Part shown: one piece after another, positions 1-64,000 of the stretch
How positions within the stretch are numbered: the first letter of the stretch is position 1
Layout: each line of letters starts with the position of its first letter
Source of the DNA: an uncultured Chloroflexia bacterium
GTDB lineage: Bacteria > Chloroflexota > Dehalococcoidia > UBA2979
Assembly: GCA_963728205.1 (NCBI GenBank)
Contig: CAVSIV010000006.1
Location: 830,831 to 894,830 of the forward strand
Length of the DNA stretch: 64,000 nt
Direction: 5' to 3'
Program-made: the position numbers and the translations under genes
The notes under the pieces: generated by a model
What the model was told of the DNA's origin: nothing
What the model saw: only the letters and a program-made list of their open reading frames with translations
Databases searched by the model: none

Positions 1-648
1 CCCGCCCTGCCAGATGGCCGCGTTCACGCCGGTCAGCGTCAGCGGCCGGTCGAACGTGCCGGGGCCGCCGGTCGGCGCCGGCGTCCCCGTGGCGGTCGCG
101 GTGGGCGTGGCCGTGGCGGTCGCCGACGGGGTCGGCGTGGCCGTCGCCACCGTCGACGGCAGCGTGATCGAGATCGTCGCGAAGTTCGAGGTCAGCCCGC
201 CGTTGGTGAACGTGAAGCCGAACGCGTCGGTGCCGATGGCGTTCGCCACCGGCGTGTACTTCACCTCGGCCGTGCAGGAGATCGACGTCGACGCGCCGCT
301 CTGCGGCACGTTCTGCGTGCACGTCACCGCCGCGATCGGCGCGAGCGTGCCCTTCGCCGGGAAGCTCGCGATCGCGAACGACGGGTCGTTCGCCGCCGCC
401 TGCTGCGACGCGTTCAGCACCACCGTGACCGGCGCCGGCGGATACGTCGACCCGATCGTGATCGACCCGTCCTGCGCGACCGGTGAGCCCGGCGCCGGCG
501 TCGCGGTCGGGGTCGCCGTCGGCGTCGCGGTGGCGGTGGCGGTCGGAGTCGGCGTGGGTGTCGGCGTCTGCGCGCCGGTCAGCGCGGGCAGCGCGACGAG
601 CAGCGCCAGCGCGACCACGGCGCCGGCGAACGGGATGCGATAGCGCAT
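1..648 (-). CDS. secreted Thr/Pro-rich surface protein, N-terminal part (gene runs off the left edge)
   Basis: ATG at 646-648 on the minus strand, then signal peptide MRYRIPFAGAVVALALLVALPALTGAQ and TP-rich linkers. It ends with the start of the shared C-terminal module (GTFDRPLTLTGVNAAIWQGG). The frame stays open to position 1. It is absent from the ORF track because there is no stop codon in the window. Confidence 0.8.
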   Translation of the reverse strand, partial: MRYRIPFAGAVVALALLVALPALTGAQTPTPTPTPTATATATPTATPTATPAPGSPVAQDGSITIGSTYPPAPVTVVLNASQQAAANDPSFAIASFPAKGTLAPIAAVTCTQNVPQSGASTSISCTAEVKYTPVANAIGTDAFGFTFTNGGLTSNFATISITLPSTVATATPTPSATATATPTATATGTPAPTGGPGTFDRPLTLTGVNAAIWQGG

Positions 649-694
649 GAGCGACTCCGAACGGCTGCCCCCGCCGAGGCAATCCTACACCCAC

Positions 695-720
695 AACGGA
701 TCAGGTTCCCGATCCGTTCC
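695..720 (-). promoter_or_regulatory. ECF-type promoter candidate (GGAAC-N17-CGTT)
   Basis: On the minus strand, GGAAC (716-720), a 17-nt spacer, then CGTT (695-698), 47 nt upstream of the ATG at 648. The same motif and spacing occur at 10311-10337 and 14047-14071. Confidence 0.45.
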
Positions 721-742
721 GCCTGGCGTGGCTCCGCGGCAG

Positions 743-873
743 CCACAGCGGCGTCAGACAGCCGCCACAGGCCGGCGCCCGCAAGGCGCCGCGGGTCGCG
801 GCCGCTCCCGTCGCCCATCTGTCGGTGCCCCTTCGGCTCCGCTCAGGGCAGGCTGAGTCTCACGCCGCTCTGG
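743..873. repeat. decayed copy of the double-hairpin palindromic (REPIN-like) element
   Basis: Left arm CCACAGCGGCGTCAGACAGCCGCC and right arm GGCTGAGTCTCACGCCGCTCTGG resemble the arms of the intact element at 2743-2913. Indels break the arm hairpins. Confidence 0.5.
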
Positions 874-1083
874 CGAATCAGGCGTCGACGGCTACCGCCG
901 ACCGCGATCGCGCAGTCCCTGAGATCAACCCCGCTGCGTCTGCCTGCTCGTGAAGGCGGTCGTGGCGGCGATCCGGACACCGAGCCGAGAAAGTCGTCCG
1001 GCCCCGGACGCGATGTGGCCAGAGGATGATCGAGCGCTTGCACAGGGCGCCCAGGTCTGACGCCTCGTTGGGCCGCGAGATGG

Positions 1084-1115
1084 TACACTGCGAGCGTGGC
1101 ACTGATGCCACGCTC
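1084..1115 (+). promoter_or_regulatory. -10-like hexamer plus palindromic operator of a TA operon
   Basis: TACACT (1084-1089) is followed by a perfect 10-4-10 palindrome GAGCGTGGCA-CTGA-TGCCACGCTC (1092-1115), 20 nt upstream of the antitoxin ATG. Confidence 0.5.
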
Positions 1116-1134
1116 CGATCGAAGGGCTCACAAG

Positions 1135-1473
1135 ATGCCGAAACGATCAGCCGCCAACTTCCACAAGCGCATGCTCGCCGCACGCATGCGGGATCCCGAG
1201 TTTCGCCAGGAGTACCAGCGTGCGCGGCGCGAGATCGACCAGGTCGATGCCGTGATCCGGCAACTTGACCGCCTTCGCGAAGAGGCCGGCATCTCGAAGG
1301 CCGCCCTCGCACGCAACATCGGCCGCGACCCGTCGAGCATCCGCCGGCTGTTCACCGCAAGCGGCAATCCCGAGCTGCTGCTCGTGGCCTCCATCGCCGA
1401 AGACCTCGACGCCGAGATCCGCGTGGTCCCACGCAAACGCGCTCGTGGGCAAGGCGATCCATCTGCGGCCTGA
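1135..1473 (+). CDS. XRE-family HTH antitoxin (HigA-like)
   Basis: 112 aa from ATG 1135 (RBS GAAGGG). HTH block ISKAALARNIGRDPSSIRRLF. It lies 33 nt upstream of a RelE/Gp49-like toxin ORF. Confidence 0.75.
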   Translation: MPKRSAANFHKRMLAARMRDPEFRQEYQRARREIDQVDAVIRQLDRLREEAGISKAALARNIGRDPSSIRRLFTASGNPELLLVASIAEDLDAEIRVVPRKRARGQGDPSAA

Positions 1474-1505
1474 CCTGCCTGCAATCAACGAACGGCCGCG
1501 CTCCG

Positions 1506-1925
1506 TTGACATGGGACACCGTCTACTACGCAGCAAGCGACGGCAGCGTGCCCGCGGCGGACTTCCTCGACCGCTGCCCGTCCCGGGTTGCTGCGACGAT
1601 CCTGGCGGTACTCGACGCCGTCGCCACCGCACCGCCGCCCCAATTCTCCGGCGGCGGCAGGTGGGAAGCCATGCACGGCGAGATGCACGGCTACTACGAA
1701 GTGCGCACGACCCGTCCCGGCCGCGAGCACTTCCGGCTGTTCTGCCTCCTCGAGAATGGCACTCCAACGGAGCTGGCTCGACGCGGACTCGACGGACCGG
1801 CGATCGCCGTGCTTACGGGAATGCGCAAGCCCTCGCGCACGACGTTCAGCGCCCACGACTACGCGGCCGTGCACCGGATCGGCGAAGACCACCGGTCGAA
1901 GTTCCCGCGTCGCCTCGCCGTCTAG
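1506..1925 (+). CDS. RelE/ParE-superfamily toxin, phage Gp49/HigB-like
   Basis: TTG start, 139 aa. WDTVYYAASDGSVPAADFL ... YYEVRTTRPGREHFRLFCLL ... AIAVLTGMRKPSRTT fits the Gp49-like toxin pattern. It is paired with the HTH gene upstream. Confidence 0.7.
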   Translation: MTWDTVYYAASDGSVPAADFLDRCPSRVAATILAVLDAVATAPPPQFSGGGRWEAMHGEMHGYYEVRTTRPGREHFRLFCLLENGTPTELARRGLDGPAIAVLTGMRKPSRTTFSAHDYAAVHRIGEDHRSKFPRRLAV

Positions 1926-2104
1926 CCGAACGGCCGGCGGTGTGAAAGTGAACCGCTGCCACCCGGCCGCCGCCCGCGGGCCAGCGGCGCCTGCGGGCGC
2001 CGACATGCGGCATCACGCGCGACATGGGTGCGCCGATCGCTCCCCTGGAGGCTTGCCGAACGAGCAAACAGCCCTCGCGGTGCGCGGGGCCAGGGTCCGC
2101 GAGT

Positions 2105-2110
2105 TATACT
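2105..2110 (+). promoter_or_regulatory. -10 hexamer positioned for a leaderless mazEF transcript
   Basis: TATACT ends 6 nt before the ATG at 2117, which leaves no room for an RBS. Confidence 0.4.
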
Positions 2111-2116
2111 GGCGGT

Positions 2117-2356
2117 ATGAAGACCGCCATCTCCCTGCCCGACGAGCTCTTCGAGGCCATGGAACAACTCGTTCGCCGCTCCGGTGGCAGCCGGAGCGAG
2201 CTGTACGCCTCCGCCCTCCGCGAGTACGTGCAGCGCCACTCGCCGGATGCGGTCACAGAGGCGATGAACGAGACCCTCCGCCAGCTGAACGGCGAGTCCG
2301 GCTACGACTTCAGCAGTACGGCAGCGCAACGCATCCTGGCGGACAGCGAGTGGTGA
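2117..2356 (+). CDS. mazE: ribbon-helix-helix antitoxin (MazE/CopG-like)
   Basis: 79 aa with N-terminus MKTAISLPDELFEAMEQLVRRSGGSRSELYASALREY. Its TGA stop overlaps the GTG of the next gene (GTGA). Confidence 0.75.
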   Translation: MKTAISLPDELFEAMEQLVRRSGGSRSELYASALREYVQRHSPDAVTEAMNETLRQLNGESGYDFSSTAAQRILADSEW

Positions 2357-2700
2357 TCTCGCAGGGCGAGATCTGGTGGGCGGACCTTCCCGCACCATCC
2401 GGGTCAGCGCCCGGCTTCCGTCGCCCCGTGCTGGTCGTCCAGGGCGACGACCTCAATCGCAGCGACCTCCGGACGGTGATCTGCGTCGCCCTCACCAGCA
2501 ACCTGCGGTGGGCAGGAGCACCGGGCAACGTCGTCCTTCCCGCCAGTACGTCCCGCCTCCCCAGGGATTCCGTGGTCAACGTCTCGCAGATCGTCACGCT
2601 CGATCGCGAGGCATTGACGGACCGGGTTGCGCGGATTCCACGACCAACGCTCGCGGTCGTGCTCGCGGGGATCGACGTCGCACTCGGAAAGCCGCGCTGA
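2353..2700 (+). CDS. mazF: PemK/MazF-family endoribonuclease toxin
   Basis: 115 aa from GTG 2353. ISQGEIWWADLP ... GFRRPVLVVQGD ... VICVALTSN ... VVNVSQIVTLD is the MazF fold signature. Confidence 0.85.
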   Translation: MISQGEIWWADLPAPSGSAPGFRRPVLVVQGDDLNRSDLRTVICVALTSNLRWAGAPGNVVLPASTSRLPRDSVVNVSQIVTLDREALTDRVARIPRPTLAVVLAGIDVALGKPR

Positions 2701-2742
2701 CCGGGGAGGTTGCCGGTCCCCCCGGCTGCCCGCCGCCGCGCG

Positions 2743-2913
2743 CCAAAGCGGCGTCAGACATGACGCCGACGGACCCGGCGGCGCGAGCCGCCTGGCGGGC
2801 CGCGATGACGCCGAGCGTCGCCTTCGGGGGAGGCGCGGGATGGTCCCCGCACCCGGGTTGGCGGCGGCCGAAGCGCCGCCGACCTGTCGGCGTCATGTCT
2901 GACGCCGCTTTGG
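2743..2913. repeat. double-hairpin palindromic element, subfamily B (REPIN-like)
   Basis: Arm CCAAAGCGGCGTCAGACATGACGCCGACGG (2743-2772) and its reverse complement (ending 2913) flank a spacer of about 110 nt. Each arm contains the hairpin CGGCGTCA-GACA-TGACGCCG. Confidence 0.85.
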
Positions 2914-3297
2914 TCGCGGGGGTATCGCCCTACTTCACGAGCACGACGACGATGTCGCCGTGGTTCGGCTCCCGCAGGCTCGAGGGGAGGCGCGGGATGG
3001 TCCCCGCACCCGGGTTGGCGGCGGCCGAAGCGCCGCCGACCTGTCGGCGTCATGTCTGACGCCGCTTTGGTCGCGGGGGTATCGCCCTACTTCGCGAGCA
3101 CGACGACGATGTCGCCGTGGTTCAGCTCCCGCAGGCTCGAGGGGAGGCGCGGGATGGTCCCCGCACCCGGGTTGGCGGCGGCCGAAGCGCCGCCGACCTG
3201 TCGGCGTCATGTCTGACGCCGCTTTGGGCGCGGGGTATCGCCCTACTTCACGAGCACGACGACGATGTCGCCGTGGTTCAGCTCCCGCAGGCTCGAG
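2828..3297. repeat. tandem triplication of a 157-bp unit (half palindromic element plus gene 3' end)
   Basis: Units start at 2828, 2985 and 3142 (157/157/156 bp, a few substitutions). Each unit contains the distal spacer, the right arm of the element, a 13-nt gap, the stop codon and the last 18 codons (SSLRE[L/P]NHGDIVVVLVK) of CDS 3243-3947. Only the third copy is joined to the gene. Confidence 0.9.
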
Positions 3298-3947
3298 ACG
3301 AAGTCCGGCGCCCCGGCGACGTACTGCCGCACCATCCCGCCCGAGACCCGGAACACGAGCTGCACCTGCCGCGGGATCGTCGCGACCGCATCCGCGATCG
3401 GCGTCGCGTCCGCGCCGTCCCACGTGAGGAGGCCGTAGCCGGACCCCGGCGGGAGCGCGCCGGTGAAGCCGCCGACCGCCACGACGTCGGTCGCCGCGGT
3501 GAGGTTCACCTGCTGCGGGGTCGTGCTCCACGTCGCGACCTGCGTCGCGGCGAGCCCCGGGTCCACCGCGCCGTACATCAGCAGGAAGCGCACGTCGTCG
3601 CCCGGCGCCGGGCAGCCGGCGTGGGTCTCCGACGACGCCACCGAGAGCATGTAGAACCCGCTGCCGGCGCCGGTCTTCGTGACGTCCGCGGTGCCGCAGA
3701 CGGCGGGCTCATGCCCCGGCGCGGCCGGACCCAGCGCGCGCACCTTCGACGGCAGCGCGCCCGACTGATCCGCGTAGACGAAACCGAAGATCGTCGACGC
3801 GCCCCCATCGGCCCGCGCGCGTCCCGCCGTCGCCGGCAGGAGCGCGCCGGCGACGAGCACCGCGGTCATGATTACCAGGATCGCCAGCGCGCGCGGACTG
3901 CGCGCAGCGCTACCGAGCCGACCGGTCCCGGCTCTCGAATCCATCAC
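3243..3947 (-). CDS. secreted hypothetical protein with the shared C-terminal module
   Basis: 234 aa with a signal peptide (ALAILVIMTAVLVAGALLPATAGRARA). The C-terminus YVAGAPDFVSSLRELNHGDIVVVLVK is related to the IPGAPAFVNA...VLVVK module of neighbouring surface proteins. Confidence 0.75.
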   Translation of the reverse strand: MMDSRAGTGRLGSAARSPRALAILVIMTAVLVAGALLPATAGRARADGGASTIFGFVYADQSGALPSKVRALGPAAPGHEPAVCGTADVTKTGAGSGFYMLSVASSETHAGCPAPGDDVRFLLMYGAVDPGLAATQVATWSTTPQQVNLTAATDVVAVGGFTGALPPGSGYGLLTWDGADATPIADAVATIPRQVQLVFRVSGGMVRQYVAGAPDFVSSLRELNHGDIVVVLVK

Positions 3948-4062
3948 ACCCGACCCCCGTCCGCCCCGGCGCAGTCGCGCGCGGAACGAGAAGATTGCGG
4001 AACCGGCCCCGCCGGCTCCCTTCCGCGTTCGACCCGTGGTCGTGTCGAGCGGGGAAGGGAGT

Positions 4063-4130
4063 CCCCGTCCCCTCCGAGGAGAGGACGGGGGTCCCGTTCA
4101 CGAACGTGCGCCGCTCGCGAGGAGCGGCGC
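4063..4130 (-). terminator. two GC-rich hairpins downstream of CDS 4148-4660
   Basis: GCGCCGCTC-GCGAG-GAGCGGCGC (4108-4130) and CCCCGTCC-N12-GGACGGGG (4063-4090) follow the stop codon on the minus strand. There is no U tract. Confidence 0.5.
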
Positions 4131-4147
4131 GCGCTCGAGCTGCGTGC

Positions 4148-4660
4148 CTAGCGGCGGCGCGTGGCGGCGCGAGCGCCACCGACCGCGATCACCGCGAAGG
4201 CGGCCAGCGCCAGCATCGAGGCGAGCCCCGTGCTGTGGCCGACCAGGAAGCCCGCGTTGCCGGTGCCGGCCGGGGCCGGAGCCGTGCTCGTGGCCGTCGG
4301 GGTCGCCGTGGCCGAGGCCGTCAGCGTGACACCGTTGGCAACGTTCGCCGGCGCGCCGCCGGCCTTGTAGGTCTCCTTGGCCGTGGTCGGGGCGCCGTTC
4401 AGCGTGAAGGTGAGCGTGTCACCGTCCGCCGGGCTGCAGGTCGCGTTGGACGCGATCTGGAGCTGCCACTGGCCGCTGGCGTCGGCCGTAGCCGTGCCGC
4501 AGGACTTGGCGCCGTCGAAGACCTCGACCTTGTCGCCGGCCTTGAGGCCGACGCCGTAGACCGTCATCGGGGGCACCTGCGCCGAGGCGATCGTCGCGAA
4601 CATCATGAGCGCGACGGCCGCGACGCCGAACGGCACCGCCATTTTCCGGAGAAGACTCAT
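4148..4660 (-). CDS. secreted protein with a C-terminal anchor-like or sorting-signal-like tail
   Basis: 170 aa from ATG 4658-4660 (RBS AAAGGAG). Signal peptide MSLLRKMAVPFGVAAVALMMFATIASAQ, then a T/P/A linker. The tail is GNAGFLVGHSTGLASMLALAAFAVIAVGGARAATRRR. Confidence 0.75.
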   Translation of the reverse strand: MSLLRKMAVPFGVAAVALMMFATIASAQVPPMTVYGVGLKAGDKVEVFDGAKSCGTATADASGQWQLQIASNATCSPADGDTLTFTLNGAPTTAKETYKAGGAPANVANGVTLTASATATPTATSTAPAPAGTGNAGFLVGHSTGLASMLALAAFAVIAVGGARAATRRR

Positions 4661-4796
4661 CTGCAAGAACTCCTTTGAGTTCTGACCCGCCCCTGGGTGG
4701 TTAGCCATCCGTCCCCCTCACGCTCGTGAGCGTCCGGCGGAGCTGGGTGGGTACGCGTGCCTCCCTCATCGCGAGATGGCCGGGAGGCGGAGACAA

Positions 4797-4833
4797 GGTT
4801 CACCCCCCGCCCCGAGAGGACGGGGGGTGAACC
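4797..4833 (-). terminator. hairpin terminator of the large surface-protein gene
   Basis: Perfect 13-bp stem GGTTCACCCCCCG / CGGGGGGTGAACC with an 11-nt loop, starting 10 nt after the TAA stop (4843-4845) on the minus strand. Confidence 0.6.
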
Positions 4834-4842
4834 GCTAGTCGC

Positions 4843-6660
4843 TTACTTGACGACGAGGACGATCGTGCCCGCCGGGACCTCGTTCGGGAAGGCGGCGTTG
4901 AACGCCGCGTTCACGAACGCCGGGGCGCCCGGGATGAGCACAACGGCCTGGCCGTTGACGAAGACCGTCACCGAGATGCCGCCCGCCGCGGAGACCGCGG
5001 ACGAGAGCTGGGCAACCGTGCCGCCGTTCCAGACCGCGGTGTTGACACCGACGTTCGGGATTGCGCGGTCAAAGGTGCCCGCGCCGGTCGTGCCGGTCGG
5101 GGTCGCCGTCGGCGTGGCCGCCGGGGCACCGACAGTGGCAACCGTCGAGTCAACGACGGAACCGGATGCGCTCGGGCACGTCGGGGCCGCAGAGGAACCG
5201 GTCTGAGCGGCGACCAAGACACTGCCCGAGGTACCGGTCAGTGCAGCCGTCGTGTTCGCCGTCCCGCTCGACGTGGTGCCGCACGCGACCGAAACAACAC
5301 CCTGGGTCGAGGGGATGTTAAAGGTCACGACGGTGCCGTTTGCGGCCATGTTGCCAGAGGCATCCACAACCGTCGCCGTCACCTTGTTGGCCGTCACTGC
5401 AGCAGTAACAGTTGCCGGCTTGCCAGCCGCCGTCACCGTCGCCGTCGCGGCCGGAACCGACGACGTCGTGATGTCAGTCGCGGTGATCGTCGCCGTGCCA
5501 AGCTGGGTGGCGGATGCGCAGTACGTGACGTACGCGTAGCCCGGCGTCCCGCTCAGCGAGGCCGTTGTCGCCGTGACCGCCTTGGCCGTAGTCGAGGTGG
5601 CCGGGGTTGCCAGACAAGCCGCGCTGGCGCCGCTCGCCAGGAAGCCCTTGTCCACCGAAACCTGCAGGAGCTGACCGTTGACGCCAGCACCCGTCGCGTC
5701 AGTGACGCGGAAAAGCACGTTCGTACCCGTGGTCGGCGACGTGTAGGACGCCGACGAGCTGCTGGCCGCAACGTTCGCGTCAGTGACCTTCACCGTCGTG
5801 AGGGTCGTCGGCGTCGTGCCGGTCGCAGCCTGCAGCGTCAGCGTCGTCGTGTCGACAGCGCTGAGCGACGGAACGGAGGCAACGATGGTGTCGCTACCCG
5901 ACGTCCCATTGCCCTTGTATGCGACCGACGCACAGCCGGTCGTCGCGTCCGTGAAGGAGCTCGCCGAGTTGGTGCCGGTCGCAACGAAGAGACCCAGGCT
6001 GCCAGTGAAGTTCACCTGCGTGGGAGCAGTGGGAACGGGCGAGACACAAGCCTTGATGGTCGACGCCTGCGCGCCGCTCGCAGCGATCGTTGCCGGGGTC
6101 GCGATGACTGAAACGGCGTTTGAGGTCGAAACAGTCAGCGCACCCGCAACCGGCGTACCGAAGGTACCAGCCGCACCGCCGCCGAGTGCGGACGTGATAT
6201 TGCCAGTGGCAGCAGTGGTGCTAATGGGCCGCACCTGAATGCCGGAGATGGTGACCGTGTCACCAGCGACATTCGCGGTAGTGGCCGTGCCGGTGGTAAT
6301 CGTGGCGGCCGCAACCGTAGCCGTTCCAGCGACGCCCGCGACTGTGCCGGTCGTGGTAACCGTCACGGTAGCCGCTGTATTGAACTCCCAGTCCGCGCTC
6401 GGCCGGGAAAGCACGATCGAGTCGCCAATCGCGATATCTCCGGTCGCACCGGTCGTGAACTTAGCGTCCGGCAGAGTCGTCCAGGCACCAGTCCCAGTCG
6501 TCGCGTTCGTTGCCAGCGAGATGGTGGCGCTGGCGGAGCTTGTCGTCGTCGCCGCCGCACTCGCCGTCCGCGCCGTTCCCGAAACGAGCAGCGCTACAGC
6601 GAGCACCAACGACGCGGCAACAGCAGAGCCGTACCACGCGTACTTCTTGAAAAGACTCAA
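4843..6660 (-). CDS. large secreted surface protein with Ig-like (Big_1-type) repeats and the shared C-terminal module
   Basis: TTG start at 6658-6660, 8 nt after GGAGGA; there is no in-frame ATG near the signal peptide LSLFKKYAWYGSAVAASLVLAVALLVSGTARTASA. 605 aa, T/A/S/G-rich, with invasin-like repeats such as VTATVVDASGNMAANGTVVTFNIPS. It ends VLIPGAPAFVNAAFNAAFPNEVPAGTIVLVVK. Confidence 0.8.
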   Translation of the reverse strand: MSLFKKYAWYGSAVAASLVLAVALLVSGTARTASAAATTTSSASATISLATNATTGTGAWTTLPDAKFTTGATGDIAIGDSIVLSRPSADWEFNTAATVTVTTTGTVAGVAGTATVAAATITTGTATTANVAGDTVTISGIQVRPISTTAATGNITSALGGGAAGTFGTPVAGALTVSTSNAVSVIATPATIAASGAQASTIKACVSPVPTAPTQVNFTGSLGLFVATGTNSASSFTDATTGCASVAYKGNGTSGSDTIVASVPSLSAVDTTTLTLQAATGTTPTTLTTVKVTDANVAASSSSASYTSPTTGTNVLFRVTDATGAGVNGQLLQVSVDKGFLASGASAACLATPATSTTAKAVTATTASLSGTPGYAYVTYCASATQLGTATITATDITTSSVPAATATVTAAGKPATVTAAVTANKVTATVVDASGNMAANGTVVTFNIPSTQGVVSVACGTTSSGTANTTAALTGTSGSVLVAAQTGSSAAPTCPSASGSVVDSTVATVGAPAATPTATPTGTTGAGTFDRAIPNVGVNTAVWNGGTVAQLSSAVSAAGGISVTVFVNGQAVVLIPGAPAFVNAAFNAAFPNEVPAGTIVLVVK

Positions 6661-7142
6661 AGCAGTTGTCCTCCAATTGAGAACGTTGTCACTCGATAAC
6701 ACGCACTTCGATTCTCTGCGATGCCTCCTCTCGCCGCGTCCGGCTCCTCCGTGAGGGGGAGCGCCCCGTTCCTGGCAGAACGGCGGCCGGCGAGCCTTCT
6801 TTCCAAGCGGTGCTGATACCGCCGCTCGAGCAAAACGCCACCAGCGCCGCTCGAAATCACGCTCGCTGCGAACCTTCGAAATCCGCGACGGGCGGCGTGG
6901 TCCAAGACACACACCTCACGCCACGAGACTTAGAACGCCCCCGGGCAAGACTGAGTTAACAGCGGGGGTGGGCCTGATACGCAGTAAAGAGGTAACCGGG
7001 CAAGACGAGTGGCGCGACCTGACGAACGCCCGCAGGTCGATCCCCTATCGGGAGCGCGCTAGCCGGTGACCGCGCGATCGGCGACGATCGTCCAAGCATT
7101 GATCTCAGCACGACGCCGGCGCACCTGAAGGAAGCGGCTGCC

Positions 7143-7748
7143 ATGACGAACTCAAACCACCGACGCGCCGAGTCAGACGCGACCGCCGCGTTCGGCGGCA
7201 ACGGTCAGCCGGACGGACCGCGTCGCTGGTTTCGTGGACCATGGGGCGTGGTCGCGGCCGGTGGACTGATTACGGCAGTGCTTGCCGCCACGCTCGTGAT
7301 CCTGCTTCCGCGGGGCGATCACTCCCGCGAACCCGCGAAGACGACCACCCCAGTCGCGCATGTCGTTACCGGTGGCATTGGGGACCCACTTCGCGTCGGA
7401 TCGCTCGCCCTGAGGGTGATCGAAGTCAACGCGGCCTTCGATGGTAGCCACTATGCACCCGCGAACACCGCTACCTCCGCCGTCCATATCGCAGTGACTA
7501 ACGCAGGAGATACCGGCAATCCCATTCAGCTGGCGACAAAGGACTTTCGCCTGATCGACGAAGATGCAGGCGGCCATGGAACCGTGGGTTGCGCGCAATG
7601 TCCCGCGGTGATCGGCAACGTCAATCAGCTCGTTCCTAACGGCGGGATCGACGGGTGGTTGTACTTCGCGTTGCCCGCGGGAACGACAGCCAGCCAACTC
7701 GTCTACACCGGAGCTACCGGGATCACGGCCACGATCACGCTCCGCTAG
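7143..7748 (+). CDS. membrane-anchored hypothetical protein (DUF4352-like beta domain, tentative)
   Basis: 201 aa with one TM helix (WGVVAAGGLITAVLAATLVILL) followed by a beta-rich domain. Third-position GC is visibly lower than in neighbouring genes. Confidence 0.65.
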   Translation: MTNSNHRRAESDATAAFGGNGQPDGPRRWFRGPWGVVAAGGLITAVLAATLVILLPRGDHSREPAKTTTPVAHVVTGGIGDPLRVGSLALRVIEVNAAFDGSHYAPANTATSAVHIAVTNAGDTGNPIQLATKDFRLIDEDAGGHGTVGCAQCPAVIGNVNQLVPNGGIDGWLYFALPAGTTASQLVYTGATGITATITLR

Positions 7749-7759
7749 GCGAAGCGAAC

Positions 7760-8878
7760 CTACGGGGCCACGGCGTCGGGCGGGACAGTACCAACCGCCC
7801 GCGTCGCCGAGGGCACCACCGTCGCGGGCGCCGTCGAACTCGATGCCGCGGTTCCTCTCCCGTTCGGGGTCCCCGACGGACTCGCCGCTGGGGTGAGAGC
7901 ATCGGTTGTGGCCGGTATGGCGGTCCCCGTCGCCTGTACCGTCGCCGTCACCGTGCTTGTCGGCGTTTCGGTGGTGTCGGCCGTCGGCGTCTCCGTCGCA
8001 GTTACCTCGGACGTCGGCGTCGCCGTCTCCGTCGCCTCGGGCGTCGCCGTCGCCGTCTCCGTCGCCACAGGCGTCCCGGCGTCCCCGTGCGACTCGAGGT
8101 AGCGCGCCGCGGTCACGACGCCCTGGTCGGCCGTCACCTGCGCGGCGCTCAGCGCACCCTCGGCGCCCGCCTCGGGCTTCGCCGTCTGCAGCACCTGCCG
8201 GCTCTGGTTCGCGGCGCGCGCGTACTGCGCGACGGTGCCGGGGTCGACGCGCTCGGGCTGCGCGGCGATCTGCTGCTGCACCGAGGCGTTGTCCTCGGTC
8301 ACGCGGCGGAGGAGGTCGGTCTGCACGGGCACGCCGCGCTGCGTGTTGCTCGCGATCTCGGCGAGCGTGGTCTGCAGCCGTGCGAGCTGCGCGTCGAGCG
8401 AGCGCGGGGTCTGGTTCTCGACGGTCGGGCCGGTCGCCAGCTGCGGCGTGCCGGAAAGGCCGCCGCCGGCGAAGGCGGTGAAGGTGATCGCCGCGGCGGC
8501 GGCCGCGGCGGCCATCGGCGCGAACACCGAGACGACGCGGGTGCGCAGGCGGCGCCGGCGCTCGGCCGCGAGCGACACGGGCGCGCGCTCCATGCGGTGC
8601 AGGATCGCGGCGCGCGAGCGGGCGCGGTAGGAGTCGAAGGCGGGGCCATCGGTGGCGTCGGCGAAGAGGTGCTGGAGGACGGCGGCGGTCTGGACGAGGC
8701 CGGCGAGCGCGGGGTCTTCGCGCGGATCGACGTCGGGCTCGCGACCGGACGCGAGCTCCTCGAGCGCCTCGTCCAGGCGCTGGGCCTCGGCCAGGTCGGC
8801 GGCGTCCCCGGTGAAGAGGGGGTCCCCCCGCCGGGTATCCCCGGCGTCGAAGGAGTGCAGCGGCTGGTCTGCCGACAT
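7760..8878 (-). CDS. anti-sigma-factor-like membrane protein
   Basis: 372 aa from ATG 8876-8878 with a single TM helix (VVSVFAPMAAAAAAAAITFTAFAGG) and a T/E/A/P-rich extracytoplasmic tail. It lies downstream of the ECF sigma gene on the same strand. No zf-HC2 motif was seen. Confidence 0.65.
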   Translation of the reverse strand: MSADQPLHSFDAGDTRRGDPLFTGDAADLAEAQRLDEALEELASGREPDVDPREDPALAGLVQTAAVLQHLFADATDGPAFDSYRARSRAAILHRMERAPVSLAAERRRRLRTRVVSVFAPMAAAAAAAAITFTAFAGGGLSGTPQLATGPTVENQTPRSLDAQLARLQTTLAEIASNTQRGVPVQTDLLRRVTEDNASVQQQIAAQPERVDPGTVAQYARAANQSRQVLQTAKPEAGAEGALSAAQVTADQGVVTAARYLESHGDAGTPVATETATATPEATETATPTSEVTATETPTADTTETPTSTVTATVQATGTAIPATTDALTPAASPSGTPNGRGTAASSSTAPATVVPSATRAVGTVPPDAVAP

Positions 8879-9112
8879 CTCCGACCCGTTCCGGGCCGCC
8901 CACGCGTGGGGCGGCCACACTGTGCCGGTGAGTCGCCGGGCGGCTTGCGCCGGCCGCGCGCCATCGGGGCTGGCGGAGCATCGTCGGTGGCGCCGTGCCG
9001 TGGGTTCGCCCTGCGGCGACTGGCCCCCGCCAGGCTCGGCGGTCCGCGATGATCCTCTCGTGGTCTGCGCGACCGGCGGGCGTTAGGCCCGGGGGTCGCC
9101 TGCTGGTGGCGT

Positions 9113-9330
9113 CAGCAGCGGGCGGTACGCCCGCTGTGCGCCTGTGTGCGGCGGGCCGTGGCCCGCTGTGCGCCTGGCAGCGGGCGGGACGCCCGCTGTG
9201 CGCCTGTGTGCGGCGGGCCGTGGCCCGCTGTGCGCCTGGCAGCGGGCGGGACGCCCGCTGTGCGCCTGGGCAGCGGGCCTACCGCCCGCTGTGCGCCTGG
9301 CAGCGGGCGATACGCCCGCTGTGCGCCTGG
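9113..9330. repeat. tandem array of seven hairpin units between the sigma and anti-sigma genes
   Basis: Units of 29-33 bp. Each is a hairpin, either CAGCGGGCG-NNN-CGCCCGCTG or GCGGGCC-GT-GGCCCGC, followed by TGCGCCTGG. The first four units form two 62-bp higher-order repeats. There are no spacers. Confidence 0.9.
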
Positions 9331-9356
9331 GTCGCGGACGGACGTCCGCGGCGTTC

Positions 9357-10232
9357 CTACTGGTCCGCGCTCCGCACCCAACTGGGCTCGGGGCGCGTGT
9401 CGCGGAGGATCTGCTTCAGGCGCTGCACGCCCTTGTGCTGCAGCACCTTGACGTTGCCCTGCTGCTTCCCGAGCGCCTCGGCCGTTTCCGCGACGGAGAG
9501 GCCGGCGCCGAATCGCAGGCGAATCACGTCGCGCTGCGCTTCGGGGAGCAGTTCGACCGCGTCAAAGACCTCCTCGATCGTCAACTGCGTCTCGGCGAGG
9601 TCCTGCGGGCCGCGGCGCTCGTCCGCGATCCAGTCCGGGACCTCGGCGCCCGGGTCGTCCTTCACCACGCGGCGATGGACGGTGGCCCGGCGGTGGAACG
9701 AGACGACGTGGTTGTGAGCGATGCGGAACAGCCAGGCCGCGAAGGGGCTGCGCTCCCCCGCGCCGATGTCCCGCCACTCGAACCCGTCGACCGCCCCCAG
9801 GACCTTGAGGAAGATCTCTTCCGCGAGGTCCTCCGCGTCCGTCTCGTTGCCGACGCGCGCCAGGCAGTAGCGATACAGCCTGGTGACGTACGCGTCGTAC
9901 AGGAGGCCTACCGCCTCCAGGTCTCCGTGAGCGGCACGCTGCACGTACTCGCGCTCGACGGCGACGGACAGCTGGTTCGGATTCGACGGCGCTGGTCTCG
10001 CGGGATCCCCCGTTCGTCGCGGGGAGTCGGCAGCGGGATCGGCGCCCTCGGCGTGTGGCGAGATGTCTGCCACCGGGCTTCCCTTCGCGCCGGCCCCCGC
10101 TGCGACCGGCCCCGGTGGGCCGTCCAGTGCATCGGGATCGCGGGACGGGCTCCCCGCACCGGCATGACCGGGGAGGTGCGCGTCCGCACGAGTATAGGTG
10201 GCCTGCGCCAAGGGGAGAGGTGTGTCGGACAT
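9357..10232 (-). CDS. ECF (sigma-70 family) RNA polymerase sigma factor
   Basis: 291 aa from ATG 10230-10232. Region 2 (LYRYCLARVGNETDAEDLAEEIFLKV, FAAWLFRIAHNHVVSFHRR) and region 4 (LPEAQRDVIRLRFGAGLSVAETAEALGKQQGNVKVLQHKGVQRLK) are present. It has a P/A/G-rich N-terminal extension of about 95 aa. Confidence 0.9.
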   Translation of the reverse strand: MSDTPLPLAQATYTRADAHLPGHAGAGSPSRDPDALDGPPGPVAAGAGAKGSPVADISPHAEGADPAADSPRRTGDPARPAPSNPNQLSVAVEREYVQRAAHGDLEAVGLLYDAYVTRLYRYCLARVGNETDAEDLAEEIFLKVLGAVDGFEWRDIGAGERSPFAAWLFRIAHNHVVSFHRRATVHRRVVKDDPGAEVPDWIADERRGPQDLAETQLTIEEVFDAVELLPEAQRDVIRLRFGAGLSVAETAEALGKQQGNVKVLQHKGVQRLKQILRDTRPEPSWVRSADQ

Positions 10233-10310
10233 CTCCCACCGCACTATCAACAACGGTACGGACCGTGACCGGGTTAACGGGGGGCGCAGGCGCGGGGGCC
10301 GCATGAGGTG

Positions 10311-10337
10311 TAACGAAGGCGGAGGGGGATTCGTTCC
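10311..10337 (-). promoter_or_regulatory. ECF-type promoter candidate upstream of the sigma gene (autoregulation)
   Basis: On the minus strand, GGAAC (10333-10337), spacer GAATCCCCCTCCGCCTT (17 nt), then CGTTA (10311-10315). It sits between the NYN stop codon and the sigma ATG. Confidence 0.5.
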
Positions 10338-10370
10338 GGGGCGGTTTGCATGGCGCGCGGTCACGCGCCT

Positions 10371-10982
10371 TTACCAGCTCGCTGGCTTCGAGAAGGTCCC
10401 CGTGGCGTCCGTGAGTGTGGTCGGGAACTGACTTGCGGAGAGGACCCCCGCGCGAATCGGTTTGTAGAAGGTCGAGACGTTCCGCAGATCGTACGCCTGC
10501 TTCTTGTGGGGGTTCAGCAGTCCCACCGGCAGCCGCAGGTCATTCATCACGAGCTCAATCGGCGTCTTGAGGTCGGAGTCGTTGGAGATGACGACCGCCT
10601 GTTCGAACCCTCCACGATGCGCATCGTGGAGCGGGTGGCTGGCCAGATTCACGTCGGAGCCCTTCTCCTCGGTGTCATGGACCCACACGTATCCGCCTCC
10701 GTTCACGAGGGGGCGGGACTTCTGCTTTGCGAGGAAGCGCCCGAGGTAGACCGTGACGCACGGAATGTCGCAAGGGCCCGCAGGTCGATCTGTTGTCGCT
10801 GGGCCGCCTGCGGGTCCGACGGGCGGCTGGTCACGGGTGCTGTGAAGTAGCGGATGCGCTGAACTTGATGGCCGGGGAAGCAGGTGCCGGCACAGCGTCT
10901 CGATGTCGATCCACTTGTACACGGTGCCCTTCAGGGCGCCGTAGTACAGGTTGAAACCGTCCACGTACACATTCGTGCGCAT
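10371..10982 (-). CDS. NYN (LabA/PIN-like) domain protein with an internally frame-swapped segment
   Basis: The 203-aa frame is open. MRTNVYVDGFNLYYGALKG and EEKGSDVNLA ... VVISNDSDL ... LLNPHK are NYN-like. About 37 codons (10765-10877) are read in a non-conserved frame. The +1 frame over that stretch encodes the expected GHQVQRIRYFTAPVTSRPSDPQAAQRQQIDLRALAT. Confidence 0.7.
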   Translation of the reverse strand: MRTNVYVDGFNLYYGALKGTVYKWIDIETLCRHLLPRPSSSAHPLLHSTRDQPPVGPAGGPATTDRPAGPCDIPCVTVYLGRFLAKQKSRPLVNGGGYVWVHDTEEKGSDVNLASHPLHDAHRGGFEQAVVISNDSDLKTPIELVMNDLRLPVGLLNPHKKQAYDLRNVSTFYKPIRAGVLSASQFPTTLTDATGTFSKPASW

Positions 10983-11306
10983 AGGCAGAGACCCCCGTCA
11001 CCGGGGGTCTCGCGCCCAGCGGCCGAGGCCACTGGGGGGATATCGGGATCGATCCTGACCCGCCCCGGTCAACATGTCACGCGAGAACGGCCAACAACTA
11101 CCCGCAAATGTGGTGGCCGGGTCCGCCCGCAGCGAAAGCTACCAGCGTTCCTCGCGCGACCGGCACGACACCTGCGGATTTGCAGGGGCGTGCCCGCAAT
11201 CCAGACGGTGCTAGGAAGGGGCCGGCGAGCGAGGATCGCATGCGAACCGCCGTCGGGCCGACCGGCGGCGCGCAGAGCCAACGGGCGGCCACGGGAGTGT
11301 GCGTGT

Positions 11307-11328
11307 TACGATGTATTGCGCTGCAATA
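11307..11328 (+). promoter_or_regulatory. -10-like hexamer plus AT-rich palindromic operator
   Basis: TACGAT (11307-11312), then TATTGC-GCT-GCAATA (11314-11328), just upstream of RBS GCGAGG and the ATG at 11341. Confidence 0.45.
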
Positions 11329-11340
11329 AGCGAGGCCGCG

Positions 11341-11763
11341 ATGCCCCAATCGACCATGAGCCTCCGTCTCGACGACGAGCTGCGCACCCGCCTCGCCGAT
11401 GCCGCCACGCAGGCGGGGACGACCGTCACGGCGCTGGTCGACCGCTTCGTGCGCGAGGGCCTCGCCCTGGACGGCCACCCCGGCATCACGTTCAAGCCCG
11501 GGCCGTCCGGGCGGCGCGCGGCGCTCGCCGGCGGGCCCGACGTCTGGGAGGTGGTAGCCGCGCTGCGCGACGTCGCGGGGACCGGGTCGCAGCGGGTCGC
11601 CGCGCTGGCGGCGCAGTTCGGCATCCACGAGCGCCAGGTCGTCGCGGCGCTCGACTACGCAGCCGCGCACCGCGACGAAGTGGAGGCACGGGTCCGCGCG
11701 AACGACCGTGCGCTCGAGGAGGCGGAGCGCGTGGCCCTCGAACGGGGGCGCCTGCTCGCGTGA
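11341..11763 (+). CDS. antitoxin-like protein (RHH N-terminus plus DUF433-like domain)
   Basis: 140 aa. MSLRLDDELRTRLADAA is RHH-like. ITFKPGPSGRRAALAGGPDVWEVV ... VAALDYAAAHRDEV is DUF433-like. Its stop codon overlaps the GTG of the next gene. Confidence 0.7.
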   Translation: MPQSTMSLRLDDELRTRLADAATQAGTTVTALVDRFVREGLALDGHPGITFKPGPSGRRAALAGGPDVWEVVAALRDVAGTGSQRVAALAAQFGIHERQVVAALDYAAAHRDEVEARVRANDRALEEAERVALERGRLLA

Positions 11764-12092
11764 AGTTCCTCGTCGACGGGATGCTCCCGCCGGCGGTCGC
11801 GGACCTCCTGAACGCCTCCGGGCACGACGCGGTCACCCCGGCCGACCTGGGCGCCCACAGCCTTCCCGACGACGTGCTGGTCCGGCTGGCGACGGCGGAG
11901 GCGCGCGTGATCGTCACCGAGAACGCAAGCGACTTCGCCCGCGTCGCGACGTGCCCGGTGCTGTTCGTCCGCAAGTCATGGTGGCCGACGGGCGCGCTCG
12001 CGGAGGGGCTGGCGCGCTCGCTCGACCGATGGGCGACGGCGCATCCCGACCCCGGGCCGTGGCCGCACTGGCTCGAGTCGACGGAGCGCTGA
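11760..12092 (+). CDS. DUF5615 / Mut7-C PIN-like putative toxin
   Basis: 110 aa from GTG 11760 (GTGA overlap). VKFLVDGMLPPAVADLLNASGHDAV ... VIVTENASDFARV is typical of DUF5615 partners of DUF433 proteins. Confidence 0.7.
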   Translation: MKFLVDGMLPPAVADLLNASGHDAVTPADLGAHSLPDDVLVRLATAEARVIVTENASDFARVATCPVLFVRKSWWPTGALAEGLARSLDRWATAHPDPGPWPHWLESTER

Positions 12093-12117
12093 CCGATCGC
12101 CCGGGGAAGGTGGGCGG

Positions 12118-12213
12118 CGGCGTGGTCACGGGGCGGCGTGGTCGCCAGGGTCGTGGGGTCACGGGGTCGTGGCGTCACGGGGGTCACGGGGTCGTGGGGT
12201 CACGGGGTCGCGC
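12118..12213. repeat. short tandem repeat (about 16-bp unit CGTGGGGTCACGGGGT, about 5.5 copies)
   Basis: Read directly from the sequence. It is intergenic, between the DUF5615 stop codon and the vapB promoter region. Confidence 0.8.
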
Positions 12214-12288
12214 GTTGATCCTCAGCCCGCTCACGCGGCGGCCGTTCGCCGTGGCGTAACTCGAGTCGGTCCGCGGCCACGCGCCTGA

Positions 12289-12317
12289 ATGGTAGAATCG
12301 CCATACGCGATGGTAGA
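12289..12317 (+). promoter_or_regulatory. vapBC promoter/operator candidate
   Basis: TAGAAT (12293-12298) is embedded in a direct repeat of ATGGTAGA (12289-12296 and 12310-12317, 21 nt apart), upstream of RBS GAGGTG and the ATG at 12343. Confidence 0.4.
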
Positions 12318-12342
12318 CGCGGACCCGAGGTGCGACGTGAGC

Positions 12343-12594
12343 ATGAACATCAAGAGCGAGGACGCACACCGACTCGCCCGCGAGTTGGCGTCGCTGACAG
12401 GCGAGAGCGTCACCGCTGCCGTGACGGAGGCCCTGCGCGAGCGCCTCGAGCGCGTTCGCCGCGAGCGGGGCGAAGAGACGCTCGCCGACCGGTTGGCCGC
12501 TATCTGCCGAGCATCCGCGCCACACTTCCGGGAGGGGTTCCGGTCCGCCAATCATGCCGACCTCCTGTACGACCAGCGCGGCCTGCCGCGGTGA
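12343..12594 (+). CDS. vapB: VapB-family antitoxin
   Basis: 83 aa. MNIKSEDAHRLARELASLTGESVTAAVTEALRERLERV is the typical VapB N-terminus. Its TGA stop overlaps the GTG of vapC. Confidence 0.85.
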   Translation: MNIKSEDAHRLARELASLTGESVTAAVTEALRERLERVRRERGEETLADRLAAICRASAPHFREGFRSANHADLLYDQRGLPR

Positions 12595-12986
12595 TCCTCG
12601 AGACCTCCGCGCTTCTCGCGATGCTGCTCGACGAGCCGGACGCCGAGGCGTATCAGCGGGCGATCGACGCTGCGTCGACGCGGCGGATATCCGCGGGCAC
12701 GCTGCTCGAGACGTGCATCGTGGTGGACGGCAACGGCGATGCGGTCGCCGGTCGCCTCCTCGACAATCTCCTCGCCGCAGCGGGGGTCGCGGTTGAGCCG
12801 GTCACGGTGGAGCAGGTGCGCATCGCGCGCGCCGCCTACCGCGACTTCGGCCGGGGAAGCGGTCATCCGGCGCGCCTGAACTTCGGTGACTGCTTCGCGT
12901 ATGCGCTCGCCAGGGCCACCGGCGAGCCGCTGCTGTTCAAGGGCGAGGACTTCGCGCAAACCGACCTCCGCTCCGCGCTGACCTAG
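12591..12986 (+). CDS. vapC: PIN-domain ribonuclease toxin VapC
   Basis: 131 aa from GTG 12591. VILETSALLAMLLDEPD ... ISAGTLLETCIVV ... LNFGDCFAYALA carries the PIN acidic residues. Confidence 0.9.
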   Translation: MILETSALLAMLLDEPDAEAYQRAIDAASTRRISAGTLLETCIVVDGNGDAVAGRLLDNLLAAAGVAVEPVTVEQVRIARAAYRDFGRGSGHPARLNFGDCFAYALARATGEPLLFKGEDFAQTDLRSALT

Positions 12987-12993
12987 CGCGCAA

Positions 12994-13091
12994 CCACAGC
13001 GGCGGCAGACATGCCGCCGACAGAACGCGGACGCCAGTCTGCGCGGCCGGCGCCGGGGCGCCTGTCGGCGGCATGTCTGCCGCCGCTGTGG
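12994..13091. repeat. double-hairpin palindromic element, subfamily A (REPIN-like)
   Basis: Arm CCACAGCGGCGGCAGACATGCCGCCGACAG and its reverse complement flank a 38-nt near-palindromic spacer. It lies 8 nt after the vapC stop and about 105 nt after the convergent stop at 13196. Confidence 0.9.
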
Positions 13092-13195
13092 TTCATGGGG
13101 TGGCCCGCGCACAGAAAGTGGGCGGGCCGCCCCGGGAGAGGCGGCCCGCCTGCGAAGCGGTCGGACGGCGGGCCGGTCCGCCCGCGCGCGCTTCG

Positions 13196-13999
13196 CTACT
13201 TGACGACCAGCACGATCGTGCCGGCGGGAACGGTCGAGGGATACGTCGCGTTGAACTCGGCGTTCACGAACGCCGGGGCGCCGGGGATCAGCACCTGGGC
13301 CTTGCCGTTGACGAAGACCGTCACCGAGATGCCCTGCGCCGCGAGCGTCGCGGACGCCATCTGCTGCACGGTGCCGCCCTGCCAGATCACGGGGTTGACG
13401 CCGACCGTGTCGATCGGGCGGTCGAACTTGCCGAGCAGGTTGACCGCAAGCGCGCTCAGGCTCGTGACGTCGGCGACGTCGTTCGTGCCGTTGGAGACCG
13501 TCGCGTCGCCGTCGAGCGAGATGCCGATCGTGCCGGAGGCGGTGTCGGCGGTGTCGGGCTGCACCTTGATGCCGGACAGCATGAGCGTGTCACCGGCGGC
13601 GGAGCCGGTGGTCACGTTCAGCACGATCTCGTGCTGCGTCGGGGTGACGGTGCCGGTGGCGGCGCCGCCGATCTGGAGCGTGCCGGTGCCGCCGACGGTG
13701 TAGGTGACCGGGGCGGAGGTGTCGAACGACCAGCCGGTCGGGGCCTCGATCTTGATGCCGTTGGCGGTGGTCATCTCGTTGCCGGTCGCCGTGATCGTGA
13801 TCGGCGTGAGCGCCGTGAAGGTGTTGGCGCCGGTCGCGGCGTTGGTCGTCGGCTGGATCACGGCGTCGGCGCGCGTGGTCACCGTCGGCGCCGCGGCCTG
13901 CGCGAGGCCGGGCGCGGCCGCGAGGAGCATGCCGGCCGAGGCCGCGAGTGCAGCGATGGCGGCGCCTCCGCGCCAGGTCCAGGTGCGCAGTCTGCTCAT
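13196..13999 (-). CDS. secreted surface protein with the shared C-terminal module
   Basis: 267 aa from ATG 13997-13999 (RBS GGAGAGGA). Signal peptide GGAAIAALAASAGMLLAAAPGLAQA. It ends GKFDRPIDTVGVNPVIWQGG ... VLIPGAPAFVNAEFNATYPSTVPAGTIVLVVK. Confidence 0.85.
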   Translation of the reverse strand: MSRLRTWTWRGGAAIAALAASAGMLLAAAPGLAQAAAPTVTTRADAVIQPTTNAATGANTFTALTPITITATGNEMTTANGIKIEAPTGWSFDTSAPVTYTVGGTGTLQIGGAATGTVTPTQHEIVLNVTTGSAAGDTLMLSGIKVQPDTADTASGTIGISLDGDATVSNGTNDVADVTSLSALAVNLLGKFDRPIDTVGVNPVIWQGGTVQQMASATLAAQGISVTVFVNGKAQVLIPGAPAFVNAEFNATYPSTVPAGTIVLVVK

Positions 14000-14046
14000 A
14001 GGTGCGTGGTTCCTCTCCTGTGGGTGGTTGCGCTGTCGAGGGTTCC

Positions 14047-14071
14047 AACGACGGCGGGAACGGGAGGGTTC
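14047..14071 (-). promoter_or_regulatory. ECF-type promoter candidate (GAAC-N17-CGTT)
   Basis: On the minus strand, GCGAAC (GAAC at 14068-14071), a 17-nt spacer, then CGTT (14047-14050), 48 nt upstream of the ATG at 13999. The leader length is nearly the same as at 695-720. Confidence 0.4.
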
Positions 14072-14127
14072 GCGCGAGATCGCGCGATCGTGCGGATCGA
14101 TAGGGAATCGATAGGGGCGCATCGCCG

Positions 14128-14224
14128 CCACAGCGGCGGCAGACATGCCGCCGACAGGGACGCGGCGCCAGCCGCGCGGACCGGCGTCCGCGTGCTGTCG
14201 GCGGCATGTCTGCCGCCGCTGTGG
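14128..14224. repeat. double-hairpin palindromic element, subfamily A
   Basis: Both 30-nt arms are intact. It lies 79 nt upstream of the transposase-like ORF. Confidence 0.9.
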
Positions 14225-14302
14225 TTCGCGCAGGTCACCTTGCGGGCGGTGGCCGTCAAGCCTGACGGCGACGGGAATGCGCTCGGCCGCCACCCTGTGC
14301 AC

Positions 14303-14857
14303 ATGGACCGGTACTGGCTGCTCACCTGGACGACGTATGGCACGTGGCTCCCCGGCGATCCCCGCGGCTCCACGCTGCGCGTCCCCGACGTGGACGGCGA
14401 CGGACGCTCGCGGACGTTCCTTCGGCTGAAGGGCGAGGGCGGCCGCGCCCGCGGGCTCGCCCGCAGCGCGGCGCGGCGGATGACGGGGCCGCCGGCGCGG
14501 CTCACGGCGGACGAGGCGCGGGTCGTCCTGGACGAGATCCGCTCGCAGGCGCGCTTCCGGCGATGGGCGCTGCCGGCATGCGCGGTGATGGCGAATCACG
14601 TCCACGCCGTCGTGGGACTCGGCCCGGATGAGGAGCCGTCGCGCGCGCTGCACGCGTTCAAGGCGTACGCGAGCCGCGCGCTGAACGACCGCCGCGGACG
14701 ACCGGCGGGAGGCACGTGGTGGACGCAGTCGGGATCCACGCAGCGGCTGCGATGGGAGGCGAACGGCGTCGCCGCCGTGCGCTACGTGCGCGAGCAGCCC
14801 TACCCGCTCGCGGTCTGGATCGCACCGGGCGTCGACCCAACCGGCGGCGGTGGCTGA
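14303..14857 (+). CDS. Y1 (HUH) tyrosine transposase-like protein, REP-associated (RAYT-like)
   Basis: 184 aa. MDRYWLLTWTTYGTWLPGDPRG, the HUH motif in VMANHVHAVVG, and the C-terminal Tyr motif AVRYVREQPYP. These are the layout of IS200/IS605-type TnpA and RAYT proteins. Confidence 0.75.
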   Translation: MDRYWLLTWTTYGTWLPGDPRGSTLRVPDVDGDGRSRTFLRLKGEGGRARGLARSAARRMTGPPARLTADEARVVLDEIRSQARFRRWALPACAVMANHVHAVVGLGPDEEPSRALHAFKAYASRALNDRRGRPAGGTWWTQSGSTQRLRWEANGVAAVRYVREQPYPLAVWIAPGVDPTGGGG

Positions 14858-14893
14858 CGGGGCGCCGGGCGGCGATCGCCGACACGCCGCCAC

Positions 14894-15010
14894 CCACAGT
14901 CGCCACCCACAGTCGCCAGCCACAGTCGGTACCCACAGTCGCCACCCACAGTCGCCACCCACAGTCGCCACCCACAGTCGCCAGCCACAGTCGCCACCCA
15001 CAGTCGCGAA
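14894..15010. repeat. 9 tandem copies of a 13-bp unit CCACAGTCGCCA(C/G) abutting a palindromic element
   Basis: CACAGT recurs every 13 nt from 14895 to 14999. The next period lands on the first bases (CCACAGCGGCGGC) of the element at 15011. A period of 13 is not compatible with coding. Confidence 0.9.
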
Positions 15011-15107
15011 CCACAGCGGCGGCAGATATGCCGCCGACAGCCCGCGGACGCCAGTCCGCGCGGCTAGCGCCGCGCATCTGTCGGCGGCATATCTGCCGCC
15101 GCTGTGG
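15011..15107. repeat. double-hairpin palindromic element, subfamily A, GATA-loop variant
   Basis: The arms read CCACAGCGGCGGCAGATATGCCGCCGACAG. Both carry the same C-to-T loop change, so the two arms remain complementary. Confidence 0.9.
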
Positions 15108-15214
15108 TTCGCGGTTGCCCCCGGCCCGCGCGGTGGTCCGCGGTGCCGGCCCGCGCGGTTGCCCCCGGGCCGCGCGGGGGTTCGCGGTTGCCCCCGGCCC
15201 GCGCGGTGGTCCGC
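15106..15214. repeat. imperfect direct repeats (about 35 bp, GTTCGCGGTTGCCCCCGGCCCGCGCGGTGGTCCGC)
   Basis: Two near-identical copies start at about 15106 and 15180, with a related fragment between them. They lie between the palindromic element and the CoA-transferase start. Confidence 0.6.
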
Positions 15215-15285
15215 AGCGCCGGCCGCGCGAACCCGCGTTACCCACCCGCGCGCTATCGTTCGCGCCGCAGCAGAGGGGGACGCGC

Positions 15286-17848
15286 GTGACGCTACGGCTG
15301 GTCGGGCAGGACGACGGCGACGCGCCGGGGGCGGGCATCTTCGACGGCGTGCGCGTCGTCGACACGACGACCGGCATCGCGGGCCCGTACGCGACGATGT
15401 TCCTCGCCGATCACGGCGCCGACGTGATCAAGGTCGAGCCGCCGGGCGGCGATCCGTTTCGCGCGAGCCTCGCGTTCCAGACGCTGAACCGCGGCAAGCG
15501 CTCCGCGGTGCTCGACCTCACGAGCGACAGCGGCCGCTCGCGCTTCGCGCTGCTCGCCGCCTCGGCGGACGTGGTCGTCGTCGACGAGCCGCAGCGCCGC
15601 GCGGCGACGCTGGGCATCGACTACGCGACGCTGGCGGCGGCGAACCGCGCGCTCGTCTACCTCGCCGTGCCGCCGTTCGGCGAGCGCGGGCCGTTCGTGG
15701 ACCGGCCGGCGTCGCCGGCACTGGTGGCCGCGGTGAGCGGGCTGCTCGCGTCGCAGATGTCGTACTCCGGCGACCCGGTGCACCTCGTGCTGCCGCTGGC
15801 GTCGTACGGCACGGGCGCGATGGGCGCGGCGGCGGTGGCGGGGGCGCTGTACGCGCGCGAACGGTGGGGGCGCGGGCAGTTCGTCGAGGTCTCGGAGCTG
15901 GCGGGCGCGCTCGCGCTGCAGGTCGGCGGCGTGCGGTCGGACCAGGTGCCGGGCGCGCCGGACCGCGCGCCGAGCCCGTTCGGCGCGAAGGGCCGGCTGC
16001 CGGCATACCGCCTCTACCAGGCCGCCGACGGGAAGTGGTTCTTCCTCGCGTGCGGCTCGGCGCAGTTCTTCCATCGCATGCTGATCGCCATCGACCACCC
16101 GGAGCTGGCGGCGGACCCGCGGCTCGAGAACGCGCCGTGGGGGCTGTTCACGCCCGAGGCGATCGAGGCCCTCGTCCCGATGCTGGAGTCGCTCTTCGCG
16201 ACGCAGCCGCGCGACCACTGGCTGCGCCTCTTCCACGACGCCGACGTCCCGGCGCAGCCGGTGCAGACGCGCGACGAGTACTTCGCGAGCGACGTGGTGG
16301 CCGCGAACGCGATGCGGCAGTCGGTGCACGACGACGCGCTGGGCGAGGTCGAGATGATGGGCGTGCCGCTGGTGACGACGGCCGCGCCCGGCGCGATCCG
16401 CGGTCCCGCGCCGAAGCTCGGCGAGCACACCGACGTGGTGCTCGCGGAGGCGGCGACGGAGCGGCGCGCCGACGCGCGGCTGCGCGCGGTGCCGTCGCGC
16501 GGCCCGCTTCCGGCCGGCCGTGATCGTGAGGCGTCCACTGCACACGGCGGGCCGGAAGCCCGCCGCGCGCCCGGGCCGGGCGAGCGGGCCGGTTCGGGCG
16601 AGCAGCCCGCGATGCTCGAAGGGCTGCGCGTCCTCGAATCTCTCCTCGTTCATCGCGGGGCCCGTCCTGCCCCGCCATCTCGCGATGCTCGGCGCCGACG
16701 TGACGAAGGTGGAGGCGCCGACGGGCGACGCGTTCCGGCAGATGGGGCTCGGATTCCTCGGGTGGAACCAGGGCAAGCGCGACATCGCGCTCGACCTGCG
16801 CCTGCCGGCGGCGCGCGAGGTCGCCTACCGCATCGTGCGCGAGGCCGACGTCGTGGTGCAGAACTTCCGGCCGGGCGTGGCCGAGCGGCTGGGGGTCGAC
16901 GTCGCGACGCTGCGGGCGATCAACCCGCGGGTCGTCTACCTCGAGTCGCCCGGCTGGGGCGACGACGAGTCGCTGCGCGCGGCGCCGGGCTTCGACCCGC
17001 TCGTGCAGGCGGTGTCGGGCGCGATGGCCGCGCAGGGCGGCGCCGCCGAGCCGGTCTTCCACACGGTCGCGCTGAACGACGTGATGACGCCGGCGATCGG
17101 CACCTTCGGCGTGCTCGCCGCGCTGTACCACCGCGAGCGCACCGGCGACGGCCAGCTGGTGAAGACCGCGCTCGCCCGCACGGGCCTCGCGATCCAGGCG
17201 GGCGAGTTCACGCGCGTGGTCCGCGCGCGGCGGCCTGCAGGCCCGCCGTGGAGCGAGTCGGCGCTGGATGCCCGCCCGCCCGCGCCCCCTCGCGCTTCGG
17301 ACCTCGGCACCGGCGAGTTCCCCGCCGGCGGGCGCGACTACCCCGGCCCGAGCGCCGGACGCCGCTGGTACCGCTGCGGCGACGACCGCGACCTCTACGT
17401 CGAGGCGGGCGCGCCCGACCAGCGCCGCGCGCTGGTCGCCACCGCCGGCGCGGCGCTCGACGCGGACGCGCTCGCGGCGCCCCTCGGCACGCACGTCTGC
17501 GAGACGGCGACGGACGCGCTGGCGTCGGCGTTCCAGACGCGGGCGCGCGACGAGTGGGTCGCGGCGCTCGACGCCGCCGGCGTGCCGTGCGCGCCGATCG
17601 TCGCGCGGTCGGAGCTGCTGGACGCCGCGCACATCCGCGCGAACGGCCTGGTGGTCGACCAGGACGACCCGCAGTGGGGGCGCACCACCAACACCGGCAT
17701 GCTGATCCGCGCCGCGGGCACGCCCGGCCGCATCGTGCTGCGCGCGCCGGCGCTCTCCGAGCACGCGACCGAGATCCTCGACGAGCTCGGCTACTCGGCG
17801 GAGGAGCAGCGCGCGCTGGTCGCAGCCGGCGCGGTCAAGCTGCCGTAG
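15286..17848 (+). pseudogene. tandem-fused family III (CaiB/BaiF) CoA-transferase, interrupted by a +1 frameshift near 16639
   Basis: Domain 1 runs from GTG 15286 (RBS GAGGGGGA) and contains FDGVRVVDTTTGIAGPYATMFLADHGADVIKVE. That frame has no stop codon and runs into MLEGLRVLE. The rest of domain 2 (SSFIAGPVLPRHLAMLGADVTKVE ... to 17848) is in the next frame, which is ORF 16520-17848. Removing one base near 16636-16645 restores RVLELSSFIAGP. Confidence 0.7.
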
Positions 17849-17858
17849 CCGCGCGTCA

Positions 17859-17982
17859 CCTCGGCGGCGGCAGACATGCCGCCGACAGCGGCGGGGCGCC
17901 AGCCGGGCGGACCTGGCTTCCGCGGACCCTGTCGCGGACGGGCGTCCGCGTCCTGTCGGCGGCATGTCTGCCGCCGCTGAGG
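17859..17982. repeat. double-hairpin palindromic element, long-spacer variant
   Basis: Arms CCTCGGCGGCGGCAGACATGCCGCCGACAG and its complement flank a 64-nt spacer. It starts 11 nt after the CoA-transferase TAG stop. Confidence 0.85.
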
Positions 17983-18078
17983 GGCAGCATCGCCGTCCGC
18001 GCGGGCGGCGCCGCGGGTGTCCGCGGCCGGCTTTGTGACCCCGGATGCACAACGCGACCCTTCGGATAGACTGCGCCG

Positions 18079-18426
18079 ATGGAAATTGTGCAGGCCAAGT
18101 ACGTGCTGCGCGCGCAGGAGATGTGGCGCGCGGTCGCCTTCTGGCGCGACGCGCTCGGCCTGCAGGTGCGCTTCGGCGACGACGAGTGGACGGAGATGCC
18201 GTTCACCGCGGGCGCGCTGCTCGTGCTCCAGGCCGGCCACGACGGCTCGCGGCGCCGCAGCGGCCTGAGTCTCGAGGTCGCGGACATCGCGGTCGCGATC
18301 GCGGCGGCGCAGAGAGCGGGCGGCCGCGTGCTGCACGCGCCGCACCGACCGGCCGGTCAGACCTTCCAGCTCGCCGAGCTCATCGACACCGAGGGCAACG
18401 TCTTCCGCCTGACCGAGGGCGCCTGA
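18079..18426 (+). CDS. VOC/glyoxalase-family protein
   Basis: 115 aa. RDALGLQVRF ... ELIDTEGNVFRL has the beta-alpha-beta-beta-beta pattern of the glyoxalase/bleomycin-resistance fold. Confidence 0.7.
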   Translation: MEIVQAKYVLRAQEMWRAVAFWRDALGLQVRFGDDEWTEMPFTAGALLVLQAGHDGSRRRSGLSLEVADIAVAIAAAQRAGGRVLHAPHRPAGQTFQLAELIDTEGNVFRLTEGA

Positions 18427-18460
18427 GGGCCGACGCCCGGCCGCGACGCCGCGCGGGCGC

Positions 18461-18805
18461 TCAGCGCGTCGCCGGCCCCGATTGCGGACGGCCTTCGTGG
18501 GCGATCTCCTGCTCGAGCAGGTGCAGTCGCAGCGCGTCCCAGAGCGCGCGCAGGCTGGCCGCGTCGTGCTCGCCGCCGGGCGCCCCGGCGGCGTCGCGCA
18601 GGGCGGCGGCGTCCTTCGCGAGCAACCCCGCCGTGGCGGACGGATGCACAATCAGCGGTCCGCGCCACACGGTGATGCGGCGGCAGGCACTGCAGATCGA
18701 CCAGCGGACGTCGGGTAAGGGACGGTCGGTGGAGAGCCACCACTGCTCGCCGTGCGTGCCGCAGCGCGGACAGGCGAACCAGTCACGCCGGGTGGTGCGC
18801 TCCAC
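18461..18805 (-). CDS. small zinc-ribbon hypothetical protein
   Basis: 114 aa with CPRCG ... CSAC cysteine pairs. Codon bias is consistent with the local GC3 level. Confidence 0.55.
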   Translation of the reverse strand: MERTTRRDWFACPRCGTHGEQWWLSTDRPLPDVRWSICSACRRITVWRGPLIVHPSATAGLLAKDAAALRDAAGAPGGEHDAASLRALWDALRLHLLEQEIAHEGRPQSGPATR

Positions 18806-18835
18806 GCGCAGCTCCTTCCCGGCCTGGAGTGTTCG

Positions 18836-18883
18836 GGGGGCGGTCCGCCTGACGGCCGGGCGGGACCCTGGCGGACCGCCCCC
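18836..18883. other. perfect 14-bp inverted repeat in a divergent intergenic region
   Basis: GGGGGCGGTCCGCC (18836-18849), a 20-nt loop, then GGCGGACCGCCCCC (18870-18883). It lies between the divergent starts at 18805 and 19121. Confidence 0.8.
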
Positions 18884-19120
18884 TATAGCGAACAGACCGA
18901 CGGCGCTCGCCGTTCTTACACTCGGTCGCGGCGAACTTTCCGAGAGCTTGAAGATTTAGCAAGGTTTTCCCCGCGGAACGTGGCTTCTCGGTCGAAATCG
19001 GGGTTCTCCCGACGTTGGGGCGGGCGGATACCCGCTATTTTTCCGGGGACGGTCGGGCGACCTTCAGGGGCTGGCTTTGGGCGCGCATGGACTCGCGTGC
19101 CCGGAACGCACCGGGACAAG

Positions 19121-21760
<2,640 letters not shown>

Positions 21761-21951
21761 TCGGACGCCCGTCCGCCCGTTCGCCCGGCCACCGTCCCCG
21801 CCCTACCGGATCCCCGGCACTCCGGAACCGCGCCTGCCACCTGTCCGTCCCGCCGCCTTGCGCCGGCTTGCGCCGCGCGGGCGCGCTCGCGCCTGACGTG
21901 CCGTAGGCTGTCGCACCGACTGCAGCAGGCATCGCGAGCGCGGAGGCACGC

Positions 21952-23115
21952 ATGGAGTTCGTCCTGTCCGAGGAGCACCAGCTCATCCAGCACACGGCCC
22001 GGCGCATCGCGCAGGACGTGATCGCACCGCGCGCGGCGGAAGTCGACGCGACCGGCGAGTACCCCGAGGACTACTTCCAGGCCTTCCGCGACGCCGGGCT
22101 CCTCGGCATCACACTCCCGAAGGAGGTCGGCGGCGCCGACGCGGGGACGCTCGCGCTCACGCTCGCGGTCGAGGAGGTCGCGAAGTACGACTGCTCGGCC
22201 GGGCTGATGCTGCTGCTGTCGTCGCTCTCCACGCACACGATCAAGTTCTTCGGCACCGACGCGCAGCGCCGCGACTACATCGGCCCGGTGGCGCGCGGCG
22301 AGAAGAAGGGCGCGTTCTGCCTCACCGAGCCGGACGCGGGCTCCGACGTGGCTGGCCTGCGCGCCCGTGCCGTGCGCGACGGAGACGACTACCTGATCAG
22401 CGGGCAGAAGTGCTTCATCTCGGGCGGGCCGCTGGCCGACCAGGTCGTCGTCTTCGCGAAGACCGACCCGAACGACCCGCGCTCGCTGAGCGCGTTCGTC
22501 GTCGACACCGACATGCCGGGCTTCGAGGTGACGTCGGTGGACCGCAAGATGGGCGTGCGCGGCGTGCCCACCGGGGTGCTGTCGTTCGACGACGTGCGCG
22601 TGCCGAAGTCGCGCCTCGTGGGCGAGCAGGAGGGCCTCGGCATGCGCGGCCCGCTGACGACGCTGAACTCGCTGCGGCCGGTGGTGGGCGCGCGCGGCGT
22701 GGGGCTGGCGGAGGGTGCGCTGACGTACGCGCTCGACTACGCGCGCGAGCGGCGGGCGTTCGGATCGCCGCTCACCGACCTGCAGGCGATCCAGATGAAG
22801 CTCGCGAACATGGCGATTGAGATCGAGGCGGCGCGGCTGCTCGTCTACCAGGGCTCGTGGCTGGTGGACCAGCCGGACTTCGGGCCGTCGAAGGCGCACT
22901 ACCTGTCGATGGCGAAGGCGTACGCGACGGAGATGGCGAACCGGGTGGCGTCGGAGGCGATCCAGGTGCTGGGCGGGCAGGGGTACATGATGGACCACCC
23001 GCTGGAGCGCCACTATCGCGACGCGCGACAGCTGATGATCGTGGAGGGGACGTCGGAGATTCAGCGCGTGATCATCGCGCGATCGCTGATCGACCGGAAC
23101 CTCGTGTATCCGTAG
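21952..23115 (+). CDS. acyl-CoA dehydrogenase
   Basis: 387 aa. LTEPDAGSDVAGL, GQKCFISGG and YMMDHPLERHYRDARQLMIVEGTSEIQR are ACAD family signatures. Confidence 0.93.
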   Translation: MEFVLSEEHQLIQHTARRIAQDVIAPRAAEVDATGEYPEDYFQAFRDAGLLGITLPKEVGGADAGTLALTLAVEEVAKYDCSAGLMLLLSSLSTHTIKFFGTDAQRRDYIGPVARGEKKGAFCLTEPDAGSDVAGLRARAVRDGDDYLISGQKCFISGGPLADQVVVFAKTDPNDPRSLSAFVVDTDMPGFEVTSVDRKMGVRGVPTGVLSFDDVRVPKSRLVGEQEGLGMRGPLTTLNSLRPVVGARGVGLAEGALTYALDYARERRAFGSPLTDLQAIQMKLANMAIEIEAARLLVYQGSWLVDQPDFGPSKAHYLSMAKAYATEMANRVASEAIQVLGGQGYMMDHPLERHYRDARQLMIVEGTSEIQRVIIARSLIDRNLVYP

Positions 23116-23147
23116 CAGCGCCGCGTTGGCGACGGCCGACTACGCGG

Positions 23148-23705
23148 TCAGGGCGCGTCGGCGGACCGGGCCGGCTCGGAGGGCCGCAGCGCTCCGCGCG
23201 TGCGTGGAGTGGTCTCGCGGTTCGGCGCCCGCCGCCGTGCTCGGCGTGCGCGAGCCGCGGTCTGGTCGACCCGCCCAAGGAACTCTCGCTCGCGGTGCTC
23301 CTCGTAGAGATTGACCGTCGTGGCCCCCCCGTCCGACGCGACATCCTCGGCGATGCGCTCGAGCTTCTGCTCCATCTGGAACTCGAACTGCTCGCGCTCC
23401 TCGGCGCTGGGAATCGCCGCCGGACCGGACTTCCGATAGGTCAGCTCGGGGTGCTCGCCGGGGAGCGCCGTGCCGGCGATCGGCGCGGACACCTCCTGCT
23501 CGAGATGCCAGTACGTCCCGCGATCGGGGATCCGCCGCGGCGAGCCCTCGCGGAAGACGAACGCCTGGAAATCGCGCGAGACGACCCGCTTCGCATCTTC
23601 GTCGCACGCCGGGCATGCGGCCGGCTCCGCTGCGCGGCGCGCGGATCGCGCGAGCGCCTCGAACACGGCGTCGCAGCCCTCGCAGTAGTACTCGTACAGC
23701 GGCAT
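23148..23705 (-). CDS. FmdB-family zinc-ribbon protein with a long C-terminal extension
   Basis: 185 aa with N-terminus MPLYEYYCEGCDAVFEAL ... CPACDE. Confidence 0.75.
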   Translation of the reverse strand: MPLYEYYCEGCDAVFEALARSARRAAEPAACPACDEDAKRVVSRDFQAFVFREGSPRRIPDRGTYWHLEQEVSAPIAGTALPGEHPELTYRKSGPAAIPSAEEREQFEFQMEQKLERIAEDVASDGGATTVNLYEEHREREFLGRVDQTAARARRARRRAPNRETTPRTRGALRPSEPARSADAP

Positions 23706-23727
23706 GGTGGGCGGCTCCTTCCGGGAC

Positions 23728-26172
23728 TCAGGCCGGTTCCGAGCTCACGACGCGCTCGGCGAACAGCGCGTCAATCGCGCGGGCGTCGTAACCGAGCTCT
23801 CCGAGCAGCGCGCGGGTGTGCTCGCCCGCGAGCACGCCCGGGCCGAGACGCAGCGCGCTCTCCGAGAAGTGGGTGAGCCCGCCATGGCGCAGGTAGGGGC
23901 CCCAGCGGGTGTGCTCGGCGGGTGACACGAACCCGTTCTCGCGGGCGTGGTCGCTCTCGAGGAAGAACTCCGCGGGCGTCGCGGCGTCCGCGCGGACGCA
24001 CGCCACGCCGGCTGTCGCGAGCACGCGCTCCCACTCGTCCGCCGGGCAGCCCGCGAAAGCGCCGGTGAGCGCCTCGACCAGATCGGCGTCGTGCCGGCGA
24101 CGCGCGTCCGCGTCGCGAAAGCGGGGATCCTCGGCGAGACCGCGATCTCCCAGGGCACGCGTCAGGGCGGTCCAGTCCGCGGGCTCGGGGCAGGCGAGGA
24201 AGAGCCAGGTGTCGTCGCGCGCGGGATACAGCCGGTAGAGGGCGTGCAGACCGCGCAAGCCCGCGTCGGGAGCGGGGCGCGGCGGCTTGCCCTCGTACCA
24301 GACGAAGTCGTCGCTGTTCGCGTAGGCGTTGGCGCTCATCATGTTGCACTGCACGTGCTGCCCGGTGCCCTGGGTCGCGCGGACGTACAGCGCGAGCAGC
24401 ACGGCGCTGGCGATGACGAGCGACGTGTTCGGGTCCGGGTTGACCTCGTTCGCTCGCATCAGCTGCCGCGCGGTCTCGCGCAGCTCTTCGACGTCGTCGG
24501 AGACACGCAAGGCCGCCGCCCCACCCGCCTGCATGTAGGCGCCGCCCAGGGATGCGCCGGGCACGGGGTGGGCGTTCGGCCGGTGCGCGTACGGCCCGTC
24601 GGAGCCGTACCCGGTCGCCGAGACGTACACGATGTCGGGGCGCACGGCGCGCGCCTGCTCGTACCCGATGCCGAGGCGCTCGGGGACGCCCGGGCGGAAG
24701 TTGTGCACGAGCACGTCGGCGCGCGCCATGAGCGCACGGGCGATCGCGCGACCGCGCGGGTCCTTGAGGTCGAGGCAGAGGCTCTCCTTGCTGGCGGTGG
24801 TCTTCGTCGCACCGACGCCGCTGAGCATGCCGCGCATCGGGTCCCCGTCGATGCTCTCGACCTTGATCACGCGTGCGCCGAGATCGCCGAGGATCGAGCA
24901 GGCGTAGGGCGTCGCGATGATCGTCGCGAACTCGAGAACCGTGATCCCGCGCAGGGGCGCCTCCCCGGGTGCGCGGAGCGGCGGCGTGTCCGGCGGGACG
25001 TGCTCCACGCGCGGTCGCCAGTTCGCGTCCTGGTGCTCGCCGGGATCGGGGATCGTGAGCGCGGGCCTGGCCGGGGTGCGCGACATGTGCGCGAGCGGGC
25101 CGATCTGCTGCATGCGGCCGAACCGGCGCGTCTGCACCTCGATCACGTCACCGTTGTGCACGAGTTGCGGGTGGGAGAGAGCCGACTGCGTGTCGCCGAA
25201 CCGCTCCGCCGCCACGTTCCCGTCGGCGATGAAGTCGGCCATCCAGTCGTCCGCCGGTCGCTCGCGCACCCGGCGCAGGATGCGGTCCCGCAGCTCCTCG
25301 CGCGCGGCCTCGGAGTAGGCGTTCGGCGGGACCTGGTAGCGCGAGTCTGCGTAGATCTCGTCGAGGCCGGCGACGCGGATGAAGGAGTGGAAGAGGTGCT
25401 CGACGAGGTTGCCGAGCTGGATCCACGTGCCGTCGGCGGCAAGCACCGGGTGGTACTGCAGGGTCGGCATCCGCCCGAACTGCTCGTTCGGATCCGTGGG
25501 GAATGCCTCGGGGCGGCTGCGACGGAGCTGGAGCGTGAGCAGGCCGCCGAGGTCGTACGGCATCATGCCCTGGAGCAGGCTCGTCTCGACGTGTTGCCCG
25601 CTGCCGGTCGACCGGCGGACGAGCAGCGCGGCGACGATGCCCTGCAGCGCCGCCTGGGCGGCGACGTGCTGCCCAACGGGCACGTACGCGTAGACGGGGC
25701 CCGGCCGGGAAAGCTGCCCGGCGAAGGTCATCATGCGCCCCGCCTTCGCCGCGACGATTCCCTCGTGTCCGCGGTACTCGGCGAGGGGGCCGTGCGCGCC
25801 GAAGCCGGTGATGGCGCACGAGATCAGCCGCGCGTTGAGCGCAGCCAGCGACTCGCGATCGACGCCGAGCCGGCGGGCCGACGACGGGCGGCCCGAGAAG
25901 ACCAGGACATCCGCGTCGGCGGCGAGCGCATGGAGGCGCTCCCGGCCGTCCGCGGCACCGAGATCCAGCACGAGGCTGCGCGTCCCGCGGAGCCACATCG
26001 GCGCCGCCGGCTGACGCCGCAGCGGTTCGCCGCCCGGCCGCTCGATCGTGAGGACGTCCGCGCCGAAGTCGGCGAGCACCATCCCGGCGACGGCCGCGGG
26101 TGGGCGCGGCGACACGTTGAGCACCCGGAGGCCGTCGAGCGCCGGAGCGACGGCCCCGTCGGCGGGGGTCAC
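23728..26172 (-). CDS. tandem-fused family III (CaiB/BaiF) CoA-transferase, two domains in one polypeptide
   Basis: 814 aa from GTG 26170-26172 (GTGA overlap with the permease stop). Domain 1 contains LDGLRVLNVS ... VLADFGADVLTIERPGG. Domain 2 contains LRGITVLEFATIIATPYACSILGDLGARVIKVE. Both have the full CoA-transferase III length. Confidence 0.85.
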   Translation of the reverse strand: MTPADGAVAPALDGLRVLNVSPRPPAAVAGMVLADFGADVLTIERPGGEPLRRQPAAPMWLRGTRSLVLDLGAADGRERLHALAADADVLVFSGRPSSARRLGVDRESLAALNARLISCAITGFGAHGPLAEYRGHEGIVAAKAGRMMTFAGQLSRPGPVYAYVPVGQHVAAQAALQGIVAALLVRRSTGSGQHVETSLLQGMMPYDLGGLLTLQLRRSRPEAFPTDPNEQFGRMPTLQYHPVLAADGTWIQLGNLVEHLFHSFIRVAGLDEIYADSRYQVPPNAYSEAAREELRDRILRRVRERPADDWMADFIADGNVAAERFGDTQSALSHPQLVHNGDVIEVQTRRFGRMQQIGPLAHMSRTPARPALTIPDPGEHQDANWRPRVEHVPPDTPPLRAPGEAPLRGITVLEFATIIATPYACSILGDLGARVIKVESIDGDPMRGMLSGVGATKTTASKESLCLDLKDPRGRAIARALMARADVLVHNFRPGVPERLGIGYEQARAVRPDIVYVSATGYGSDGPYAHRPNAHPVPGASLGGAYMQAGGAAALRVSDDVEELRETARQLMRANEVNPDPNTSLVIASAVLLALYVRATQGTGQHVQCNMMSANAYANSDDFVWYEGKPPRPAPDAGLRGLHALYRLYPARDDTWLFLACPEPADWTALTRALGDRGLAEDPRFRDADARRRHDADLVEALTGAFAGCPADEWERVLATAGVACVRADAATPAEFFLESDHARENGFVSPAEHTRWGPYLRHGGLTHFSESALRLGPGVLAGEHTRALLGELGYDARAIDALFAERVVSSEPA

Positions 26173-27083
26173 GAGCTCCCCCGCAGGCGCGGGTCGAGGA
26201 CGTCGCGCAGCGCGTCGCCGAACATGTTGACGCCGAAGACCACAAGCGCCAGGGCGATGGTCGGAGCAACCAGCATCCACGGTGCGGCGAACATGTAGGC
26301 CCGGCCGTCCGCCGCGACCATCCCGCCCCACGAGGGGGTGGGCGGCGGCACGCCGTAGCCGAGGAAGCTGAGCGACGCCTCCGCGAGGATCACGCCGCTG
26401 AAGCCGATCGAGGCCATGATGATCGCGGTCGGCATGATGTTCGGGAGCAGATGGCGGAAGAGGATCCGCACGTGCCCGGCGCCGATCGCGCTGGCCGACT
26501 CGACGTAGGTGCTGTTGAGGATGGACATGGTCGCGCCGCGCATCACGCGGCTCTCGACGATCATGCGGCGGACCGACAGCGCGATGATGACGTTCAGGAG
26601 GCTGGGCCCCAGGACGACCATGATTGCGATCAGCATGATCAGGTACGGGATCGCCTGGACGGTGTCGACCAGGCGCTGGACGAAGTAGTCCACCCATCCA
26701 CCGAAGTACGCGCTCGCCATGCCGATGGCGATCTCGGGAATCATCGCGAAGACGGTCACCGCGACGCCGACCTCGAGCGAGGTGCGCGCGCCGAAGATCA
26801 CGCGGCTGAGGATGTCGCGGCCGAACTGATCGGTCCCCGCCAGGTGGCTGGCCGAGGGACCGACCAGTGCGGCGGTGGAATCGGTCGCGAGGGCTCCATA
26901 CGGAGCGATCACGTTCGCCAGCGCAGCCGTCAACACGAGTGCGACGAACACGATGGCGCCGAAGGCGCCGAGCGGCTTGTGCCGCGTGAACCGCCAGGCG
27001 CGCCGCCAGGCGGACGAAAGCGGCGTGCGCGCGCCGGGCAGCGCCGGCCCGCGCATCGCTTCCGTGGAGACTGAGGCGGTCAT
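26169..27083 (-). CDS. ABC transporter permease (DppC/OppC-like)
   Basis: 304 aa from ATG 27081-27083; an upstream ATG at 27143 is possible. It has the EAA-type loop SAIGAGHVRILFRHLLPN and six predicted TM helices. Confidence 0.88.
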   Translation of the reverse strand: MTASVSTEAMRGPALPGARTPLSSAWRRAWRFTRHKPLGAFGAIVFVALVLTAALANVIAPYGALATDSTAALVGPSASHLAGTDQFGRDILSRVIFGARTSLEVGVAVTVFAMIPEIAIGMASAYFGGWVDYFVQRLVDTVQAIPYLIMLIAIMVVLGPSLLNVIIALSVRRMIVESRVMRGATMSILNSTYVESASAIGAGHVRILFRHLLPNIMPTAIIMASIGFSGVILAEASLSFLGYGVPPPTPSWGGMVAADGRAYMFAAPWMLVAPTIALALVVFGVNMFGDALRDVLDPRLRGSS

Positions 27084-27117
27084 CGCACGCGTCCGTTCCC
27101 CGGCCGGTCGGCTGGAC

Positions 27118-28071
27118 CTATGAGTAGCGAATTCGCGGATCAAGCCAACCGTAGGAGAGGTCGATCAGGAGATTGATCACCATCACGAAGAAGCCCACGA
27201 TCACCACGACCCCCTGCACGATCGGGTAGTCCCGGTTGCCCAGCGCGCTCAGGAGCAGGCGTCCCACGCCCGGAATGGCGAAGACGGCCTCGATGATCAC
27301 CGAGCCGCCGATCAAGAACGCCACCTGCAGGCCCATCAGCGTGACGACCGGGATCAGCGCGTTCTTCATCGCGTGACGCAGGATCACCTGCTCGCCGCGC
27401 ATGCCCTTCGCCCGCGCGGTCCGGATGTAGTCCTCGCGCAACACGTCGAGCATCGTCGTCCTCATCAACCGCATGATGGTCGCGGACAACGCAAGGCCGA
27501 GCACGATCGCCGGCAGGAGAATGATCTTGATGTTCGCAAAGGGGTCCTCGGTGATCCCCACGTAGTGCAGACTCGGTGCCCACCCCCACCAGATCGCGGG
27601 AAACACGACGACGAAGGTCGCGACGGCAAACGTCGGCACGCTGATCCCCAGGATCGCGATGCTGCGGGATATGTAGTCGAGCGGTGTGTCCTGGTAGACG
27701 GCCGAGATCGTGCCGACCAGCACGCCAAACAGTGCGCCGACGATGATCGCGACGATTCCGATCTCGATCGTGGCGCCGGCGCGCTGGAGGATCATGGAAC
27801 CGACCGCCTGGTGGGTCCAGAGCGAGTGGCCGAAATCGCCGTGGAGCACGCCGCCGACGTAGTGCAGATAGCGGACGATCAGCGGTTGATCGAGCCCGAG
27901 CTGATGCTCGAGCAGGCGACGGCTCTGGTCGTCACGTCCGCCGAAGTTCGCCTCCAGCATCAGATCGACGATGTCGCCCGGGATGAGCCGGACGAGCAGG
28001 ACGACGGAGAACAGCAGCAGGAGGACCGTCGGAACGAGCCCAACGATGCGCCGCGCCGCGTACTTGGCCAT
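27118..28071 (-). CDS. ABC transporter permease (DppB/OppB-like)
   Basis: 317 aa from ATG 28069-28071 (RBS GAGGGGAAG). MAKYAARRIVGLVPTVLLL ... DYIRTARAKGMRGEQVILRHAMKNALIPVVT. Confidence 0.9.
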   Translation of the reverse strand: MAKYAARRIVGLVPTVLLLLFSVVLLVRLIPGDIVDLMLEANFGGRDDQSRRLLEHQLGLDQPLIVRYLHYVGGVLHGDFGHSLWTHQAVGSMILQRAGATIEIGIVAIIVGALFGVLVGTISAVYQDTPLDYISRSIAILGISVPTFAVATFVVVFPAIWWGWAPSLHYVGITEDPFANIKIILLPAIVLGLALSATIMRLMRTTMLDVLREDYIRTARAKGMRGEQVILRHAMKNALIPVVTLMGLQVAFLIGGSVIIEAVFAIPGVGRLLLSALGNRDYPIVQGVVVIVGFFVMVINLLIDLSYGWLDPRIRYS

Positions 28072-28133
28072 CGGACTTCCCCTCGGCACGCCACCCGGAC
28101 GCCGGGAGGCTAGCGATCCTCACCCCGCACGTA

Positions 28134-28149
28134 AATTACCTATGTAATT
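28134..28149. promoter_or_regulatory. AT-rich palindrome AATTAC-CTAT-GTAATT in the divergent ABC promoter region
   Basis: This is the only strongly AT-rich stretch in the 175-nt region between the divergent starts at 28071 and 28246. The half-sites are a perfect 6-4-6 inverted repeat. Confidence 0.5.
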
Positions 28150-28245
28150 GAAGTCTGGTTGCCGGCCCTCCATCGTTGCGGCTCGGGCGCCGTCCGCACG
28201 ATCGCTGGATGCCGCCCGTCGACGCCTCACGGATGGAGGGATGTC

Positions 28246-30063
28246 ATGCCAGAGGGGAGCTACTGGAAGCGGGCGAGGTTCAGCCGGCGCTCCGCGTTGC
28301 GTTATGCGACGGTCGGTGCCGGCGGGCTGCTGGGTGCCGCGCTCGTGGGGTGTGGCGGCGGCTCGAGCGCCTCGCCGACGGCCGGCACCGGCGGAGCCGG
28401 CGCGACGCAGGCAAGCGGCGGCACGAGCACCGGCGGCGGTGGAGGTGTGCCCAAGGACGTGAAGCGGGCCCCGGGCGCCGATCCAAAATTCGGCGACACG
28501 CCCGTCAACGCCAAGGACGTCAAGCAGGGCGGAACGTACACCTTCTACAAGACCGACACGACGCGCCAGCAGGACCCGGATATCTCGATCGCCGGGTCCG
28601 ATCACGAGTTTCTCAACGACCGGCTGTTCTACGCGAACGGCTTCACCATGGAGCTGACGCCGGATCTCCTGGCGTCGTACGAGCCGAAGAGCCCGCTCGA
28701 GACGATCCTGCACCTCCGGCCGGGCGTGAAGACGATCGCGCGCGCGCCGGTGAACGGCCGCGTCTTCACCGCCGAGGACGTCGCGTACAGCATCAACCGC
28801 AAGGCCGGCATTCTCGATCCCAAGGCGGCGGAGAAGTACGCGCGGCGGAGCCAGTTCGAGGGGCTCACCAAGGCCGAGGCCGTGGACGACGTCACCGTCC
28901 GCCTGGTGATGGAGAAGCCGAACGGAGCGCTGCTGGCCGCCTTCGCCGATCCGCGCGCGCAGATGATCCCGAAGGAGCAGGACTCCATCGGCTACTCGGA
29001 CCCGGTGAAGTTCGTCGGCACCGGCGCATGGATTGAGACGGACTTCGTCCAGGGCAACAAGCAGGTGTTCAAGGCGAATCCGGACTACTACCGGAAGTGG
29101 GACGAAGGGGGGAAGCCGGGCATCGACTCGGTCGAGATCATCGTGATCGGCGACCGGTCCTCGGCCCTCGCCGCGTTCATCAGCGGGCAGCTGAGCACCC
29201 TCGCCGGCGTGCAGCCGCACGAGGAGCCGCAGATCAAGGCGTCGCGTAAAGACGCACAGTGGTTCACGCAGCCGAGTTCCACGTGGGATCACTGGGCGGT
29301 GAACCTGAAGAACCCGCTCTTCCAGGACGACCGCGTCCGCCAGGCGATGCAGTTGTCCATCGACTACAAGGCGCTCGGCGACGGCGCGGGCCCCGGGTGG
29401 CTCTACAGCGGCCCGCTGCACAGCATGTTCCCCGAAGCCCTCACCTCCGACGAGGTGAAGGCGCTTCCCGGGTACAACCCGGACACGAAGGAGAAGGACC
29501 AGGCCGACGCGGCGAAGCTGATGGCCGCCGCCGGCTTCCCCGATGGCGCGGGCATGAAGTTCAACACGATCATGACGCAGTCCGCGGGACGAACGTTCGA
29601 CAACGGGGTCCGGATCAAAGACACGTGGTCCAAGGTGTTCCCGAAGCTCGAGATGCAGCTGACGCCCGTGACCGACTACGGGTCGTTCACGAACCTGCTC
29701 AACACCAAGCAGTTCGAGACGCGGAGCTACAACCACACCATGGTGCCCAATGCGACGCTCGATGGGCGCACGTACTACTACTCAACGGGAGGCCGCAACT
29801 ACCAGTCGTTCAACAAGCCATGGGCGGATGAAGCGCTCGACAAGATGATGCAGGCGCAGACGATGGAAGAGCGCAAGCAGGTGATTCGACCGTTCCAGTT
29901 GCAGTACATCAAGGAGGGGCCGCCGCTGCTCCAGTTGTACGTTCCGCATGACGTCAACGTGTTCCAGGCGAACTTCGCCGGCATGGACCTCGTTGCGGGC
30001 ACCTGGGCGTACGGCCTGCAGACGTACGGAGTCGGCGAGCGCTGGTACTGGCAGACCGCCTGA
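28246..30063 (+). CDS. ABC transporter substrate-binding lipoprotein (family 5, peptide/nickel/opine type)
   Basis: 605 aa from ATG 28246 (RBS GGAGGG). It has a twin-arginine plus lipobox signal (RFSRRSALRYATVGAGGLLGAALVGC) and an SBP_bac_5-like body. Confidence 0.9.
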   Translation: MPEGSYWKRARFSRRSALRYATVGAGGLLGAALVGCGGGSSASPTAGTGGAGATQASGGTSTGGGGGVPKDVKRAPGADPKFGDTPVNAKDVKQGGTYTFYKTDTTRQQDPDISIAGSDHEFLNDRLFYANGFTMELTPDLLASYEPKSPLETILHLRPGVKTIARAPVNGRVFTAEDVAYSINRKAGILDPKAAEKYARRSQFEGLTKAEAVDDVTVRLVMEKPNGALLAAFADPRAQMIPKEQDSIGYSDPVKFVGTGAWIETDFVQGNKQVFKANPDYYRKWDEGGKPGIDSVEIIVIGDRSSALAAFISGQLSTLAGVQPHEEPQIKASRKDAQWFTQPSSTWDHWAVNLKNPLFQDDRVRQAMQLSIDYKALGDGAGPGWLYSGPLHSMFPEALTSDEVKALPGYNPDTKEKDQADAAKLMAAAGFPDGAGMKFNTIMTQSAGRTFDNGVRIKDTWSKVFPKLEMQLTPVTDYGSFTNLLNTKQFETRSYNHTMVPNATLDGRTYYYSTGGRNYQSFNKPWADEALDKMMQAQTMEERKQVIRPFQLQYIKEGPPLLQLYVPHDVNVFQANFAGMDLVAGTWAYGLQTYGVGERWYWQTA

Positions 30064-30086
30064 GCGGCGCGATTCCAGTTCGACAC

Positions 30087-30120
30087 GAGCGAGCCGCGGA
30101 GCACCTTCCGCGGCTCGCTC
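30087..30120 (+). terminator. intrinsic-terminator-like hairpin after the SBP gene
   Basis: Perfect 13-bp stem GAGCGAGCCGCGG / CCGCGGCTCGCTC with an 8-nt loop, followed by GTTGTT, 24 nt after the stop codon. Confidence 0.7.
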
Positions 30121-30331
30121 GTTGTTCGGCACCGCAGCCGCGGCCGCACTGTCGCCTCGTGCGTGTCTCGCCGCTGCTGCACAGGTGGACTCACCCGATC
30201 GTCCGGATCGTCCGGGCGATCGCGTCCGGACCACACCCTCGCGTTGATGCCACGAACACACTTGTAGTTACAGCCGCCGCCGGCGTCGCTACCCTCCGCC
30301 TGGGCCGGGTGAGCGGGAGGGGGAGGGGCCC

Positions 30332-30586
30332 GTGTCGTCGCTACACCCGTTGCAATCGCGCTCGAGCTTCGGGGCGTGGATTCGCCGCTCGAGGCAGGAG
30401 TTGGGCTGGACGCAGGAGGAGCTCGCGTGGTGGTCGCACGTCGCGCAGGCATCGATCTCCAACTACGAGACCGGGCGGCACGACATCCCGCTGTCGATCT
30501 GGATCGACATGTGCCGGGCGCTCGGTAAGCGGCCCGACCTGGTGCTCGGAAGCCTCCTCGAGGCGGACGATTCGGCCGCGGGCTGA
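30332..30586 (+). CDS. XRE-family HTH transcriptional regulator
   Basis: 84 aa, GTG start. FGAWIRRSRQELGWTQEELAWWSHVAQASISNYETGRHDIP is a Cro/C1-type HTH. Confidence 0.75.
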   Translation: MSSLHPLQSRSSFGAWIRRSRQELGWTQEELAWWSHVAQASISNYETGRHDIPLSIWIDMCRALGKRPDLVLGSLLEADDSAAG

Positions 30587-30701
30587 GCCCGACCGCGGGC
30601 TGACCACGGGCCTTCGCCCGGCCGCGCGGCGCACCTGTCGCCGTCGACACGGATGGGCCGCGCGCCGGACGGCGCGCGGCCGTTCGCTTACATTTCCTCC
30701 C

Positions 30702-31985
30702 ATGGACAACGTCAGCCGCTATCCCCTCGACGCGCTGGCCGCGCAGGTCGGCACGCCCTTCTACCTCTACGACCTTGGCATCCTCCACGCGCGCATGGGC
30801 GACGTCGCGGCGACGACCGCGGGCGCCCGCCTGCAGGCCCGCTATGCGATGAAGGCGAACTCCGCGCGCGTCGTGCTCGACGCCGCGCGCGAGGCGGGGC
30901 TGTGGATCGACGCGGTCAGCGGCAACGAGGTGGAGCGCGCGCTCCGCGCCGGCTTCGCCGCCGGCCACGAGCCGCCGACGATCATGTACACGGCCGACGT
31001 CTTCCGCGACAACGCGCTCGCGACCATCGTGGAGGACGGCATCCTGCCGAACGTCGGCTCGCCCGGGATGGTGCGCCAGCTGCACGACGCCGGGTACGCC
31101 GGCCCGATCGCGCTGCGCGTGAACCCCGGCTTCGGGCACGGGCACGTCGCCGCGTGCGACACCGGCGGCCCGTCGTCCAAGCACGGCATCTGGCTCGACG
31201 CAGTGGGCGACGTCGCGGACGACGCCCGGCGCGCCGGCTTCCCCGTCGTCGCGCTGCACGCGCACGTCGGCACCGGTCCCGAGATCGCGGAGTTCGACCA
31301 CAACATGCGGCGGCTCGTCGACGTCTTCGCCGAGCTGCTGCCGCGCTTCCCGGACGCGGCGTCGGTGAACCTCGGCGGCGGCATCCCGCACGCGTACCGT
31401 CGCGAGGGCGCGACCTTCGACATGGCCGGCTATCGCGGCCTGCTGCTCGAGGCGGCGTCGACGCTGGCGGAATCGTCGGGGCGGCCGGTGCGCATGGAGA
31501 TCGAGCCGGGACGCTACCCCGTCGCCGGCATGGGCCTCCTCGTCGCGCGCGTGACCGACGTGAAGGACACGCAGGCGAACGAGCGCGGGCCGGGACATCG
31601 GTTCGTGATGGTCGACGCCGGCTTCAACGACCTGATCCGCCCGGCGATGTACGGCTCGTACCACGAGATCTCGATCGTCGGGCGGGGCGCGGGGCGCGCG
31701 CCGGAGCCGCTCGTCGTCGCCGGGCCGCTGTGCGAGAGCGGCGACGTCTTCACGCGCGACGACCACGAGCTGCTCGCGCCGCGCCGGCTGCCGCGGCCGG
31801 AGCCGGGCGACCTGCTGGTGCTGCACGACGCCGGCGCGTACGGCGCGGCGATGGCGTCGAACTACGTCTCGATGGGGCGCGCGCCGCAGGTGGCGTGGGA
31901 CGACGGGCGCGCGACGCTGGTTACGCGTCGCGAAACGCTCGACGACATCCTGCGGCTGGAGACGTCGGAGCCCGTGCGCGTGTAG
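30702..31985 (+). CDS. lysA: PLP-dependent decarboxylase, diaminopimelate decarboxylase-like
   Basis: 427 aa. YAMKANSARVVL (PLP lysine), HAHVGTG, GGGIP and the GPLCESGDVF motif match the Orn/DAP/Arg decarboxylase family 2. Confidence 0.85.
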   Translation: MDNVSRYPLDALAAQVGTPFYLYDLGILHARMGDVAATTAGARLQARYAMKANSARVVLDAAREAGLWIDAVSGNEVERALRAGFAAGHEPPTIMYTADVFRDNALATIVEDGILPNVGSPGMVRQLHDAGYAGPIALRVNPGFGHGHVAACDTGGPSSKHGIWLDAVGDVADDARRAGFPVVALHAHVGTGPEIAEFDHNMRRLVDVFAELLPRFPDAASVNLGGGIPHAYRREGATFDMAGYRGLLLEAASTLAESSGRPVRMEIEPGRYPVAGMGLLVARVTDVKDTQANERGPGHRFVMVDAGFNDLIRPAMYGSYHEISIVGRGAGRAPEPLVVAGPLCESGDVFTRDDHELLAPRRLPRPEPGDLLVLHDAGAYGAAMASNYVSMGRAPQVAWDDGRATLVTRRETLDDILRLETSEPVRV

Positions 31986-32031
31986 CGAGGTTCGCCCGCC
32001 TCGGCCTCCGCGAGCGCAGGATTGGGCGCGC

Positions 32032-32070
32032 CGCCCGCAGGGGTGCCATGGCGCAGCGGCCCTGCGGGCG
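32032..32070 (+). terminator. hairpin downstream of lysA
   Basis: 11-bp stem CGCCCGCAGGG / CCCTGCGGGCG with a 17-nt loop and no U tract. Confidence 0.4.
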
Positions 32071-32189
32071 CACGGCAGCGGTTCGCCCACGACGCGTCAC
32101 CAGAGTCATCGCAGTTTCGTAACAGTTGCCCTGGTAGCTGAGACAACAGTCTCACGCACAGGTCACCGGTCAGGTCTGACCCTGCTCCG

Positions 32190-33488
32190 TTGCCGATTCT
32201 GCGTGCTTGCCCGGCGCCCACGTGTCCCATTACCGTCGAGCTTCGGCGGGGTCAGAGGGACGGCGATCCGGTGCACACCCGCCACTGGCACCTGAACGGT
32301 GCCTCGACTCGCGTTCTCATCGGTCTGTTCCTGCTGCTCGTCGCCCTCGTCGGGGGACGGCCAGCGACGGCATCGGCGCAGACCCCCGCCTGGGTCGACA
32401 CGGGCGGGGACTGCCTGCGCATGCGTGCCGAGCCCGGACTGCAGGGAGCGGACCTGACCTGCCTTCCCCACGGCACCGCGATCACGCTCCTCGCCGGCTC
32501 CGAGCAGCGAGATGGATTCACATGGCGCCAGGTCGAGTACCAGGCGCGGGTGGGGTGGGTCGCAGCGCCGTACATCACGACCCAGCCGCAGGATGTCCAG
32601 CCGCTCACCGAGCGCCCGCACGGGGCGCCTCCCGGGCTCCTCGAGCCCCCTGTCGGCGGGATGACCATGGGACTCGTGTCGGGTGCCGATCCGGCGGCGA
32701 TCATCGCCGCTCTCCCTTACCCGGTCGTGAGCATGTGGCACCTCGATATCGCCTCGCAGCAGCTGCTGCGCTTCGTCCCGGGCGCACCTCCGTTCGTCAA
32801 CACGCTCATGACGCTTGACCCCGGCGACGTCGTCTCGGTGACGCGGGCGGGAGCGATTGCCGCCGTGGGCCCCCCGCCCGAGGCCTCGCTGACCGTCGCA
32901 GGAACGCCAGACGTCCTGATGGTCCCCCCGGTCGGCGGCGTGACACAGGGGCTCTCCGGGACGACCGATCCGAAGTTCCTCGCTCAGGCACAGCCCTTCA
33001 CGGTGGAGAGCGTCTCGTACTTCGACGTGGGATCGCAGCAGTGGCTGGTATACGTGCCCGGCGCTCCGGATGCGGCAAACACATTGCGGCAAGGTCAGCT
33101 TCGAGTCGACAGCGTTGTTTCGGTCATGCGCGGCCCGGACGCGGCACCCGTCCCGGGGTCCGCAACCGCCACTCGCTTCGAGACAACGATCACGTATTAC
33201 TACTGCGTTCCCGGTTCGAATCAGGCCGGGATCGGTGACGTCGGTGGGTACTGTGGTGCGATGGCAAACGGCGACCCCGTGCACGCGGGTGCTGCCGCAT
33301 GTGCGCCGCAGAACCTGGGCCAACGGTTCACCATCGAGGGGGATCCGACGGGCCGGACGTACACCTGTGCCGACACCGGTGGCTCGGTCCTCCAGGACCA
33401 CCGGGACGTCTGGTTCATGAACAGCGATGACGGGTACGCGTGGTGGGGCCGGGTCGGGCCCACGGCCATCATCGACATCGTGAACTAG
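32190..33488 (+). CDS. secreted cell-wall protein: SH3b-like domain, two copies of the PGAP-FVN module, C-terminal 3D (DPBB) domain
   Basis: 432 aa; the start is uncertain and an in-frame GTG downstream is possible. Signal peptide LIGLFLLLVALVGGRPATASA. SH3b-like CLRMRAEPG ... WRQVEYQARVGWVAAPYI. Two module copies (FVPGAPPFVNTL and YVPGAPDAANTL). The 3D-like end is GAMANGDPVHAGAAACA ... YTCADTGGSVLQDHRDVWF. Confidence 0.75.
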   Translation: MPILRACPAPTCPITVELRRGQRDGDPVHTRHWHLNGASTRVLIGLFLLLVALVGGRPATASAQTPAWVDTGGDCLRMRAEPGLQGADLTCLPHGTAITLLAGSEQRDGFTWRQVEYQARVGWVAAPYITTQPQDVQPLTERPHGAPPGLLEPPVGGMTMGLVSGADPAAIIAALPYPVVSMWHLDIASQQLLRFVPGAPPFVNTLMTLDPGDVVSVTRAGAIAAVGPPPEASLTVAGTPDVLMVPPVGGVTQGLSGTTDPKFLAQAQPFTVESVSYFDVGSQQWLVYVPGAPDAANTLRQGQLRVDSVVSVMRGPDAAPVPGSATATRFETTITYYYCVPGSNQAGIGDVGGYCGAMANGDPVHAGAAACAPQNLGQRFTIEGDPTGRTYTCADTGGSVLQDHRDVWFMNSDDGYAWWGRVGPTAIIDIVN

Positions 33489-33516
33489 CGTTCATCGCCA
33501 GGCGGCTCTCGCAGGG

Positions 33517-34758
33517 TCACGGCGTCTCCGTCGACGTCCCGGTGCCGCTCGCCGCCGGCGTGCCCGTGCCCTCCGGTGTCGGCGTGGCGCTCGCGGCCGC
33601 CTGGCGCGCAGCCTCCGCGGCCGCGGGGTCGTACGGGCGGCGCGACTCCTCCACCCAGGTGGCCCACGCCTCCTTCGGCTGGTCCTTCGTGTCGCGCAGG
33701 CCGATGTGCGCGAGCAGGTCGTACGGCGGCGCCGTCGCGAAGGAGAGATCCTGCGCGGCGAACCAGATCACCAGCGGCGAGCCCAGCCAGTTGGCGTCGT
33801 CGAACAACCGCTGCACGAAGCGGCGCTGCTCTGGCGGCGTCGACGAGTTGAAGCCCTCGCGCACCTGGCCGGACGAGTAACCGACCGAGGCAAATGCTAC
33901 CGGCAGCGACGAGTGATCGCGGATCTGCCGGTAATACAGCGGGGGGACCTTGCGCGCGACCTGGTACGCGAACGACGGGTACGTCGTGATCGCGACGAGG
34001 TCCATGCGGCCCTTGAACTGGTCGAGCAGCTCCCAGCGCGGCGCGTGCGGCGGCTCCCACGGGATCACGCCGAGCAGCTCCTCGTACTGGAACGTCGGGA
34101 ACACCTGGATGTCCGGCGCGATCTGCTTCACGGCGTCGTACGCCTGTGCGTACGCGGTGAGGAACTGCGCATAGGCGGCAGGGTTCCGCTCGAAGGTCGC
34201 GTTGACCTCGCTGCCGATCGCAAGGAACGCGGGATGTTCGTTGCGCGCGACGAACACGGCGTCGTCGACCAGCGCCTGGCGCAGGTGGGGGTCGTCGAGC
34301 TGCTTGCCCTGCTCGTCGGCAGGCAGCCCGTTGAGGCGGTCGCGCGATGCGGGGTCGAAGACGTCGAGCGCGACCATGAGCGTGAGCCCGCGCGCCTTCG
34401 CGGCCTCGCGGTCGCTCAGCGTCTGGTCGCGCAGGCCGGCGGCGATGCTCGCGCCCGGCAGGAACGACGACCACGCCGGCGCGCGCTGGATCAGCAGCAC
34501 CTCGCCGTAGTTGGCCGCGAGGTCGAACGTCTGCTGGTAGGCGGCATCGGTGAGCTCGCTCGGCGTCGCCGAGAAGCCCATCAGGTACGCGCGCGGCGGA
34601 CCGGCGGTGGCGCGCGGCGTGCGTGAGGGCGCGGTCGTGATCTGCTCGGTGCGGCAGGCGGCGCCGATCAGCGCCACGAAGAGCAGCGCCGCGAGGAGGG
34701 TGAGCCGGCGAGTCGGGGGCACGCATGGATTGTCCCCGGCGCCGGCGGGCAGGGTCAA
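33517..34758 (-). CDS. putative lipoprotein, TIM-barrel glycoside-hydrolase-like (uncharacterised)
   Basis: 413 aa from TTG 34758; an alternative GTG lies 12 codons in. Lipobox LLFVALIGAAC. It has a T/P/A-rich C-terminal tail. The product call is tentative. Confidence 0.6.
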   Translation of the reverse strand: MTLPAGAGDNPCVPPTRRLTLLAALLFVALIGAACRTEQITTAPSRTPRATAGPPRAYLMGFSATPSELTDAAYQQTFDLAANYGEVLLIQRAPAWSSFLPGASIAAGLRDQTLSDREAAKARGLTLMVALDVFDPASRDRLNGLPADEQGKQLDDPHLRQALVDDAVFVARNEHPAFLAIGSEVNATFERNPAAYAQFLTAYAQAYDAVKQIAPDIQVFPTFQYEELLGVIPWEPPHAPRWELLDQFKGRMDLVAITTYPSFAYQVARKVPPLYYRQIRDHSSLPVAFASVGYSSGQVREGFNSSTPPEQRRFVQRLFDDANWLGSPLVIWFAAQDLSFATAPPYDLLAHIGLRDTKDQPKEAWATWVEESRRPYDPAAAEAARQAAASATPTPEGTGTPAASGTGTSTETP

Positions 34759-34787
34759 CGACGGGCGAGTCCCGGCGAGGCGTCACG

Positions 34788-34990
34788 GCGTGGCCGGCTG
34801 CGGCGTGGCCGGCTGCGGCGTGGCCGGCTGCGGCGACCGGCTACCGCGACCGGCAGCGGCGGCCGGCAGCGGCGGCCGGCAGCGGCGGCCGGCAGCGGCG
34901 GCTGCAGCCGGACCTCGGCGGCGACCGGCTACCGCGACCGGCAGCGGGGGGCGGCACCGGCGGCTGCAGCCGGGACCTCGGCGGTCACGG
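34788..34990. repeat. compound short tandem repeats next to a palindromic element
   Basis: (GGCGTGGCCGGCTGC)x3, (GGCAGCGGCGGCC)x4, and a segment of about 85 bp (GGCGACCGGCTACCGCGACCGGCAGCGG ... GGCTGCAGCCGGACCTCGGCGG) present twice. Confidence 0.8.
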
Positions 34991-35000
34991 GCGGCCCCGG

Positions 35001-35058
35001 CCACAGCGGCGGCAGACATGCCGCCGACCTGTCGGCGGCATGTCTGCCGCCGCTGTGG
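35001..35058. repeat. minimal palindromic element: the two 28-nt arms joined by a 2-nt loop
   Basis: CCACAGCGGCGGCAGACATGCCGCCGAC-CT-GTCGGCGGCATGTCTGCCGCCGCTGTGG, a perfect 28-bp inverted repeat that lacks the usual spacer. Confidence 0.9.
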
Positions 35059-35159
35059 GACTGGCGGATCGGGGAAACCCCGACGTGGAGACGCTCCCCG
35101 CCTGTCGAACATCCCCACAACGGCAGGGCCCGCACCCACCCGTGGGGAGGATTCGCCTG

Positions 35160-35381
35160 ATGGTGATGTCAATCGACGACCTGCGAAGCGAGCTGCGCTC
35201 CGTCACGTCGCCCTCGGATGCTCGCGCGCTGTTGAGCCGCGCGGCACGGATCGCCGGGGTCCCGGCGAACCGACCGCTCGAGCTCCGTGAGCTGCTCCTG
35301 GTGTGCGAGGCGCTGGCCGCCGAGGGCGGCCTGATCCAGCGCATCGCCGAGTCGGTCGCGACCCGCGCACTGACCGACTGA
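35160..35381 (+). CDS. small hypothetical protein
   Basis: 73 aa from ATG 35160, preceded by RBS GGGGAGGA. It looks helical and has no recognisable motif. Confidence 0.55.
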   Translation: MVMSIDDLRSELRSVTSPSDARALLSRAARIAGVPANRPLELRELLLVCEALAAEGGLIQRIAESVATRALTD

Positions 35382-35652
35382 ACGCCGGCTCCCGCGCCAA
35401 TCGCGGCGCGCACCAGTCGTCGCAGCCGCCGCGCGCGGCCGGACCGCCGGCCGCGCGTCGTCGCGCCCACGCCGCTCGGGAACGCGCGTCTCGAATGGCG
35501 AACAGACCGCAGGCTCCGCTCCCCATCTCCCCTGTGCCGCCCGCAATCGGTGCCGATGATTGGCATGTCAGGGTTTCCCCTACGGGGCGCCTCCGGGACG
35601 ACACCCGACGACACGACGTCGCGGGCAGGCCGGGGACGAAGGGAGGCGGGCG

Positions 35653-36102
35653 TTGCTGAGCAGGCTGTTCGGACGGCTTCGTCGCGATCCGCTCCGCCGC
35701 CGGGTCGAGGCATCGATCAAGCGCGGCACGGGACTGTCGAAGAGCGAGTGGCTCCTCACCGAGCTTCCCTTCGACGACGACGACATCAATCAGCTCAACG
35801 ACGACATGGTCGGCTGGTGCCAGGAGCGCATCGCGGAGTCGCGGCGCCCGTACGGCATCGACCAGATGGCGCTCGCCGTGGCGTGCGCGGTGCCCGGCGG
35901 CCGGCCGCTGGCATCGGCGAGCTTCGGGGTCTTCCGCCCGGTCGAGTTCTACGCCGACGGCGGCGTGGCGGACCGGCTGGCGCACTTCCTGCACTCGATT
36001 CCCGTGGACGACCTCAACCGCCGCCACACCGGGGTACGCTTCGCCGCCGCGCTCTTCTCGTGGGGCGACATCGCGCGCGACACCGTGTTCGCCGACGAGT
36101 AG
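35653..36102 (+). CDS. hypothetical protein
   Basis: 149 aa from TTG 35653 (RBS GGGAGG 6 nt upstream). High GC3 in this frame. No recognisable motif. Confidence 0.55.
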   Translation: MLSRLFGRLRRDPLRRRVEASIKRGTGLSKSEWLLTELPFDDDDINQLNDDMVGWCQERIAESRRPYGIDQMALAVACAVPGGRPLASASFGVFRPVEFYADGGVADRLAHFLHSIPVDDLNRRHTGVRFAAALFSWGDIARDTVFADE

Positions 36103-36177
36103 CGCGCCGGCCGTCCCCGGAGCCTCGCGCAGCGGCAGTCCACGCGGGCTGCCGCTCGTCGGTACAGTGACCCCCAC

Positions 36178-36546
36178 ATGGAACGCGATCGCTTCCGCCG
36201 CCTCGTGCGCCGCGCCATCCGGTCGCTGCCTCCCGAGCTCGCCGCGCGTCTCGACAACGTCGACATCGTGATCGAACGCGAGCCCTCGCCATACGACCTG
36301 CAGTCAGCCCGCGAGGAGCCGGGCGCCGGCGACGTGCTGTTCGGGCTCTACATCGGCACGCCGCTCACGGAGCGCGAGCAGTACGGGATGACGCTGCCCG
36401 ATCGCATCGTGATCTTCCAGGGGCCGCTCGAGCGCGCGTTCCAGCCACGCGACATCCCGCGCGAGGTGCGCACCACCGTCGTGCACGAGCTCGCGCACCA
36501 CTTCGGCATCGACGACGAGCGGCTCGACGCGCTCGGGCTGGGCTAG
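36178..36546 (+). CDS. zincin-like metallopeptidase family protein (DUF1025-like)
   Basis: 122 aa. VVHELAHHFG is an HExxH zinc-binding motif, in a small protein with the typical LPPELAARLDNVDIVIE N-terminus. Confidence 0.75.
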   Translation: MERDRFRRLVRRAIRSLPPELAARLDNVDIVIEREPSPYDLQSAREEPGAGDVLFGLYIGTPLTEREQYGMTLPDRIVIFQGPLERAFQPRDIPREVRTTVVHELAHHFGIDDERLDALGLG

Positions 36547-36612
36547 GTGCGCGCGCGCACCGCGCGACCGCGCTAGTCTCGCCCACGGCCTGCAGCAGGA
36601 CGGGGAGAGCGC

Positions 36613-37350
36613 GTGATCAGCGAACGCTTCGTGATCGGCATCGACGACACCGACGCGCCGAGCGGCGACGGCGACGGCACGAGCGCGCTCGCGCGGCGCC
36701 TCGCGGCGAAGGCGGAGGCCGAGGGCTTCGCCACGTCGCTCGGCGTGACGCGGCACGCGCTCACCGACAGCGACAAGGTGCGGCGCACGGACCGCAACCT
36801 CTGCTACGCGGTGGAGATCGAGACCGACCGGGACGTGCTCGACGTGGAGGACTTCGTCGTGGCGTTCGTGCGCGGGGAGGCGTCGCGCGAGGCGAGCCCG
36901 GGCATGGCGCTGCTGTCGCGGCACTCCGACATGCCGCACGCGCTGGCGTTCGGGCGGCGCGCGCAGCAGGAGGTGATGAAGCTCGAGGAGGCGGAGCGCT
37001 ACGCCGCGGAGGCGAACGTGCTGCTGCGCGGGCTCGGCGGGTCGCGCGCGGGGATGATCGGCGCGCTGGCCGCCGCGGGGTTGCGCGGCGGCGGCAAGGA
37101 CGGGCGCTACACGGATCTGCGCGGCATCCGCGACCTCGCCGGCCGCGTCACCGCCGGCCAGATCCGCGCGACGAGCGACCTGCAGCGCATCCTCGACGCC
37201 GACGAGGGCGCGGAGCTCGACCGCGACGACCCAATCGAGACGCTCGACTGGATCCGGCCGCGCGTCGAGGAGGGGCAGCCCGTGCTGCGCGTGCGGCGGT
37301 CGCCGGAGGACCGGCACCTGTGGGTGCCGGTGGACCGCAAGCCGGCGTAA
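36613..37350 (+). CDS. hypothetical protein resembling the N-terminal kinase-like domain of archaeal TiaS (tentative)
   Basis: 245 aa, GTG start. FVIGIDDTDAPSG and GSRAGMIGALAAAGL recall the TiaS blocks GIDDTDS and KGRGLIGALAAVG. No OB fold or zinc ribbon follows. Confidence 0.6.
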   Translation: MISERFVIGIDDTDAPSGDGDGTSALARRLAAKAEAEGFATSLGVTRHALTDSDKVRRTDRNLCYAVEIETDRDVLDVEDFVVAFVRGEASREASPGMALLSRHSDMPHALAFGRRAQQEVMKLEEAERYAAEANVLLRGLGGSRAGMIGALAAAGLRGGGKDGRYTDLRGIRDLAGRVTAGQIRATSDLQRILDADEGAELDRDDPIETLDWIRPRVEEGQPVLRVRRSPEDRHLWVPVDRKPA

Positions 37351-37360
37351 GCCGGACCCC

Positions 37361-39274
37361 CTACCCGGCCGGCGGCACTCGCGGCACGGGATACGCGGCC
37401 GCGAGGTCGGTCCCGGTGCACGCGAACGGCTCGGCAACGACCGCGCCCCCGCCGGCCGTCACCTGGACGCCGCGCGTGCTCGACACGATGCCCATCCCGG
37501 GGAGATCGGACGCGATGTTCGCGTAGGCAATCCGCTTCGCGCCGGCGGATGCAACGTGCACGAGGTGCCGCGGGCTCGACGTGCTCGTGCGTGCGACGTA
37601 GACGTTTGCGACATCGAGCGCGGACTCCCCGCGCATCTTGAACGGCGTCGCCCGGTCCACGTAGGCGTTCACGACCCGCATGGCGGTCCCGTCCCCGAGG
37701 TCGGCGAAGGCGTCGGCGAGCGCGGACCCGTACCCGCCGAAGACGCTGACGCGGGAGCGGCAGCCTTCGACCAGCGAGACGCCGGTGTGCGCGCCGCGGA
37801 CCGAGAAGTTGCGCAGCACGATCTCGCCGCCCGCGCCGGCCGCCTCGCAGACGATGCCCGCCGAGGGCCGCCCGCCGTCCACCGCGACAAGGTCGGATGC
37901 GGTGCAGCCGTCGAGCTCGACGCGGAAGTCGCCGTCGCCGTTACGCGCGAGGATCTTCCACCCGGCGCTTGCGCCGCTCACGCTGCAGCCGACGTAGCGC
38001 GTCCCGGCGGCGCGGTCCTGGAAGCCGGTCGGAATGATGCCGCCGCCGGGCGGCGTCCGCGGCTCGCGAACCCGGCAGTTCACGAACGTCGTGTCAATCC
38101 CGGACTCGTGCGTGTCGAACGGCTCGCCTCGCGCGTTCACCGAGAGCGAGTCGTGGATCAGCGTCGCGATCGGCTCGCCGTAGAACGCCCAGCGGTCCGC
38201 CTCGAACGCCGCGTCCTTCGGATAGCCCGTCGTGAAGAGGTGGCGCGCCCCTTCGCCCTGGACGCGGATGGTGGCGGCGTAGTTGGCGCCGTACGCCTCG
38301 ACGCCGTAGCCGTAGGCGCCGATCGCGGGCGCGTTCACGATGTCGTCCGTGGTCACGTCGACGTCCGCCATCCAGCAATTGGCGAGCTTCAGCCCCGTGT
38401 CCCACGCGGAGTGGATGTGGCAATCGGCGACCTGCGGCCGCACGAGCGACTGGAGCGACACCGCGCCGGCGCCGTCCCGCGCGATCGCCTCGTCGTGCAC
38501 ATCGCCGTCGGCCTCGATCCAGAGCGAGCGCAGTGAGACCGGCTGGCGCTCGAGGACGCGGACGAGTGGCCGCCCCGCGTAGCGGAGACGAAGCAGGCCG
38601 TGCACCAGGACGTGTCGCTTCGAAGCGTCGACCGCACGAACCTCGAAGAGCTCGCCCGCATAGTTTCGCGCCCCGGCGGCGCCGTATGGGCGCGCGTCGT
38701 CCGAGTAAATCTTGCAGATGTCGTTGACGTGAAACGCCGACGCGTCGTCGACGGTCAGCCGAGTGACACGTGACTGCACGTCGAGATCGACCTCGTCGAT
38801 CGCGACGACGGGCCGGGGGTCCGAGGCGGCGCCGGCGAACGCAAAGGCGGGCGCTCCGGGGCCGTAGCGGATGCGGGTAGGCGGCCCCTGGCCCTCGATG
38901 CGCGTCGGCCGGTCCACCGGCACCGACACGCCGTGCGGGAAGATGAACGTGCCTTCGCTCAGCAGGACGCGCCCCCCGGCGGGCGGCAGGGCGGCGATCG
39001 CGCGCGCCACCTGCGCATCGTCGTTCGCGCCGTCGCAGCGGTAGTCCGCCGATGACCGGCTGCGCGCGCCGGCATCGTGCGCGGCGACGGTCACGGCGGC
39101 GCGAACGTCCTGCGAGCAGCCGTCGCCTGCGAGCGACGGATCGGGAACCACCGCTGCGCCGGCGGGGCCGGCAGCGAGCGCGGCGAGCGCCGGCGCGACC
39201 GCCGCGGCGGCGGCGGCGCGGCGAAGCAGCGCACGGCGCGTCACGGCGGTGCGGGGCTGCGGCCGGGATGGCAT
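37361..39274 (-). CDS. Tat-secreted right-handed beta-helix (pectate-lyase-fold) protein
   Basis: 637 aa from ATG 39272-39274 (RBS GGGGGAGGGAG). Twin-arginine signal TRRALLRRAAAAAAVAPALAALAAGPAGA. It has repetitive short beta-strand turns with many G/N/D/C positions. Confidence 0.75.
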   Translation of the reverse strand: MPSRPQPRTAVTRRALLRRAAAAAAVAPALAALAAGPAGAAVVPDPSLAGDGCSQDVRAAVTVAAHDAGARSRSSADYRCDGANDDAQVARAIAALPPAGGRVLLSEGTFIFPHGVSVPVDRPTRIEGQGPPTRIRYGPGAPAFAFAGAASDPRPVVAIDEVDLDVQSRVTRLTVDDASAFHVNDICKIYSDDARPYGAAGARNYAGELFEVRAVDASKRHVLVHGLLRLRYAGRPLVRVLERQPVSLRSLWIEADGDVHDEAIARDGAGAVSLQSLVRPQVADCHIHSAWDTGLKLANCWMADVDVTTDDIVNAPAIGAYGYGVEAYGANYAATIRVQGEGARHLFTTGYPKDAAFEADRWAFYGEPIATLIHDSLSVNARGEPFDTHESGIDTTFVNCRVREPRTPPGGGIIPTGFQDRAAGTRYVGCSVSGASAGWKILARNGDGDFRVELDGCTASDLVAVDGGRPSAGIVCEAAGAGGEIVLRNFSVRGAHTGVSLVEGCRSRVSVFGGYGSALADAFADLGDGTAMRVVNAYVDRATPFKMRGESALDVANVYVARTSTSSPRHLVHVASAGAKRIAYANIASDLPGMGIVSSTRGVQVTAGGGAVVAEPFACTGTDLAAAYPVPRVPPAG

Positions 39275-39438
39275 GACGGGTCGCTCCCTCCCCCGCGCCT
39301 TCCCCGGGCGCGGCGGGGCGCGGGGCGCGGTGCTCCTCGACGGTACGCGCCGGACAATCGTGCAGTCAGCGACGGGCTGCGGGGCAGTCGGGAAGACCCG
39401 CGTCGCGCGTCGCGCCGCGGCGGGCGCGCAGCCGCAGA

Positions 39439-41214
39439 TTACCGGAGCGCGACGAAGGCGCCGACCACACCCGACGCCACCCCCGAGACCCGCGCCCGTA
39501 CCCCGATCTGCCCGCCCACCGCGGACGGGGCCTCGCGCGGCGGCGGCTGCGCGCGCCGCTGCCGCGTCGTCGCAGCTGCTCGGTGCGGCGACGACGTCGT
39601 CGATCCCGTCCCACGCGGTTGGGGCGGCGAGGAGGGGGGCGACGAGGGATCCGCGCCGCGCGAGCCCGCGGAGGCGCGCCGCTGCGCCGCGGGGCGCGTG
39701 GCTTCCGAGGCGTTCGAGCCGCTCGAGGCGATCGAGCCGGTCGGCTTCGCTGCGCCCGCTGCGTGTCCGTGAGCGGCGGCTGCCTGCGGCGCGGGGGACG
39801 CGCCGGACCGGCTCGCGGAAGCGCCGCGCTCGCTCGCCGCGATGGCGCGGGAGCGGCCCGTGGCCGGCGAGCCGGCGGCCACGGGAGGCGCCCCGCTCTG
39901 CGGCGCGGGCGACACGGCGTGCGCGTACCGTCCTGCCGGGACCGACGTCCGGCTCGCCGTCGCGGGCGTCGCGGGGCTGGAGCGCCCTGCCGGCACCGCC
40001 GCGACGTCGCGGTCGGGCGTTGTGCGCGGGGCGTCGGAACCGCGCGCGCCCGGTGCCGACGGCGGCCACCAGGCCACCGGAGAGGCAGGCGATCCGAAGG
40101 AGCCGGGCCCCCGCACCGCCGGCGCAGCCTCGCCTCCAGGCGGTCCGGAGCGGGCAAGGCCGCCCGCCGTCACGGCCGCGCCGGCCGCGCCGGCCGCGCC
40201 GGCCGCGCCGGCCGCGGGCGTCGCTTCGTGGACGCGCGGGTGGCGCGGGCGTTCGCCGACCCACTCGCGACGCGCGGGACCGCCCAGCGCGACGAGCGTG
40301 AGGACGGCGAACGCCAGCATCCCGCCGAGCCCGGCCGCGTGCTTCGCGAACGAGCCGGCTCCGCGGGCGACGGCCGGCCGTCGCAACGCGGCATCGCGCC
40401 CCGACCGGCGCAGCGCGCGCAGCAGTCCGCCGGGCCGGCGGATCGCGCCGAGCAGCGCGCTCGCCGCGAGGCCCGTGCGGCGGCGGTCCTCCGGGGCGCG
40501 CATCAACGACAGCCAGCCGTCGCACGCCGCGCACTCCGCGGCGTGGCGCGCGAGCGTCGTGGACTCGCGCTCCGAGAGCGTGCCCGCCGCGAGCTCCGAG
40601 AGTCGGTGGAGCGCCTGCGTGCAGCCCACCTCGATTCCCTCGGCCCGGAGGTACGTGTCCGCGAGACGTCGGCGCGCGCGTGAGGTCAGCGTCTCCGCGG
40701 CGCCGCGCGAGACGCCGAGCGTCCGGCCAATCGCCTCGTAGGAGCGCCCCTCCAGCTCGCGCATCACGAGCGCGCGGCGCGAGCGCTCGGGCAGCAGGGA
40801 GAGCGCGACCCAGACCCGAGCGCGCTCGTCGAGCGAGAGCACCCGCTCGCCGGGGTCCGAGGCATGGATGTCGCGCGGCTGGTGCCGGGGTTGCCCGCCG
40901 TCGTCGCGATCGAGCGACACGAGCTGCGGACGGCGGCGGCGCTTGCGCAGGAAGTCGAACGCTGCGTTCAACGAGAGCCGGGACAGCCAGGATCGGAAGC
41001 GATCGGGATGCTCGAGGCCGTGCAGCGACAGCGCGACGAGGAGCCAGACCTCCTGGGCGACGTCGGCGGCGTCGTCGGGATTGCGCAGGGGACGCAGCAG
41101 GAGGTGTCGCACGTACTCGTCGTACTCGTCGACGAGTCGCTCGAAGGCGCCGGGCTCGCCATCCCGCGCGCGACGCACCCACGCACCCACATCGAACTCC
41201 ACGGGGTCGTGCAT
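39439..41214 (-). CDS. second ECF sigma factor fused to a zf-HC2 anti-sigma domain, TM helix and low-complexity tail (ECF52-like)
   Basis: 591 aa from ATG 41212-41214. Region 2 (LLLRPLRNPDDAADVAQEVWLLV) and region 4 (LPERSRRALVMRELEGRSYEAIGRTLGVSRGAAETLTSRARRRL) are followed by HAAECAACDGWLSLM, TM helix GGMLAFAVLTLVALGG, a P/A/S/G-rich tail, and a terminal hydrophobic stretch GVASGVVGAFVALR. Confidence 0.85.
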   Translation of the reverse strand: MHDPVEFDVGAWVRRARDGEPGAFERLVDEYDEYVRHLLLRPLRNPDDAADVAQEVWLLVALSLHGLEHPDRFRSWLSRLSLNAAFDFLRKRRRRPQLVSLDRDDGGQPRHQPRDIHASDPGERVLSLDERARVWVALSLLPERSRRALVMRELEGRSYEAIGRTLGVSRGAAETLTSRARRRLADTYLRAEGIEVGCTQALHRLSELAAGTLSERESTTLARHAAECAACDGWLSLMRAPEDRRRTGLAASALLGAIRRPGGLLRALRRSGRDAALRRPAVARGAGSFAKHAAGLGGMLAFAVLTLVALGGPARREWVGERPRHPRVHEATPAAGAAGAAGAAGAAVTAGGLARSGPPGGEAAPAVRGPGSFGSPASPVAWWPPSAPGARGSDAPRTTPDRDVAAVPAGRSSPATPATASRTSVPAGRYAHAVSPAPQSGAPPVAAGSPATGRSRAIAASERGASASRSGASPAPQAAAAHGHAAGAAKPTGSIASSGSNASEATRPAAQRRASAGSRGADPSSPPSSPPQPRGTGSTTSSPHRAAATTRQRRAQPPPREAPSAVGGQIGVRARVSGVASGVVGAFVALR

Positions 41215-41577
41215 CGCGCGCTGCTCTCTTCCCCCGGCAGCGCGGGAGGCTAGCACGCCCGCCCGGCCCCCGCGAGACCGCGGTGGGAGGTCGGTCGACG
41301 CGGCGGGACGCGCGTGAATCCGCGTGCCGGCGGGATGCGAGGGAACTGCAAGGCGCCGACCGGCGATGCGTGTAAGTCGGCCGAGCGACTTCACGTCTCA
41401 TTAAGCAGAGCGAATCGGCGCGGTTCGATCCGCTCGTCGCACCCCGGTCCCCGAGACGACGGCAACGACGTGGAGCCGGCGCGTGTTTCGCGCGCTCGGA
41501 GGGTTTCGCGTTCCCGACGCCGCCGGTGATCAAGCGGGGTGGGCAGCAAGCAGTGGGTCGGTGGAAAGGAGGTGAGG

Positions 41578-41805
41578 ATGCATCGTTGGCGACGGCTGCT
41601 TGCGATCGGTTCGGTACCGGTCGCGGGCCTGATCCTCGTCACGAGCGCGATCGCGGCGAGACCGCCGGACAACCAGAAGGTCTCTGTCTGCCACGTGACG
41701 GGACAGGGCACGTTCAGGGAGATCTCCGTCTCCGAGCGAGCCCTTCCCGCCCTCGAGGCGCACGGCGACGTCGTGGCGAACGAGTTCGGGTACTGCCCGA
41801 GCTAA
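41578..41805 (+). CDS. small secreted protein (two Cys)
   Basis: 75 aa from ATG 41578, preceded by the strongest RBS in the window (AAGGAGGTGA). Signal peptide MHRWRRLLAIGSVPVAGLILVTSAIAA. Confidence 0.7.
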   Translation: MHRWRRLLAIGSVPVAGLILVTSAIAARPPDNQKVSVCHVTGQGTFREISVSERALPALEAHGDVVANEFGYCPS

Positions 41806-41947
41806 GGCTCGGGTGAGATTCGCGAGCGACCGGCGCCGGTCCGCCCGCCCGATGGCGTGGCCCCATCATCGGCGGCCGGCGGCGACCGACCGACGGTGCC
41901 GGTCGCTCGCAGCCACCTGCAACGCAGGGCACAGGGAGGAGACGCGG

Positions 41948-43024
41948 GTGCGGCTTATCGTCACCATTCCCGCGAAGGACGAGAGCGAGAACATCGCGGA
42001 GGTGATCCGCGAGATCCCCCGCACCATCCCGGGCGTGTCGTCCGTGAGCGTGCTCGTCGTCGACGACGGCTCGGGAGACGGCACTGCCGACGTCGCGATG
42101 CGCGCCGGGGCAGACCGCGTCGTCCGCAACAAGCGGAACATGGGGCTCGCCTACAGCTTTCAGCGCGCGCTCGGCGAGGCGCTGGGCATGGGCGCCGACG
42201 TCATCGTCAACACCGACGGCGACAACCACTACGACCAGGCGGCGATCCCGCGGCTGGTTGCGCCCGTCGTGGCCGGCGAGGCCGACATCGTGATCGGCAG
42301 CCGCGTGCTCGACGACGTCGACATGCCGATGGCGAACCGCTACGGCAACCGCCTCGCAAACGCGGTGATGCAGCGCCTTCTCGCGCTGCCCGGGGTCGAC
42401 GTCTCGACGGGCTTCCGGGCGTACTCGCGCGAGGCGGCGCTGCGCCTCGTGGTGATGTCTCGCCACACGTACACCCACGAGTCGCTGCTCTCCGCGATCG
42501 ATCAGCAGCTCGTGATCGCGAACCTGCCGATTCCCGCGCGCACGGTCAGTCGCCCGTCGCGCCTGATCAGCAGCGTGCCCCGCCACATCTACCGCGCGGG
42601 CACCACGATCCTGCGCTCGTTCCTGCTGTACCGGCCGCTCGCGGTCTTCCTGCTCGTCGGCGCGCTGCTGGTTGGCGCGAGCGGGTTGCTCGGCCTGCGC
42701 TTCGCCGGGCACTGGCTTGCCGGCGACGGCAGCGGACATGTCCAGTCGCTGCTCCTCGCGCTCGGGCTGCTCTACACCGGGGGCCAGGTGATCCTCCTCG
42801 GGCTCCTGGCGGATGCGCTGCGCGCCAACCGCGTGGTCGCGCAGGAAGTGCTGCGCAATACCCGTCTCATGGTCGCGGGCGAGCACCGGACCGCCCTCCG
42901 GGCGCGGGCGAATGCCGCCCGCGCGAACGGCGCGTCCGCGAACGGCGCACCCGTCGCCGGTGAGGCGATTGCCGAGGCGGCCATCGCGCTCTCTGCGCGG
43001 AACCTTCGTGCGCCCCGACCGTAG
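41948..43024 (+). CDS. GT2-family glycosyltransferase, polyprenyl-phosphate sugar synthase-like (DPM1/GtrB type)
   Basis: 358 aa from GTG 41948 (RBS GGGAGGAG). VTIPAKDESENI, VLVVDDGSGDGT and NTDGDNHYD (DxD) are followed by two C-terminal TM helices. Confidence 0.88.
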   Translation: MRLIVTIPAKDESENIAEVIREIPRTIPGVSSVSVLVVDDGSGDGTADVAMRAGADRVVRNKRNMGLAYSFQRALGEALGMGADVIVNTDGDNHYDQAAIPRLVAPVVAGEADIVIGSRVLDDVDMPMANRYGNRLANAVMQRLLALPGVDVSTGFRAYSREAALRLVVMSRHTYTHESLLSAIDQQLVIANLPIPARTVSRPSRLISSVPRHIYRAGTTILRSFLLYRPLAVFLLVGALLVGASGLLGLRFAGHWLAGDGSGHVQSLLLALGLLYTGGQVILLGLLADALRANRVVAQEVLRNTRLMVAGEHRTALRARANAARANGASANGAPVAGEAIAEAAIALSARNLRAPRP

Positions 43025-43157
43025 CGTCGCGCCGGCGGACCGGCGCGACGCGCTCGGCGAAGCGGCGGGCGCGCCCGATGGTGCCCGCGCGCCGCGCGCC
43101 GCCGCGGCGGTGTGGGTCGACCGGCGCGTCTCGTTGATCGCGGCAGCGCGCGGCGGC

Positions 43158-45272
43158 ATGCCCGCCCCTGCCGGCGCACACGGGCGGGGCAAGCCGCCGT
43201 GGCACGTGCTCCGCGCGGCGCGGACGGGCACGACGGCGCCCGCCATCGGCGCGGCGGTGCTCGTCAGCGCCGCGCTCGCCGCCTGGATGGCTCCCGCCGC
43301 CGCCGCGAGGACCGGCGCGCTCGCCGCCGCGGCGGCCGGCGCGGGACTCGCCCTCCTGGGCGCAAGCGACGTCCGGCCACCGTCGGTGCTGACGGCCGGC
43401 GCGCTCGCCCTCGTGACCGCGGGCGCGACGCTCACGCTCGGCGCGCTCGCGCTCGCGATCGCGCGACTGCCGATCGCGCCCGCCACCGTGCTCGCGATCG
43501 CCGCGCTCCCGGTGGTCGCCGCCGTCGCCGTCCACCGGCGCGGCCGAGCGCATGCCGCCGATCGCGCGGCGCCCGCATCGCAGTCCGACACCGCGTCACC
43601 CGACGGCGGCGAGCTGCCATCCAGGGCTCAGCTCGTCGTCGCGACGGTCGTCACCGCCGCGGTGGCGCTGCTGGTCCTCGGGCCGGGACCGGAGGCACTG
43701 GCTCTCATCGGTTACGCCGGATTGTTCGCCTGGCGGCTCGGGTTCTCGGGCGGCTCGCTCCGGGGTCGCGGGTCGGGAGTGGCCGGGGAGCCGGCCACTC
43801 CCGACCCGCGCGAGACGCGTCTCCGGCGGCTCGCCGCGCACGCCGACGTGCTCCCCATCGCCCTCGTCGCGCTCGTGCTCGGGACGCGGCTCGTGCCGTT
43901 CCTGCGCTCGGCCGTGCCCCTGGGGTACGACACGGGCCTGTACCGCGCCGTGCAGCGCGACTTCGCCGCCGCCCTTCCGGCGCTGCCGGCCTTCCCGCCG
44001 CACGCGTGGGCCGCCGCGCAGCCCCCGGGGCTGTTCCTGCTCTCCGACCTCCTGCACCTGGCCGGGGTCCCGGCCGACGCCGCGCTGTGGGGCCTGCTGG
44101 TGCTCGCGCAACTCGTCGGCGGCGCCGGGATCTGGCTGCTCGCAAACGACACCGCCGGCCGGCGCGCCGCCCACTGGGCGCTCGTGCTCTTCGCGCTCTC
44201 CACCGTCCAGTACACGATCTTCTACGACGTCTACTTCAAGCAGGTCCTCGCACTGGCGCTGCTCCCATACGTCCTGTGGCTGTGGCGCCGCGAGTCCTGG
44301 CTCGCGGTGCCGGTCGGCGCGTTCCTCGCCGCCACGCACAACATGAGCTTCCTGCTGCTGGGGCTCGTCCTGCTCTCCGACACCCTCTGGCTCGAGCGCC
44401 ATCCCGGGGGGCCGCGCGCGGCCGTCCGGGCGCTGCTCGCCCGCCGCTACCAGCTGGTCGCGGGCGGCTGCGTGCTGGTGCTCGGACTCGCGGGCTACGC
44501 CTTCGCGCCCCGCGCGATCGGCGACTTTCTCTCACCCGACGTCGCAGCGACGCTCGCCCGCTTCGGCGTGGGCGCACAGGCGTCCGCCGGCAGCCTGCGC
44601 GTCGACCCCCGTTACTACGTCGCGCTCGTCCTGCCGCTCGTCCCGTTCGCCGCCCTCGCATGCGCCGCGCGCTGGCGAAACGCGCGGCTGCGACTCGTGC
44701 TGCTGTGGGCGGCGTGGGCCGGCGTGTTCGCGTTCGGCAACCTGATCTTCGCGCGCCGGTTCATCGCCTCGTTCGATCCGGCGTTCGTGATGCTCGCCGC
44801 GGTCGCCCTGGGCGCCCTCACCGCCGGGCCGCTCGCCGGTGCCGCACGGCCGTTCGCGGCGATCGCCGTGCTGAGCGCGGTGCTGCTGCTCGGCCGCACC
44901 ATGCGCGACCTGCGCCCGGCGATCGCGATCGACGACCTCCGCGACCTGCAGACGGCGAGCCATGCGATCCCGGCCGATGCCTACCTGATGTCGATCGAGG
45001 GATCTGATTCCGCGTGGGTGCGCGGGTACGGGGCGCACGACACGATCGCGCCCGGGCTCCTGGGCTACGACCGCTGGTCCGAGAGCCAGTGGGCCACCTT
45101 CTGGGCACCGCCATCGCCCGACGCGCGCTACGCGCTGCTCGCGATGTACGACCACCCGATCTACGTCTTCATGCGGGCCGACCGAACCAACCCCGGCATC
45201 GTCGAGGACCCGCGGTTCGAGCGCGTGACGCGGACTCTCTGGCGGTACGTCCCGCCGGTGGGACAGCGATGA
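43158..45272 (+). CDS. polytopic membrane protein, GT-C-like glycosyltransferase (tentative)
   Basis: About 704 aa; the start is uncertain and ATG 43158 was chosen. It has more than 10 hydrophobic helices and a soluble C-terminal domain. It lies directly after the GT2 gene. Confidence 0.65.
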   Translation: MPAPAGAHGRGKPPWHVLRAARTGTTAPAIGAAVLVSAALAAWMAPAAAARTGALAAAAAGAGLALLGASDVRPPSVLTAGALALVTAGATLTLGALALAIARLPIAPATVLAIAALPVVAAVAVHRRGRAHAADRAAPASQSDTASPDGGELPSRAQLVVATVVTAAVALLVLGPGPEALALIGYAGLFAWRLGFSGGSLRGRGSGVAGEPATPDPRETRLRRLAAHADVLPIALVALVLGTRLVPFLRSAVPLGYDTGLYRAVQRDFAAALPALPAFPPHAWAAAQPPGLFLLSDLLHLAGVPADAALWGLLVLAQLVGGAGIWLLANDTAGRRAAHWALVLFALSTVQYTIFYDVYFKQVLALALLPYVLWLWRRESWLAVPVGAFLAATHNMSFLLLGLVLLSDTLWLERHPGGPRAAVRALLARRYQLVAGGCVLVLGLAGYAFAPRAIGDFLSPDVAATLARFGVGAQASAGSLRVDPRYYVALVLPLVPFAALACAARWRNARLRLVLLWAAWAGVFAFGNLIFARRFIASFDPAFVMLAAVALGALTAGPLAGAARPFAAIAVLSAVLLLGRTMRDLRPAIAIDDLRDLQTASHAIPADAYLMSIEGSDSAWVRGYGAHDTIAPGLLGYDRWSESQWATFWAPPSPDARYALLAMYDHPIYVFMRADRTNPGIVEDPRFERVTRTLWRYVPPVGQR

Positions 45273-45333
45273 CACGCGCACGCAAGGGCCGGTGCAGCGG
45301 GCGCGACCCCGTCGTCGCGTGCGAAGGAGCAGC

Positions 45334-46722
45334 ATGATGCGCATCGCCGTCGTGGGACAGGGATACGTGGGCGTAACCGCCGCCGCGTGCCTCGCCGAGG
45401 CAGGGCACCACGTGGTCGGGATCGAGAGCGATCTCGGTCGCCTGCGGCTGCTCCGGCACGGGCGGCCGCCGGTGTACGAGCCGGGGCTCGCGGAGCTGCT
45501 CGGCGCTACGATGCGCTCCGGGCGCCTGACCTTCCGGGCGTCGCTCTCCGGCATCGCCGTTCCCATGGACGCCGCGATCATCGCGGTCGGCTCGCCGCCG
45601 CTGCCCTCGGGCGGCGCCGACCTGCGCCAGGTGACCACCGCCATCGCGGACGTGGCCGCGATGCGCCCGGCACCCCGACTGATCCTCGTGAAGAGCACGG
45701 TGCCGCCCGGGACGAGCGAACGGCTGCTCGCGGAAGCGGACCCCGCGCTGGACCTCGCGCGACGGTACGTCGTCAGTCCCGAGTTCCTCGCCCTCGGGTC
45801 CGCGCTACGCGACTGGCGCACGCCCAGCCGCATCGTGGTCGGGCTGCACGAGCAAGCGCTGATGCCTGAGCTGCGTGAGCTGTACCGCGGCATCGATGCC
45901 CCGTGGGTGGTGACCGACCCGACCACGGCAGAGATGGCGAAGTACGCCAGCAACGCCTTTCTTGCGACCAAGATCAGCTTCATGAACGAGATCGCGAACC
46001 TCTGCGAGGAGGTAGGCGGGAACGTCGACGACGTCGCGTTCGGGATGTCGCTCGACCCCCGCATCGGCCGCGGCTACCTGCGGCCGGGCGTCGGCTACGG
46101 AGGGTCGTGCTTCCCCAAGGACACACGGGCGCTCGCGCACCTCTCGAACCTCGCCGGCCACGCGATGCCGCTGCTCGACGCGGTGATCACGGTGAACAAC
46201 GCGCAGCGCCTGCGGGTCGTGCGCGCGGTGCGCGCGGGTCTGCGCGAGCCGGGGGGCGTGGTCGCCGTGCTGGGCCTCGCCTTCAAGCCGGGGACCGACG
46301 ACGTGCGCGAAGCGCCGAGCCTCACGGTCATCCCGGAGCTCGCCTCGCTCGGCTTCGACGTGCGCGCGTGGGATCCGGTGGTGGACCCGAGGGCGGCGGC
46401 ACGCGCCCTCCCCGGCATCGCACGCGCCGAGACGCTCGAGGCGGCGCTCGCCGGGGCCTCCGCGGCGGTCGTGCTCACCGAGTGGCAGGAGATCCGGGAC
46501 GCTCCATGGGAACAGCTGGTCCCGACCATGCGGCCGCCCCGCCTGGTCGTCGACGGGCGCAATTGCCTGGACGCCGCGCGGCTGCGCGCGCTGACCGATG
46601 CGTATCGCGGCGTCGGCCGGTCCGCGCCGCACCCCGTGCGCGCGACGGACCGCGCCGCTCGCGCCGGCACGCAGGCACGCGGGCGCACGGCAAACGCCCT
46701 CGTCGCGGCGCTCGGCGACTGA
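45334..46722 (+). CDS. ugd: UDP-glucose/GDP-mannose 6-dehydrogenase family protein
   Basis: 462 aa from ATG 45334 (RBS AAGGAG). MMRIAVVGQGYVGVTAAACLA is the Rossmann motif. GYGGSCFPKD contains the catalytic Cys. Confidence 0.92.
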   Translation: MMRIAVVGQGYVGVTAAACLAEAGHHVVGIESDLGRLRLLRHGRPPVYEPGLAELLGATMRSGRLTFRASLSGIAVPMDAAIIAVGSPPLPSGGADLRQVTTAIADVAAMRPAPRLILVKSTVPPGTSERLLAEADPALDLARRYVVSPEFLALGSALRDWRTPSRIVVGLHEQALMPELRELYRGIDAPWVVTDPTTAEMAKYASNAFLATKISFMNEIANLCEEVGGNVDDVAFGMSLDPRIGRGYLRPGVGYGGSCFPKDTRALAHLSNLAGHAMPLLDAVITVNNAQRLRVVRAVRAGLREPGGVVAVLGLAFKPGTDDVREAPSLTVIPELASLGFDVRAWDPVVDPRAAARALPGIARAETLEAALAGASAAVVLTEWQEIRDAPWEQLVPTMRPPRLVVDGRNCLDAARLRALTDAYRGVGRSAPHPVRATDRAARAGTQARGRTANALVAALGD

Positions 46723-46742
46723 CGAGCGACGTGGAGCACGCC

Positions 46743-48932
46743 ATGACGAGCAAGCCGGTCGCCAATCGCCGAGCGTCCGCACCGGCGTCCACGCCGGTCG
46801 GTGTGACGCTGCTCGGCCCGCTGCCTCCGCTGCGGGCAATCAGCGCCTACACGGGGGCGCTGGTCGCCGCCCTGGCCGCGCATCCCGACGTCGCCCTCGA
46901 CGTGGTCTCGTTCGGGGATCTCTACCCCACCGCGCTCTATCCGGGCGGAGAGCCCGTCAATCGGGACGCGCGCCCCTATGCGCCTCCTCCCGGTGTCCGG
47001 CTGCGGCGCCGGCTCCACTGGTGGAACCCGCTGGGCTGGATTCTGTCCGGCTGCACGGCGCGCGGGAGCATCCTCCATGCGCAGTGGTGGACGTACGCGC
47101 TCGCCCCGCTCTACCTCGTCGTGCTGGCCCTCGCGCGACTGCGCGGGAAGCGCGTGATCCTCACCGTGCACAACGTGAAGCCGCACGAAGGTGGACGGCT
47201 CCGTGCGTGGCTGCACCGCTGCGTCCTGCCGCTCGCACACGTCGTGATCGTGCACTCGGAGGCGAATCGCGCGGCGATGGCGCGGCTCACCCGCGCCCCG
47301 GTGTGCGTCGTGCCGCACGGATCGCTGACGCTGCGCTCCGACCTCGCGGGCTATGTGCGCGACCAGCGCGCGGCCGCGCGCGGGCGGCTGGGGCTCCCGG
47401 CCGACGCCGAGGTCGTGCTGCTCTTCGGCCACCTCCGCCCCTACAAGGGGCTGGACGTGCTCCTCGACGCGTTCTGCGGCGTGCGGGCGCGCCGGCCGCA
47501 TGCGCGGCTGCTCGTCGTCGGGCAGGACTGGGGGACCGCCGGAGCCGCCGAAGCGCACATCGCGGCGCTCGGGCTCGCGGACGCGGTGACGCTTCGGCTC
47601 GGCTTCGCAAGCGACAATCGGCTCGCCGACGCACTGGCGGCCAGCGACGTCGTCGCCTTCCCGTACACGCACTTCGACGGCCAGAGCGGCGCCGCGAGCC
47701 TGGCGATCGCGGCGGGCCTGCCGCTGGTCGTATCCCGGCTCGGGGGCCTGCCCGACCTCGTCGACGAGCCCGCGGTCGTGGTCGAGCCCGGGTCGGATCG
47801 CGACCTCGCGCGCGCCCTCGTCCGGGTGCTCGCGGACGACGCGCTGCGCGAACGGCTGCGCGCGGCCGCGCTCACCCGCGCCGCGGCGCTCGGCTGGGAC
47901 GGCGTCGCGGAGCGCACGGTCGCGGTCTACGCGGAGGCCGTCGCGCCGCGAGCCGGCCGCGCCCGCCGCTTCCCGGTGCGGTTGCAGCTGCGCGCGCTGA
48001 TCCCGCTGCTGGTCAGCGCCGTCGCGTTCGCGGCCATCGCGATCGGCGGCGTGGACGTGGCGCGGAGCGCGCACTACCTGGTCGCCGCGAATCCGTCCCT
48101 CCTGGTCGCGGCGGGCCTGGCCGTGATCGCGATGCGGGTGCTGCGCGCGTGGCGATGGGGGTTGCTCTTCCCGGTCGGCGGCCTGCCGCGTCCGCCGCTC
48201 GGCCGGCAGATCGGCCTCGTGCTCGTATCGGACTCCGTCAACAGCGTGCTGCCGCGCGCGGCCACGACGGCCGGCCGCGCGTGGCTGGGCAGCTACGTGC
48301 ATGCCGCGCCGCTCGCCCGCGTGGCGGTGACGATCGCGGTCGAGCTCGCGCTGGACCTGGCGACCGCCGTCGCGCTGCTCGGCGTCGTGCTGCCGTTCCT
48401 GGTCATCGACGGCCGCGCGCCGGCGGCGGCGATCGCGGTCTGTGGGAGCGCCGCCGCGATCGCCCTCATCCGGATGGTCGCGCGCACCCGTCCGCGGCTG
48501 CCCGCCAGGCTCCCCGGCCCGGTGGCGCCCGTCGCTCACCGCCTCCGCGCGGCGCTGACGCCGGCGCCTCAATCGGGCGCGAGCATGCGCGCGGCGATGG
48601 TCGCGAGCGTCGCCGTCCACCTGGCGCGCGTGGCGGCGTTTCTCCTCGTCGCCGCCGCGCTCGGCGGATTGCCCCGATCCGGCGTGGCGCTGGCGGCCAT
48701 CGCGTCCGCACCGAGCCAGCTGGTGCCGTTCACGTTCGGCGGCCTGGGCGTGCGCGAGGCGATCCTGATTGCCGTGCTCTCCCGCTTCGGAGTGGCGCCG
48801 GAGGTAAGCGTCGCGCTCGGCCTCACCGTGTTTCTCGTCTCATCGGGCTCGGCGCTCCTCGGGATCGTCGCCGTGCCGTTCATGTGGAAGGCACGCGTCC
48901 GCGAGCCCGGGCTCGAAAGCGAGGCGGCATGA
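46743..48932 (+). CDS. GT4-type glycosyltransferase fused to a flippase-like (LPG_synthase_TM/UPF0104) membrane domain
   Basis: 729 aa. The GT-B part ends with the DVVAFPYTHFDGQSGAASLAIAAGLPLVVS (EX7E-like) region. About 330 aa with 8 or more TM helices follow. Confidence 0.8.
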   Translation: MTSKPVANRRASAPASTPVGVTLLGPLPPLRAISAYTGALVAALAAHPDVALDVVSFGDLYPTALYPGGEPVNRDARPYAPPPGVRLRRRLHWWNPLGWILSGCTARGSILHAQWWTYALAPLYLVVLALARLRGKRVILTVHNVKPHEGGRLRAWLHRCVLPLAHVVIVHSEANRAAMARLTRAPVCVVPHGSLTLRSDLAGYVRDQRAAARGRLGLPADAEVVLLFGHLRPYKGLDVLLDAFCGVRARRPHARLLVVGQDWGTAGAAEAHIAALGLADAVTLRLGFASDNRLADALAASDVVAFPYTHFDGQSGAASLAIAAGLPLVVSRLGGLPDLVDEPAVVVEPGSDRDLARALVRVLADDALRERLRAAALTRAAALGWDGVAERTVAVYAEAVAPRAGRARRFPVRLQLRALIPLLVSAVAFAAIAIGGVDVARSAHYLVAANPSLLVAAGLAVIAMRVLRAWRWGLLFPVGGLPRPPLGRQIGLVLVSDSVNSVLPRAATTAGRAWLGSYVHAAPLARVAVTIAVELALDLATAVALLGVVLPFLVIDGRAPAAAIAVCGSAAAIALIRMVARTRPRLPARLPGPVAPVAHRLRAALTPAPQSGASMRAAMVASVAVHLARVAAFLLVAAALGGLPRSGVALAAIASAPSQLVPFTFGGLGVREAILIAVLSRFGVAPEVSVALGLTVFLVSSGSALLGIVAVPFMWKARVREPGLESEAA

Positions 48933-51794
48933 CCGCCGTTCTCGGTCGCGCCGCGGAGCCGGCGGCCGCGACAACGCCGTGGTCGTCGCGGCCGCTCGCG
49001 GTCGCGCGGCAACGCCCGCGCGCGATCCTGGCAGGCGCGTGCATCGTCCTCGGCCTCGGCGCGCTCCTGCTCTACGCCTGGGCGATGGCGTACGGATCGG
49101 ACGCGGGTGCGCCGACGTTCAACTCCCCGCGCGCGAACAGCAACTTCGTGATCGCGCAGCACGTCGCCGCCGGCGGCGGCTTCGGGGTCCCGCTGGCCCA
49201 CTACGGCGAGCTGCCCCCGGAGATCGCGCCCGCGCTCACCCCTCGCGACTCGGCTCGCCTCGGCGATCGCGTGGTGCCCAAGACGTTCCTCTCCGAGGTG
49301 GTGCTCCTCGCCGGCGCGCTGCGCGTCGGGGACTGGGCTGCGCTGCTGCTCACCCCGGTGCTCGGCGCCGCGGCGGTCGTCGGCGTCTGCGTGCTCGGCT
49401 GGTCCGTGGCCGGGCGACGCGGCGTAGGCGCCGCGATCGTCGGCGGCGGCTCGGCGGCGATCTTCGCGGTCTGGCCGGCGCAGTGGATCGTAGAGAGCCG
49501 CGCGTACGAGCCGGGCGACGCGCTCGCCCTGTGCGCGTTCGTCCTCGGCGTCGTCGCGCTGTGGCCGGTGCTCGCGGGCGAGCGCGTCTCGCCGCGGCGG
49601 GCGGCGGCGGTGGGGGCGCTGTTCGGGCTCTCGATCGCGACCCGCTATCCGAACCTGCTGATCACCGCCATCCCCCTGTTGCTCCTCCTCCTGTCGCCGG
49701 GCACCGCGAGACGGGCGATCGTCTTCGTGGCGGCGTTCGTGCCGCTCGCGGTGCTCGGCCTGCTCGTGCTGGCGGGCAACCTCGTCGTCTACGGATCGCC
49801 GCTGACCACCGGATACGCGCTGGCCGTCGACGAGCTCCGGCAGTCGGTTCCCATCGACTCGGCGGGGTTCTTCGGCTTCAACCTGCAGGCGTTCGGCCAG
49901 TACATGCACGCCTACCTGCTCAACCCGGTGCTGGGCGGCCCGCTCCTCGCCGGCGTCGCCGTGGCCCTGGTGCTGCTCGTGCGCCGGTGGCGCGAGCCCG
50001 ACGGCGAGGCCCTCTACGCCGCGATCGCCGTCTGGACGCTGCTGGTGCTGACCGTCGTATACGGCGGCCAGGAGGCACACGGCGTGGATGGGTTCGTCGT
50101 GAACAGCTCGTTCATGCGGTACCTGCTCCCGGCGGCGGCGCTGCTCATCCCGCCGGTCGTCCTCGCGGTCACCCGGATGGTGGCGGGCGCGCTGCGGTCG
50201 GGACGCGGGCGCGGGATGCTCGCCGCGACGGCGGCGCTCGCCCTGCTCGCGAGCGTCCTGGTGGGGAGCGTCGAGGTCGCGGTCGGCCAGGCGGGGGGCA
50301 TCCGGGACCGCCGCGGCGTGGTGAGCCGGCTCGAGCAGGCGCGAACCGAGAATCGTCGCCGCGACCGACGACCGCTCGCTCATCATCACCCGCACCTACG
50401 ACAAGGTGCTCTACCCGCAGCGCGCCGCGCTCGTCGCGACCGCGCTGATCCGCTCCGACACGGCCATCGAAAAGGGCGCCTCCGTCACGTGGAGGCTCGT
50501 CCCCGACGACGAGCAGCTCGCGCTGGACGCCCAGATGATCGACGCGCGGAAGTACCGGCTGTTCCTGCTCAACGACGGCATCGTCTCCGACGTCGACGCG
50601 CTCCAGTCCCGGCTCGCCGCCGAGGGCCTCGTGCTCGAGCGCGTCTCCAGCGCGCCGTCCGTCCACCTCTATGAGCTGCGGCCCGCGGCGCTCGCCGGAC
50701 CCGTCGCAACCGGGACGCTGCCGGGGGACGGCCGCTCTCTCGACACGTGGGAAGCGCCCGACGGCACGCGCGTCATGGTCGTCGGCCACGACGCATCGCC
50801 GCACCTGACCGTGGTTGCGCGCCGGGGAGCCCGGCTCGTCCACGAGGCCGACTACGGGCTGCCGGGCGTCGCGCGCGGCGTGCAGTCGTGGGTGGCCCCC
50901 GACGGCGGACGGCTGGTTGCCGTCGCGCACGTCGGCAGCCCCGACTTCACGCTGCTGCACTGGGACGGGACGGCCCTCTCGGAGGTCGCGGCGTTCAACC
51001 TGCCCGGCGACGGGCGTGCCGTGGAGACGTGGGAACAGGGGGGCGCCCGCCTGATCGCCGTGGGCCACTACCGCAGCCCGGGTCTCACGCTGCTGCGATG
51101 GGACGGCCACGCGCTGACGGCCGCCGGAAGCGCAGCGATGCCCGGCATCGTGATCGGCATCGACTCGTGGGACGCGCGGGACGGCACGCGCCGCCTCGCG
51201 GTCACGCACGACGGCGCCCCCTACCTCAGCCTGCTGAGCTGGGATGGGGCGGCCTTTACGCAGCAGCCGTCCGTCGATCCGCTGCCGGGACCGGGCCGCG
51301 GCGTGACGAGCTGGGCGGACGGCGACGCGCGCCTCGTCGCGGTCGGATCCATGGGCGACCCGGCGTTCACCCTGCTGCGATGGCGGGGCTCGCAGGCGAC
51401 GACCCTGGGGACGTTCGCGCTTCCCGGCACCGCGTGGGTGGTCCGCAGCTGGGCGGACGCCGGCGATCGTGTGATCGCCGTCGGCCACGACGGCAGCCCG
51501 CACCTCACGCTGCTGCGATGGGACGGCTCCCGGCTCAGCAGCGACGGCAGCTTCGCGCTGCCGGGCACCGCGCTGGGGATGCGGACCTGGACCGCGCCGG
51601 TGGGTCGGCTGATCGCCGTCGCGCACGAGCGGCCGCCCTACCTCACGCTGGTGCGCGCCGTCGGACCGAACGGGCCGGCCGCGCACGCGCAGTCGCCGAC
51701 CGGGTGCGCGCGCGACGGCCCCTGCGCCCCGATTCCGGCGACGCCGTCGCCGTCCGCATCGATCCAGACCCGCCCGCAGGAGGAGCCCCGATGA
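48929..51794 (+). pseudogene. ArnT/PMT-like GT-C membrane glycosyltransferase continuous with a 7-repeat beta-propeller domain, interrupted by a +1 frameshift near 50350
   Basis: ATG 48929 (ATGA overlap). The membrane part stays in frame to about 50350, after which that frame becomes Arg-rich nonsense up to 50674. The next frame (ORF 50406-51794) already encodes IVAATDDRSLIITRTYDK with no start codon upstream of its GTG. It then has seven repeats of about 45 aa (50718-51665), such as LPGDGRAVETWEQGGARLIAVGHYRSPGLTLLRWDG. Confidence 0.65.
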
Positions 51795-52549
51795 TGGAAC
51801 TGACCGCGCCGCCCCGCGTCGCCGCCCTGAGCAACGAGGACTACGATGCCAGCGCCACCGTGCGCGACATGCGCAGCCTCGAGCGCTGCCTCGACTACAT
51901 CCGCGACCACGCGGACCACCCGCTGAATAGCCTCCTCGACCTCGGCTGCGGCCGCGGCTGGCTGACGCTGCACGTCGCCTCGCGCCTCGGCATCGAGGCC
52001 ATGGCCGGCATCGACCGGGACGCCGAGCGGCTGGCCGTCGCCAGCGAGCGGGGCATCCGCGCCTGGAAGCTCGACCTCGAGCACCACGCCTACCCGGTCG
52101 AGATGTGCTCGCAGGACGTCGTCTGCACCTTCGGAATGTTCGAGCACATCGTGTACTACGACCACGTGCTCAGCGAGGTGCGCCGCGTACTCCGCCCGGG
52201 GGGCTGGCTGCTGATCGCGATGCCGAACCTGGGCAGCTACCTGAACCGGCTCTCGTTGCTCGTCGGGGCGCAGCCACGGAACGTCGAGATCTCGAAGGAA
52301 GTCCCGGCCGGCATCATGCGCGCGTACAAGGGCCGGCTGAACGACGACGGCAGACCGATCGGGCACATCCACACCGCCACGCTGTCGGCAATGCGCGAGG
52401 TGCTCGCCCACCACGGCTTCGACACGCAGGTCGTGCAGAGCTCCAGCCCGGACTTCGGCAGCCGGCTCGTCCGGATCGCCAATCAGACGCTCGGCCGGTT
52501 CCCATCGCTCGCGCGCCGCTACATCATCGTCGCCCGGCGGCGGGACTAG
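51791..52549 (+). CDS. class I SAM-dependent methyltransferase
   Basis: 252 aa (ATGA overlap, RBS AGGAGGAG). LLDLGCGRGWLT is SAM motif I. VLRPGGWLLIAMPN is motif III. Confidence 0.88.
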   Translation: MMELTAPPRVAALSNEDYDASATVRDMRSLERCLDYIRDHADHPLNSLLDLGCGRGWLTLHVASRLGIEAMAGIDRDAERLAVASERGIRAWKLDLEHHAYPVEMCSQDVVCTFGMFEHIVYYDHVLSEVRRVLRPGGWLLIAMPNLGSYLNRLSLLVGAQPRNVEISKEVPAGIMRAYKGRLNDDGRPIGHIHTATLSAMREVLAHHGFDTQVVQSSSPDFGSRLVRIANQTLGRFPSLARRYIIVARRRD

Positions 52550-52594
52550 CGGGGAGGGGCGGCGGCGCTGCCGGGACGGGTCTGTCCGACGGGG

Positions 52595-53152
52595 TCAGTC
52601 GAGCAGGTGGAGGATCTCCGCTGCCTCCTCGAGCGCGGAGACGACGCGCAGCGCGTCCCACACGTCGGCGCCGCGCGCGTACGCGCCGTGGCCGCGCACG
52701 ACCACCACCGGCACGTCGGCGAGCGCCGCCGCGACCGGCTCGGCGGAGCGCTCCCACTCCGTCTCCACGACCGGCACGCGCGGGATGAAGAGCCGCCCCT
52801 CGAGGTTGCGCGGCTCGATGGCGTCGCGGTGGAAGCCGAGCGCGATCGCGTGCACCGGGTGCGCGTGGACGACCGCGCCGGCGTCGGGGCACGCCGCGTA
52901 GACGGCGAGGTGGATGCGCGTGTCGGACGACGGCGCCGGCGCGCCGGCGTCCCGCGCGCGACCGTCCGCGTCCACCTCCACGAGGCGCTCCCGCGTGAGC
53001 CGGCCGAGCATCGCGCCCGTGGCGCTGATCAGCGCGCCGCCGCCCGGCGCACGCACGGAGACGTTCCCCCCGTGCGACGTCACGAGCCGCGCGGTCCACA
53101 GGTCGCGCCCGACCGCAACGAGGTTCTCCCAGTCGAGCATGGCGTCTGGCAT
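52595..53152 (-). CDS. class II aldolase/adducin-family protein
   Basis: 185 aa from ATG 53150-53152 (RBS GGAGG). SHGGNVSVR ... HLAVYAACPDAGAVVHAHPVHAIAL ... VVVRGHGAYA carries the zinc-binding His residues. Confidence 0.88.
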   Translation of the reverse strand: MPDAMLDWENLVAVGRDLWTARLVTSHGGNVSVRAPGGGALISATGAMLGRLTRERLVEVDADGRARDAGAPAPSSDTRIHLAVYAACPDAGAVVHAHPVHAIALGFHRDAIEPRNLEGRLFIPRVPVVETEWERSAEPVAAALADVPVVVVRGHGAYARGADVWDALRVVSALEEAAEILHLLD

Positions 53153-53173
53153 CGGAGCCTCCGTCGCAACCCC

Positions 53174-53271
53174 CCACAGCGGCGGCAAATATGCCGCCGA
53201 CCGGTGCGCGGCGTCGGCCGCGCGGGCAGGAAGCCCGCGTGCTGTCGGCGGCATGTCTGCCGCCGCCGTGG
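53174..53271. repeat. double-hairpin palindromic element, asymmetric (decaying) copy
   Basis: The left arm has an AATA loop and the right arm has the canonical GACA loop. It lies between an SDR stop (53276) and the aldolase start (53152), both on the same strand. Confidence 0.85.
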
Positions 53272-53275
53272 GCCG

Positions 53276-54049
53276 CTAGAACCCGCCGCCGTTCACGGTC
53301 AGCCGCTGGTTTGTCACGTAGCGCCCGCTGTCGCCGACGAAGTACAGCACCGCGTTCGCGATGTCCTCCGGCTGGCACACGTGTCCGAATGGCATGTTGG
53401 CGTCGAGCTCGCGCATGTCCTTGATGCCCCGCGTCGCGCGGGCCAGCCGGAAGCCCATGTCGCTCTCGACGAGCCCCGGCGCGACGACGTTCACGCGGAT
53501 GCCGTGCTTGCGCTCTTCCTTCGCCAGCGTGTAGGCCACCGCCTCCATGCCGGCCTTCCCCATGTTGTACGGCGCCCCGCGCGCCCCGAACGACTGCGCC
53601 GCGCCCGACGAGATCATCACGACGTCGCCGCGCTCCAGCTCGCGCATCTGCGGCACGAGCAGCTTCGACACGTAGAACGCGCCGTAGGTGTGCGTCGCGA
53701 TCACGCGCTCGAGCTCGGCCGGGTCGGTGTCGACCACGGAGTTGCCGCGCGACGCGATCCCCGCGTTGTTCACGAGGATGCCGACTGAGCCGAAGTCGGC
53801 GAGCACGCGCTGCGTCATCGCCTCGACCTGCGCGTAGTCGGAGACGTCCGCCTGGTAGACCTCGGCGCGACGGCCGAGCGCGCGCACCTGCTCCGCCGTC
53901 TCGTTTGCGGCGTCCGGCGTGCGCGTGTAGTTGATCGCGACGTCGGCGCCGGCGCGCGCCAGCGCGAGCGACGATGCCCCGGCCGATGCCGCGCCCGCCG
54001 CCGGTGACGAGGGCGTTGCGGCCGCTGAGAGGTCGATGGTGACGGCCAT
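53276..54049 (-). CDS. short-chain dehydrogenase/reductase paralogue with a frame-swapped cofactor-binding motif
   Basis: The 257-aa frame is open. NNAG and the YxxxK region (YNMGKAG) are intact. The N-terminus reads LSAAATPSSPAAGAASAGASSLALARAG, while another frame over 53969-54025 encodes LSGRNALVTGGGRGIGRGIV, which is nearly identical to the paralogue at 54052-54822. Confidence 0.75.
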   Translation of the reverse strand: MAVTIDLSAAATPSSPAAGAASAGASSLALARAGADVAINYTRTPDAANETAEQVRALGRRAEVYQADVSDYAQVEAMTQRVLADFGSVGILVNNAGIASRGNSVVDTDPAELERVIATHTYGAFYVSKLLVPQMRELERGDVVMISSGAAQSFGARGAPYNMGKAGMEAVAYTLAKEERKHGIRVNVVAPGLVESDMGFRLARATRGIKDMRELDANMPFGHVCQPEDIANAVLYFVGDSGRYVTNQRLTVNGGGF

Positions 54050-54051
54050 CG

Positions 54052-54822
54052 CTAGAACCCTCCGCCGCTGACGGTGATGCGCTGGTTGGTGATGTAGCGG
54101 GCCTCGTCGCTCGCCAGGAAGACGACGGCGTTCGCGATGTCGGCAGGCTGGCAGAGGAAGCCGAACGGCTGGCTCGCCTCGAGCTCGTGGATGTCCTGCA
54201 CGCCGCGCGTGAACTTCACGAGCGCCTCGCCCATGTCGGTCTCGACGAGCCCCGGCGCCACGACGTTGACGTGGATGCCGTGCTGCCGCTCCTCCTTCGC
54301 CAGCGTGTACGCCAGCGCCTCCATCGCCGACTTGGCGGCGCTGTACGTGCCGCCCGTCGGCCCGAAGCTCTGCGCGCCCACCGACGAGATCATCACGACG
54401 TCGCCGCGGGGCCGCTCGCGCATCTGCGGGACGAGGAGCTGGCACATGTGGAACGACCCGATGGCGTGGGTCTCCATCAGCCAGCGGAAGTCCTCGGGCT
54501 TCGTGTCGGCGATGAACGGCCGGCCGATGGCGGTCGCGCCGACGCCCGCGTTGTTCACGAGGATGTCGACGTAGCCGAACTCGTCGAGCGCGCGCTGCGT
54601 CATTGCCTCGCACTGCGCGCGGTCGGCGACGTCGCCCTGCACGGCGAGCGCGCGGCGGCCGAGGCCGCGCACGGCGGCCGCCACCTCGTCGGCGGCGGCG
54701 GAGTTCTTCGCGTAGTTGATGGCGACGTCGGCGCCGGCTTCGGCGAGCTTGAGGCAGATGCCGCGGCCGATGCCGCGCCCGCCGCCGGTCACGAACGCGA
54801 CGCGCCCCTCCAGGCTGGGCAT
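54052..54822 (-). CDS. short-chain dehydrogenase/reductase (SDR)
   Basis: 256 aa. VAFVTGGGRGIGRGI, LVNNAG and YSAAKSA are present, and it has the same C-terminus (ITVSGGGF) as its neighbour. Confidence 0.92.
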   Translation of the reverse strand: MPSLEGRVAFVTGGGRGIGRGICLKLAEAGADVAINYAKNSAAADEVAAAVRGLGRRALAVQGDVADRAQCEAMTQRALDEFGYVDILVNNAGVGATAIGRPFIADTKPEDFRWLMETHAIGSFHMCQLLVPQMRERPRGDVVMISSVGAQSFGPTGGTYSAAKSAMEALAYTLAKEERQHGIHVNVVAPGLVETDMGEALVKFTRGVQDIHELEASQPFGFLCQPADIANAVVFLASDEARYITNQRITVSGGGF

Positions 54823-54947
54823 GTGCTGTCGTCCCTCCCCGTGGGATGACCGGCGGTGCCGGCCCGCTTCCCGGCGCGGAGTCTAGGGGCGCGCCCGGGG
54901 GCCGTCGAACGGATGCGGAACGGGACCGGGTGAACGCCGGATGGCGG

Positions 54948-55137
54948 GCGACGCCGGCGCCGGACGGCTGGCGCGCCGGCGCTGGACGGCAGACGCGCCG
55001 GCGCCGGACGGTGGGCGATGCCAGCGCCGGACCGCTGGCGACGCCAGCGCCGGACGGCTGGCGCGCCGGCGCCGGACGACGGGCGATGCCAGCGCCGGAC
55101 CGCTGGCGACGCCAGCGCCGGACGGCCGGCGCGCCGA
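54948..55137. repeat. tandem repeats of about 21 bp (GCGMYGCCRGCGCCGGACSGSTGG) with a 63-bp higher order, abutting a palindromic element
   Basis: About 9 units read directly from the sequence. They run into the left arm of the element at 55138. Confidence 0.8.
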
Positions 55138-55226
55138 CCGCGGCGGCAGACATGCCGCCGACAGGTGCGCGCCAGCCGCGCGGCTGGCGCCGCAATCTGT
55201 CGGCGGCATGTCTGCCGCCGCTGTGG
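55138..55226. repeat. double-hairpin palindromic element (left end truncated by 3 nt)
   Basis: CCGCGGCGGCAGACATGCCGCCGACAG ... CTGTCGGCGGCATGTCTGCCGCCGCTGTGG. It lies 18 nt after the Crp-family stop codon on the minus strand. Confidence 0.85.
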
Positions 55227-55243
55227 GCCGAGGGGCACACCGG

Positions 55244-55993
55244 TCAGCGATCCAGCGTGATGCGATCGGAGCGGCCGTCCGCGCGTGCGTAGCACTCGCA
55301 CGCCGCCGCCTCCAGCCCGGCGCGGTCGCAGACCGTGACCACGCCGCGCGAGTGCGCAATCAGTCCCATCTGCGAGAGCGCGTTCACCGTGATCGAGATC
55401 GTGGGACGGTGCGTGCCGACCATGTCGGCGAGGTCCTGCTGGGTGAGCGGAAACGAGTCCTCGGCCGACCGATCCTGCAGCCCGAGCAGCCAGCGCGCCG
55501 TCCGCTCGCGCACCGAGTGGAAGCGGCTGCACAGCGCCGACTGCGCGAGCTGCGCGACGATGGCGCCGGCGTAGACGTGCACGAGGGAGAGCAGCGGGGC
55601 ATTCCCGGCGGCACGCGCGCGGAAGCGATCCGCGCCCATCACGAGCGCGGAGCCCCCCAGCAGCACGGTCGCATGCCATGGCGCGCCACGCTCGCTGAAG
55701 ATCGTTGTCGGATCGATCATCCCCTCGTGCCCGACGATGGTCGCCTGCACGCTGCTGCCTTCGCGACTCTCGGGGGTCAGCGAGATGGCGCCGGCAAGAG
55801 GGAACCAGACCGAGGACGCCACCTCGCCCTGTGCGACGAGCACCTGCCCCGCATCGAGCGGCCGTTCCACAAGCTCGGAGGCGAGCGCCTCGAGCGTCGC
55901 GCGGGGAAGCCTGGCGAGCAGCCGATTCTTCCCGAGCGCATCGTCCACGAGACCTCCCGACCGTGCCAAACGCGTTGGTCGAACGTCGAGCAA
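55244..55993 (-). CDS. Crp/Fnr-family transcriptional regulator
   Basis: Up to 249 aa (TTG at 55993; a GTG at 55948 is equally plausible). It has a cNMP-binding-like N-domain and the C-terminal HTH LTQQDLADMVGTHRPTISITVNAL. Confidence 0.85.
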   Translation of the reverse strand: MLDVRPTRLARSGGLVDDALGKNRLLARLPRATLEALASELVERPLDAGQVLVAQGEVASSVWFPLAGAISLTPESREGSSVQATIVGHEGMIDPTTIFSERGAPWHATVLLGGSALVMGADRFRARAAGNAPLLSLVHVYAGAIVAQLAQSALCSRFHSVRERTARWLLGLQDRSAEDSFPLTQQDLADMVGTHRPTISITVNALSQMGLIAHSRGVVTVCDRAGLEAAACECYARADGRSDRITLDR

Positions 55994-56275
55994 GCGCCCT
56001 GCCCGCGGGATGCGAGACCCCGTCGTCGCGGACTACGCAGGGCGAGTTGTGGCGACACTATGAATCGCCTGCGTCGCTGTCGGTCAGCAATCAAACACTT
56101 GCGCAGAGCGCGTCCCCAAACGGGCTCGCGCGAGCGGCCACACGCGCGCTGTGGCGGCCGTTGGAGGTCGGTCCAATCGACGTCCGCACGTCCCCGCCGG
56201 GGGCGCGGCGCATCGGCCCGGCGCACGGCGGCGCACACGGCCGCTCGCGCGGAGACCAGGAGGGGGCGTCGCGGC

Positions 56276-57487
56276 CTAGTCGAGGGCCGCCGTGCGCGGA
56301 GTGGGCGCCACGCCGCGCACCTCGGGGCGTCCCCGCGTCATCCAGAGGAAGGTCGGCGTCCCGAGCAGCAGCACGACCGCGCCGAAGTAGAAGGCGGCCG
56401 TCGGCGCGCCGAACACCCCGACCACCAATCCTCCCGCCACGGAGCCGATGAGCACGCCCACGCCGTTGCCCGCGGCGCCGAGCCCCAGCACGGTGCCCAT
56501 CCCCACGCGCCGCCCCACGGCAACCTGCATCGCGCCGGCACCGACCAGCGCCGCGCTGGACCCGAGCCCGACGCCGAACAGCAGCACGAAGATCAGCGCC
56601 AGGTGCGACACGACGCCGAGCAGGAAGAGCGTCACCGCGGAGAACAGCAGCCCGAAGATGACCACGCCCCGGCGGCTGCTCGCGTCGGCGAGGTAGCCGG
56701 CCACCGGCTGCGCGAACGCGCTCGCGACGCTCTCCATCGAGAACGCCACGCCGATCAGCAGCGGGTCGACGCCGAGGTTCTCGAGCCGCACGCCCAGGAA
56801 GCTCAGCGTCGCGCCGAACGTGAGCGAGCTGAGCGCCATGAGGAACGTCAGCGCGAGCACCATGCGATCGCCCAGCGCGCGCATCGATGCCATGCCGCCG
56901 CCCGCGCGCCCGACGATGCCACCGGCGCGCTCCGCCGCGCTGTGGCGCGGCAGCAGCAGCGCGACGATCACCGCCGCCGATCCCATCAGCAGGGCCATCC
57001 CCACGAAGACGCTGGAGAACCCGAACGCCTGCCGGATGGCGCCGGCGAAGATTGGACCGGTGCCGTAGCCCAGGACGTCGGCCGTCGCGAAGACGCCGAA
57101 CCAGCGACCCTCGCGACCCTCGGGCACGATGTCGCCGATGTACGCGCGGGCGACGGCGAAGATCAGGCTGGTGCCGCAGCCGCTGAGCAGGCGGAAGGCG
57201 AGCACCTGCGCGAGCGACGTCGCGGTGAGGTAGCCGAACGCCGCGACGAAGTACGCGAGCAGCCCGAGGACGATGAAGGGCTTCCGGCCGTAGCGGTCGG
57301 ACCAGCCGCCGGCGAACGGCGAGACCGCCGTCTGGCTGACCGCGAAGATCGAGAACGTCAGGCCGATCCAGATGCCGCTCGCGCCGAGGTCCTTCGCGTA
57401 GACCGGCAGCAGGGGGCTGACCATGGAGATGCCCATGTTCGCGACGAGATCGGCCAGGAAGAGAACGACGAACGGTCGCGAGCGCAT
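56276..57487 (-). CDS. MFS transporter (DHA1-like efflux type)
   Basis: 403 aa with 12 hydrophobic helices and the motif A-like GGWSDRYGRKP. Confidence 0.9.
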   Translation of the reverse strand: MRSRPFVVLFLADLVANMGISMVSPLLPVYAKDLGASGIWIGLTFSIFAVSQTAVSPFAGGWSDRYGRKPFIVLGLLAYFVAAFGYLTATSLAQVLAFRLLSGCGTSLIFAVARAYIGDIVPEGREGRWFGVFATADVLGYGTGPIFAGAIRQAFGFSSVFVGMALLMGSAAVIVALLLPRHSAAERAGGIVGRAGGGMASMRALGDRMVLALTFLMALSSLTFGATLSFLGVRLENLGVDPLLIGVAFSMESVASAFAQPVAGYLADASSRRGVVIFGLLFSAVTLFLLGVVSHLALIFVLLFGVGLGSSAALVGAGAMQVAVGRRVGMGTVLGLGAAGNGVGVLIGSVAGGLVVGVFGAPTAAFYFGAVVLLLGTPTFLWMTRGRPEVRGVAPTPRTAALD

Positions 57488-57562
57488 CGGGCCACGCTAG
57501 CATCGGATCGCGTCAGGGCCGACCGGTGGAACGCGGCGGCCACCACGAGCGTTGAGATCCGC

Positions 57563-58204
57563 ATGAGACGCCTGCGACCGAACCTGTTGGCGGGCCTCGC
57601 GGCCCTCGCAGGCGCGTGCCTGCTCGCGGCGTGCGCGAGCGGCGCGGGCGGGTCGGCGACGCCGGCCGGCCGGGCAACAGCGGGCGCGACGGGCACGACG
57701 ATCCCCAGCGCGACGCCGGCGCCGTCTGTCGTGGCGACGGCGTCGGGCGGCGGCAGCGCGACCGCCGTGAGCGCGACGGCGCTGCCCGGCCGCACCGTCA
57801 CGCCGCAGCCGCCGGGTACGACAGCGACGCCCGCGCCCACGCCCACGCTCCCGCCCGTCACGCCGACACCGCTGGCGACGCCGACACCGCCCGCGACCGG
57901 CGCCGGCGTCTACGGGCTGATCACGGTGGGGCCGACCTGCCCGGTCGAGCGCGCCGACCAGCCGTGCCCCCCGCGCGCCTACGACGGCACGCTGTCGTTC
58001 CAGGACGCGTCGGGGCACGAGGCCGCGCGCGTGACCGCGGGGTCCGACGGGCAGTACGCGGTGAAGCTCGCCGCCGGCACGTACCACGTCGTCCCGATGA
58101 CGACGGGCGGCGGCATGCTGCCGCATGGCAACCCCACGGACGTCACGGTGACGAGCGGCCAGTGGACGCGACTCGACGTCATCTACGACAGCGGAATCCG
58201 GTAG
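57563..58204 (+). CDS. lipoprotein with T/P-rich linker and C-terminal beta-sandwich (carboxypeptidase-regulatory-like) domain
   Basis: 213 aa. Lipobox LAGACLLAAC, a TP-rich linker, then GVYGLITVGPTCP ... GTYHVVP. Confidence 0.75.
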   Translation: MRRLRPNLLAGLAALAGACLLAACASGAGGSATPAGRATAGATGTTIPSATPAPSVVATASGGGSATAVSATALPGRTVTPQPPGTTATPAPTPTLPPVTPTPLATPTPPATGAGVYGLITVGPTCPVERADQPCPPRAYDGTLSFQDASGHEAARVTAGSDGQYAVKLAAGTYHVVPMTTGGGMLPHGNPTDVTVTSGQWTRLDVIYDSGIR

Positions 58205-58233
58205 CGAGCGCCCCCGTGCCGCGCCCCGCGGCG

Positions 58234-58256
58234 AGCCGCCGGCAGCCTCGGCGGCT
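58234..58256 (+). terminator. hairpin plus short T run after the lipoprotein gene
   Basis: AGCCGCCG-GCAGCCT-CGGCGGCT followed by TTCC, 30 nt after the stop codon. Confidence 0.45.
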
Positions 58257-58289
58257 TTCCGATCGGAACACCGCCACCGCCCGCCGGGC

Positions 58290-58922
58290 CTACCGGCCCG
58301 CGACGAACGCGACCGTCTCGGCGATCGCCTCCGCCAGGTTCTCGGCCTCGGTGCGGCCCGACGCCTTGCGCGGCTTCAGCGAGTGGTCGCCGTCGGGCAG
58401 CCAGTGCACGCGAATGGCGGGCGACAACTCGTAGCCCGCGACTTCCCCGCGCGCGCCCATCGGGTCGCGCTCACCCTGCAGGATGAGCGCCGGCGTGCGG
58501 AGGTGCTCGAGGTGAGCCGTGCGCAGCACGCGCGGCCGGCCGGCGGGATGGAATGGGTAGCCGAGGCACACGAGACCGTCGACGCCGGCCTCGTCGGCGA
58601 CCATCGACGCGATGCGCCCGCCCATCGACTTCCCACCGATCACGAGCACTCCGCCGGCGGCGGGGCGCGCCGCGGCGATGGCCGCGCGATAGGCGTCGAG
58701 CAGCACCGGCTGACGGTCGGGCGCCCCGCCACGGCCGGTCGTCCGGCGCGCCGCCATGTACGGGAACTCGAAGCGCACGACCCGGATGCCGGCCTCCCCC
58801 ACGCCGCGCGCGACCGTCGTCATGAAGGGGTGGTCCATCGGCGCGCCGGCGCCGTGCGCGCAGAGGAAGAGGCGCGGCGCGTCCGCGGGGCCGTCGACGA
58901 GGAACCGGGGCGCGTCCGCCAT
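58290..58922 (-). CDS. alpha/beta hydrolase (COG3571/KANL3-like)
   Basis: 210 aa. LCAHGAGAPMDHPFM, the nucleophile elbow GGKSMGG, and the C-terminal DGDHSL. Its start overlaps the glycerate kinase stop (TGATG). Confidence 0.85.
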   Translation of the reverse strand: MADAPRFLVDGPADAPRLFLCAHGAGAPMDHPFMTTVARGVGEAGIRVVRFEFPYMAARRTTGRGGAPDRQPVLLDAYRAAIAAARPAAGGVLVIGGKSMGGRIASMVADEAGVDGLVCLGYPFHPAGRPRVLRTAHLEHLRTPALILQGERDPMGARGEVAGYELSPAIRVHWLPDGDHSLKPRKASGRTEAENLAEAIAETVAFVAGR

Positions 58923-60079
58923 CAGGTCACCTCCGCCGCGTGCCGCGCGACCAGGCGCGCCGCCGCCGCCGCCACGAGCTCCGGCGCGCGGCGCATCGCC
59001 TCCGCCTCGTCGAGCGCGCCGTCCGCGTCGACCAGGGACTCCGTATCGACGATGTCCGCCGGCACGCCGTCGACGCGCCCGGCCACGGCCATGCACGGCC
59101 GGCCGGCGGCGTGCGCGATCGCCGCGACGCTCGCGACCGTCTTGCCGAAGCCCGTCTGCGCGTCGAGCCGGCCCTCGCCCGTCACGACGAGGTCGGCGGC
59201 GACGACGGCGGCCCGCAGCCCGACGGCGTCGCCGACGAGCGCCGCGCCCGACTCGATCGACGCGCTCCCGCCGGCGGCGCGCGCCGCGGCGAGCAGCCCC
59301 ACCGGCAGCCCGCCACCCGCGCCCGCGCCCGCCAGCCCGCGCACGTCGAGGTCGAGCGTCGCCGCGAGCACCTCGGCCCATCGCGCGAGCGCCTGCTCGA
59401 GCGCCGGCGCCATCCAGTCGGCGACGCCCTTCTGCGGGCCGTAGATCGCGGTCGCGCCCGTCGCGCCGAGCAGCGGGTTGGTGACGTCGACCGCGACGCG
59501 CAGCGCGACGTCGCGCAGCGCCGGCTCGACGCCGCTCGCGTCGACCCGCGCGAGCCGCACGAGCGCCAGGCCGCCCGGCGGCAGCGGGTCGTCGTTGGCG
59601 TCGAGCAGCCGCAGCCCGAGCGCGCGCGCCGCGCCGGAGCCGCCGTCGTTCGTCCCGGTCCCGCCGACGCCGACGACGATCCGTCGCGCGCCGCGCCGCA
59701 GCGCGTCGCGCAGCTGGTCGCCCACGCCCTCGGTGGAGGCGAGCGCCGGGCGGCGCTCGGCCGCCGGCAGCAGGACGAGCCCCGCGGTCGCCGCCGCCTC
59801 GATCACGGCCGCCGGCGGGTCGCCGGCGAGGAGCGCGTACGCGGCGTCCTCGACCGGCGCGCCGAGCGGGCCGCGCGCCGCCGCGCGCACGAGCGTCGCG
59901 CCCGACGCCTGCGCCACGATCGCGGCGGTGCCGGGCCCACCATCGGCGAGCGGCAGCTCGCGCACGTCGGCGCCGGGCAGCGCGCGACGCACCCCGTCGG
60001 CGATGGCGCGCGCGGCCGCGACCGCCGTCAGCGACCCTTTGAACTCCTGCGGACAGACGAGGACGCGCGGCGCGGACAT
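58922..60079 (-). CDS. glycerate kinase
   Basis: 385 aa. VLVCPQEFKGSLTA, LPLADGGPGT, VVGVGGTGTNDGGSGAA and VVTGEGRLDAQTGFGK are glycerate kinase family blocks. Confidence 0.92.
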   Translation of the reverse strand: MSAPRVLVCPQEFKGSLTAVAAARAIADGVRRALPGADVRELPLADGGPGTAAIVAQASGATLVRAAARGPLGAPVEDAAYALLAGDPPAAVIEAAATAGLVLLPAAERRPALASTEGVGDQLRDALRRGARRIVVGVGGTGTNDGGSGAARALGLRLLDANDDPLPPGGLALVRLARVDASGVEPALRDVALRVAVDVTNPLLGATGATAIYGPQKGVADWMAPALEQALARWAEVLAATLDLDVRGLAGAGAGGGLPVGLLAAARAAGGSASIESGAALVGDAVGLRAAVVAADLVVTGEGRLDAQTGFGKTVASVAAIAHAAGRPCMAVAGRVDGVPADIVDTESLVDADGALDEAEAMRRAPELVAAAAARLVARHAAEVT

Positions 60080-60092
60080 CCGCCGGCCGCGC

Positions 60093-60254
60093 TCAGATGC
60101 CCCAGCGCAGCCGGATGACCGCGGCGATCAGGATCGCGAGCACGTAGGCGTAGCCGACGACGCGCAGCTTGCGTCCGAAGCGCCCGACCCACCTCGGACG
60201 GAACAGGTAGTAATAGGCACCGAACACGATGCCGAGCAGGATCAGCGGGAGCAT
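60093..60254 (-). CDS. small membrane protein (53 aa, two hydrophobic helices), below the ORF-track size cut-off
   Basis: ATG 60252-60254 is preceded by GGAGGGG. It reads MLPLILLGIVFGAYYYLFRPRWVGRFGRKLRVVGYAYVLAILIAAVIRLRWGI. High GC3. Confidence 0.6.
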   Translation of the reverse strand: MLPLILLGIVFGAYYYLFRPRWVGRFGRKLRVVGYAYVLAILIAAVIRLRWGI

Positions 60255-60296
60255 GGACCCCTCCACGCCCCATCGTAAACGACCGCCGCCGCAGGG

Positions 60297-60325
60297 TTGA
60301 CTCGAACACCCGTTCTGATTATCGT
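60297..60325 (+). promoter_or_regulatory. sigma-70-like promoter TTGACT-N17-TATCGT
   Basis: -35 at 60297-60302 and -10 at 60320-60325, with an exact 17-nt spacer, about 45 nt upstream of the ATG at 60371. Confidence 0.6.
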
Positions 60326-60351
60326 GAGCACCTACTCGAACGCCCGTTCGG
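60302..60351. promoter_or_regulatory. two LexA (Cheo/SOS) box candidates
   Basis: TCGAACACCCGTTCTG (60302-60317, inside the promoter spacer) and TCGAACGCCCGTTCGG (60336-60351). Compare the Gram-positive/actinobacterial consensus TCGAAC-N4-GTTCGA. They sit within a 21-nt direct repeat spaced 34 nt apart. Confidence 0.6.
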
Positions 60352-60370
60352 ATTCCACGGGAGCCGTGCC

Positions 60371-60577
60371 ATGCCGCTCATTGCACCCCTTCGCCCCGCC
60401 GCCCCTCCGGTGGCGCCCGCAGTTGCGACGCCCGCGCCGAGCGCCGTCGCGCCCGCCGCGCCGCGGTTGCGTCGCATGCTCGCGGTCGGCCCGCGTTGCC
60501 CGGACTGCGGCGGGCCGCTGGCGTACGGCGAAGGCTGCCGGCTCTGCCCGGTCTGCGGTCACTCCTCGTGCGCCTGA
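60371..60577 (+). CDS. small Pro/Ala-rich zinc-ribbon protein
   Basis: 68 aa with CPDCG ... CRLCPVCG. It lies downstream of the promoter and LexA-box candidates. Confidence 0.6.
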   Translation: MPLIAPLRPAAPPVAPAVATPAPSAVAPAAPRLRRMLAVGPRCPDCGGPLAYGEGCRLCPVCGHSSCA

Positions 60578-60581
60578 TCGG

Positions 60582-61217
60582 CTAGCGCACGCCGAGCAGC
60601 GCGGGCAGCTCCTCGAGCGACGCGATTCGTGCGTCGACCGCGTGGGGCAGACCGAAGAACCCATCGCCGCGGTCGAGCCAGACCGCCGCCATGCCCGCGC
60701 CGCGCGCGCCGACGACGTCGTGCTCGGGGTTGTCGCCGACGTAGAGCGCCGTCTCCGGGCGCCCACCGACGGCCTCGAGCGCGAGCGCGAAGATCGCCGG
60801 GTCGGGCTTGCGCAGGTCGACCTCCTCGGAGACAACGACCGCGTCGACCCGCGTCGCGATCCCGAGCGCGTCCAGCTTCCGGTGCTGGTCGCGGGCGAGG
60901 CCGTTGCTGATGACCGCGAGGCGCAGTCGGCCGGCCAGCCGCTCGAGCGCCGGCAGCGCGTCCGGGTAGAGCCGTGCGCGGTCGACCGAGATCGCGATGT
61001 AGCGATCGGCGATCGCCTCGGCGGCATGCGCATGCCCGGCGCTGCGATCCGCGACGAGGCGGCGGAAGCCTTCGCGGACGAAGTCGTCGCTCCACTCACC
61101 GCCGCCGGCGCGCACCTGCGCGTCGTGCATGTAGCGGCGCACGTAGTCGTCGTACACGAGCCGGCTGTTGCCGAGCCGCGCCAGCGCCGGCGCGATCTCG
61201 AGCAGCGACGGCCACAC
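60582..61217 (-). CDS. HAD-superfamily hydrolase; conserved motif I lies upstream of the first canonical start codon
   Basis: The ORF-track frame starts at GTG 61217, but the same frame continues upstream as FAYVETVCLDLDGTLVDTLSGWHAGFAA (DLDGT at 61260-61274). There is no ATG, GTG or TTG in any frame between that motif and the upstream gene stop at 61330. Motifs II-IV (VISNG, K, GDNPEHDV) are intact. Confidence 0.75.
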   Translation of the reverse strand: MWPSLLEIAPALARLGNSRLVYDDYVRRYMHDAQVRAGGGEWSDDFVREGFRRLVADRSAGHAHAAEAIADRYIAISVDRARLYPDALPALERLAGRLRLAVISNGLARDQHRKLDALGIATRVDAVVVSEEVDLRKPDPAIFALALEAVGGRPETALYVGDNPEHDVVGARGAGMAAVWLDRGDGFFGLPHAVDARIASLEELPALLGVR

Positions 61218-61329
61218 GGCGGCGAAGCCGGCGTGCCAGCCGCTCAGCGTGTCGACCAGGGTGCCGTCGAGGTCGAGACAGACCGTCTCGACGTACGCGA
61301 ACGGCGCGCCGGAGGCGCGCCCGCGGTCG

Positions 61330-61662
61330 CTAGTCCTCGTCGTCTTGGTCGTCCTCGTCTTCGCCGTCTTCGTCGTCCTCGAGGTCGTCCTCCGCGAAGA
61401 CGCCCACGCGCTCGCCGCGCCACACCGTCACCACGAAGTCCTCGCGGTACGGGTCCGCGGTCGTGACGATGCGGTCGTCGATCTCGGCGATCAGGTCCTC
61501 GACGCCCTCGTCGTCGACGCTCGCGTCGACCGCGAGCGTCGCGAACGCGACGGACGACGTGAAGTGCACGTCCACCCGGCCGATCGGCGCGCCGCCGTCC
61601 TCGATCACCCACTGCTCGGAATACGGCGTCCGCGCTTCGCGCTCGAACCGGTAGTCCGCCAT
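61330..61662 (-). CDS. small acidic hypothetical protein with a poly-D/E tail
   Basis: 110 aa from ATG 61660-61662. It ends FAEDDLEDDEDGEDEDDQDDED. Confidence 0.6.
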   Translation of the reverse strand: MADYRFEREARTPYSEQWVIEDGGAPIGRVDVHFTSSVAFATLAVDASVDDEGVEDLIAEIDDRIVTTADPYREDFVVTVWRGERVGVFAEDDLEDDEDGEDEDDQDDED

Positions 61663-61711
61663 CGCTGCCCCCTGCCGTCGATTGCGTTCGCTGCTTGCGG
61701 TCGATGCCGCG

Positions 61712-62980
61712 TCAGTCGCGGGTCTGGCCGTTGCCCAGCACCACCCACTTGTAGGACGTGAGCTCGCGCAGCCCCATCGGGCCGCGCGCGTGCATCTTCT
61801 GCGTCGAGATGCCGACCTCGACGCCGAGCCCGAACTGGCCCCCGTCATGGAAGTACGTCGAAGCGTTCACGAACACGCCCGCCGCGTCGACCTCGCGGAT
61901 AAACCGCTGCGACGCCGCGTAGGAGTCCGTCACGATCGCCTCGGAGTGGCCGCTGCCGTGCGCGTCGATGTGCGCGAGGGCATCGTCGAAGGAGTCGACG
62001 ACGCGGACGGAGCAGTCGAGCGAGAGCCACTCGCGGTCGTAGTCGTCGGGCTGCACCGGGGCGGTCGCCGCGCCGCCGGCCAGCGGCGCGGCGCGCTCGT
62101 CGACGTGGAGCGTCACACCGTGGTCGCCGAGCGCGCCCGCGAGCATCGGCACGAACGCGCTCGCGACGCCCGCGTGCACGAGGATCGTGTCGATGGCGTT
62201 GCACACCGACGGGCGCTTCGTCTTCGCGTTGACCGCGATGTCGCGCGCCATCGCGAGGTCCGCGCGGTCGTCGATGTAGAGGTGGCAGACGCCGATGCCG
62301 CCCGCGACCACCGGCATCGTCGCCTCGTCGCGCACGCGCCGGATCAGGCCGGCGCCGCCGCGCGGGATCATCAGGTCGATCGACTCCGCCGCGCGGAGCA
62401 TCGCGCCGACCTCGTCGCGGTCGGTGGAGTCGATGAACTGCACGATGCCGGCGGGCAACCCCGCCGCCGCCGCCGCGTCCACGACGATCTGCGCGAGCAC
62501 CGCCGAGCTGTCGTGCGCGTCGGTGCCGGAGCGCAGCACCACGCCGTTGCCGGACTTCAGGCAGATCGCCGCGATGTCGACGGTGACGTTCGGACGCGAC
62601 TCGTAGATGGCGCCGATCACGCCGAGCGGGACGCGCATGCGACCGATCTGCAGGCCATTCGGCCGCATCGCGAGCTCTTCGATCTGGCCGACCGGGTCCG
62701 GCAGCGCCGCCACCGCGCGCACGTCGCGCGCGATGCCGTGGATCCGCTCGGGCGTGAGGTCCATGCGGTCGAGGAACGAGCCGGCGACGCCGTTCGCGCG
62801 GGCGCGCTCGAGCTCGGGGCCGTTGACGTCGAGGATGCGCCGCTCGTCCGCCTCGATCGCGTCGGCGATCGCGAGCAGCGCGCGGTCCTTCTGGAGCGTG
62901 GACACCGCGCCCATCGCGCGGCTCGCCCTGCGGGCGAGCGCTGCCTTCGTGGCGGCTTCGGAGCGCGCGGTGATCGTCAT
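61712..62980 (-). CDS. proA: gamma-glutamyl phosphate reductase
   Basis: 422 aa from ATG 62978-62980. ESRPNVTVD, CNAIDTILVH (catalytic Cys) and GHSEAIVT ... FVNASTYFHDGGQFGLG are ProA blocks. Confidence 0.95.
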   Translation of the reverse strand: MTITARSEAATKAALARRASRAMGAVSTLQKDRALLAIADAIEADERRILDVNGPELERARANGVAGSFLDRMDLTPERIHGIARDVRAVAALPDPVGQIEELAMRPNGLQIGRMRVPLGVIGAIYESRPNVTVDIAAICLKSGNGVVLRSGTDAHDSSAVLAQIVVDAAAAAGLPAGIVQFIDSTDRDEVGAMLRAAESIDLMIPRGGAGLIRRVRDEATMPVVAGGIGVCHLYIDDRADLAMARDIAVNAKTKRPSVCNAIDTILVHAGVASAFVPMLAGALGDHGVTLHVDERAAPLAGGAATAPVQPDDYDREWLSLDCSVRVVDSFDDALAHIDAHGSGHSEAIVTDSYAASQRFIREVDAAGVFVNASTYFHDGGQFGLGVEVGISTQKMHARGPMGLRELTSYKWVVLGNGQTRD

Positions 62981-63131
62981 GCAGCGAGTGTACGGGGCGG
63001 GCGCCGGAGCGTCAGCGACGCGAACCCGGCACCGTCGTCGCAGGCGAGCCGGACGCCCGCGGATTGCCGGGAACGAAACGGGGGCCCCGCCCGGGGCCCC
63101 CGTCGTCCGCATCGCTCGGCCGCGCGCGCGA

Positions 63132-64000
63132 CTAGACCGTCGCCTCCTCCGCCACCTCGGCGTCCTCCGGCTCCGCGACGTGCGCGGCGCCCGCGTGCCG
63201 CGTGAACGTGAACTCGCCGTGCTCGTCGACGTCCACCGCGATCGAGTCGCCGGGCTCGAACTCGCCGAGCAGCACGCGCTTCGCCAGCGGGTTCTCGACC
63301 CGCCGCTCCACCGTGCGGCGCAGCGGCCGCGCCCCGAAGTTCGGGTCGAAGCCCTCCTTCACGAGCGCCGCCAGCGCGGCGTCGCTCACCGTGAACTCCA
63401 CGTGCCGCTCGCCCAGCCGCTCGCGGACCTCCGCGATCTCCAGCCGCGCGATCTGCGCGATCTCCGGCTCCGTCAGCGGCTCGAAGACGATGATGTCGTC
63501 GACGCGGTTGAGGAACTCCGGCCGGAACCCGCGCCGCAGCGCGTTCTCCACGGACTTCCGCAGCGAGTCGGCCTCCGCCTCGCTCTTCGCGCGCACGAAG
63601 CCGATCGGCTGCGTCTTCTCCCCGGTGCCGAGGTTCGACGTCATGATGATCACGGTGTTGCGGAAGTCCACCGTGCGGCCGTGCGTGTCGGTCAGCCGGC
63701 CGTCGTCCATCACCTGCAGCAGCGTGTTGAAGACGTCCGGGTGCGCCTTCTCGATCTCGTCGAACAGGATCACCCGGTACGGCCGGCGGCGGACCTGCTC
63801 GGTGAGCTCGCCCGCCTGGTCGTAGCCGATGTAGCCCGGCGGCGCGCCGACCAGCCGCGACACCGTGTGCCGCTCCTGGTACTCCGACATGTCGAGCCGG
63901 ATCAGCGCGTCCGCGTCGTCGAACAGGTACTCCGCGAGCGCCTTCGCCAGGTACGTCTTCCCGACGCCGGTGGGCCCGACGAAGATGAACGACCCGATCG
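63132..64000 (-). CDS. clpC: Clp/Hsp100 AAA+ ATPase, C-terminal part (ClpC-like); gene continues beyond the right edge
   Basis: [12 protein letters not shown] (Walker A of D2), [36 protein letters not shown], the sensor region GARPLRR, and the PIGF stretch typical of ClpC. Confidence 0.9.

Follow-up and report, generated by a model that had tools for sequence, protein, structure and literature searches.

What is the segment of ~75 residues that recurs in otherwise dissimilar secreted proteins of this Chloroflexia locus, and what does it do for them? The envelope of the Chloroflexota is poorly understood, with peptidoglycan having been demonstrated in the Dehalococcoidia only in 2023, and our literature search found no report on what keeps surface proteins in place among membrane, wall and S-layer. 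The module offers a handle on this retention, as it marks many probable envelope proteins and several wall-remodeling enzymes. The window analyzed here is the whole stretch of 64,000 nucleotides, and a first-pass annotation had noted the module in four secreted open reading frames and, as two internal copies, in a fifth.

The four open reading frames are all on the (-) strand, and their positions and sequences are as originally described. Gene A (1–648) runs past the window edge at its 3' end; in its translation a signal-like N-terminus is followed by a TPTPTPTATATA linker, a beta-rich passenger, another T/P/A linker and then the start of the module (GTFDRPLTLTGVNAAIWQGG, nt 1–60), of which only the first ~20 aa are present because the window edge cuts the gene. 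This partial copy matches positions 2–27 of an HMM trained on the copies in the window (E = 0.015). An open reading frame on the strand opposite gene A (14–643) has a similarly high GC3, yet only a low-complexity product. Gene D (3243–3947; 234 aa) has a signal-like N-terminus, a passenger unlike the others, and a divergent module forming its final 76 aa up to the stop codon (3246–3473). In gene B (4843–6660; ~605 aa) a signal-like N-terminus leads into a long Thr/Ala-rich beta passenger, after which a ATPTATPTGTTGAG linker connects to a module forming the final 78 aa (4846–5079), and gene C (13196–13999; 267 aa), identical to the database protein P0007, has a signal-like N-terminus, a passenger and a module of the same length at its end (13199–13432). 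An external HMM, a profile made only from family members outside the window, recovers the modules of genes B, C and D with E values of 9.8e-26, 5.3e-22 and 7.8e-9 respectively, and the similarity holds both under this independent profile and in a proper multiple alignment.

Only genes B and C have a common passenger domain (N-terminal in B; 38% identity over 132 aa); the passengers of genes A and D have no relatives among the others, and the module is therefore the sole element common to all. The passengers had been described as Ig-like, a label for which there are only sub-threshold Pfam matches, and weak matches of the window passengers to DUF2345, New_glue and Big_9 were put down to low-complexity noise. 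The Thr/Pro-rich linker reported immediately before the module is present in genes A and B but not in C and D.

Gene E (32190–33488, (+) strand) is organized differently: an N-terminal signal or anchor is followed by an SH3b domain (~32415–32576), two internal modules (32622–32846 and 32901–33131; external HMM E = 7.7e-13 and 9.6e-18, in agreement with the two copies previously noted) and a C-terminal 3D domain (~33315–33458). Together with those of genes B, C and D these are the only matches of the external HMM among 846 six-frame segments of the window. The SH3b assignment is supported by a Pfam SH3_3 match just under the cut-off and by Foldseek matches of the N-terminal domain to SH3b wall-binding domains. 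The Pfam 3D profile scores 19.3 bits, below its 23.8 cut-off (the homologue P0022, at 22.1 bits, is below it too), and the 3D assignment thus rests on structure: Foldseek matches the C-terminal domain to YuiC (4wli, E = 8e-4, 26% identity, probability 1.0; 4wlk, E about 1e-3, 26% identity, probability 1.0) and to MltA. As modeled, it is a double-psi beta-barrel 3D domain of the YuiC/MltA-like, lytic-transglycosylase-like type. The likeness to the YuiC/MltA/3D stationary-phase lytic transglycosylases is limited to this domain, and none of the PDB structures matched by the gene E model spans the two modules between SH3b and 3D.

AlphaFold predicts the gene C module with high confidence (pLDDT 96.3, alignment of nine sequences), and within the full gene E model (pLDDT 83.7) the module unit is also a high-confidence region. 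Given these models, and a copy number and position that vary among proteins, the module is a real, autonomous extracytoplasmic alpha/beta domain of 70–78 residues, with a core order of strand, helix, hairpin, a GAPxFVN loop or helix, and strand. A subtype found in wall enzymes, as in the gene E model, lacks the second helix, a subtype found in giant proteins has two conserved cysteines in each module, and modules are net acidic with mean charges of -1.6 to -4.9. Mean-field DCA on an hmmalign alignment was dropped as indel and register artefacts were dominant, but pseudolikelihood covariation on a MAFFT alignment gave interpretable, if weak, strand-pair enrichments.

The module had not been assigned to a named domain, and profile searches and structure comparison likewise give no characterized match. 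There is none in Pfam, NCBIfam or PDB sequences, and Foldseek returns no structural match (best TMq 0.39 among 50 listed hits). Neither SLH (PF00395) nor CWB2 (PF04122) has a Pfam match in the window proteins, family members or 25 diverse modules, and LysM, PG_binding, SH3b and AMIN are found beside the module within one protein, but in no case do their profiles extend over it. No likeness in sequence or fold to known wall-binding domains was found. The module would close a gap in domain databases, as its carriers are now called hypothetical or are labeled by their passenger repeats alone.

The family to which the module belongs is large, with 836 clusters at 50% identity. An exhaustive profile search was needed to reveal it, as word-indexed homologue searches with module alignments were nearly empty (only 4 and 2 matches). 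Genomic loci were located by a degenerate DNA pattern for [YL]IxGAPxFVN, and among the matches listed all of the confirmed loci, at least 83, are in Chloroflexota assemblies, mostly Dehalococcoidia and Tepidiformaceae; one 3.3-Mb genome has at least 13. One match outside the Chloroflexota (L073, Thermoanaerobaculia) was rejected as a chance hit driven by the search pattern itself. Viral contigs, scanned with the DNA pattern and by type-iii alignment, gave only chance matches and no module, and there is thus no support from phage endolysins. Module proteins range from 87 aa to adhesin-like giants of 5,146 aa, and of the top 148 family members 89 begin with a hydrophobic, signal-like segment. 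There are one, two or five copies per protein, a tandem pair being the commonest form; P0005 has five, and P0006 combines five with a Kelch propeller. Copies are N-terminal, internal or C-terminal, and some giants have N-terminal or internal ones. The passengers upstream of C-terminal modules are mutually unrelated, and the partners, all extracellular, include cadherin, LRR, Ig, Kelch, fn3, Big_9, DUF11, CAP, matrixin and polysaccharide and pectate lyases.

Within a sample of 151 proteins (the top 150 hits and one cluster member), the module is at the extreme C-terminus of 110, and in 33 of the 151 the final domain residue is the final residue of the protein. Such recurrence behind diverse cargo, giants included, is what might be seen if the module were a C-terminal sorting or secretion signal for a dedicated machinery, perhaps cleaved in the manner of T9SS CTDs or sortase signals. 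The strictly C-terminal position first proposed is borne out by the four window proteins but is no rule for the family, since 41 of the 151 have more than 20 aa beyond the last copy, and internal and N-terminal copies, tandem duplication and N-terminal signal-like segments all speak against a sorting signal. The last element of the module proteins is a beta strand (...IVLVVK), neither a hydrophobic helix nor a basic tail was seen at the C-terminus, and there are no Pfam or NCBIfam matches to T9SS CTD (Por_Secre_tail, TIGR04183), CTERM or LPXTG sorting signals. No conserved neighboring gene, such as a sortase-like partner, was found across 84 loci, which speaks against a dedicated processing enzyme encoded next to the module genes; the neighbors are mostly more giant surface proteins. 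Tepidiforma, moreover, has no outer membrane to cross (PMC10284905). We regard a sorting role as most improbable.

An SH3_3-module-Peptidase_S11 (DD-carboxypeptidase) arrangement is identified by Pfam matches at two loci (L003 and L022), and six further loci agree with them in module position and ORF length. The SH3_3-module-module-3D arrangement of gene E recurs in at least 11 homologues, and Peptidase_M23, LysM and AMIN-like domains are further partners, extending the co-occurrence with peptidoglycan-binding and peptidoglycan-cleaving domains recorded in the first-pass annotation. Because of this repeated fusion to peptidoglycan enzymes and wall-targeting domains we favor wall anchoring, and infer that the module is, on balance, a domain that keeps proteins non-covalently on the envelope by binding the wall or one of its polymers. 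An N-terminal signal peptide would export the protein, one module or a tandem pair of them would dock in the wall, and the linker and variable passenger (adhesin-like repeats, lyases or proteases) would project outward. In the wall enzymes, gene E and the SH3b-module-DD-carboxypeptidases, the module would target the substrate beside SH3b, although SH3b is already present there and the module could thus play another role. The hosts would be peptidoglycan-containing Chloroflexota and the ligand either peptidoglycan itself or a polymer linked to it, although guilt by association would fit a secondary polymer or the S-layer just as well as peptidoglycan. The acidity of the modules, unlike many domains for anionic wall polymers, would count against wall binding, and the lack of likeness to wall-binding domains and the N-terminal or internal copies in some giants would count against an anchor.

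Some members carry polysaccharide lyases, pectate lyases or adhesin-type repeats, as would suit a carbohydrate-binding module directed at host surfaces or at polysaccharides in the environment. Glycan-degrading enzymes are a minority of the partners, however, the module is present in housekeeping-type wall enzymes, and it has no match among CBM families or folds, making this a very unlikely role.

Further support for anchoring comes from gene F (4148–4708, (-) strand), located between genes D and B and encoding a secreted protein of 186 aa. Its passenger domain (aa 41–130) is present in two copies in the five-module protein P0005 (BLASTP, 52% identity, E = 6e-25), the first of which has a module directly downstream. 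Gene F itself has no module by either the window-copy or the external HMM, and its C-terminal anchor consists of a T/P/A linker followed by PAGTGNAGF, a hydrophobic helix and RRR. A transmembrane tail thus replaces the module behind this passenger domain, and this anchor swap, like the additional wall-enzyme fusions, strengthens the cell-wall or S-layer anchoring suggested at the outset, which we retain as an interpretation of function. The swap is less easily accommodated if the module is a structural or oligomerization base (a folding nucleus, stalk cap or dimerization unit) with no specific envelope ligand, a reading to which its variable copy number and position and its lack of likeness to any binding domain would be suited. 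Its presence in small single-passenger proteins and the way it recurs as the C-terminal end piece after flexible T/P/A linkers and a variety of unrelated passengers are more anchor-like than scaffold-like, and we consider a purely structural base quite unlikely.

Tepidiforma, a related cultured genus, has a thick peptidoglycan layer beneath an S-layer and no outer membrane (PMC10284905), so that retention in the wall is physically plausible. The same envelope also raises the prospect of a module for S-layer docking or protein-protein assembly, which would bind the tetragonal S-layer lattice or another envelope protein, or would oligomerize, instead of binding peptidoglycan, and would place adhesins and enzymes on the S-layer. 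Unexplained protein complexes ~9 nm apart are seen on both faces of the Tepidiforma p4 S-layer (PMC10284905), and the acidity of the modules, the prevalence of tandem pairs and the five-copy proteins P0005 and P0006 are all compatible with docking. The Tepidiforma S-layer preprint and its supplement, however, give no account of S-layer protein anchoring, and the DD-carboxypeptidase, lytic-transglycosylase-like, M23, LysM and AMIN-like fusions point to the wall; we think docking on the S-layer rather unlikely, if still a serious rival.

Non-covalent wall anchors are well known from the SLH and CWB2 families, in which paralogous Sec-exported proteins of monoderm hosts with an S-layer, often encoded in clusters, share one terminal anchor and have unrelated passengers including adhesins, proteases and wall hydrolases. 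SLH families of Bacillus and Clostridia have three tandem helical repeats of ~55 aa, and the CWB2 cell-wall proteins of Clostridioides difficile three tandem repeats of ~90 aa. The module family has the same architectural pattern of one terminal module and unrelated passengers, but mostly with one or two ~75-aa copies rather than three repeats; the module is alpha/beta where SLH is helical, no sequence or fold relationship with either was found, and the family is confined to Chloroflexota among the matches listed. It is probably best read as functionally like SLH or CWB2 yet unrelated to both.

SPOR (PF05036) is another close comparison. This domain of ~70 aa is found in FtsN, DamX, DedD and RlpA (a DPBB lytic transglycosylase with SPOR), has an RNP/ferredoxin-like fold with strand order 4-1-3-2, and binds denuded glycan strands at division sites. 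Like the module it is often C-terminal, and the C-terminal module subtype also runs strand-helix-strand-strand-helix-strand in the AlphaFold model, with a similar 'G-x-W ... hydrophobic ... G-P' hairpin-to-loop pattern; gene E, too, fuses the module to a double-psi-barrel-type lytic-transglycosylase-like domain. Unlike SPOR, the wall-enzyme subtype lacks the second helix. The weak covariation signal shows enrichment at strand pairs 1-4, 2-4 and 2-3, with none at 1-3, and would favor a strand order other than 4-1-3-2. Comparison by hhalign with an alignment of the E. coli FtsN, RlpA, DamX and DedD SPOR domains gives a probability of 0.1%, whereas thin SPOR profiles matched against each other as positive controls give 86–95%. 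Pfam SPOR has no match at E<=1 in the window proteins or at E<=10 in 25 diverse modules, and the 50 listed Foldseek hits for the module include no structure of SPOR or ferredoxin-like type.

Taken further, the wall-binding reading allows the tentative proposal, one we would sooner doubt than accept, that the module is a structurally new Chloroflexota-specific wall anchor that recognizes a lineage-specific feature of an unusual wall and defines the displayed surface proteome; if true, this would be the surface proteome of the peptidoglycan-containing Dehalococcoidia. In Tepidiforma sacculi DAP and lysine were not detected, and Thr, Ala and Pro dominate the hydrolysate (PMC10284905). Module proteins, being rich in Thr, Ala and Pro and poor in Lys and Arg, might be the trypsin-resistant wall-bound material of Tepidiforma. 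At ~75 aa the module is of a handy size for binding assays and for determining its structure, and also for employing it to display proteins on thermophilic Chloroflexota as a tag.

Two other features of the window were noted. A 1425-codon open frame (37364–41638) was considered as an S-layer gene and rejected, as coding character is apparent only in the last ~560 codons, which encode a Tat-signal beta-helix-like protein. Overlapping the end of gene D is a tandem repeat (2827–3297, (-) strand) with three copies of a 157-nt unit, which corresponds to the last 13 codons of gene D, the stop codon and a structured REP-like element (-63 kcal/mol, z = -4.0). Two of the three copies constitute dead C-terminal fragments of gene D (2933–3049 and 3090–3206), which are the only additional matches of the window-copy HMM in six-frame translation, and the array is a by-product and no functional part of the module.

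Five genes of the window encode secreted proteins that share a module of about 75 residues. In genes B (4843-6660), C (13196-13999) and D (3243-3947), all transcribed leftwards (minus strand), 76-78 residues of module run up to the stop codon; gene A (1-648, minus strand) shows only the module start (GTFDRPLTLTGVNAAIWQGG) before it is cut by the window edge, and gene E (32190-33488, plus strand) contains two copies, both internal. A hydrophobic, signal-like segment, read by eye, opens all five proteins, and four of the genes lie within 14 kb. The G+C content of the window is ~73%, and the mutual similarity of the B, C and D module ends ranges from close to distant. In six-frame translation a profile built from the window copies gives only two extra matches, both 39-codon fragments just 3' of gene D. 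A profile built solely from members outside the window recovers B (E-value 1e-25), C (5e-22), both E copies (8e-13 and 1e-17) and D (8e-9), with no further match among 846 six-frame segments of the window. The shared module reported in the first-pass annotation is therefore real, and neither chance nor composition explains the similarity. The variable passenger regions ahead of the module in B and C share one domain (38% over 132 aa), to which the A and D passengers are unrelated. Positions 1-648 have long open frames on both strands with GC3 above 0.9, as do genes B and C; in A the antisense frame is open because the coding sequence is rich in Thr, Ala and Pro. A simple GC3 gene finder chose the wrong strand for A and missed B and C entirely.

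Searches of Pfam, NCBIfam and PDB sequences gave no match on the module for the window proteins, for other members, or for 25 diverse copies searched singly. When 1.84 billion representative proteins were searched exhaustively by profile, 836 clusters reached E≤1e-3, and 214 reached E≤1e-10. The module represents a large domain family that is restricted to one lineage and absent from curated profile libraries. Architectures were compared in 151 proteins, comprising the top 150 profile matches and one cluster member. A single copy lies within 20 residues of the C-terminus in 46 (in 33 of which the final residue of the domain is that of the protein), a C-terminal tandem pair is found in 61, mostly proteins of 900-5,146 aa, and three have three or more copies. 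The strictly C-terminal position initially proposed does not hold, since a tandem pair is followed by another domain in 39/151 and a lone copy has more than 20 residues behind it in 2/151. Three sequence subtypes track these contexts: the single C-terminal form of genes A-D (GxFDR...VW.GG...ISVTVFV.G...LIPGAPAFVNA.FNA.FP...GTIVLVVK/R); the tandem form of giant proteins, with copies starting ECLRGE..GFSL, containing two conserved cysteines and ending TPLV.RSEGPP; and the wall-enzyme form, seen for instance in gene E, starting PP.GGLT.G and ending RR. Only G-A-P comes close to invariance as a motif, mostly as part of YI.GAP.FVN; an aromatic residue at the end of strand 1 is also conserved.

A degenerate DNA pattern encoding YI.GAP.FVN was run against bacterial and archaeal genomes, one for each species, and found at least 119 loci, and the family profile confirms the module in 84 of the 119 matches listed. 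Among these listed matches, 83 of the 84 confirmed loci are from Chloroflexota (~40 assemblies), namely Dehalococcoidia, Tepidiformaceae, 'Chloroflexi bacterium' and one Thermoflexus; the remaining one, from Thermoanaerobaculia, matches by chance, through the search pattern itself. The 35 unconfirmed loci among those listed comprise 34 from other phyla and one from Dehalococcoidia (L033). Pairs of module genes no more than 8 kb apart are common among the listed matches, and the 3.3 Mb genome OZ244720.1 has at least 13 module loci. Among named homologues, the nearest to the window proteins belongs to a Chloroflexi MAG, so that the window very probably derives from a high-G+C organism of the same group.

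An AlphaFold2 model of the gene C module from a nine-sequence alignment (pLDDT 96.3, pTM 0.84) consists of a strand (12-20), a helix (22-31), a hairpin (36-41/44-48), a second helix (54-63) and a final strand (68-77). In the gene E model (pLDDT 83.7) both internal copies are confident and have the same predicted core, with a loop in place of the second helix. Foldseek with the module gave no match at E≤0.001 in PDB or BFVD; among the best 50 hits listed for each, the best E-values were 0.26 (PDB, best TMq 0.39) and 0.45 (BFVD). The first-pass annotation, which could assign no named domain, is borne out, and the module has a confidently predicted structure that appears to lack a recognisable relative. 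A new fold is possible, the comparison covering the best 50 Foldseek hits. As its order of secondary-structure elements resembles SPOR domains, that relationship was tested by direct profile comparison, with a negative result: hhalign of the family against the SPOR domains of E. coli FtsN, RlpA, DamX and DedD gave a probability of 0.1%, whereas two-sequence SPOR profiles detect one another at 86-95%. In pseudolikelihood covariation (Neff ~280), strand pairs 1-4 (3.3x), 2-3 (2.4x) and 2-4 (2.2x) are over-represented and 1-3 (0.9x) is not, hinting at a 1-4-2-3 sheet rather than the 4-1-3-2 order found in SPOR and ferredoxin-like folds.

All recognisable partner domains are extracellular. Giant proteins contain cadherin, LRR, Kelch, fn3, Big_9 and DUF11 repeats, and the commonest partners in 68 mid-sized members are SH3_3 (12), Cadherin-like (9), Big_9, CAP and 3D (four each), with single cases of Peptidase_M23, matrixin, and polysaccharide or pectate lyases. 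An SH3_3-module-Peptidase_S11 (DD-carboxypeptidase) arrangement has Pfam matches in two loci, with ORF length and module position the same in six more, and AMIN-like or LysM domains occur at other module loci. Gene E belongs to a conserved SH3b-module-module-3D family, and its ends match by structure SH3b wall-binding domains and the YuiC and MltA lytic transglycosylases. Some variants of this family have an extra N-terminal domain of ~190 aa with conserved Cys and His, possibly NlpC/P60- or CHAP-like, and others have a CAP/SCP domain in place of 3D and keep the tandem modules (variants listed: P0018, P0022, P0045; P0079, P0092, P0040, P0015).

In cultured relatives of the genus Tepidiforma the envelope comprises a membrane, ~20 nm of peptidoglycan and a tetragonal S-layer, and it lacks an outer membrane (PMC10284905). 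On the combined evidence the favoured reading, at slightly better than even odds, is a putative non-covalent envelope-retention and wall-targeting domain, a role that would parallel that of the unrelated SLH and CWB2 domains in Firmicutes and so fill a known functional niche. Against this reading, the modules are net acidic, the wall enzymes with the module already carry SH3b, and no phage lysins with it are present in the viral collection. Docking to the S-layer or protein-protein assembly, which we consider rather improbable, would account for most of the same architectures but fits the wall-enzyme fusions less well; the study in which the Tepidiforma S-layer proteins A0A5J6SYT4 and A0A2A9HDU3 were identified gives, in its accessible text, no account of how they are anchored. 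A passive structural role, binding of environmental carbohydrate, and a sorting signal share the likelihood that these two readings leave. The wall or S-layer anchoring first suggested for the module probably points in the right direction.

Between D and B, gene F (4148-4708, minus strand) encodes a 186-aa secreted protein lacking the module, with an Ig-like passenger domain that occurs twice in the five-module protein P0005 (52% identity, E 6e-25), the first copy directly upstream of a module. In F a linker leads instead to a tripartite, sorting-signal-like tail (PAGTGNAGF, a hydrophobic helix and RRR) that matches none of the NCBIfam CTERM and LPXTG models. The membrane tail and the module are therefore alternative C-terminal ends of the same passenger.

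No conserved neighbour gene accompanies the module genes in the 84 loci. Between B and C lie an ECF sigma factor gene (9357-10304, minus strand), followed by a gene (7760-8920, minus strand) for a 386-aa protein, possibly an anti-sigma factor, whose C-terminal half is rich in Thr, Pro, Ala and Glu and which has no Pfam match; a divergent gene for a secreted DUF4352 protein (7143-7748, plus strand) adjoins this pair. Toxin-antitoxin-like content is dense at 1096-2700 and 10371-12986, including an HTH protein (1096-1473), a possible PemK-like ORF (near 2350-2700), an NYN-domain protein (10371-10982), a DUF5615/PIN_10 protein preceded by a small partner ORF (11311-12092), and a VapB (Rv0623-like)/VapC PIN pair (12289-12986). 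A 1425-codon open frame at 37364-41638 (minus strand) looks coding only in its last ~560 codons, which begin with a twin-arginine signal (TRRALLRRAAAAA) and specify a beta-helix-like protein that Pfam does not recognise; the long Arg/Ala-rich stretch before them is spurious, a consequence of the high G+C content.

At 2827-3297 a 157-nt unit is present in three tandem copies. It takes in the final 13 codons and the stop codon of gene D together with a structured element from the intergenic DNA, and the array leaves two dead C-terminal fragments (...SSLRE(L/P)NHGDIVVVL(A/V)K-stop) 3' of the true end of the gene. The two copies outside the gene share 99% identity with each other and 66% with the gene-overlapping copy. 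Rfam gave no match across the window. A REP-like palindrome, GTCGGCG(T/G)CATGTCTG(A/C)CGCCGC, has 17 matches with up to three mismatches, against 0 expected (at 2748, 2886, 3043, 3200, 12999/13064, 14133/14197, 15016/15080, 17864/17955, 35006/35031, 53244 and 55140/55199). The copies are mostly intergenic inverted pairs 25-90 nt apart, and the one following gene D has a folding energy of -63 kcal/mol (z = -4).

Follow-up and report, generated by a model that had tools for sequence, protein, structure and literature searches.

A conserved module of a BldN-like ECF sigma factor, a candidate anti-sigma factor and surface-protein genes in a Chloroflexota genome

A common promoter-like layout, AAC-N17-CGTT, is found on the minus strand upstream of an ECF sigma gene and of two genes for secreted proteins in a 64,000-nt stretch of DNA (the window) from a Chloroflexota genome (Dehalococcoidia class, 72% GC). 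Do these sites mark one regulon? A preliminary description had proposed an ECF sigma factor that reads GGAAC-N17-CGTT, activates its own gene and controls paralogous surface proteins. The three sites that it listed are all present in the sequence. They are given below with their genes and with the other ECF-type sites considered first.

695..720, minus strand: site 1, GGAACggatcgggaacctgatcCGTT, GGAACG-N16-CGTTG, before gene A
1..648, minus strand: gene A, secreted, TP-rich linkers, cut by the window edge
10312..10337, minus strand: site 2, GGAACgaatccccctccgccttCGTT(A), GGAACG-N16-CGTTA, upstream of sigma-1
9357..10071, minus strand: sigma-1, BldN-like ECF sigma gene (Pfam, NCBIfam and PDB matches)
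14047..14073, minus strand: site 3, GCGAACcctcccgttcccgccgtCGTT, GCGAACC-N16-CGTTG, before gene H
13196..13999, minus strand: gene H, 267-aa secreted paralogue, single-gene unit
18888..18914, plus strand: site GCGAACA-N16-CGTTC, 206 nt upstream of sigma-2
19121..21760, plus strand: sigma-2, ECF sigma fused in a single ORF
41464..41489, minus strand: site GAAACA-N16-CGTTG, 249 nt upstream of sigma-3
39439..41214, minus strand: sigma-3, second fused ECF sigma / zf-HC2 protein
57528..57553, plus strand: fourth exact match to GGAACG-N16-CGTTG, 9 nt before the lipoprotein ATG
57563-58204, plus strand: lipoprotein gene

A layout common to ECF promoters

The leaders of genes A and H are of near-equal length, as reported, each one base shorter than the 47 and 48 nt given: 46 nt separate CGTT from the gene A ATG at 648, and 47 nt from the gene H ATG at 13999. 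Gene A had been called truncated, but it is interrupted by the window edge and not in the genome; its last residues in the window, GTFDRPL..GVNAAIWQGG, are the start of a C-terminal domain of about 75 aa common to D, H, B and A (D and B are listed below). Gene H is followed by a terminator at 13121-13150, and is flanked on both sides by REP-like palindromic repeat elements (short intergenic repeats). The layout is shared by all three sites; the -35 boxes are not, being GGAACG at sigma-1 and A and GCGAAC at H. The fourth exact match, at 57528-57553, is missing from the earlier list; a lipoprotein transcript started there would be leaderless or nearly so.

Motifs, gene order and counts were read directly from the sequence, and a rough gene map was made for the window (about 20% intergenic, GC content 0.74). 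GGAAC-N17-CGTT has 4 matches against 0.33 expected, GAAC-N17-CGTT 7 against 1.28, and AAC-N17-CGTT 14 strand matches, corresponding to 10 unique sites, against 2.37. GAAC-N13-CGTT is also common (9 matches; 5 of 6 sites inside ORFs of coding-like composition), so that raw motif counts are weak alone, and position and orientation bear the argument. The strongest control is spacing. When AAC-Nn-CGTT was scanned with n from 8 to 27, n=17 gave 8 fully intergenic sites and the remaining values 0-2 each. All 8 are oriented toward a gene, the start of which lies 9-273 nt away; sigma genes account for four of them, one of the four being the second site at sigma-1. The motif is non-random, as had been claimed, and AAC-N17-CGTT is a real ECF promoter layout, not a product of chance.

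It is not specific to sigma-1 and its targets, as a GGAAC-N17-CGTT regulon of sigma-1 would have it. Two more sigma genes of the ECF type are present in the window, each with its own AAC-N17-CGTT site, and the layout, being shared by the ECF promoters of this genome in general, therefore marks no single regulon. In the sigma-2 ORF the ECF sigma is joined to a zf-HC2-like segment of anti-sigma type, to a membrane helix and to a long tail of low complexity. The hexamer upstream of it, GCGAAC, is identical to that of site 3. No close orthologues of sigma-2 were found, and the assignment of GCGAAC to this protein thus depends on one site. The spacer of site 3 is nearly identical to that of an element upstream of the sigma gene in locus L081.

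The conserved promoter of sigma-1 and the D-C-B cluster

Sigma-1 is an ECF sigma factor, as the preliminary description held. Pfam domains Sigma70_r2, r4, r4_2 and Sigma70_ECF are present and regions 3 and 1 are absent, a domain content that places it in the ECF group (group 4); its TIGR02937 score, 91.5 bits, exceeds the cut-off of 42.9. The top NCBIfam model is the BldN family (TIGR02952 / ECF121), whose cut-off of 206.45 is not reached by the 136.8 bits of sigma-1; the second best is ShbA. The top PDB match is 6dxo_A (E = 2e-23). The start codon is probably the GTG at 10071 (MADISPH...), in agreement with the starts of P0002 and P0006. The ORF remains open up to ATGs at 10232 and 10304. Upstream of GTG 10071, as far as 10304, the N-terminus is unconserved and GC3 is low, and in L081 the frame upstream of the equivalent start is blocked by stops. 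The open frame would allow an N-terminal pro-sequence of the BldN type, but the other features do not support one.

Comparison with relatives revealed a second motif and a conserved neighborhood.

10252..10277, minus strand: conserved candidate promoter of sigma-1, TTAACC-N16-CGTT (orthologous-locus comparison)
7760..8881, minus strand: E, candidate anti-sigma factor (adjacency to sigma in relatives)
6934..6959, minus strand: second sigma-1 motif, TTAACT-N16-CGTT, putative promoter of D (motif scan, relatives)
6661..6933, minus strand: D leader, CGTT box to TTG start, 273 nt
4843..6660, minus strand: gene D, 605-aa secreted T/A/S/G-rich protein (signal peptide, translation)
4148..4660, minus strand: gene C, small secreted protein, with TGNAG, then a membrane helix, then an Arg-rich tail
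3243..3947, minus strand: gene B, secreted paralogue, diverged copy of the shared C-terminal domain

The comparison set consists of Chloroflexota orthologous loci (Dehalococcoidia-class MAGs), about 780 kb of related sequence. Upstream regions were examined for 80 sigma-1 orthologues. The pattern [T/G]TAAC[C/T]-N15/16-CGTT is found at the equivalent position upstream of about 65 of the 80, at GC contents from 0.41 to 0.73, and also upstream of the sigma gene in L081, L084 and L089-L092. Across the 780 kb it matches almost only this site and a nearby second site, located before a D-like gene. The window hosts two exact matches (10252-10277 and 6934-6959) against 0.00 expected, and no further one even when one mismatch is allowed. 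A T precedes AAC in about 75 non-redundant orthologous sites, a base that the pattern [G/T]TAAC itself fixes. The one close relative that lacks the pattern is L012, whose sole pre-sigma site is GGAACC-N16-CGTT.

Sequence conservation thus places an AAC -35 box and a CGT -10 box upstream of the gene's own start, as in ECF sigma genes, and the consensus [T/G]TAACC-N15/16-CGTT fits the BldN-type promoter GTAAC-N16-CGTT. ECF sigma factors usually autoregulate, and conservation of an upstream motif is the standard route to their promoters (PMC7826278). TTAACY (-35) and CGTT (-10) are therefore the better candidates for the promoter of sigma-1 itself, an assignment that we hold with reasonable confidence. 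The copy before the gene implies positive autoregulation, and sigma-1 is very probably autoregulated. GGAAC-N17-CGTT, which had been taken as the motif of sigma-1, lies 35 nt further upstream, at site 2. Similar elements precede the sigma gene in L084 (GGAACG), L081 (GAAACG), L006 and L012 (both GGAACC) and also in L007, and are absent from most orthologous loci.

No GGAAC motif is found upstream of gene D, whose start is at 6660, as had been noted; a TTAACT site of the same layout is found there, 273 nt separating CGTT from the start. Of the loci checked, 16 have D orthologues preceded by an equivalent promoter and a conserved long leader, among them L001, L003, L006-L011, L013, L016, L019 and L089-L092. 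In most relatives the second site is followed, after a leader of 250-335 nt, by a gene for a large secreted protein, which carries the C-terminal domain of D where detection is possible. An invariant block, TGGTGGCGT...GCTCGAGCGGCGG, is found at 6819-6843 of the D leader and is kept in 12 loci. The predicted hairpin in the leader is weak and shows little covariation, and Rfam gave no match.

The gene order B<-C<-D | sigma->E is conserved in relatives. Since hairpins lie between D, C and B, co-transcription of the three genes is only putative. The ending of gene C resembles a sortase-type sorting signal, and in L089-L092 its orthologues share the gene cluster with a sortase gene (PF04203). Sigma-1, E and the D-C-B surface-protein cluster form a conserved module, and the TTAACC and TTAACT sites support a link, predicted from motif and position, between sigma-1 and surface-protein genes of the D family. 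The proposal of an autoregulated ECF factor controlling surface proteins survives in this form, and not through the GGAAC sites.

In 20 loci a homologue of E lies immediately 3' of the sigma gene, and in L092 and L089 the two genes overlap or are 5 nt apart. The N-terminal region of the protein is conserved; a single membrane helix is present, and the extracytoplasmic tail is rich in T, A and P. Pfam and NCBIfam gave no match, and no anti-sigma domain is recognisable. A search against PDB chains at E-value <= 1, with a library including 6dxo, which we take to be the RsbN-BldN complex, returned nothing except one irrelevant match; on this search E does not qualify as an RsbN-type partner.

Which sigma factor reads which site

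The account that we consider fairly probable is that sigma-1 reads TTAACY-N16-CGTT, at its own gene and at D, and that sites 1 to 3 are read by other ECF sigma factors. E would tether sigma-1 to the membrane until an envelope signal freed it, whereupon sigma-1 would boost the expression of both its own gene and the surface-protein cluster. Other ECF factors would read GGAACG, found upstream of sigma-1, gene A and the lipoprotein gene, and GCGAAC, found at H. Sigma-2, having the H hexamer in its own upstream site, is a possible reader of the latter. Sites 1 to 3 are probably real promoters, and site 2 may be a real second promoter of sigma-1; if read by another factor, it would put sigma-1 under that sigma. 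Like every transcription start mentioned here, these assignments of sigma factors to sites are inferred from sequence.

A different view, corresponding to the original proposal, is that sigma-1 reads any AAC-N17-CGTT, and that GGAACG, GCGAAC and TTAACY are strong and weak sites of one autoregulated surface-protein regulon. Geometry and -10 box are identical at all sites, and since AAC core, spacing and CGTT box are common to the TTAACC and GGAACG sites, both could be recognised by one sigma. A, H and the lipoprotein gene all code for secreted products, and the L012 sigma keeps the region 4 helix NVKVLQHKG in spite of the GGAACC upstream. In several relatives, moreover, GGAAC-type sites are concentrated near sigma-1: they precede the sigma gene in L084, L006 and L012 (GAAAC in L081), lie on the upstream side of the D promoter in L011 and L013, and are found, as GGAACG or GGAAAC-N16-CGTTG, before the membrane-protein gene divergent from sigma in L092 and L089. 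Cross-recognition and a cascade fit this clustering equally. We nevertheless regard a single regulon as unlikely. The -35 boxes fall mostly into two sets, TTAAC[C/T] and GGAACG, that differ at 3 of 6 positions, some GGAACC being intermediate, and L012 is the exception to the T before AAC in the pattern-selected orthologous sites. Two other ECF sigma genes of the window have own sites of equal layout, and in the single H orthologue whose upstream region is available, GGAAC is present without CGTT. Genes A and H had been counted among the targets of sigma-1; with -35 boxes GGAACG and GCGAAC, and with the sigma-1 motif found elsewhere only before D, they are more likely to depend on other ECF factors.

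The GGAACG-N16-CGTT sites might also be no promoters at all, and be instead symmetric operators for a dimeric regulator, hairpins or chance matches. AACG...CGTT being self-complementary, the motif is found at sites 1 and 2 on either strand, as it is at about 57530; on the plus strand site 2 reads GTAACG-N16-CGTTCC. Site 1 is a perfect 8-bp inverted repeat, AACGGATC-N8-GATCCGTT, the element in L084, GGAACG...CGTTCC, is perfectly palindromic, and the N13 spacing also yields many chance palindromic matches within genes. Except in L084, however, the GG of GGAACG is unmirrored at the right (CGTTGT, CGTTAC, CGTTGA), so that the sites are asymmetric and promoter-like. Each intergenic N17 site moreover aims at a gene start, and other spacings give at most 2 intergenic sites. 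A non-promoter nature of these sites seems to us quite improbable.

Comparison with known sigma factors

In Bacillus subtilis the regulons of sigma-W, sigma-X and sigma-M overlap. Their promoters have the AAC core, the spacing and a CGT -10 box in common, as do the sites in the window; flanking bases distinguish one kind from another, and certain promoters respond to several of these sigma factors.

ShbA and SigD (ECF40, Actinobacteria) read CGTAAC-N16-CGATGA and GTAAC-N17-18-CGAT, respectively (PMC12019637). The sigma-1 motif is akin to these for the GTAAC-type -35 box and the similar spacing, but its -10 box is CGTT where theirs is CGAT. ShbA and SigD act on the principal sigma gene or on cell-wall functions, and no such link was seen for sigma-1.

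Sigma-BldN and RsbN (ECF121) of Streptomyces are the third term of comparison. Sigma-BldN transcribes the chaplin and rodlin surface-sheath genes, and its targets are secreted to the cell surface (PMC4125116, PMC6101532); RsbN has been reported only in Streptomyces (PMC6101532). Sigma-1 comes from Chloroflexota and scores below the NCBIfam family cut-off, a BldN-type pro-sequence finds no support in it, and E lacks similarity to RsbN or to any PDB chain. The reported BldN targets are bldM and the chaplin, rodlin and rsbN genes, bldN not being among them, whereas sigma-1 appears autoregulated. The two systems are alike in other respects. BldN is the top NCBIfam and PDB match of sigma-1, and the BldN promoter, CGTAAC-N16-CGTTGA (PMC2375139), is close to the (CG)TTAACC-N16-CGTT(G) of sigma-1. 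In both, a single-pass membrane protein, in our case a presumed anti-sigma factor, is encoded beside the sigma gene. In place of chaplins, sigma-1 would control large proteins that are rich in T and A and have a C-terminal domain in common, but these too are secreted cell-surface proteins.

Genes and the AAC-N17-CGTT layout

The window has a GC content of 72%, and the homologues of its proteins belong to Chloroflexota metagenome-assembled genomes labelled Dehalococcoidia. The genes considered here include three ECF sigma genes, numbered sigma-1 to sigma-3.

Genes of interest (window positions, strand, description)
1-648, minus: A, surface-protein gene cut by the window edge
3243-3947, minus: B, secreted paralogue
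4148-4660, minus: C, small secreted protein
4843-6660, minus: D, large secreted protein, TTG start
7143-7748, plus: DUF4352 protein gene
7760-8881, minus: E, membrane protein, candidate anti-sigma
9357-10071, minus: sigma-1, ORF open to 10304
10371-10982, minus: NYN-domain gene
13196-13999, minus: H, secreted paralogue
19121-21760, plus: sigma-2, ECF sigma and zf-HC2-like segment fused, GCGAACA-N16-CGTT upstream
39439-41214, minus: sigma-3, ECF sigma and zf-HC2-like segment fused, GAAACA-N16-CGTT upstream

The sites from which a preliminary description had derived a sigma-1 regulon exist: GGAAC-N17-CGTT is found at 695-720 and 10312-10337, and GCGAAC-N17-CGTT at 14047-14073. The layout exceeds the expectation from shuffled sequence, with 4 occurrences against 0.33 for GGAAC-N17-CGTT, 7 against 1.28 for GAAC-N17-CGTT, and 14 strand hits (10 unique sites) against 2.37 for AAC-N17-CGTT. 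As GAAC-N13-CGTT is likewise frequent (9 hits, with 5 of 6 sites in ORFs of coding-like composition), shuffled sequence makes a weak null, and spacings were therefore compared as a control. Of the fully intergenic AAC-Nn-CGTT sites (n = 8-27), eight have n = 17, against 0-2 at each other spacing; the intergenic share of the window is about 20% by the rough gene map drawn for this analysis, and intergenic GC is 0.74. All eight are oriented toward a gene start, and the remaining 2 of the 10 sites fall inside genes, roughly at chance level. For these reasons the layout is, as judged from sequence, a real promoter class. No sigma-70-type promoters were found in 1-15000.

Intergenic AAC-N17-CGTT sites (CGTT end, strand, downstream gene and distance to start, -35 box)
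695, minus: A, 46 nt, GGAACG
6934, minus: D, 273 nt, TTAACT
10252, minus: sigma-1, 180 nt to GTG 10071, TTAACC
10312, minus: sigma-1, 240 nt to GTG 10071, GGAACG
14047, minus: H, 47 nt, GCGAAC
18914, plus: sigma-2, 206 nt, GCGAACA
41464, minus: sigma-3, 249 nt, GAAACA
57553, plus: lipoprotein gene, 9 nt, GGAACG

Promoter, start and surroundings of sigma-1

The curated models nearest to sigma-1 are the BldN family (score under cut-off) and ShbA, and the nearest solved structure is 6dxo_A. As ECF sigmas usually transcribe their own genes, their promoters can be identified by the conservation of motifs upstream of orthologues (PMC7826278), and 80 orthologous sigma-1 loci were compared on this basis. 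The motif [T/G]TAAC[C/T]-N15/16-CGTT precedes the sigma gene in about 65 of them. Two close relatives, L081 and L084, carry it as well, as does a second subgroup (L089-L092); in L085-L087, the closest relatives, it was not seen. In the window it reads TTAACC-N16-CGTT (10252-10277), 35 nt downstream of the 10312 site. No conservation was detected in the orthologous sequences upstream of the equivalents of this promoter. BldN recognizes CGTAAC-N16-CGTTGA (PMC2375139), and in ShbA and SigD promoters the -35 box is CGTAAC or GTAAC and the -10 box CGAT (PMC12019637); these boxes being similar to TTAACC-N16-CGTT, the family likeness extends to the promoter. A paralogous sigma subgroup, marked by an "ELSE" signature and having GGAAC as its own promoter, was considered and rejected, as its loci L089-L092 have TTAACC too. 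A position weight matrix built from pattern-selected sites is an unfair judge of GGAAC variants, and the scoring of the GGAAC and GCGAAC sites with it was discarded.

The database gene call for sigma-1 begins at ATG 10304. A leaderless long sigma-1 from this codon, located 7 nt after the CGTT of the 10312 site, was dismissed, since the equivalent ATG of L081 lies in another frame and has stop codons after it. ATG 10232, with GGTGGGAG as ribosome-binding site, was also dismissed: ACG is found there in L081, and what many loci conserve of the TGCGGTGGGA box, immediately past the -10 box, is its nucleotide sequence. The start is more likely GTG 10071, because the homologous proteins P0002 and P0006 have the same start, the frame upstream is closed in L081 and L084, and a CCACCTATA(A/C)T box is conserved at 10191-10200 in the window and in close relatives. 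In the resulting leader (10191-10245, minus strand) the TGCGGTGGGA box, conserved in closer relatives, lies 8 nt past the -10 CGTT, and the CCACCTATA(A/C)T box about 45 nt beyond. GGTGG and CCACC could pair; alternatively, the TATAAT-like box could serve as the -10 element of a housekeeping promoter.

In the close relative L081 the sigma gene is preceded by genes for a PemK toxin and a CoA-transferase. The window homologue of the latter is at 15325-17266, and a PemK toxin gene is present at 2311-2700. In between, the window has the NYN gene, H and small genes lacking annotation (10371-14300), which suggests insertions. REP-like palindromic elements of about 100 nt, short repeats located between genes, are found at 12992-13093, 14128-14224, 15005-15113 and 17858-17982, and related copies near 739-760 and 2743-2913. 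Their arms (CCACAGCGGCGGCAGACATGCCGCCGACAG) enclose a loop of about 37 nt, and they yield weak spurious Rfam miRNA hits. Two copies flank gene H with its promoter and terminator. A 13-nt tandem repeat (CGCCACCCACAGT, about 12 copies, 14875-15042) adjoins a REP-like element.

The D-C-B cluster and the candidate anti-sigma gene

Besides the sigma-1 promoter, TTAACY-N16-CGTT occurs in the window only at 6934-6959, upstream of D, even when one mismatch is allowed. D had been thought to lack the motif; TTAACT-N16-CGTT lies 273 nt upstream of its start at 6660. In related loci totalling about 780 kb, nearly all matches to the pattern fall at the site upstream of the sigma gene or at a second site close by. 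Loci having the second site together with C-like and B-like genes are L001, L003, L006-L011, L013, L016, L019 and L089-L092. In most of these the site precedes a large secreted protein with a leader of 250-335 nt, and the C-terminal domain of D was detected by tblastn in seven (L001, L003, L006, L007, L009, L011, L013). C-like and B-like genes come after the D-like gene. In relatives the surface cluster and the sigma gene are transcribed away from each other; in the window the cluster lies on the same strand, downstream of sigma-1 and E, but stays linked to them. About 130 nt past the promoter the D leader hosts an invariant block, TGGTGGCGT...GCTCGAGCGGCGG (6819-6843, minus strand), which 12 loci share. 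The block includes the palindrome CGCTCGAGCG. The hairpin predicted there is weak, with little covariation, and an Rfam search of 1-22000 gave no meaningful matches and no family for the block.

An E homologue directly follows the sigma gene in 20 loci, and overlaps it or sits 5 nt away in L092 and L089; in the rearranged locus L012 an E-like gene is found upstream of the sigma gene. E has a single membrane helix and matches none of the known anti-sigma domains. In the window the gap from the sigma-1 stop to the E start measures 475 nt, against the overlap or 5 nt of relatives, and is filled by 62-nt tandem hairpin repeats (GCAGCGGGCGGGACGCCCGCTGTGCGCCTG..., 9093-9360).

A, B, D and H carry signal peptides and have in common, at the C-terminus, a domain of about 75 aa (..FDR.I..GVN..W.GG...VFV.G...IPGAPAFVN...G.IVLVVK). 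The domain, for which there is no Pfam family, is encoded at 4843-5070, 13196-13430, 3243-3470 and 1-60, and is found in the homologous proteins P0124 and P0126. It terminates an M10 and an M23 peptidase homologue, and the S8 peptidase of L012 (1623-3668) ends with a similar sequence. The structure model of H is of low confidence (pLDDT 55); the C-terminal domain alone reaches about 80 and is modelled as a small alpha/beta domain. A 157-nt unit, repeated three times in tandem at 2827-3297 with two copies 99% identical, repeats the 3' end of B and leaves partial copies of its C-terminal domain downstream of the gene. C and its orthologues have at their C-terminus (D/G)TGNAG followed by a membrane helix and a tail rich in Arg, which may represent an unusual sortase sorting signal. 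A sortase gene (PF04203) is found in the same cluster as the C orthologues in L089-L092; none was found within the 64-kb window.

GGAACG sites and additional ECF sigmas

The -35 boxes of the sites proposed to form one regulon differ from the sigma-1 motif, being GGAACG at 10312 and 695, as also at 57528, and GCGAAC at 14047. Because of this difference, and because sigma-2 and sigma-3 carry such sites too, the shared layout is, on comparison of the boxes, without power to tie A and H to sigma-1. The general idea of an autoregulated ECF sigma linked to surface proteins is supported, through the TTAACC-type promoters before sigma-1 and D; the sites and the membership first assigned to it mostly lack support. 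The GCGAAC hexamer is common to the H and sigma-2 sites. In sigma-2 and sigma-3 a single ORF joins the ECF sigma to an anti-sigma segment resembling zf-HC2, then a membrane helix and a long tail rich in Ala, Ser, Thr and Pro, with (GN)n and (AN)n repeats near the C-terminus of sigma-2. The spacer (ctcccgttcccgccgtCGTT) of the H promoter at 14047-14073 is nearly identical to the spacer (ctcccgtcccgccgtCGTT) of the element at 2692-2717 of L081, upstream of the sigma gene, which suggests that the H promoter arose by copying of this element. Footprinting of H had a single usable orthologue, with 95 nt upstream, in which GGAAC is present and CGTT absent; for sigma-2 there was no orthologue closer than 33-36% identity.

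GGAAC-type elements precede the sigma promoter in L084, L006 and L012 (GAAAC in L081) and the D promoter in L011 and L013; in L089 and L092 they are found before an additional, divergent gene for a membrane protein. These occurrences would fit weaker recognition by sigma-1 itself as well as a second sigma acting on the module. The latter is favoured, because the -35 boxes form mainly two sets, three positions apart (some GGAACC lie in between), and because T stands before AAC in about 75 orthologous sites, those matching [G/T]TAAC. No obvious sigma for the GGAACG class was found in the window. Since AACG...CGTT is self-complementary, such sites could fire both ways or bind a dimeric protein; site 10312 reads GTAACG-N16-CGTTCC on the plus strand, and the L084 element is a perfect palindrome. 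Between divergent genes for an MFS transporter (ATG 57487) and a lipoprotein (ATG 57563), the symmetric GGAACG...CGTT site ending at 57553 could similarly serve both strands; the lipoprotein transcript would have almost no leader, or none.

Where a genome has many ECF sigmas, a common AAC-N17-CGTT layout does not amount to one regulon, and assigning a promoter to its sigma requires comparing the upstream regions of orthologues. The sigma-1 system is an ECF module of an ordinary kind from a lineage that is unstudied; its promoter is clear and its target conserved. Nearly all knowledge of these bacteria comes from metagenomes, and there is little on how their cell surface is controlled; a defined promoter, a candidate anti-sigma of new sequence type and a conserved target cluster make up a concrete, testable regulon. 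A wider reading, rather doubtful at present, is that a Dehalococcoidia-wide BldN-like ECF sigma/anti-sigma pair is hard-wired, through TTAACC-N16-CGTT and a conserved leader of about 270 nt, to the main surface cluster (large coat protein, sortase-type anchored protein, paralogues with the new C-terminal domain), while a tandem GGAACG promoter places the sigma gene itself under the control of a second ECF sigma. If true, such an ECF cascade over the cell coat would be the Chloroflexota counterpart of BldN and the chaplins.

Follow-up and report, generated by a model that had tools for sequence, protein, structure and literature searches.

The 64-kb stretch of DNA analysed here (the window) carries a family of short palindromic elements and, between two of them, a transposase gene. 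The 30-nt arm of these elements, CCACAG-CGGCGGCA-GACA-TGCCGCCG-ACAG, occurs as inverted pairs at eight extragenic loci. The elements, the gene and the adjoining tandem arrays are as follows, with the elements named by the class to which they very probably belong (REPINs).

2743–2913, unstranded: T/A-type REPIN-like element of 171 bp, arms scoring 44–44.5 bits
2827–3297, unstranded: 157-bp tandem triplication, 98% identical, source of the extra right arms at 3041–3070 and 3198–3227
12994–13091, plus strand: G/C-family REPIN, interior plus, between a convergent VapC-PIN gene (ending at 12986) and a minus-strand gene (13196–13930)
14128–14224, minus strand: G/C-family REPIN, interior minus, left flank of the REPtron, ending 79 bp before the start codon of the transposase gene
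14303–14857, plus strand: intact gene for a RayT-like HUH/Y1 transposase of 184 aa, starting MDRYWLLTWTTYGTWLPGD
14888–15016, plus strand: tandem array, about 10 copies of the 13-mer CGCCACCCACAGT
15011–15107, plus strand: G/C-family REPIN, interior plus, right flank of the REPtron, opposite in orientation to 14128–14224
15110–15229, unstranded: GC-rich tandem repeats with periods of 19 to 44, directly 3' of the REPIN at 15011–15107
17859–17982, minus strand: G/C-family REPIN with a 27-nt interior insertion, starting 11 nt past a CoA-transferase stop codon
34792–35013, unstranded: tandem array with units containing CAGCGGCGG, adjoining the element at 35001–35058
35001–35058, unstranded: arms-only element that has lost its interior and forms a 58-bp near-perfect palindrome
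53174–53271, minus strand: G/C-family REPIN, asymmetric copy, between an SDR gene stop (53276) and an aldolase gene start (53140)
54935–55136, unstranded: tandem array of 23-nt (68/90-nt) units, adjoining the element at 55135–55226
55135–55226, minus strand: G/C-family REPIN with a nearly fully palindromic interior, ending 18 nt before the stop of a Crp-like gene (55244, minus strand)

A search of the window with the motif CGGCGGCAGACATGCCGCCG, allowing up to three mismatches, returned 21 matches against 0.14 expected from shuffled sequence. This bears out the coordinates and motifs that the first-pass annotation had given for the family, including the seven loci with a G/C stem (the six G/C-family REPINs and the arms-only element listed above). 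Eighteen REP units score at least 40 bits, and the next-best score in the window is 21.5 bits. All 18 are extragenic and lie in inverted doublets or in the tandem duplication, and every one of the eight loci is an inverted doublet, a density within the window of eight loci per 64 kb. Each unit consists of a foot (CCACAG), an 8-bp stem (CGGCGGCA/TGCCGCCG), a 4-nt loop and ACAG. The interior of the G/C elements is about 37 nt long, asymmetric and oriented, contains two small hairpins of its own, and points one way in four of the six full-length copies and the opposite way in two. The elements do not carry the canonical GT[AG]G foot of REPs: it is ACAG here and AAAG in the T/A element, and relatives have CAAG, CACAG, GAG or AACAG, which share with GTAG the final AG alone. 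Intrinsic terminators were considered and rejected on reading the sequence, where the flanks lack a T-run and positions and orientations are mixed.

Individual copies depart from this plan in different ways. At 15011–15107 the loop is GATA in both arms, as had been described, and at 17859–17982 both arms have the outer foot CCTCAG (a mirrored A-to-T change), with one further, unmirrored change in the left arm. The outer foot of the left arm at 55135–55226 is altered to CGACCG. The copy at 53174–53271 is indeed asymmetric: four changes in its loop and feet are unmirrored, the left arm having AATA and two further unmatched changes, and its stems are intact. Additionally, tandem arrays share sequence with the elements: the last unit of the array at 14888–15016 is the outer end (CGCGAACCACAG) of the REPIN at 15011–15107, and CAGCGGCGG, in the array at 34792–35013, consists of the REP foot and the 5' half-stem.

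The T/A element has arms of the form CCAAAG-CGGCGTCA-GACA-TGACGCCG-AC and an interior that is longer than, and different from, that of the G/C family, with CGGCGGC/GCCGCCG hairpins adjoining each arm. Its stem, CGGCGTCA-GACA-TGACGCCG, occurs at 2749, 2888, 3045 and 3202. The triplicated unit comprises the right half of the element together with about 70 bp from the 3' end of a minus-strand gene ending at 3243. Because the triplication also copied the end of this neighbouring gene, the right arms at 3045 and 3202 are not independent. The T/A form is therefore a single locus within the window, and on this evidence the earlier argument from a T/A subfamily does not hold as it was put; local duplication is the very outcome that the first-pass annotation had named as speaking against it.

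The transposase gene at 14303–14857 had been overlooked in that annotation. A longer open reading frame from 14192 was discarded; it overlaps a REPIN arm and lacks support from homologs. The protein matches Pfam Y1_Tnp (PF01797) at 25.6 bits, above the gathering score of 23, and the NCBIfam REP-associated tyrosine transposase model (E = 1e-9) fits it better than the IS200 model does. With 38 bits it lies under the 80-bit curated RAYT cut-off (NCBIfam NF047646), and all 40 of 40 clade members also lie under this cut-off and match the IS200 model. The HUH motif is NHVH (H99, H101). Among 40 homologs, His99, His101 and Gln165 are invariant and Tyr161 is shared by 90% or more of the sequences, with Tyr161 and Gln165 in or just past the C-terminal helix. 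The tyrosine motif, YVRxQ, is thus an IS200-like Y-x3-Q and not the Y-x3-NP of classical RAYTs. In the AF2 model (pLDDT 92.6), the predicted fold matches TnpA and RAYT structures: the best 30 PDB matches are all ISDra2, IS608 or IS200 TnpA, or the E. coli RAYT 4ER8. The clade is intermediate between IS200 TnpA and classical RAYTs. The protein cluster of this transposase has one member on one contig, and the sole paralog on that contig shares 57% identity with it, which would argue against recent copies of the gene.

The gene is bracketed by the mutually inverted REPINs at 14128–14224 (minus) and 15011–15107 (plus), and this layout is that of a REPtron, or REPIN–RAYT arrangement. Hairpins of the same design lie beside homologous transposases at five loci from other genomes (L036, L035, L039-43, L044 and L037/38). 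They are found inverted on both sides at L035, L036, L037 and L039-43, and the L044 contig covers the upstream flank only. At L036 the hairpins are 28 nt long and 100% complementary, and at L037 additional copies are found at distances of 3 and 10 kb. The inner stem pairs of these hairpins differ by compensated changes. The one observation that would connect the transposase paralog with the T/A element is the similarity of the foot to that at L036.

The arm is a real, conserved hairpin. As single-stranded DNA, full elements fold into a perfect 30-bp arm duplex with a partly paired interior, with minimum free energies close to -56 to -59 kcal/mol and z scores near -11. For the asymmetric copy at 53174–53271 the value is -45 kcal/mol (z -5.7), and the copies of about 97 nt span -45 to -59 kcal/mol (z -5.7 to -11.6 for the three tested). 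This corrects the near-palindromic spacer and hairpin of about 45 bp proposed earlier: the spacer is asymmetric and oriented, and what pairs is the arm duplex with some of the interior. Single arms fold at -11.9 (G/C) and -10.6 kcal/mol (T/A), whereas either change alone gives -6.3 or -8.7 kcal/mol. The G-to-T and C-to-A pair noticed earlier in the T/A stem is therefore a genuine compensated change.

The evidence for covariation inside the window alone is thin. All eight stem pairs are invariant in both arms of the G/C family, and since these stems never vary there is no within-family covariation to count. The stronger local signal is where substitutions fall: none of the 13 found in G/C-family arms touches any of the 16 stem positions, and copies compared in pairs are 100% identical in their stems, 85% in their loops and 79% in their interiors. 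Covariation had also been claimed at two nested levels, arm and whole element. At the whole-element level there are two mirrored and nine unmirrored changes; a uniform-substitution null gives P of about 0.001 for at least two mirrored pairs, and a column-shuffle control is not significant (35–60 of 500 shuffles). These two mirrored changes, in a loop and a foot, are too few to show selection on the long hairpin. The arm level stands when window arms are combined with REPs flanking homologous transposases and compared with 500 shuffles. Paired cells reach 98.5% versus 86.8% in shuffles (0 of 500), double-sided changes number 11 versus 2.8 (0 of 500) and extra pair types 6 versus 2.3 (1 of 500). 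The arm hairpin is thus backed by independent compensated changes beside homologous transposase genes in other genomes.

Such systems have precedents. In Pseudomonas fluorescens SBW25, the GI–GIII REPIN–RAYT systems (Bertels and Rainey 2011, PMC3116915) likewise consist of two inverted REP hairpins around a less conserved spacer, adopt a long-hairpin or alternative 'clover' fold, occupy extragenic sites, place the RAYT gene between its own REPINs and form tandem clusters that take in flanking sequence. Compensatory changes in REPIN hairpins, also seen here, have been on record there since 2011. The present system differs in its ACAG rather than GTAG foot, its transposase clade, the two extra small interior hairpins and its host, which has 73% GC and belongs to an uncharacterised lineage. 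The E. coli REPtron and BIMEs with TnpA-REP (Ton-Hoang 2012; Messing 2012, PDB 4ER8, PMC3479197; Corneloup 2021, PMC8266576) share the HUH/Y1 fold and a gene bracketed by a REP and an inverted REP. The TnpA-REP substrate, a single-stranded DNA hairpin with an unpaired foot, resembles the elements described here. Unlike these, the REPs of E. coli are marked by a GTAG foot and a conserved bulge, and our protein is about 12% identical to 4ER8 and lacks the Y-x3-NP motif. Stem mismatches reduce or abolish TnpA-REP cleavage, and group 3 systems require a perfect stem (PMC8266576).

By description only, 'Class 3' TnpA-Y1 proteins (Quentin et al. 2018, PMC6006769) resemble this transposase in size (about 180 aa; about 178 aa reported, 184 aa here), the NHVH HuH motif, a W-T motif (WWT here), Y...Q in place of Y...NP, an extended conserved N-terminus, relatives in Planctomycetes, atypical non-GTAG flanking hairpins that can be highly repeated and a position intermediate between IS200 and RAYT. 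Their printed motif has four residues from Y to Q, where ours has three, and their printed foot is CnGA, where ours is ACAG. IS608 and ISDra2 of the IS200/IS605 family share the transposase fold and catalytic motifs, provide the best PDB matches and recognise subterminal hairpins in single-stranded DNA. Their same-strand end hairpins, multiple near-identical copies and frequent tnpB set them apart from the present unit, which shows none of these. CGTC/TGTC-tagged REPs (Di Nocera et al. 2013, PMC3733652) are alike, judged by description, in an 8-bp stem, a 4-nt loop and head-to-head dimers, and read on the other strand our unit is cTGTC-GGCGGCA..., with gCGTC-GGCGG... at L035 and L039. The CGTC families differ in that their stems begin with two A/T pairs and they carry a CCA tail, and they reportedly have no dedicated transposase.

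The mirrored changes between arms and the paired changes within arms could also be products of templated copying rather than selection: gene conversion between arms, or intrastrand template switching in a quasi-palindrome, would transfer a change in one half-stem or arm to its partner. Loop and foot bases left unpaired by the arm hairpin are mirrored too (GATA at 15011–15107, CCTC at 17859–17982), and two mirrored pairs are improbable under uniform substitution. Additionally, four of five unrelated metagenomic REPINs are symmetric at unconstrained positions, with a T/C loop variant mirrored in L045 versus L046, and a symmetric REPIN must be re-established after any asymmetric intermediate (Bertels and Rainey, PMC3116915). 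However, nine of the 13 arm changes are unmirrored, the copy at 53174–53271 remains asymmetric and no homogenisation is seen between the interior halves (B1 and B2). Copying alone also leaves unexplained both the lack of any stem substitution beside varying loops and interior and the pairing through different bases of transposase-linked hairpins in other genomes. We regard it as a possible but rather improbable source of these changes, and it can act in parallel with a REPIN–RAYT system.

The nature of the unit at 14128–15107 bears on a different alternative, in which it is an autonomous IS200/IS605-type insertion sequence, with the short elements as non-autonomous (PATE/MITE-like) derivatives, instead of a domesticated single-copy RAYT. 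The match to the IS200 model, the Y-x3-Q motif as in IS200-type TnpA (PMC6006769 Table 1), the reported resemblance of 'Class 3' Y1 proteins to both insertion sequences and REPtrons (PMC6006769) and the 30-bp inverted arms bounding the unit would all fit, yet we consider this unlikely: the one-member cluster and 57% identical paralog point to no recent copies, the flanking hairpins are inverted whereas IS608 and ISDra2 end hairpins lie on the same strand, no tnpB was found adjacent among the scanned open reading frames, and the short elements in the window are far more numerous than the gene. That the host keeps the hairpins for termination, mRNA 3'-end protection or binding of proteins such as gyrase or IHF, with the transposase incidental, seems quite improbable to us. 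Elements 12994, 17859, 53174 and 55135 do start 5–18 nt past a stop codon or sit between convergent genes, and E. coli REPs have such effects (PMC2817692, PMC3479197), but 14128, 15011 and 35001 are placed either upstream of a gene or between two divergent ones. The elements show no consistent orientation with respect to their neighbouring genes, hairpins lack a T-run on their 3' side, no Rfam family matched the elements, and same-design hairpins at five other transposase loci argue for a link to the transposase. Perfect 30-bp terminal inverted repeats, small size, extragenic location and multiple copies recall ordinary MITEs mobilised by a DDE transposase encoded elsewhere. This is highly improbable, given that target-site duplications were seen at none of the eight loci, every terminal repeat forms a hairpin on its own, a scan of about 45 open reading frames found no DDE transposase and a Y1 transposase lies between two of the copies.

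We therefore favour, with considerable confidence, the reading in which the palindromes are REPINs and the RayT-like HUH/Y1 transposase at 14303–14857, flanked by REPINs as a REPtron, is their matching enzyme. By analogy with the TnpA-REP proteins of E. coli, Stenotrophomonas and Marinomonas and with IS608/ISDra2, the transposase would bind the REP hairpin in single-stranded DNA, for example on the lagging-strand template, and the unpaired foot beside the stem would guide it to the cleavage site. Cutting and rejoining of single-stranded DNA would then spread REPINs through extragenic space, and only copies whose arms still form the correct hairpin would keep their status as substrates. No polymorphism for excision or insertion came to light. 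Such a filter would explain the invariance of stems within the family, the compensated stem changes between families and genomes, and the drift of loops, feet and interior.

The first-pass interpretation is thus partly supported. Its suggestion of selection on single-stranded DNA structure agrees with the presence in the window of an HUH/Y1 transposase whose relatives act on single-stranded DNA hairpins (PMC8266576). The preserved hairpins would be explained by this transposase gene within the same window, and the family is one of a known kind, that of REP doublets or REPINs, distinguished by its non-GTAG foot (ACAG) and its intermediate transposase clade.

The palindromic elements in this window are most likely a population of REPINs, inverted doublets of REP hairpin arms, maintained by a RayT-like transposase (a relative of RAYTs, the REP-associated Y1 transposases) encoded at 14303-14857. 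A 20-nt core, CGGCGGCAGACATGCCGCCG, searched with up to three mismatches, has 21 matches in the 73%-GC window compared with 0.14 expected from dinucleotide-preserving shuffles. These matches group into eight loci, and the search agrees with the element sequences and coordinates reported in the first-pass annotation.

Repeat loci in the window.
12994-13091, G/C-stem inverted arm pair
14128-14224, G/C-stem inverted arm pair, interior in - orientation
15011-15107, G/C-stem inverted arm pair, interior in + orientation, GATA loop in both arms
17859-17982, G/C-stem inverted arm pair
35001-35058, G/C-stem inverted arm pair
53174-53271, G/C-stem inverted arm pair, left arm with AATA and other unmatched changes
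55135-55226, G/C-stem inverted arm pair
2743-2913, T/A element, CGGCGTCA-GACA-TGACGCCG in both arms

Every arm spans 30 nt, made up of a CCACAG foot, an 8-bp stem, a 4-nt loop and ACAG. The spacer, initially described as near-palindromic, proved not to be symmetric: the interiors of the six full-length G/C elements align once four of them are reverse-complemented, giving an oriented common sequence of ~37 nt (cACGCGGAC-GCCn-GTCCGCGCGGCTgGCGCCGCG) that itself carries two small hairpins. The additional T/A right arms at 3045 and 3202, first described as duplicated right arms, represent one local tandem duplication and are not independent, because they are part of a 157-bp tandem triplication (2827-3297, 98% identical) comprising the right half of the T/A element and, from the neighbouring gene on the minus strand, ~70 bp of 3'-end sequence. 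Bertels and Rainey described REPIN clusters as tandem repeats that include flanking sequence (PMC3116915), and the triplication is alike in being tandem with flank.

An arm covariance model run over the window recovered 18 REP units at or above 40 bits, each belonging to an inverted doublet or tandem duplication. The next match scores 21.5 bits, and with none between 21.5 and 40 bits we conclude that the window holds no decayed REP singlets. None of the loci overlaps an ORF that third-position GC content supports. Their settings are mixed: some follow a stop codon closely or sit between two convergent genes; others precede a gene or separate a divergent pair. An Rfam search of the elements returned no family matches. 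Close to the repeats there is a cluster of toxin-antitoxin-type genes. The T/A element begins 43 nt past the end of a MazF/PemK domain (2362-2700), a VapC PIN gene (12594-12986) ends 8 nt before REPIN 12994, and a PIN_10/DUF5615 protein (10884-12092) is encoded just upstream. Separately, the region 4843-8000 may be acquired DNA, because its GC content is lower (0.65-0.70 versus 0.73) and it carries a 689-aa minus-strand ORF (4843-6912) that matches nothing in Pfam.

A Pfam scan of about 45 likely ORFs in the window identified one transposase, ORF 14192-14857, which matches Y1_Tnp (IS200-like) at 25.6 bits against a gathering score of 23. Every homolog begins at MDRYWLLTWTTYGTWLPGD, which places the true gene at 14303-14857 (184 aa); the extension upstream of 14303 merely overlaps a REPIN arm. 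The protein matches the NCBIfam REP-associated tyrosine transposase model (E 1e-9, 38 bits, below the cut-off of 80) better than the IS200 model (24 bits, cut-off 55), and all 40 aligned clade members match both models below cut-off. His99 and His101 (NHVH) and Gln165 are invariant in the clade alignment, and Tyr161, kept in at least 90% of sequences, is placed in the C-terminal helix of the AlphaFold model (pLDDT 92.6). A plain sequence search against the PDB was weak alone, and a profile search of PDB sequences returned IS200/IS605 transposases together with two spurious designed kelch-repeat proteins. The 30 best fold matches in the PDB are exclusively ISDra2, IS608 and IS200 TnpA structures plus 4ER8, in which the REP-associated transposase of E. 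coli is complexed with a REP hairpin.

The gene starts 79 bp downstream of REPIN 14128-14224 and is followed by REPIN 15011-15107, and the two REPINs are mutually inverted (- interior on the left, + interior on the right). This layout has been named a REPtron (Ton-Hoang et al.; PMC8266576, PMC6006769) and has also been described as a RAYT flanked by its own REPINs (PMC3116915).

No close relatives of the host turned up in the collections searched: the best homolog of a neighbouring CoA-transferase is 53% identical. A two-domain family III CoA-transferase at 15292-17848 is split into two frames (15292-16521 and 16520-17848, with a break near 16520); its homologs are single proteins of ~770 aa and a paralog at 23728-26172 (minus strand) is intact. 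The split marks a frameshift or pseudogene, unless it stems from a sequencing error. Scanning JGI metagenomes with a pattern covering both arm types gave no match, and scanning a genome collection with a degenerate arm pattern gave at least 34 single chance matches, with no partner arm among the matches listed. The transposase has at least 537 homologs, the closest 68% identical. We fetched five independent homolog loci, whose hairpins are unbiased as to hairpin sequence because the loci were found through the protein. All four loci with both flanks on the contig have inverted hairpins of the same design on either side of the gene; in the fifth, L044, the contig ends just past the gene and the upstream hairpin only is present.

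Hairpin units beside homologous transposase genes (protein and its identity to the window transposase in brackets).
L036 (P0123, 61%), CGCAAG-CGGCGGCA-GGTA-TGCCGCCG-AC, 28 nt, the two flanks 100% complementary
L035 (P0122, 68%), CCACAG-CGGCGGGC-GATA-GTCCGCCG-AC
L044 (P0133, 52%), GCGAG-CGGCGGGC-TTCAG-GCCCGCCG
L039-43 (P0124, 60%), arrays of GTCAAG-CGGCGGC-TGACGG-GCCGCCG
L037/38 (P0126, 51%), clusters of AACAG-GGGGC-TAAC-GCCCC, further copies 3 and 10 kb off

At L037, a four-REP cluster (6637-6770) falls inside a called 1437-aa methyltransferase-type gene (5468-9781), reflecting either REPs inserted in frame or a gene call that fuses two ORFs. The contig that contains the window (1.87 Mb) also encodes, elsewhere, a RayT-like paralog, P0134, which is 57% identical and has P0123 as its nearest relative. 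The CAAG foot of the P0123 REP resembles the CAAAG foot of the T/A element, which suggests that the T/A element may belong to this second transposase and hints at a genome with two transposase-REP pairs. Additionally, a metagenome scan using a two-arm REPIN pattern with free inner stem and loop found five REPIN-like loci with a GGAG foot (L045, L046 and L048 on RCUQ01... contigs, L047 and L049). These are unrelated doublets with the same CGGCGG/CCGCCG outer stem; L045 and L046 differ by a T/C loop variant mirrored in both arms, and L049 has three A-T pairs in its inner stem. They serve here solely to illustrate mirrored loops.

Folding as single-stranded DNA, a check proposed in the first-pass annotation, bears out the paired change in the T/A arm. 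The G/C arm folds at a minimum free energy of -11.9 kcal/mol (z -5.9), either single change alone weakens this to -6.3 or -8.7 kcal/mol, and the T/A arm restores it to -10.6 kcal/mol (z -5.1). REPINs can fold as a hairpin or a 'clover' (Bertels and Rainey; PMC3116915). Here the full ~97-nt element reaches -56 to -59 kcal/mol (z about -11) as a long hairpin, with 30 bp of arm-arm pairing and the interior paired in part, and -38 to -41 kcal/mol as a four-hairpin clover. The asymmetric copy, 53174-53271, folds at -45 kcal/mol (z -5.7).

The first-pass annotation had claimed compensatory change at two nested levels, and the arm level holds across families and genomes. Within the G/C family, all eight stem pairs are invariant in both arms, so there is no covariation to count. 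In a cross-family alignment of 17 distinct units (nine from the window and eight from the flanks of RAYT homologs, with one L044 loop base taken out to hold register), standard pairs fill 98.5% of cells compared with 86.8% when shuffled, and 11 cells have double-sided changes compared with 2.8 ± 1.3; none of 500 shuffles reaches either value. Further pair types number 6 versus 2.3 in shuffles, a count reached by 1 of 500. Compensated changes occur at each of the three inner arm pairs, and the signal is lost when partner columns are slid. Thus, because the inner pairs vary by compensated changes across families and genomes, several independent compensations (the T/A element, L035, L044 and the L039-type units) support the arm hairpin.

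The whole-element level did not reach significance. Across the six G/C elements, 97.2% of helix cells are paired versus 96.0% when shuffled, two pairs have double-sided changes, five cells are unpaired, and 35-60 of 500 shuffles do as well. The GATA loop is indeed present in both arms of 15011-15107, and 53174-53271 is asymmetric as first described. Under a cruder null, in which 13 substitutions are placed at random on 14 arms, P is about 0.06 for at least one mirrored pair (the same substitution in both arms of one element) and about 0.0014 for at least two. Mirrored changes therefore exceed uniform chance, yet there are only two versus nine unmirrored. The 16 stem positions carry none of the 13 arm substitutions, and pairwise identity is 100% in stems, 89% in feet, 85% in loops and 79% in the interior. 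The strongest signal in the window is conservation rather than covariation. The earlier interpretation was right in part; its in-window evidence was thinner than claimed, and it missed the transposase gene that offers an explanation.

By analogy with studied relatives, the transposase would recognize, on single-stranded DNA, a REP hairpin together with the unpaired foot beside it, and would cut and rejoin at the hairpin and foot, mobilizing the elements. Only arms still able to fold would then persist, and stem changes would come as compensated pairs. In the Stenotrophomonas and Marinomonas systems one stem mismatch lowers or abolishes cleavage (PMC8266576), which would be the reason for both expectations, and compensatory changes across the REPIN hairpin were already reported as common by Bertels and Rainey (PMC3116915). 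Templated arm-to-arm copying is a live explanation of why some loop and foot changes are mirrored, and is compatible with action of the transposase. Other identities fit poorly. An IS200/IS605 insertion sequence is unlikely, given a protein cluster with a single member, end hairpins that are inverted rather than on the same strand, and no tnpB among the scanned ORFs. The absence of target-site duplications at every element junction makes a DDE-type MITE very unlikely. We dropped an intrinsic terminator, as no T-run follows the hairpins, and a CRISPR-like array, as there is no regular repeat-spacer layout.

Arrays of REP-end sequence beside REPINs are the least explained feature of this REPIN population, and the best lead to something new. 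The 13-mer CGCCACCCACAGT is repeated in tandem about ten times immediately after the stop codon of the transposase gene (14888-15016), and the array runs into REPIN 15011-15107, whose outer end (CGCGAACCACAG) is the last unit; in effect this is a multiplied REP foot, which could be slippage or the footprint of repeated cleavage and rejoining. Tandem arrays also abut REPINs at 34792-35013, 54935-55136 and 15110-15229. One REPIN-abutting array is made of CAGCGGCGG units, consisting of REP foot plus 5' half-stem. The window has six large extragenic tandem arrays, of which five touch a REPIN. At 9115-9337, upstream of a sigma-70 family gene (9357-10370, minus strand), another hairpin repeat, G-CAGCGGGCG-GKA-CGCCCGCTG-TGCGCCTG, forms seven tandem 31-nt units, alternating with a variant in which the inner pair is flipped (GCGGGCC-GTG-GCCCGC...).

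The window system works like REPIN-RAYT/REPtron systems, but on two defining points it falls outside the classical RAYT groups in the strict sense. It has an ACAG foot in place of GT[AG]G, with just the terminal AG in common; in the Stenotrophomonas system this AG is critical for cleavage (PMC8266576). The protein, in turn, scores below the curated threshold and has Y-x3-Q in place of Y-x3-NP. 'Class 3' TnpA-Y1 proteins (Quentin et al. 2018) are rare, lie between IS200 transposases and RAYTs and are as yet experimentally unstudied (PMC6006769). The window protein resembles them in its NHVH and W-T motifs, extended conserved N-terminus, length of about 180 aa, planctomycete relatives and atypical repeated hairpins, whereas their printed Y-Q spacing and CnGA foot differ; its placement in this class, made on the printed description, is tentative. 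A fuller reading, rather unlikely to hold in all three parts, would combine a clean population of REPINs that is driven by a hardly studied, class 3-like Y1 transposase clade between IS200 TnpA and RAYTs, using an ACAG-type rather than GTAG foot; REPIN-adjoining arrays, above all the 13-nt and CAGCGGCGG arrays, as traces left where the transposase repeatedly cut and rejoined the REP end; and mirrored arm changes that arise when transposition rebuilds the second arm from a template.

What appeared as a puzzle of two-level covariation is what one would expect of REPINs whose ability to fold is maintained for a single-stranded DNA transposase. The window represents a compact REPtron, comprising the transposase gene, a REPIN on each side of it, copies dispersed elsewhere and a diverged sister family, in a deep-branching, uncharacterized 73%-GC lineage, with an unusual foot and a transposase from a little-studied clade between IS200 and the classical RAYTs. 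These findings extend known biology rather than change it. As a naturally occurring variant, the non-GTAG foot lends itself to tests of the guide-sequence model for how cleavage sites are chosen, and such intermediate systems bear on the origin of REP-RAYT partnerships from insertion sequences.

Follow-up and report, generated by a model that had tools for sequence, protein, structure and literature searches.

How did the last codons of a protein-coding gene, together with one side of a palindromic element, come to stand three times in a row between two convergent genes? The locus lies near the start of the window, as we call the whole stretch of 64,000 nucleotides analyzed here, which comes from a Chloroflexota (Dehalococcoidia-labeled) metagenome-assembled genome (MAG) of 4.13 Mb with 72% G+C in 6 contigs (89% complete, 5.6% contamination). 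The ribosomal protein L2 of this genome is closest (72–77%) to those of MAGs labeled Chloroflexi or Dehalococcoidia. On one side of the spacer stand an RHH antitoxin gene (2024-2356; Pfam PF01402) and a MazF/PemK-type toxin gene (2353-2700, plus strand; Pfam PF02452, E = 1.2e-23), the latter convergent with the gene opposite and ending with its stop codon 43 nt before the left arm of the palindrome. On the other side, the minus strand carries a gene for a secreted or membrane-anchored protein (3243-3947; 234 aa; crude GC3 call, 0.96), for which the likely start gives 208 aa (3243-3869) and no Pfam family was matched. The C-terminal module of this protein (GAPDFV...GDIVVVLVK) is common to paralogues encoded at 4843-6912 and 13196-15001. 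The gene also belongs to a cluster of three genes for signal-peptide proteins without Pfam families (about 689, 186, and 234 aa; 3243-6912), the first and third of which share the C-terminal module W-x-G ... GAP-x-FV ... G-x-IV-x-V-x-V-K/R.

Tandem Repeats Finder (TRF) placed a head-to-tail array at 2827-3297 in the assembly sequence, with a period of 157 nt, 3.0 copies, 98% matches, and a score of 914, in agreement with the triplication that a first-pass annotation had read from the letters alone. The unit starts given in that annotation (2828, 2985, and 3142) are as valid as those of TRF because one G is shared at the join. Alignment of the units, which are 157, 157, and 156 nt long, revealed the same order of parts in each: 33–34 nt of unique centre, a whole tight REP doublet composed of a degenerate inner arm and an intact outer arm, a gap of 15–16 nt, and the stop codon with 17 codons of the gene, so that non-REP DNA contributes 33 nt from the unique centre and 70 nt from the gene-side flank to each unit. 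Unit 1 (2827-2983; 157 nt) comprises the 33–34-nt centre, the inner arm at 2861-2884, the outer arm at 2886-2913, a 16-nt gap, and an orphan gene end at 2930-2983. In unit 2 (2984-3140; 157 nt), the outer arm lies at 3043-3070 and a second orphan gene end at 3087-3140, and in unit 3 (3141-3297; 156 nt plus the shared G), the outer arm at 3200-3227 is followed by a 15-nt gap and the true gene end at 3243-3296. Measured from the 28-nt arm, the gap therefore spans 16 nt in the first two units and 15 nt in the third, rather than the 13 nt first reported.

The units differ from one another at four private positions in a star-like pattern. An A>G change in unit 1 turns leucine into proline in the former reading frame (C-terminus SSLREPNHGDIVVVLVK), another A>G change in unit 2 turns valine into alanine (SSLRELNHGDIVVVLAK), and unit 3, which is joined to the gene (SSLRELNHGDIVVVLVK), carries two differences within the arm-to-stop gap, a T>G change and a G run shortened by 1 nt; all three C-termini end at a stop codon. 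The first-pass annotation had thus correctly recognized the two orphan C-termini and the proline in unit 1 but had missed the change in the second orphan. Copying of the units at nearly the same time, with later drift, would explain the four differences, and so would, equally well, two steps in which a changed distal copy was duplicated again.

The parental breakpoints of the array lie at 2826/2827 on the left (CCTTCG/GGGGAGG) and at 3296/3297 on the right (GCTCGA/GACGAAG), and their in-register homology amounts to a single G. A microhomology-mediated join, proposed earlier on the strength of similar short sequences at the boundaries, is not supported in that form, given that only 1 nt is common in register (CCTTCG/G versus CTCGA/G) and that the GGGAGG seen at each boundary is merely the start of the unit. 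The 115-nt spacer that separates the intact arms (2771-2885) has its midpoint no more than 1 nt from the left breakpoint, a match that was spotted post hoc and has a chance probability of about 3%. We treat it as a coincidence because three other arrays in which one arm faces many do not share it, and a breakpoint at the spacer midpoint was not seen as a general rule in those three.

Insertion with target-site duplication, as in MITE-like elements, was considered and rejected, as n inserts would leave n+1 targets and the locus has three hairpin blocks and three gene ends. Moreover, the distal hairpin block runs directly into the unique centre and the left doublet. Because the blocks equal the gene ends in number and the distal block continues into the palindrome, the array is read as a duplicated local segment and not as a product of insertion.

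The palindrome itself is compound. Its left REP arm (2743-2770) is single and intact, has the T/A compensatory variant GGCGTCA..TGACGCC, and is 100% complementary over 28 nt to 2886-2913, 3043-3070, and 3200-3227 in our repeat search, which bears out the earlier description of one left arm facing three right arms. Next to it, the degenerate inner arm of the left doublet (approximately 2773-2795) could be aligned to a tight REPIN at 34994-35064, and the centre of the palindrome (about 2796-2860), which holds the left breakpoint, was found by blastn at this locus only within the genome. For each side of the palindrome (2743-2795 and 2861-2913), the alignment is to an entire tight doublet, for instance that at 35001-35058, with the inner arm degenerate. 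What the first-pass annotation took for half an element thus amounts to an entire doublet with 33 nt of the unique centre attached; a single side was indeed copied, but that side is complete in itself. The variant stem core GGCGTCA...TGACGCC occurs four times genome-wide, always at this locus, and its confinement to these four arms indicates that the variant predates the triplication.

As single-stranded DNA, the whole element is predicted to fold with −92 kcal/mol (z = −7.8), and each unit, taken as RNA of the gene's strand, with −63 kcal/mol (z = −4). The predicted RNA module per unit is closed, with an outer 10-bp stem around two hairpins, and the T>G change in unit 3 would convert a mismatch of that outer stem into a pair (CCCCGCACCC / GGGCGCGGGG; 3228-3237 versus 2914-2925 and 3071-3082). 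No intrinsic terminator consisting of a G+C-rich stem-loop and a U tract was found on either strand in 2300-4300, the promoter and terminator scan at the locus returned nothing, and Rfam covariance models yielded zero matches at gathering score across the whole window. The three self-contained, strongly folding 3' UTR modules may affect termination or mRNA stability, as judged from these models, with no sign of selection.

The palindrome belongs to a REP/REPIN-type family with a Y1 enzyme. Its arm core GGCGGCATGTCTGCCGCCGCT and close variants are present in hundreds of copies in the genome (607–776 by loose patterns), with 687 oriented arm matches genome-wide, 658 of them non-overlapping. An arm 24-mer (≤1 mismatch) gave 442 matches in the genome versus 0 for the reversed control, and 163 convergent left-to-right arm pairs lie within 150 nt of each other. 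By a crude GC3-based ORF call with rough gene limits, 44% of the arms lie inside ORFs, which cover 79% of the genome, numbers that hint at a depletion of arms in genes. Seven matches to Pfam Y1_Tnp (PF01797) provide candidates for a cognate transposase; among them, the ORF ending at 14857 in the window scores 26.1 bits against a cut-off of 23 bits, has the motifs HVH and Y-x3-Q, and is flanked by doublets, those upstream being located at 14128-14224. The same 24-mer (≤1 mismatch) was absent from 29 of the 30 relatives searched, which include three species of the same genus, and the remaining one, a same-genus genome, has a single one-mismatch match. The REP family thus appears to be a recent, species-level expansion.

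Homologues of the secreted protein are few and comprise P0002 (44% identity), P0003 (labeled "Chloroflexi bacterium"), and a protein of a same-genus genome (G001:C275). Each of them has a single C-terminus that ends at its stop codon (GDIVVIRVR, GDLIMVRFR, and, in G001, LRELHHGDVVVVLVK), and neither L016 nor G001:C275, which hold the P0002 and G001 homologues, carries a repeat or a REP arm downstream of the stop. The earlier proposal that a gene 3' end had been copied along with one side of the palindrome is supported, and the direction of copying, from the gene end into the spacer, is confirmed by this conserved C-terminus in three homologues and by the repeat-free downstream DNA in two of them. 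The gene end is thus ancestral and was copied outward, and the array is younger than the divergence from the nearest species sampled. Gene order in the cluster of three (689, 186, and 234 aa) is conserved in L016 and G001, and counterparts of its members lie at 228-3651 in L016 and at 1046-2761 in L018. Among 40 relatives searched, none had the locus at more than 71% identity; an exact 33-mer of the unit was absent from the metagenome contig and genome contig collections, and no record of the exact 3243-3947 protein was found.

Expression of the orphan gene ends was also considered and rejected. Their frame holds no ORF of at least 30 aa with a start codon, a stop codon occurs in frame 39 codons before orphan 2, which has no usable start codon, and read-through of the real gene's stop would end after 11 codons. 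Judged by their sequence, both extra gene ends are dead copies that cannot be translated, and each has acquired one amino-acid-changing substitution since it was made.

Tandem amplification at these hairpins acts throughout the genome. In a TRF search of the whole genome, 23 of the 86 non-overlapping arrays with a period of at least 50 nt carried REP arms, compared with a chance expectation, under random placement of the same unit lengths, of 0.75 genome-wide and of 1.9 (maximum of 7 in 300 trials) in crude non-coding space. Runs of at least three arms in the same orientation likewise number 23, have periods of 27–100 nt, and hold 154 of the 658 arms. The layout of one arm facing many recurs in several arrays, among them C6:830199-830623, C6:1655424, and C6:184462. 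The first of these, about 200 nt before the window, is an array of 87 nt × 4.9 in which one left arm (GACGCC variant) faces five right arms. About 8–9 kb before the window, an 860-bp arm-only array (C6:821784-822643) contains 32 direct arms with an exact 27-nt period. A second array that overlaps the end of a gene is C2:2116-2715. This array and its inverted twin at C2:11877-12476 are REP arrays with units of 95–100 nt that overlap the end of a DinB_2/mycothiol-S-transferase-like gene; the last three units of the former hold the DinB_2 stop codon and the last 4–6 codons (G-E/D-A-R-G), and the array sits in a contig end of poor quality. A third candidate for the capture of a gene end, C6:629753, was set aside since its ORF tail resembles REP-derived sequence and may be non-coding.

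Taken together, the triplicate 157-nt array is probably a real, lineage-specific tandem amplification that was formed in place by local duplication. The ancestral spacer between the convergent MazF and secreted-protein genes would have held a compound palindrome, in which about 65 nt of unique DNA separated two opposed tight doublets of REP/REPIN type. A first event would have duplicated head to tail a 157-nt segment that ran from position 2827 in the centre to 54 nt inside the gene (3296/3297) and spanned the gene-proximal doublet and the 16-nt gap. Its join would have been illegitimate, with 1 nt of common sequence, and most likely caused by replication stalling or template switching in this hairpin-rich stretch of 72% G+C. 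With two identical 157-nt copies in place, ordinary unequal exchange or slippage would then have added the third. Duplication that ran outward from the intact gene copy accounts for the gene having kept its full reading frame.

The abundance of such arrays raises the question of whether the elements themselves make them. Under this alternative, a Y1 (HUH) transposase, or processing of the hairpins by the host through cleavage at the loop tip and repair from the sister copy, produces the tandem copies, which are then a by-product of REP biology and not of generic slippage. TnpA-REP cleaves and rejoins REPs in vitro (background of PMC6006769), and the strong excess of arrays at arms (at least 12-fold enrichment) is compatible with an element-encoded activity, as are the many array periods (27–157 nt), the frequent amplification of one arm of a pair, and the left breakpoint at the spacer midpoint, which might mean cleavage at the hairpin tip rather than slippage. 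However, the breakpoints are located in unique DNA at distances of 33 nt and 70 nt from the doublet rather than at the hairpin foot, so that their positions do not support Y1 cleavage at the foot as the source of the joins. The joins share no motif, the array start is off the spacer midpoint in the three other arrays where one arm faces many, and hairpin-rich DNA is known to provoke slippage by itself. We therefore consider element-driven copying unlikely as the origin of the array, and it is equally doubtful that the hairpins drive a dedicated amplification, by Y1 or by cleavage at the tip of the extruded hairpin, that regularly copies one doublet side with its neighbors, including gene ends.

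Alternatively, selection might have kept the three stacked hairpin modules, as a means to end or insulate transcription where the toxin-antitoxin operon and the secreted-protein gene converge or to stabilize the mRNA of the latter. REP hairpins of Escherichia coli act as mRNA stabilizers and as aids to termination, each unit here is predicted to fold strongly into a closed structure that starts about 15 nt after the stop codon, and it is the gene-proximal unit whose T>G change turns the outer-stem mismatch into a pair. Yet there is neither a U-tract terminator nor an Rfam match, the relatives manage without any repeat, the copied 54 nt of coding sequence have no obvious role in such a module, and conservation cannot be shown in a single genome, which together make a selected 3' end module very unlikely. 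Noisy long-read mis-assembly, or the mixing of strains in the metagenome bin, could also have created the duplication or its number of units. The completeness and contamination of the MAG stated above leave room for such errors, one of the differences between units is a homopolymer length, and contig C2 opens with a 7.3-kb foldback of 94% identity. In C2:1-14577, the first 7.3 kb are the reverse complement of the next 7.3 kb, which looks like a chimeric noisy long read left at the contig end. Given these signs of long-read noise in the assembly, consensus errors could account for the G-run indel and even for the A/G differences from unit to unit. Such an error is much less likely for the existence of the 471-nt array, while the copy number is that given by the assembly. 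Against an artefact, long reads easily span 471 nt, each unit has private differences, the genome contains over 20 comparable arrays at other loci, and the flanking genes are intact and collinear with their homologues; we regard this explanation as extremely unlikely. In-place duplication of a local segment accordingly remains our preferred reading.

Tandem chromosomal duplications associated with REPs occur in the Salmonella his region, where the joins fall inside two distant REPs and the segments measure many kilobases, in contrast to the present locus, with its joins in unique DNA and a segment of 157 nt. Closer precedents exist, given that the tandem reiteration of REP/REPIN clusters together with flanking DNA has already been described (PMC3116915, PMC3733652). 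With near-identical head-to-tail units that each contain REPs and non-REP flank, the array is a clear member of this known kind and an ordinary local tandem duplication. Bertels and Rainey (2011) inferred a second, non-transpositional mechanism of formation for REPIN clusters in Pseudomonas fluorescens SBW25 (PMC3116915). Like the REPINs of SBW25, the family described here is of high copy number, forms doublets, and is linked to Y1 transposases (PMC3116915); unlike in the SBW25 clusters, 54 nt of coding sequence belong to the repeated flank, only one side of a compound palindrome is present in the unit, and the arms, of unrelated sequence, are those of a Chloroflexota MAG (PMC3116915). For the GTAG/CGTC-tagged families, Di Nocera et al. 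(2013) reported that REPs are often adjacent to the ends of genes or overlap them and can provide the stop codon (PMC3733652). By comparison with the REP clusters of those families, the arm foot here reads GTCGGCGGC...GCCGCCGCTGTGG, and the stop codon was copied along with the flank instead of being supplied by the REP (PMC3733652).

As in the BIMEs of E. coli and the TnpA-REP REPtron, in which the gene of a domesticated Y1 enzyme is flanked by its own repeats, clusters of hairpin repeats occupy the 3' intergenic DNA between genes (background of PMC6006769). BIMEs alternate arm orientation with defined linker types, whereas here the duplication of an entire local segment has left the repeated arms in direct orientation. 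Quentin et al. (2018) described class 3 TnpA_Y1 genes with flanking "atypical" hairpins, of which Solibacter usitatus has about 600 copies, and reported this class mainly from Planctomycetes, Acidobacteria, and Proteobacteria (PMC6006769). The Y1 gene in the window resembles class 3 in being flanked by hairpins that are present in hundreds of genome copies, and the likeness lies in these flanking hairpins, its Pfam Y1_Tnp match being weak (26 bits; PMC6006769).

The locus extends to the Chloroflexota a phenomenon known mainly from Proteobacteria and does not represent a new kind of system; a further addition is that the repeated flank includes recognizable coding sequence. If hairpin-driven amplification were true, the locus would be a snapshot of the birth of a REP cluster, with a breakpoint at the midpoint and three datable units, and it would mean that small repeats can remodel the 3' ends of genes without breaking the genes. 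The array is also a small natural marker, the unit number of which is likely to vary between strains. Above all, the coding piece within the unit and the single-copy ancestral state in relatives show that REP clusters in this genome grow by duplication in place and not by repeated insertion.
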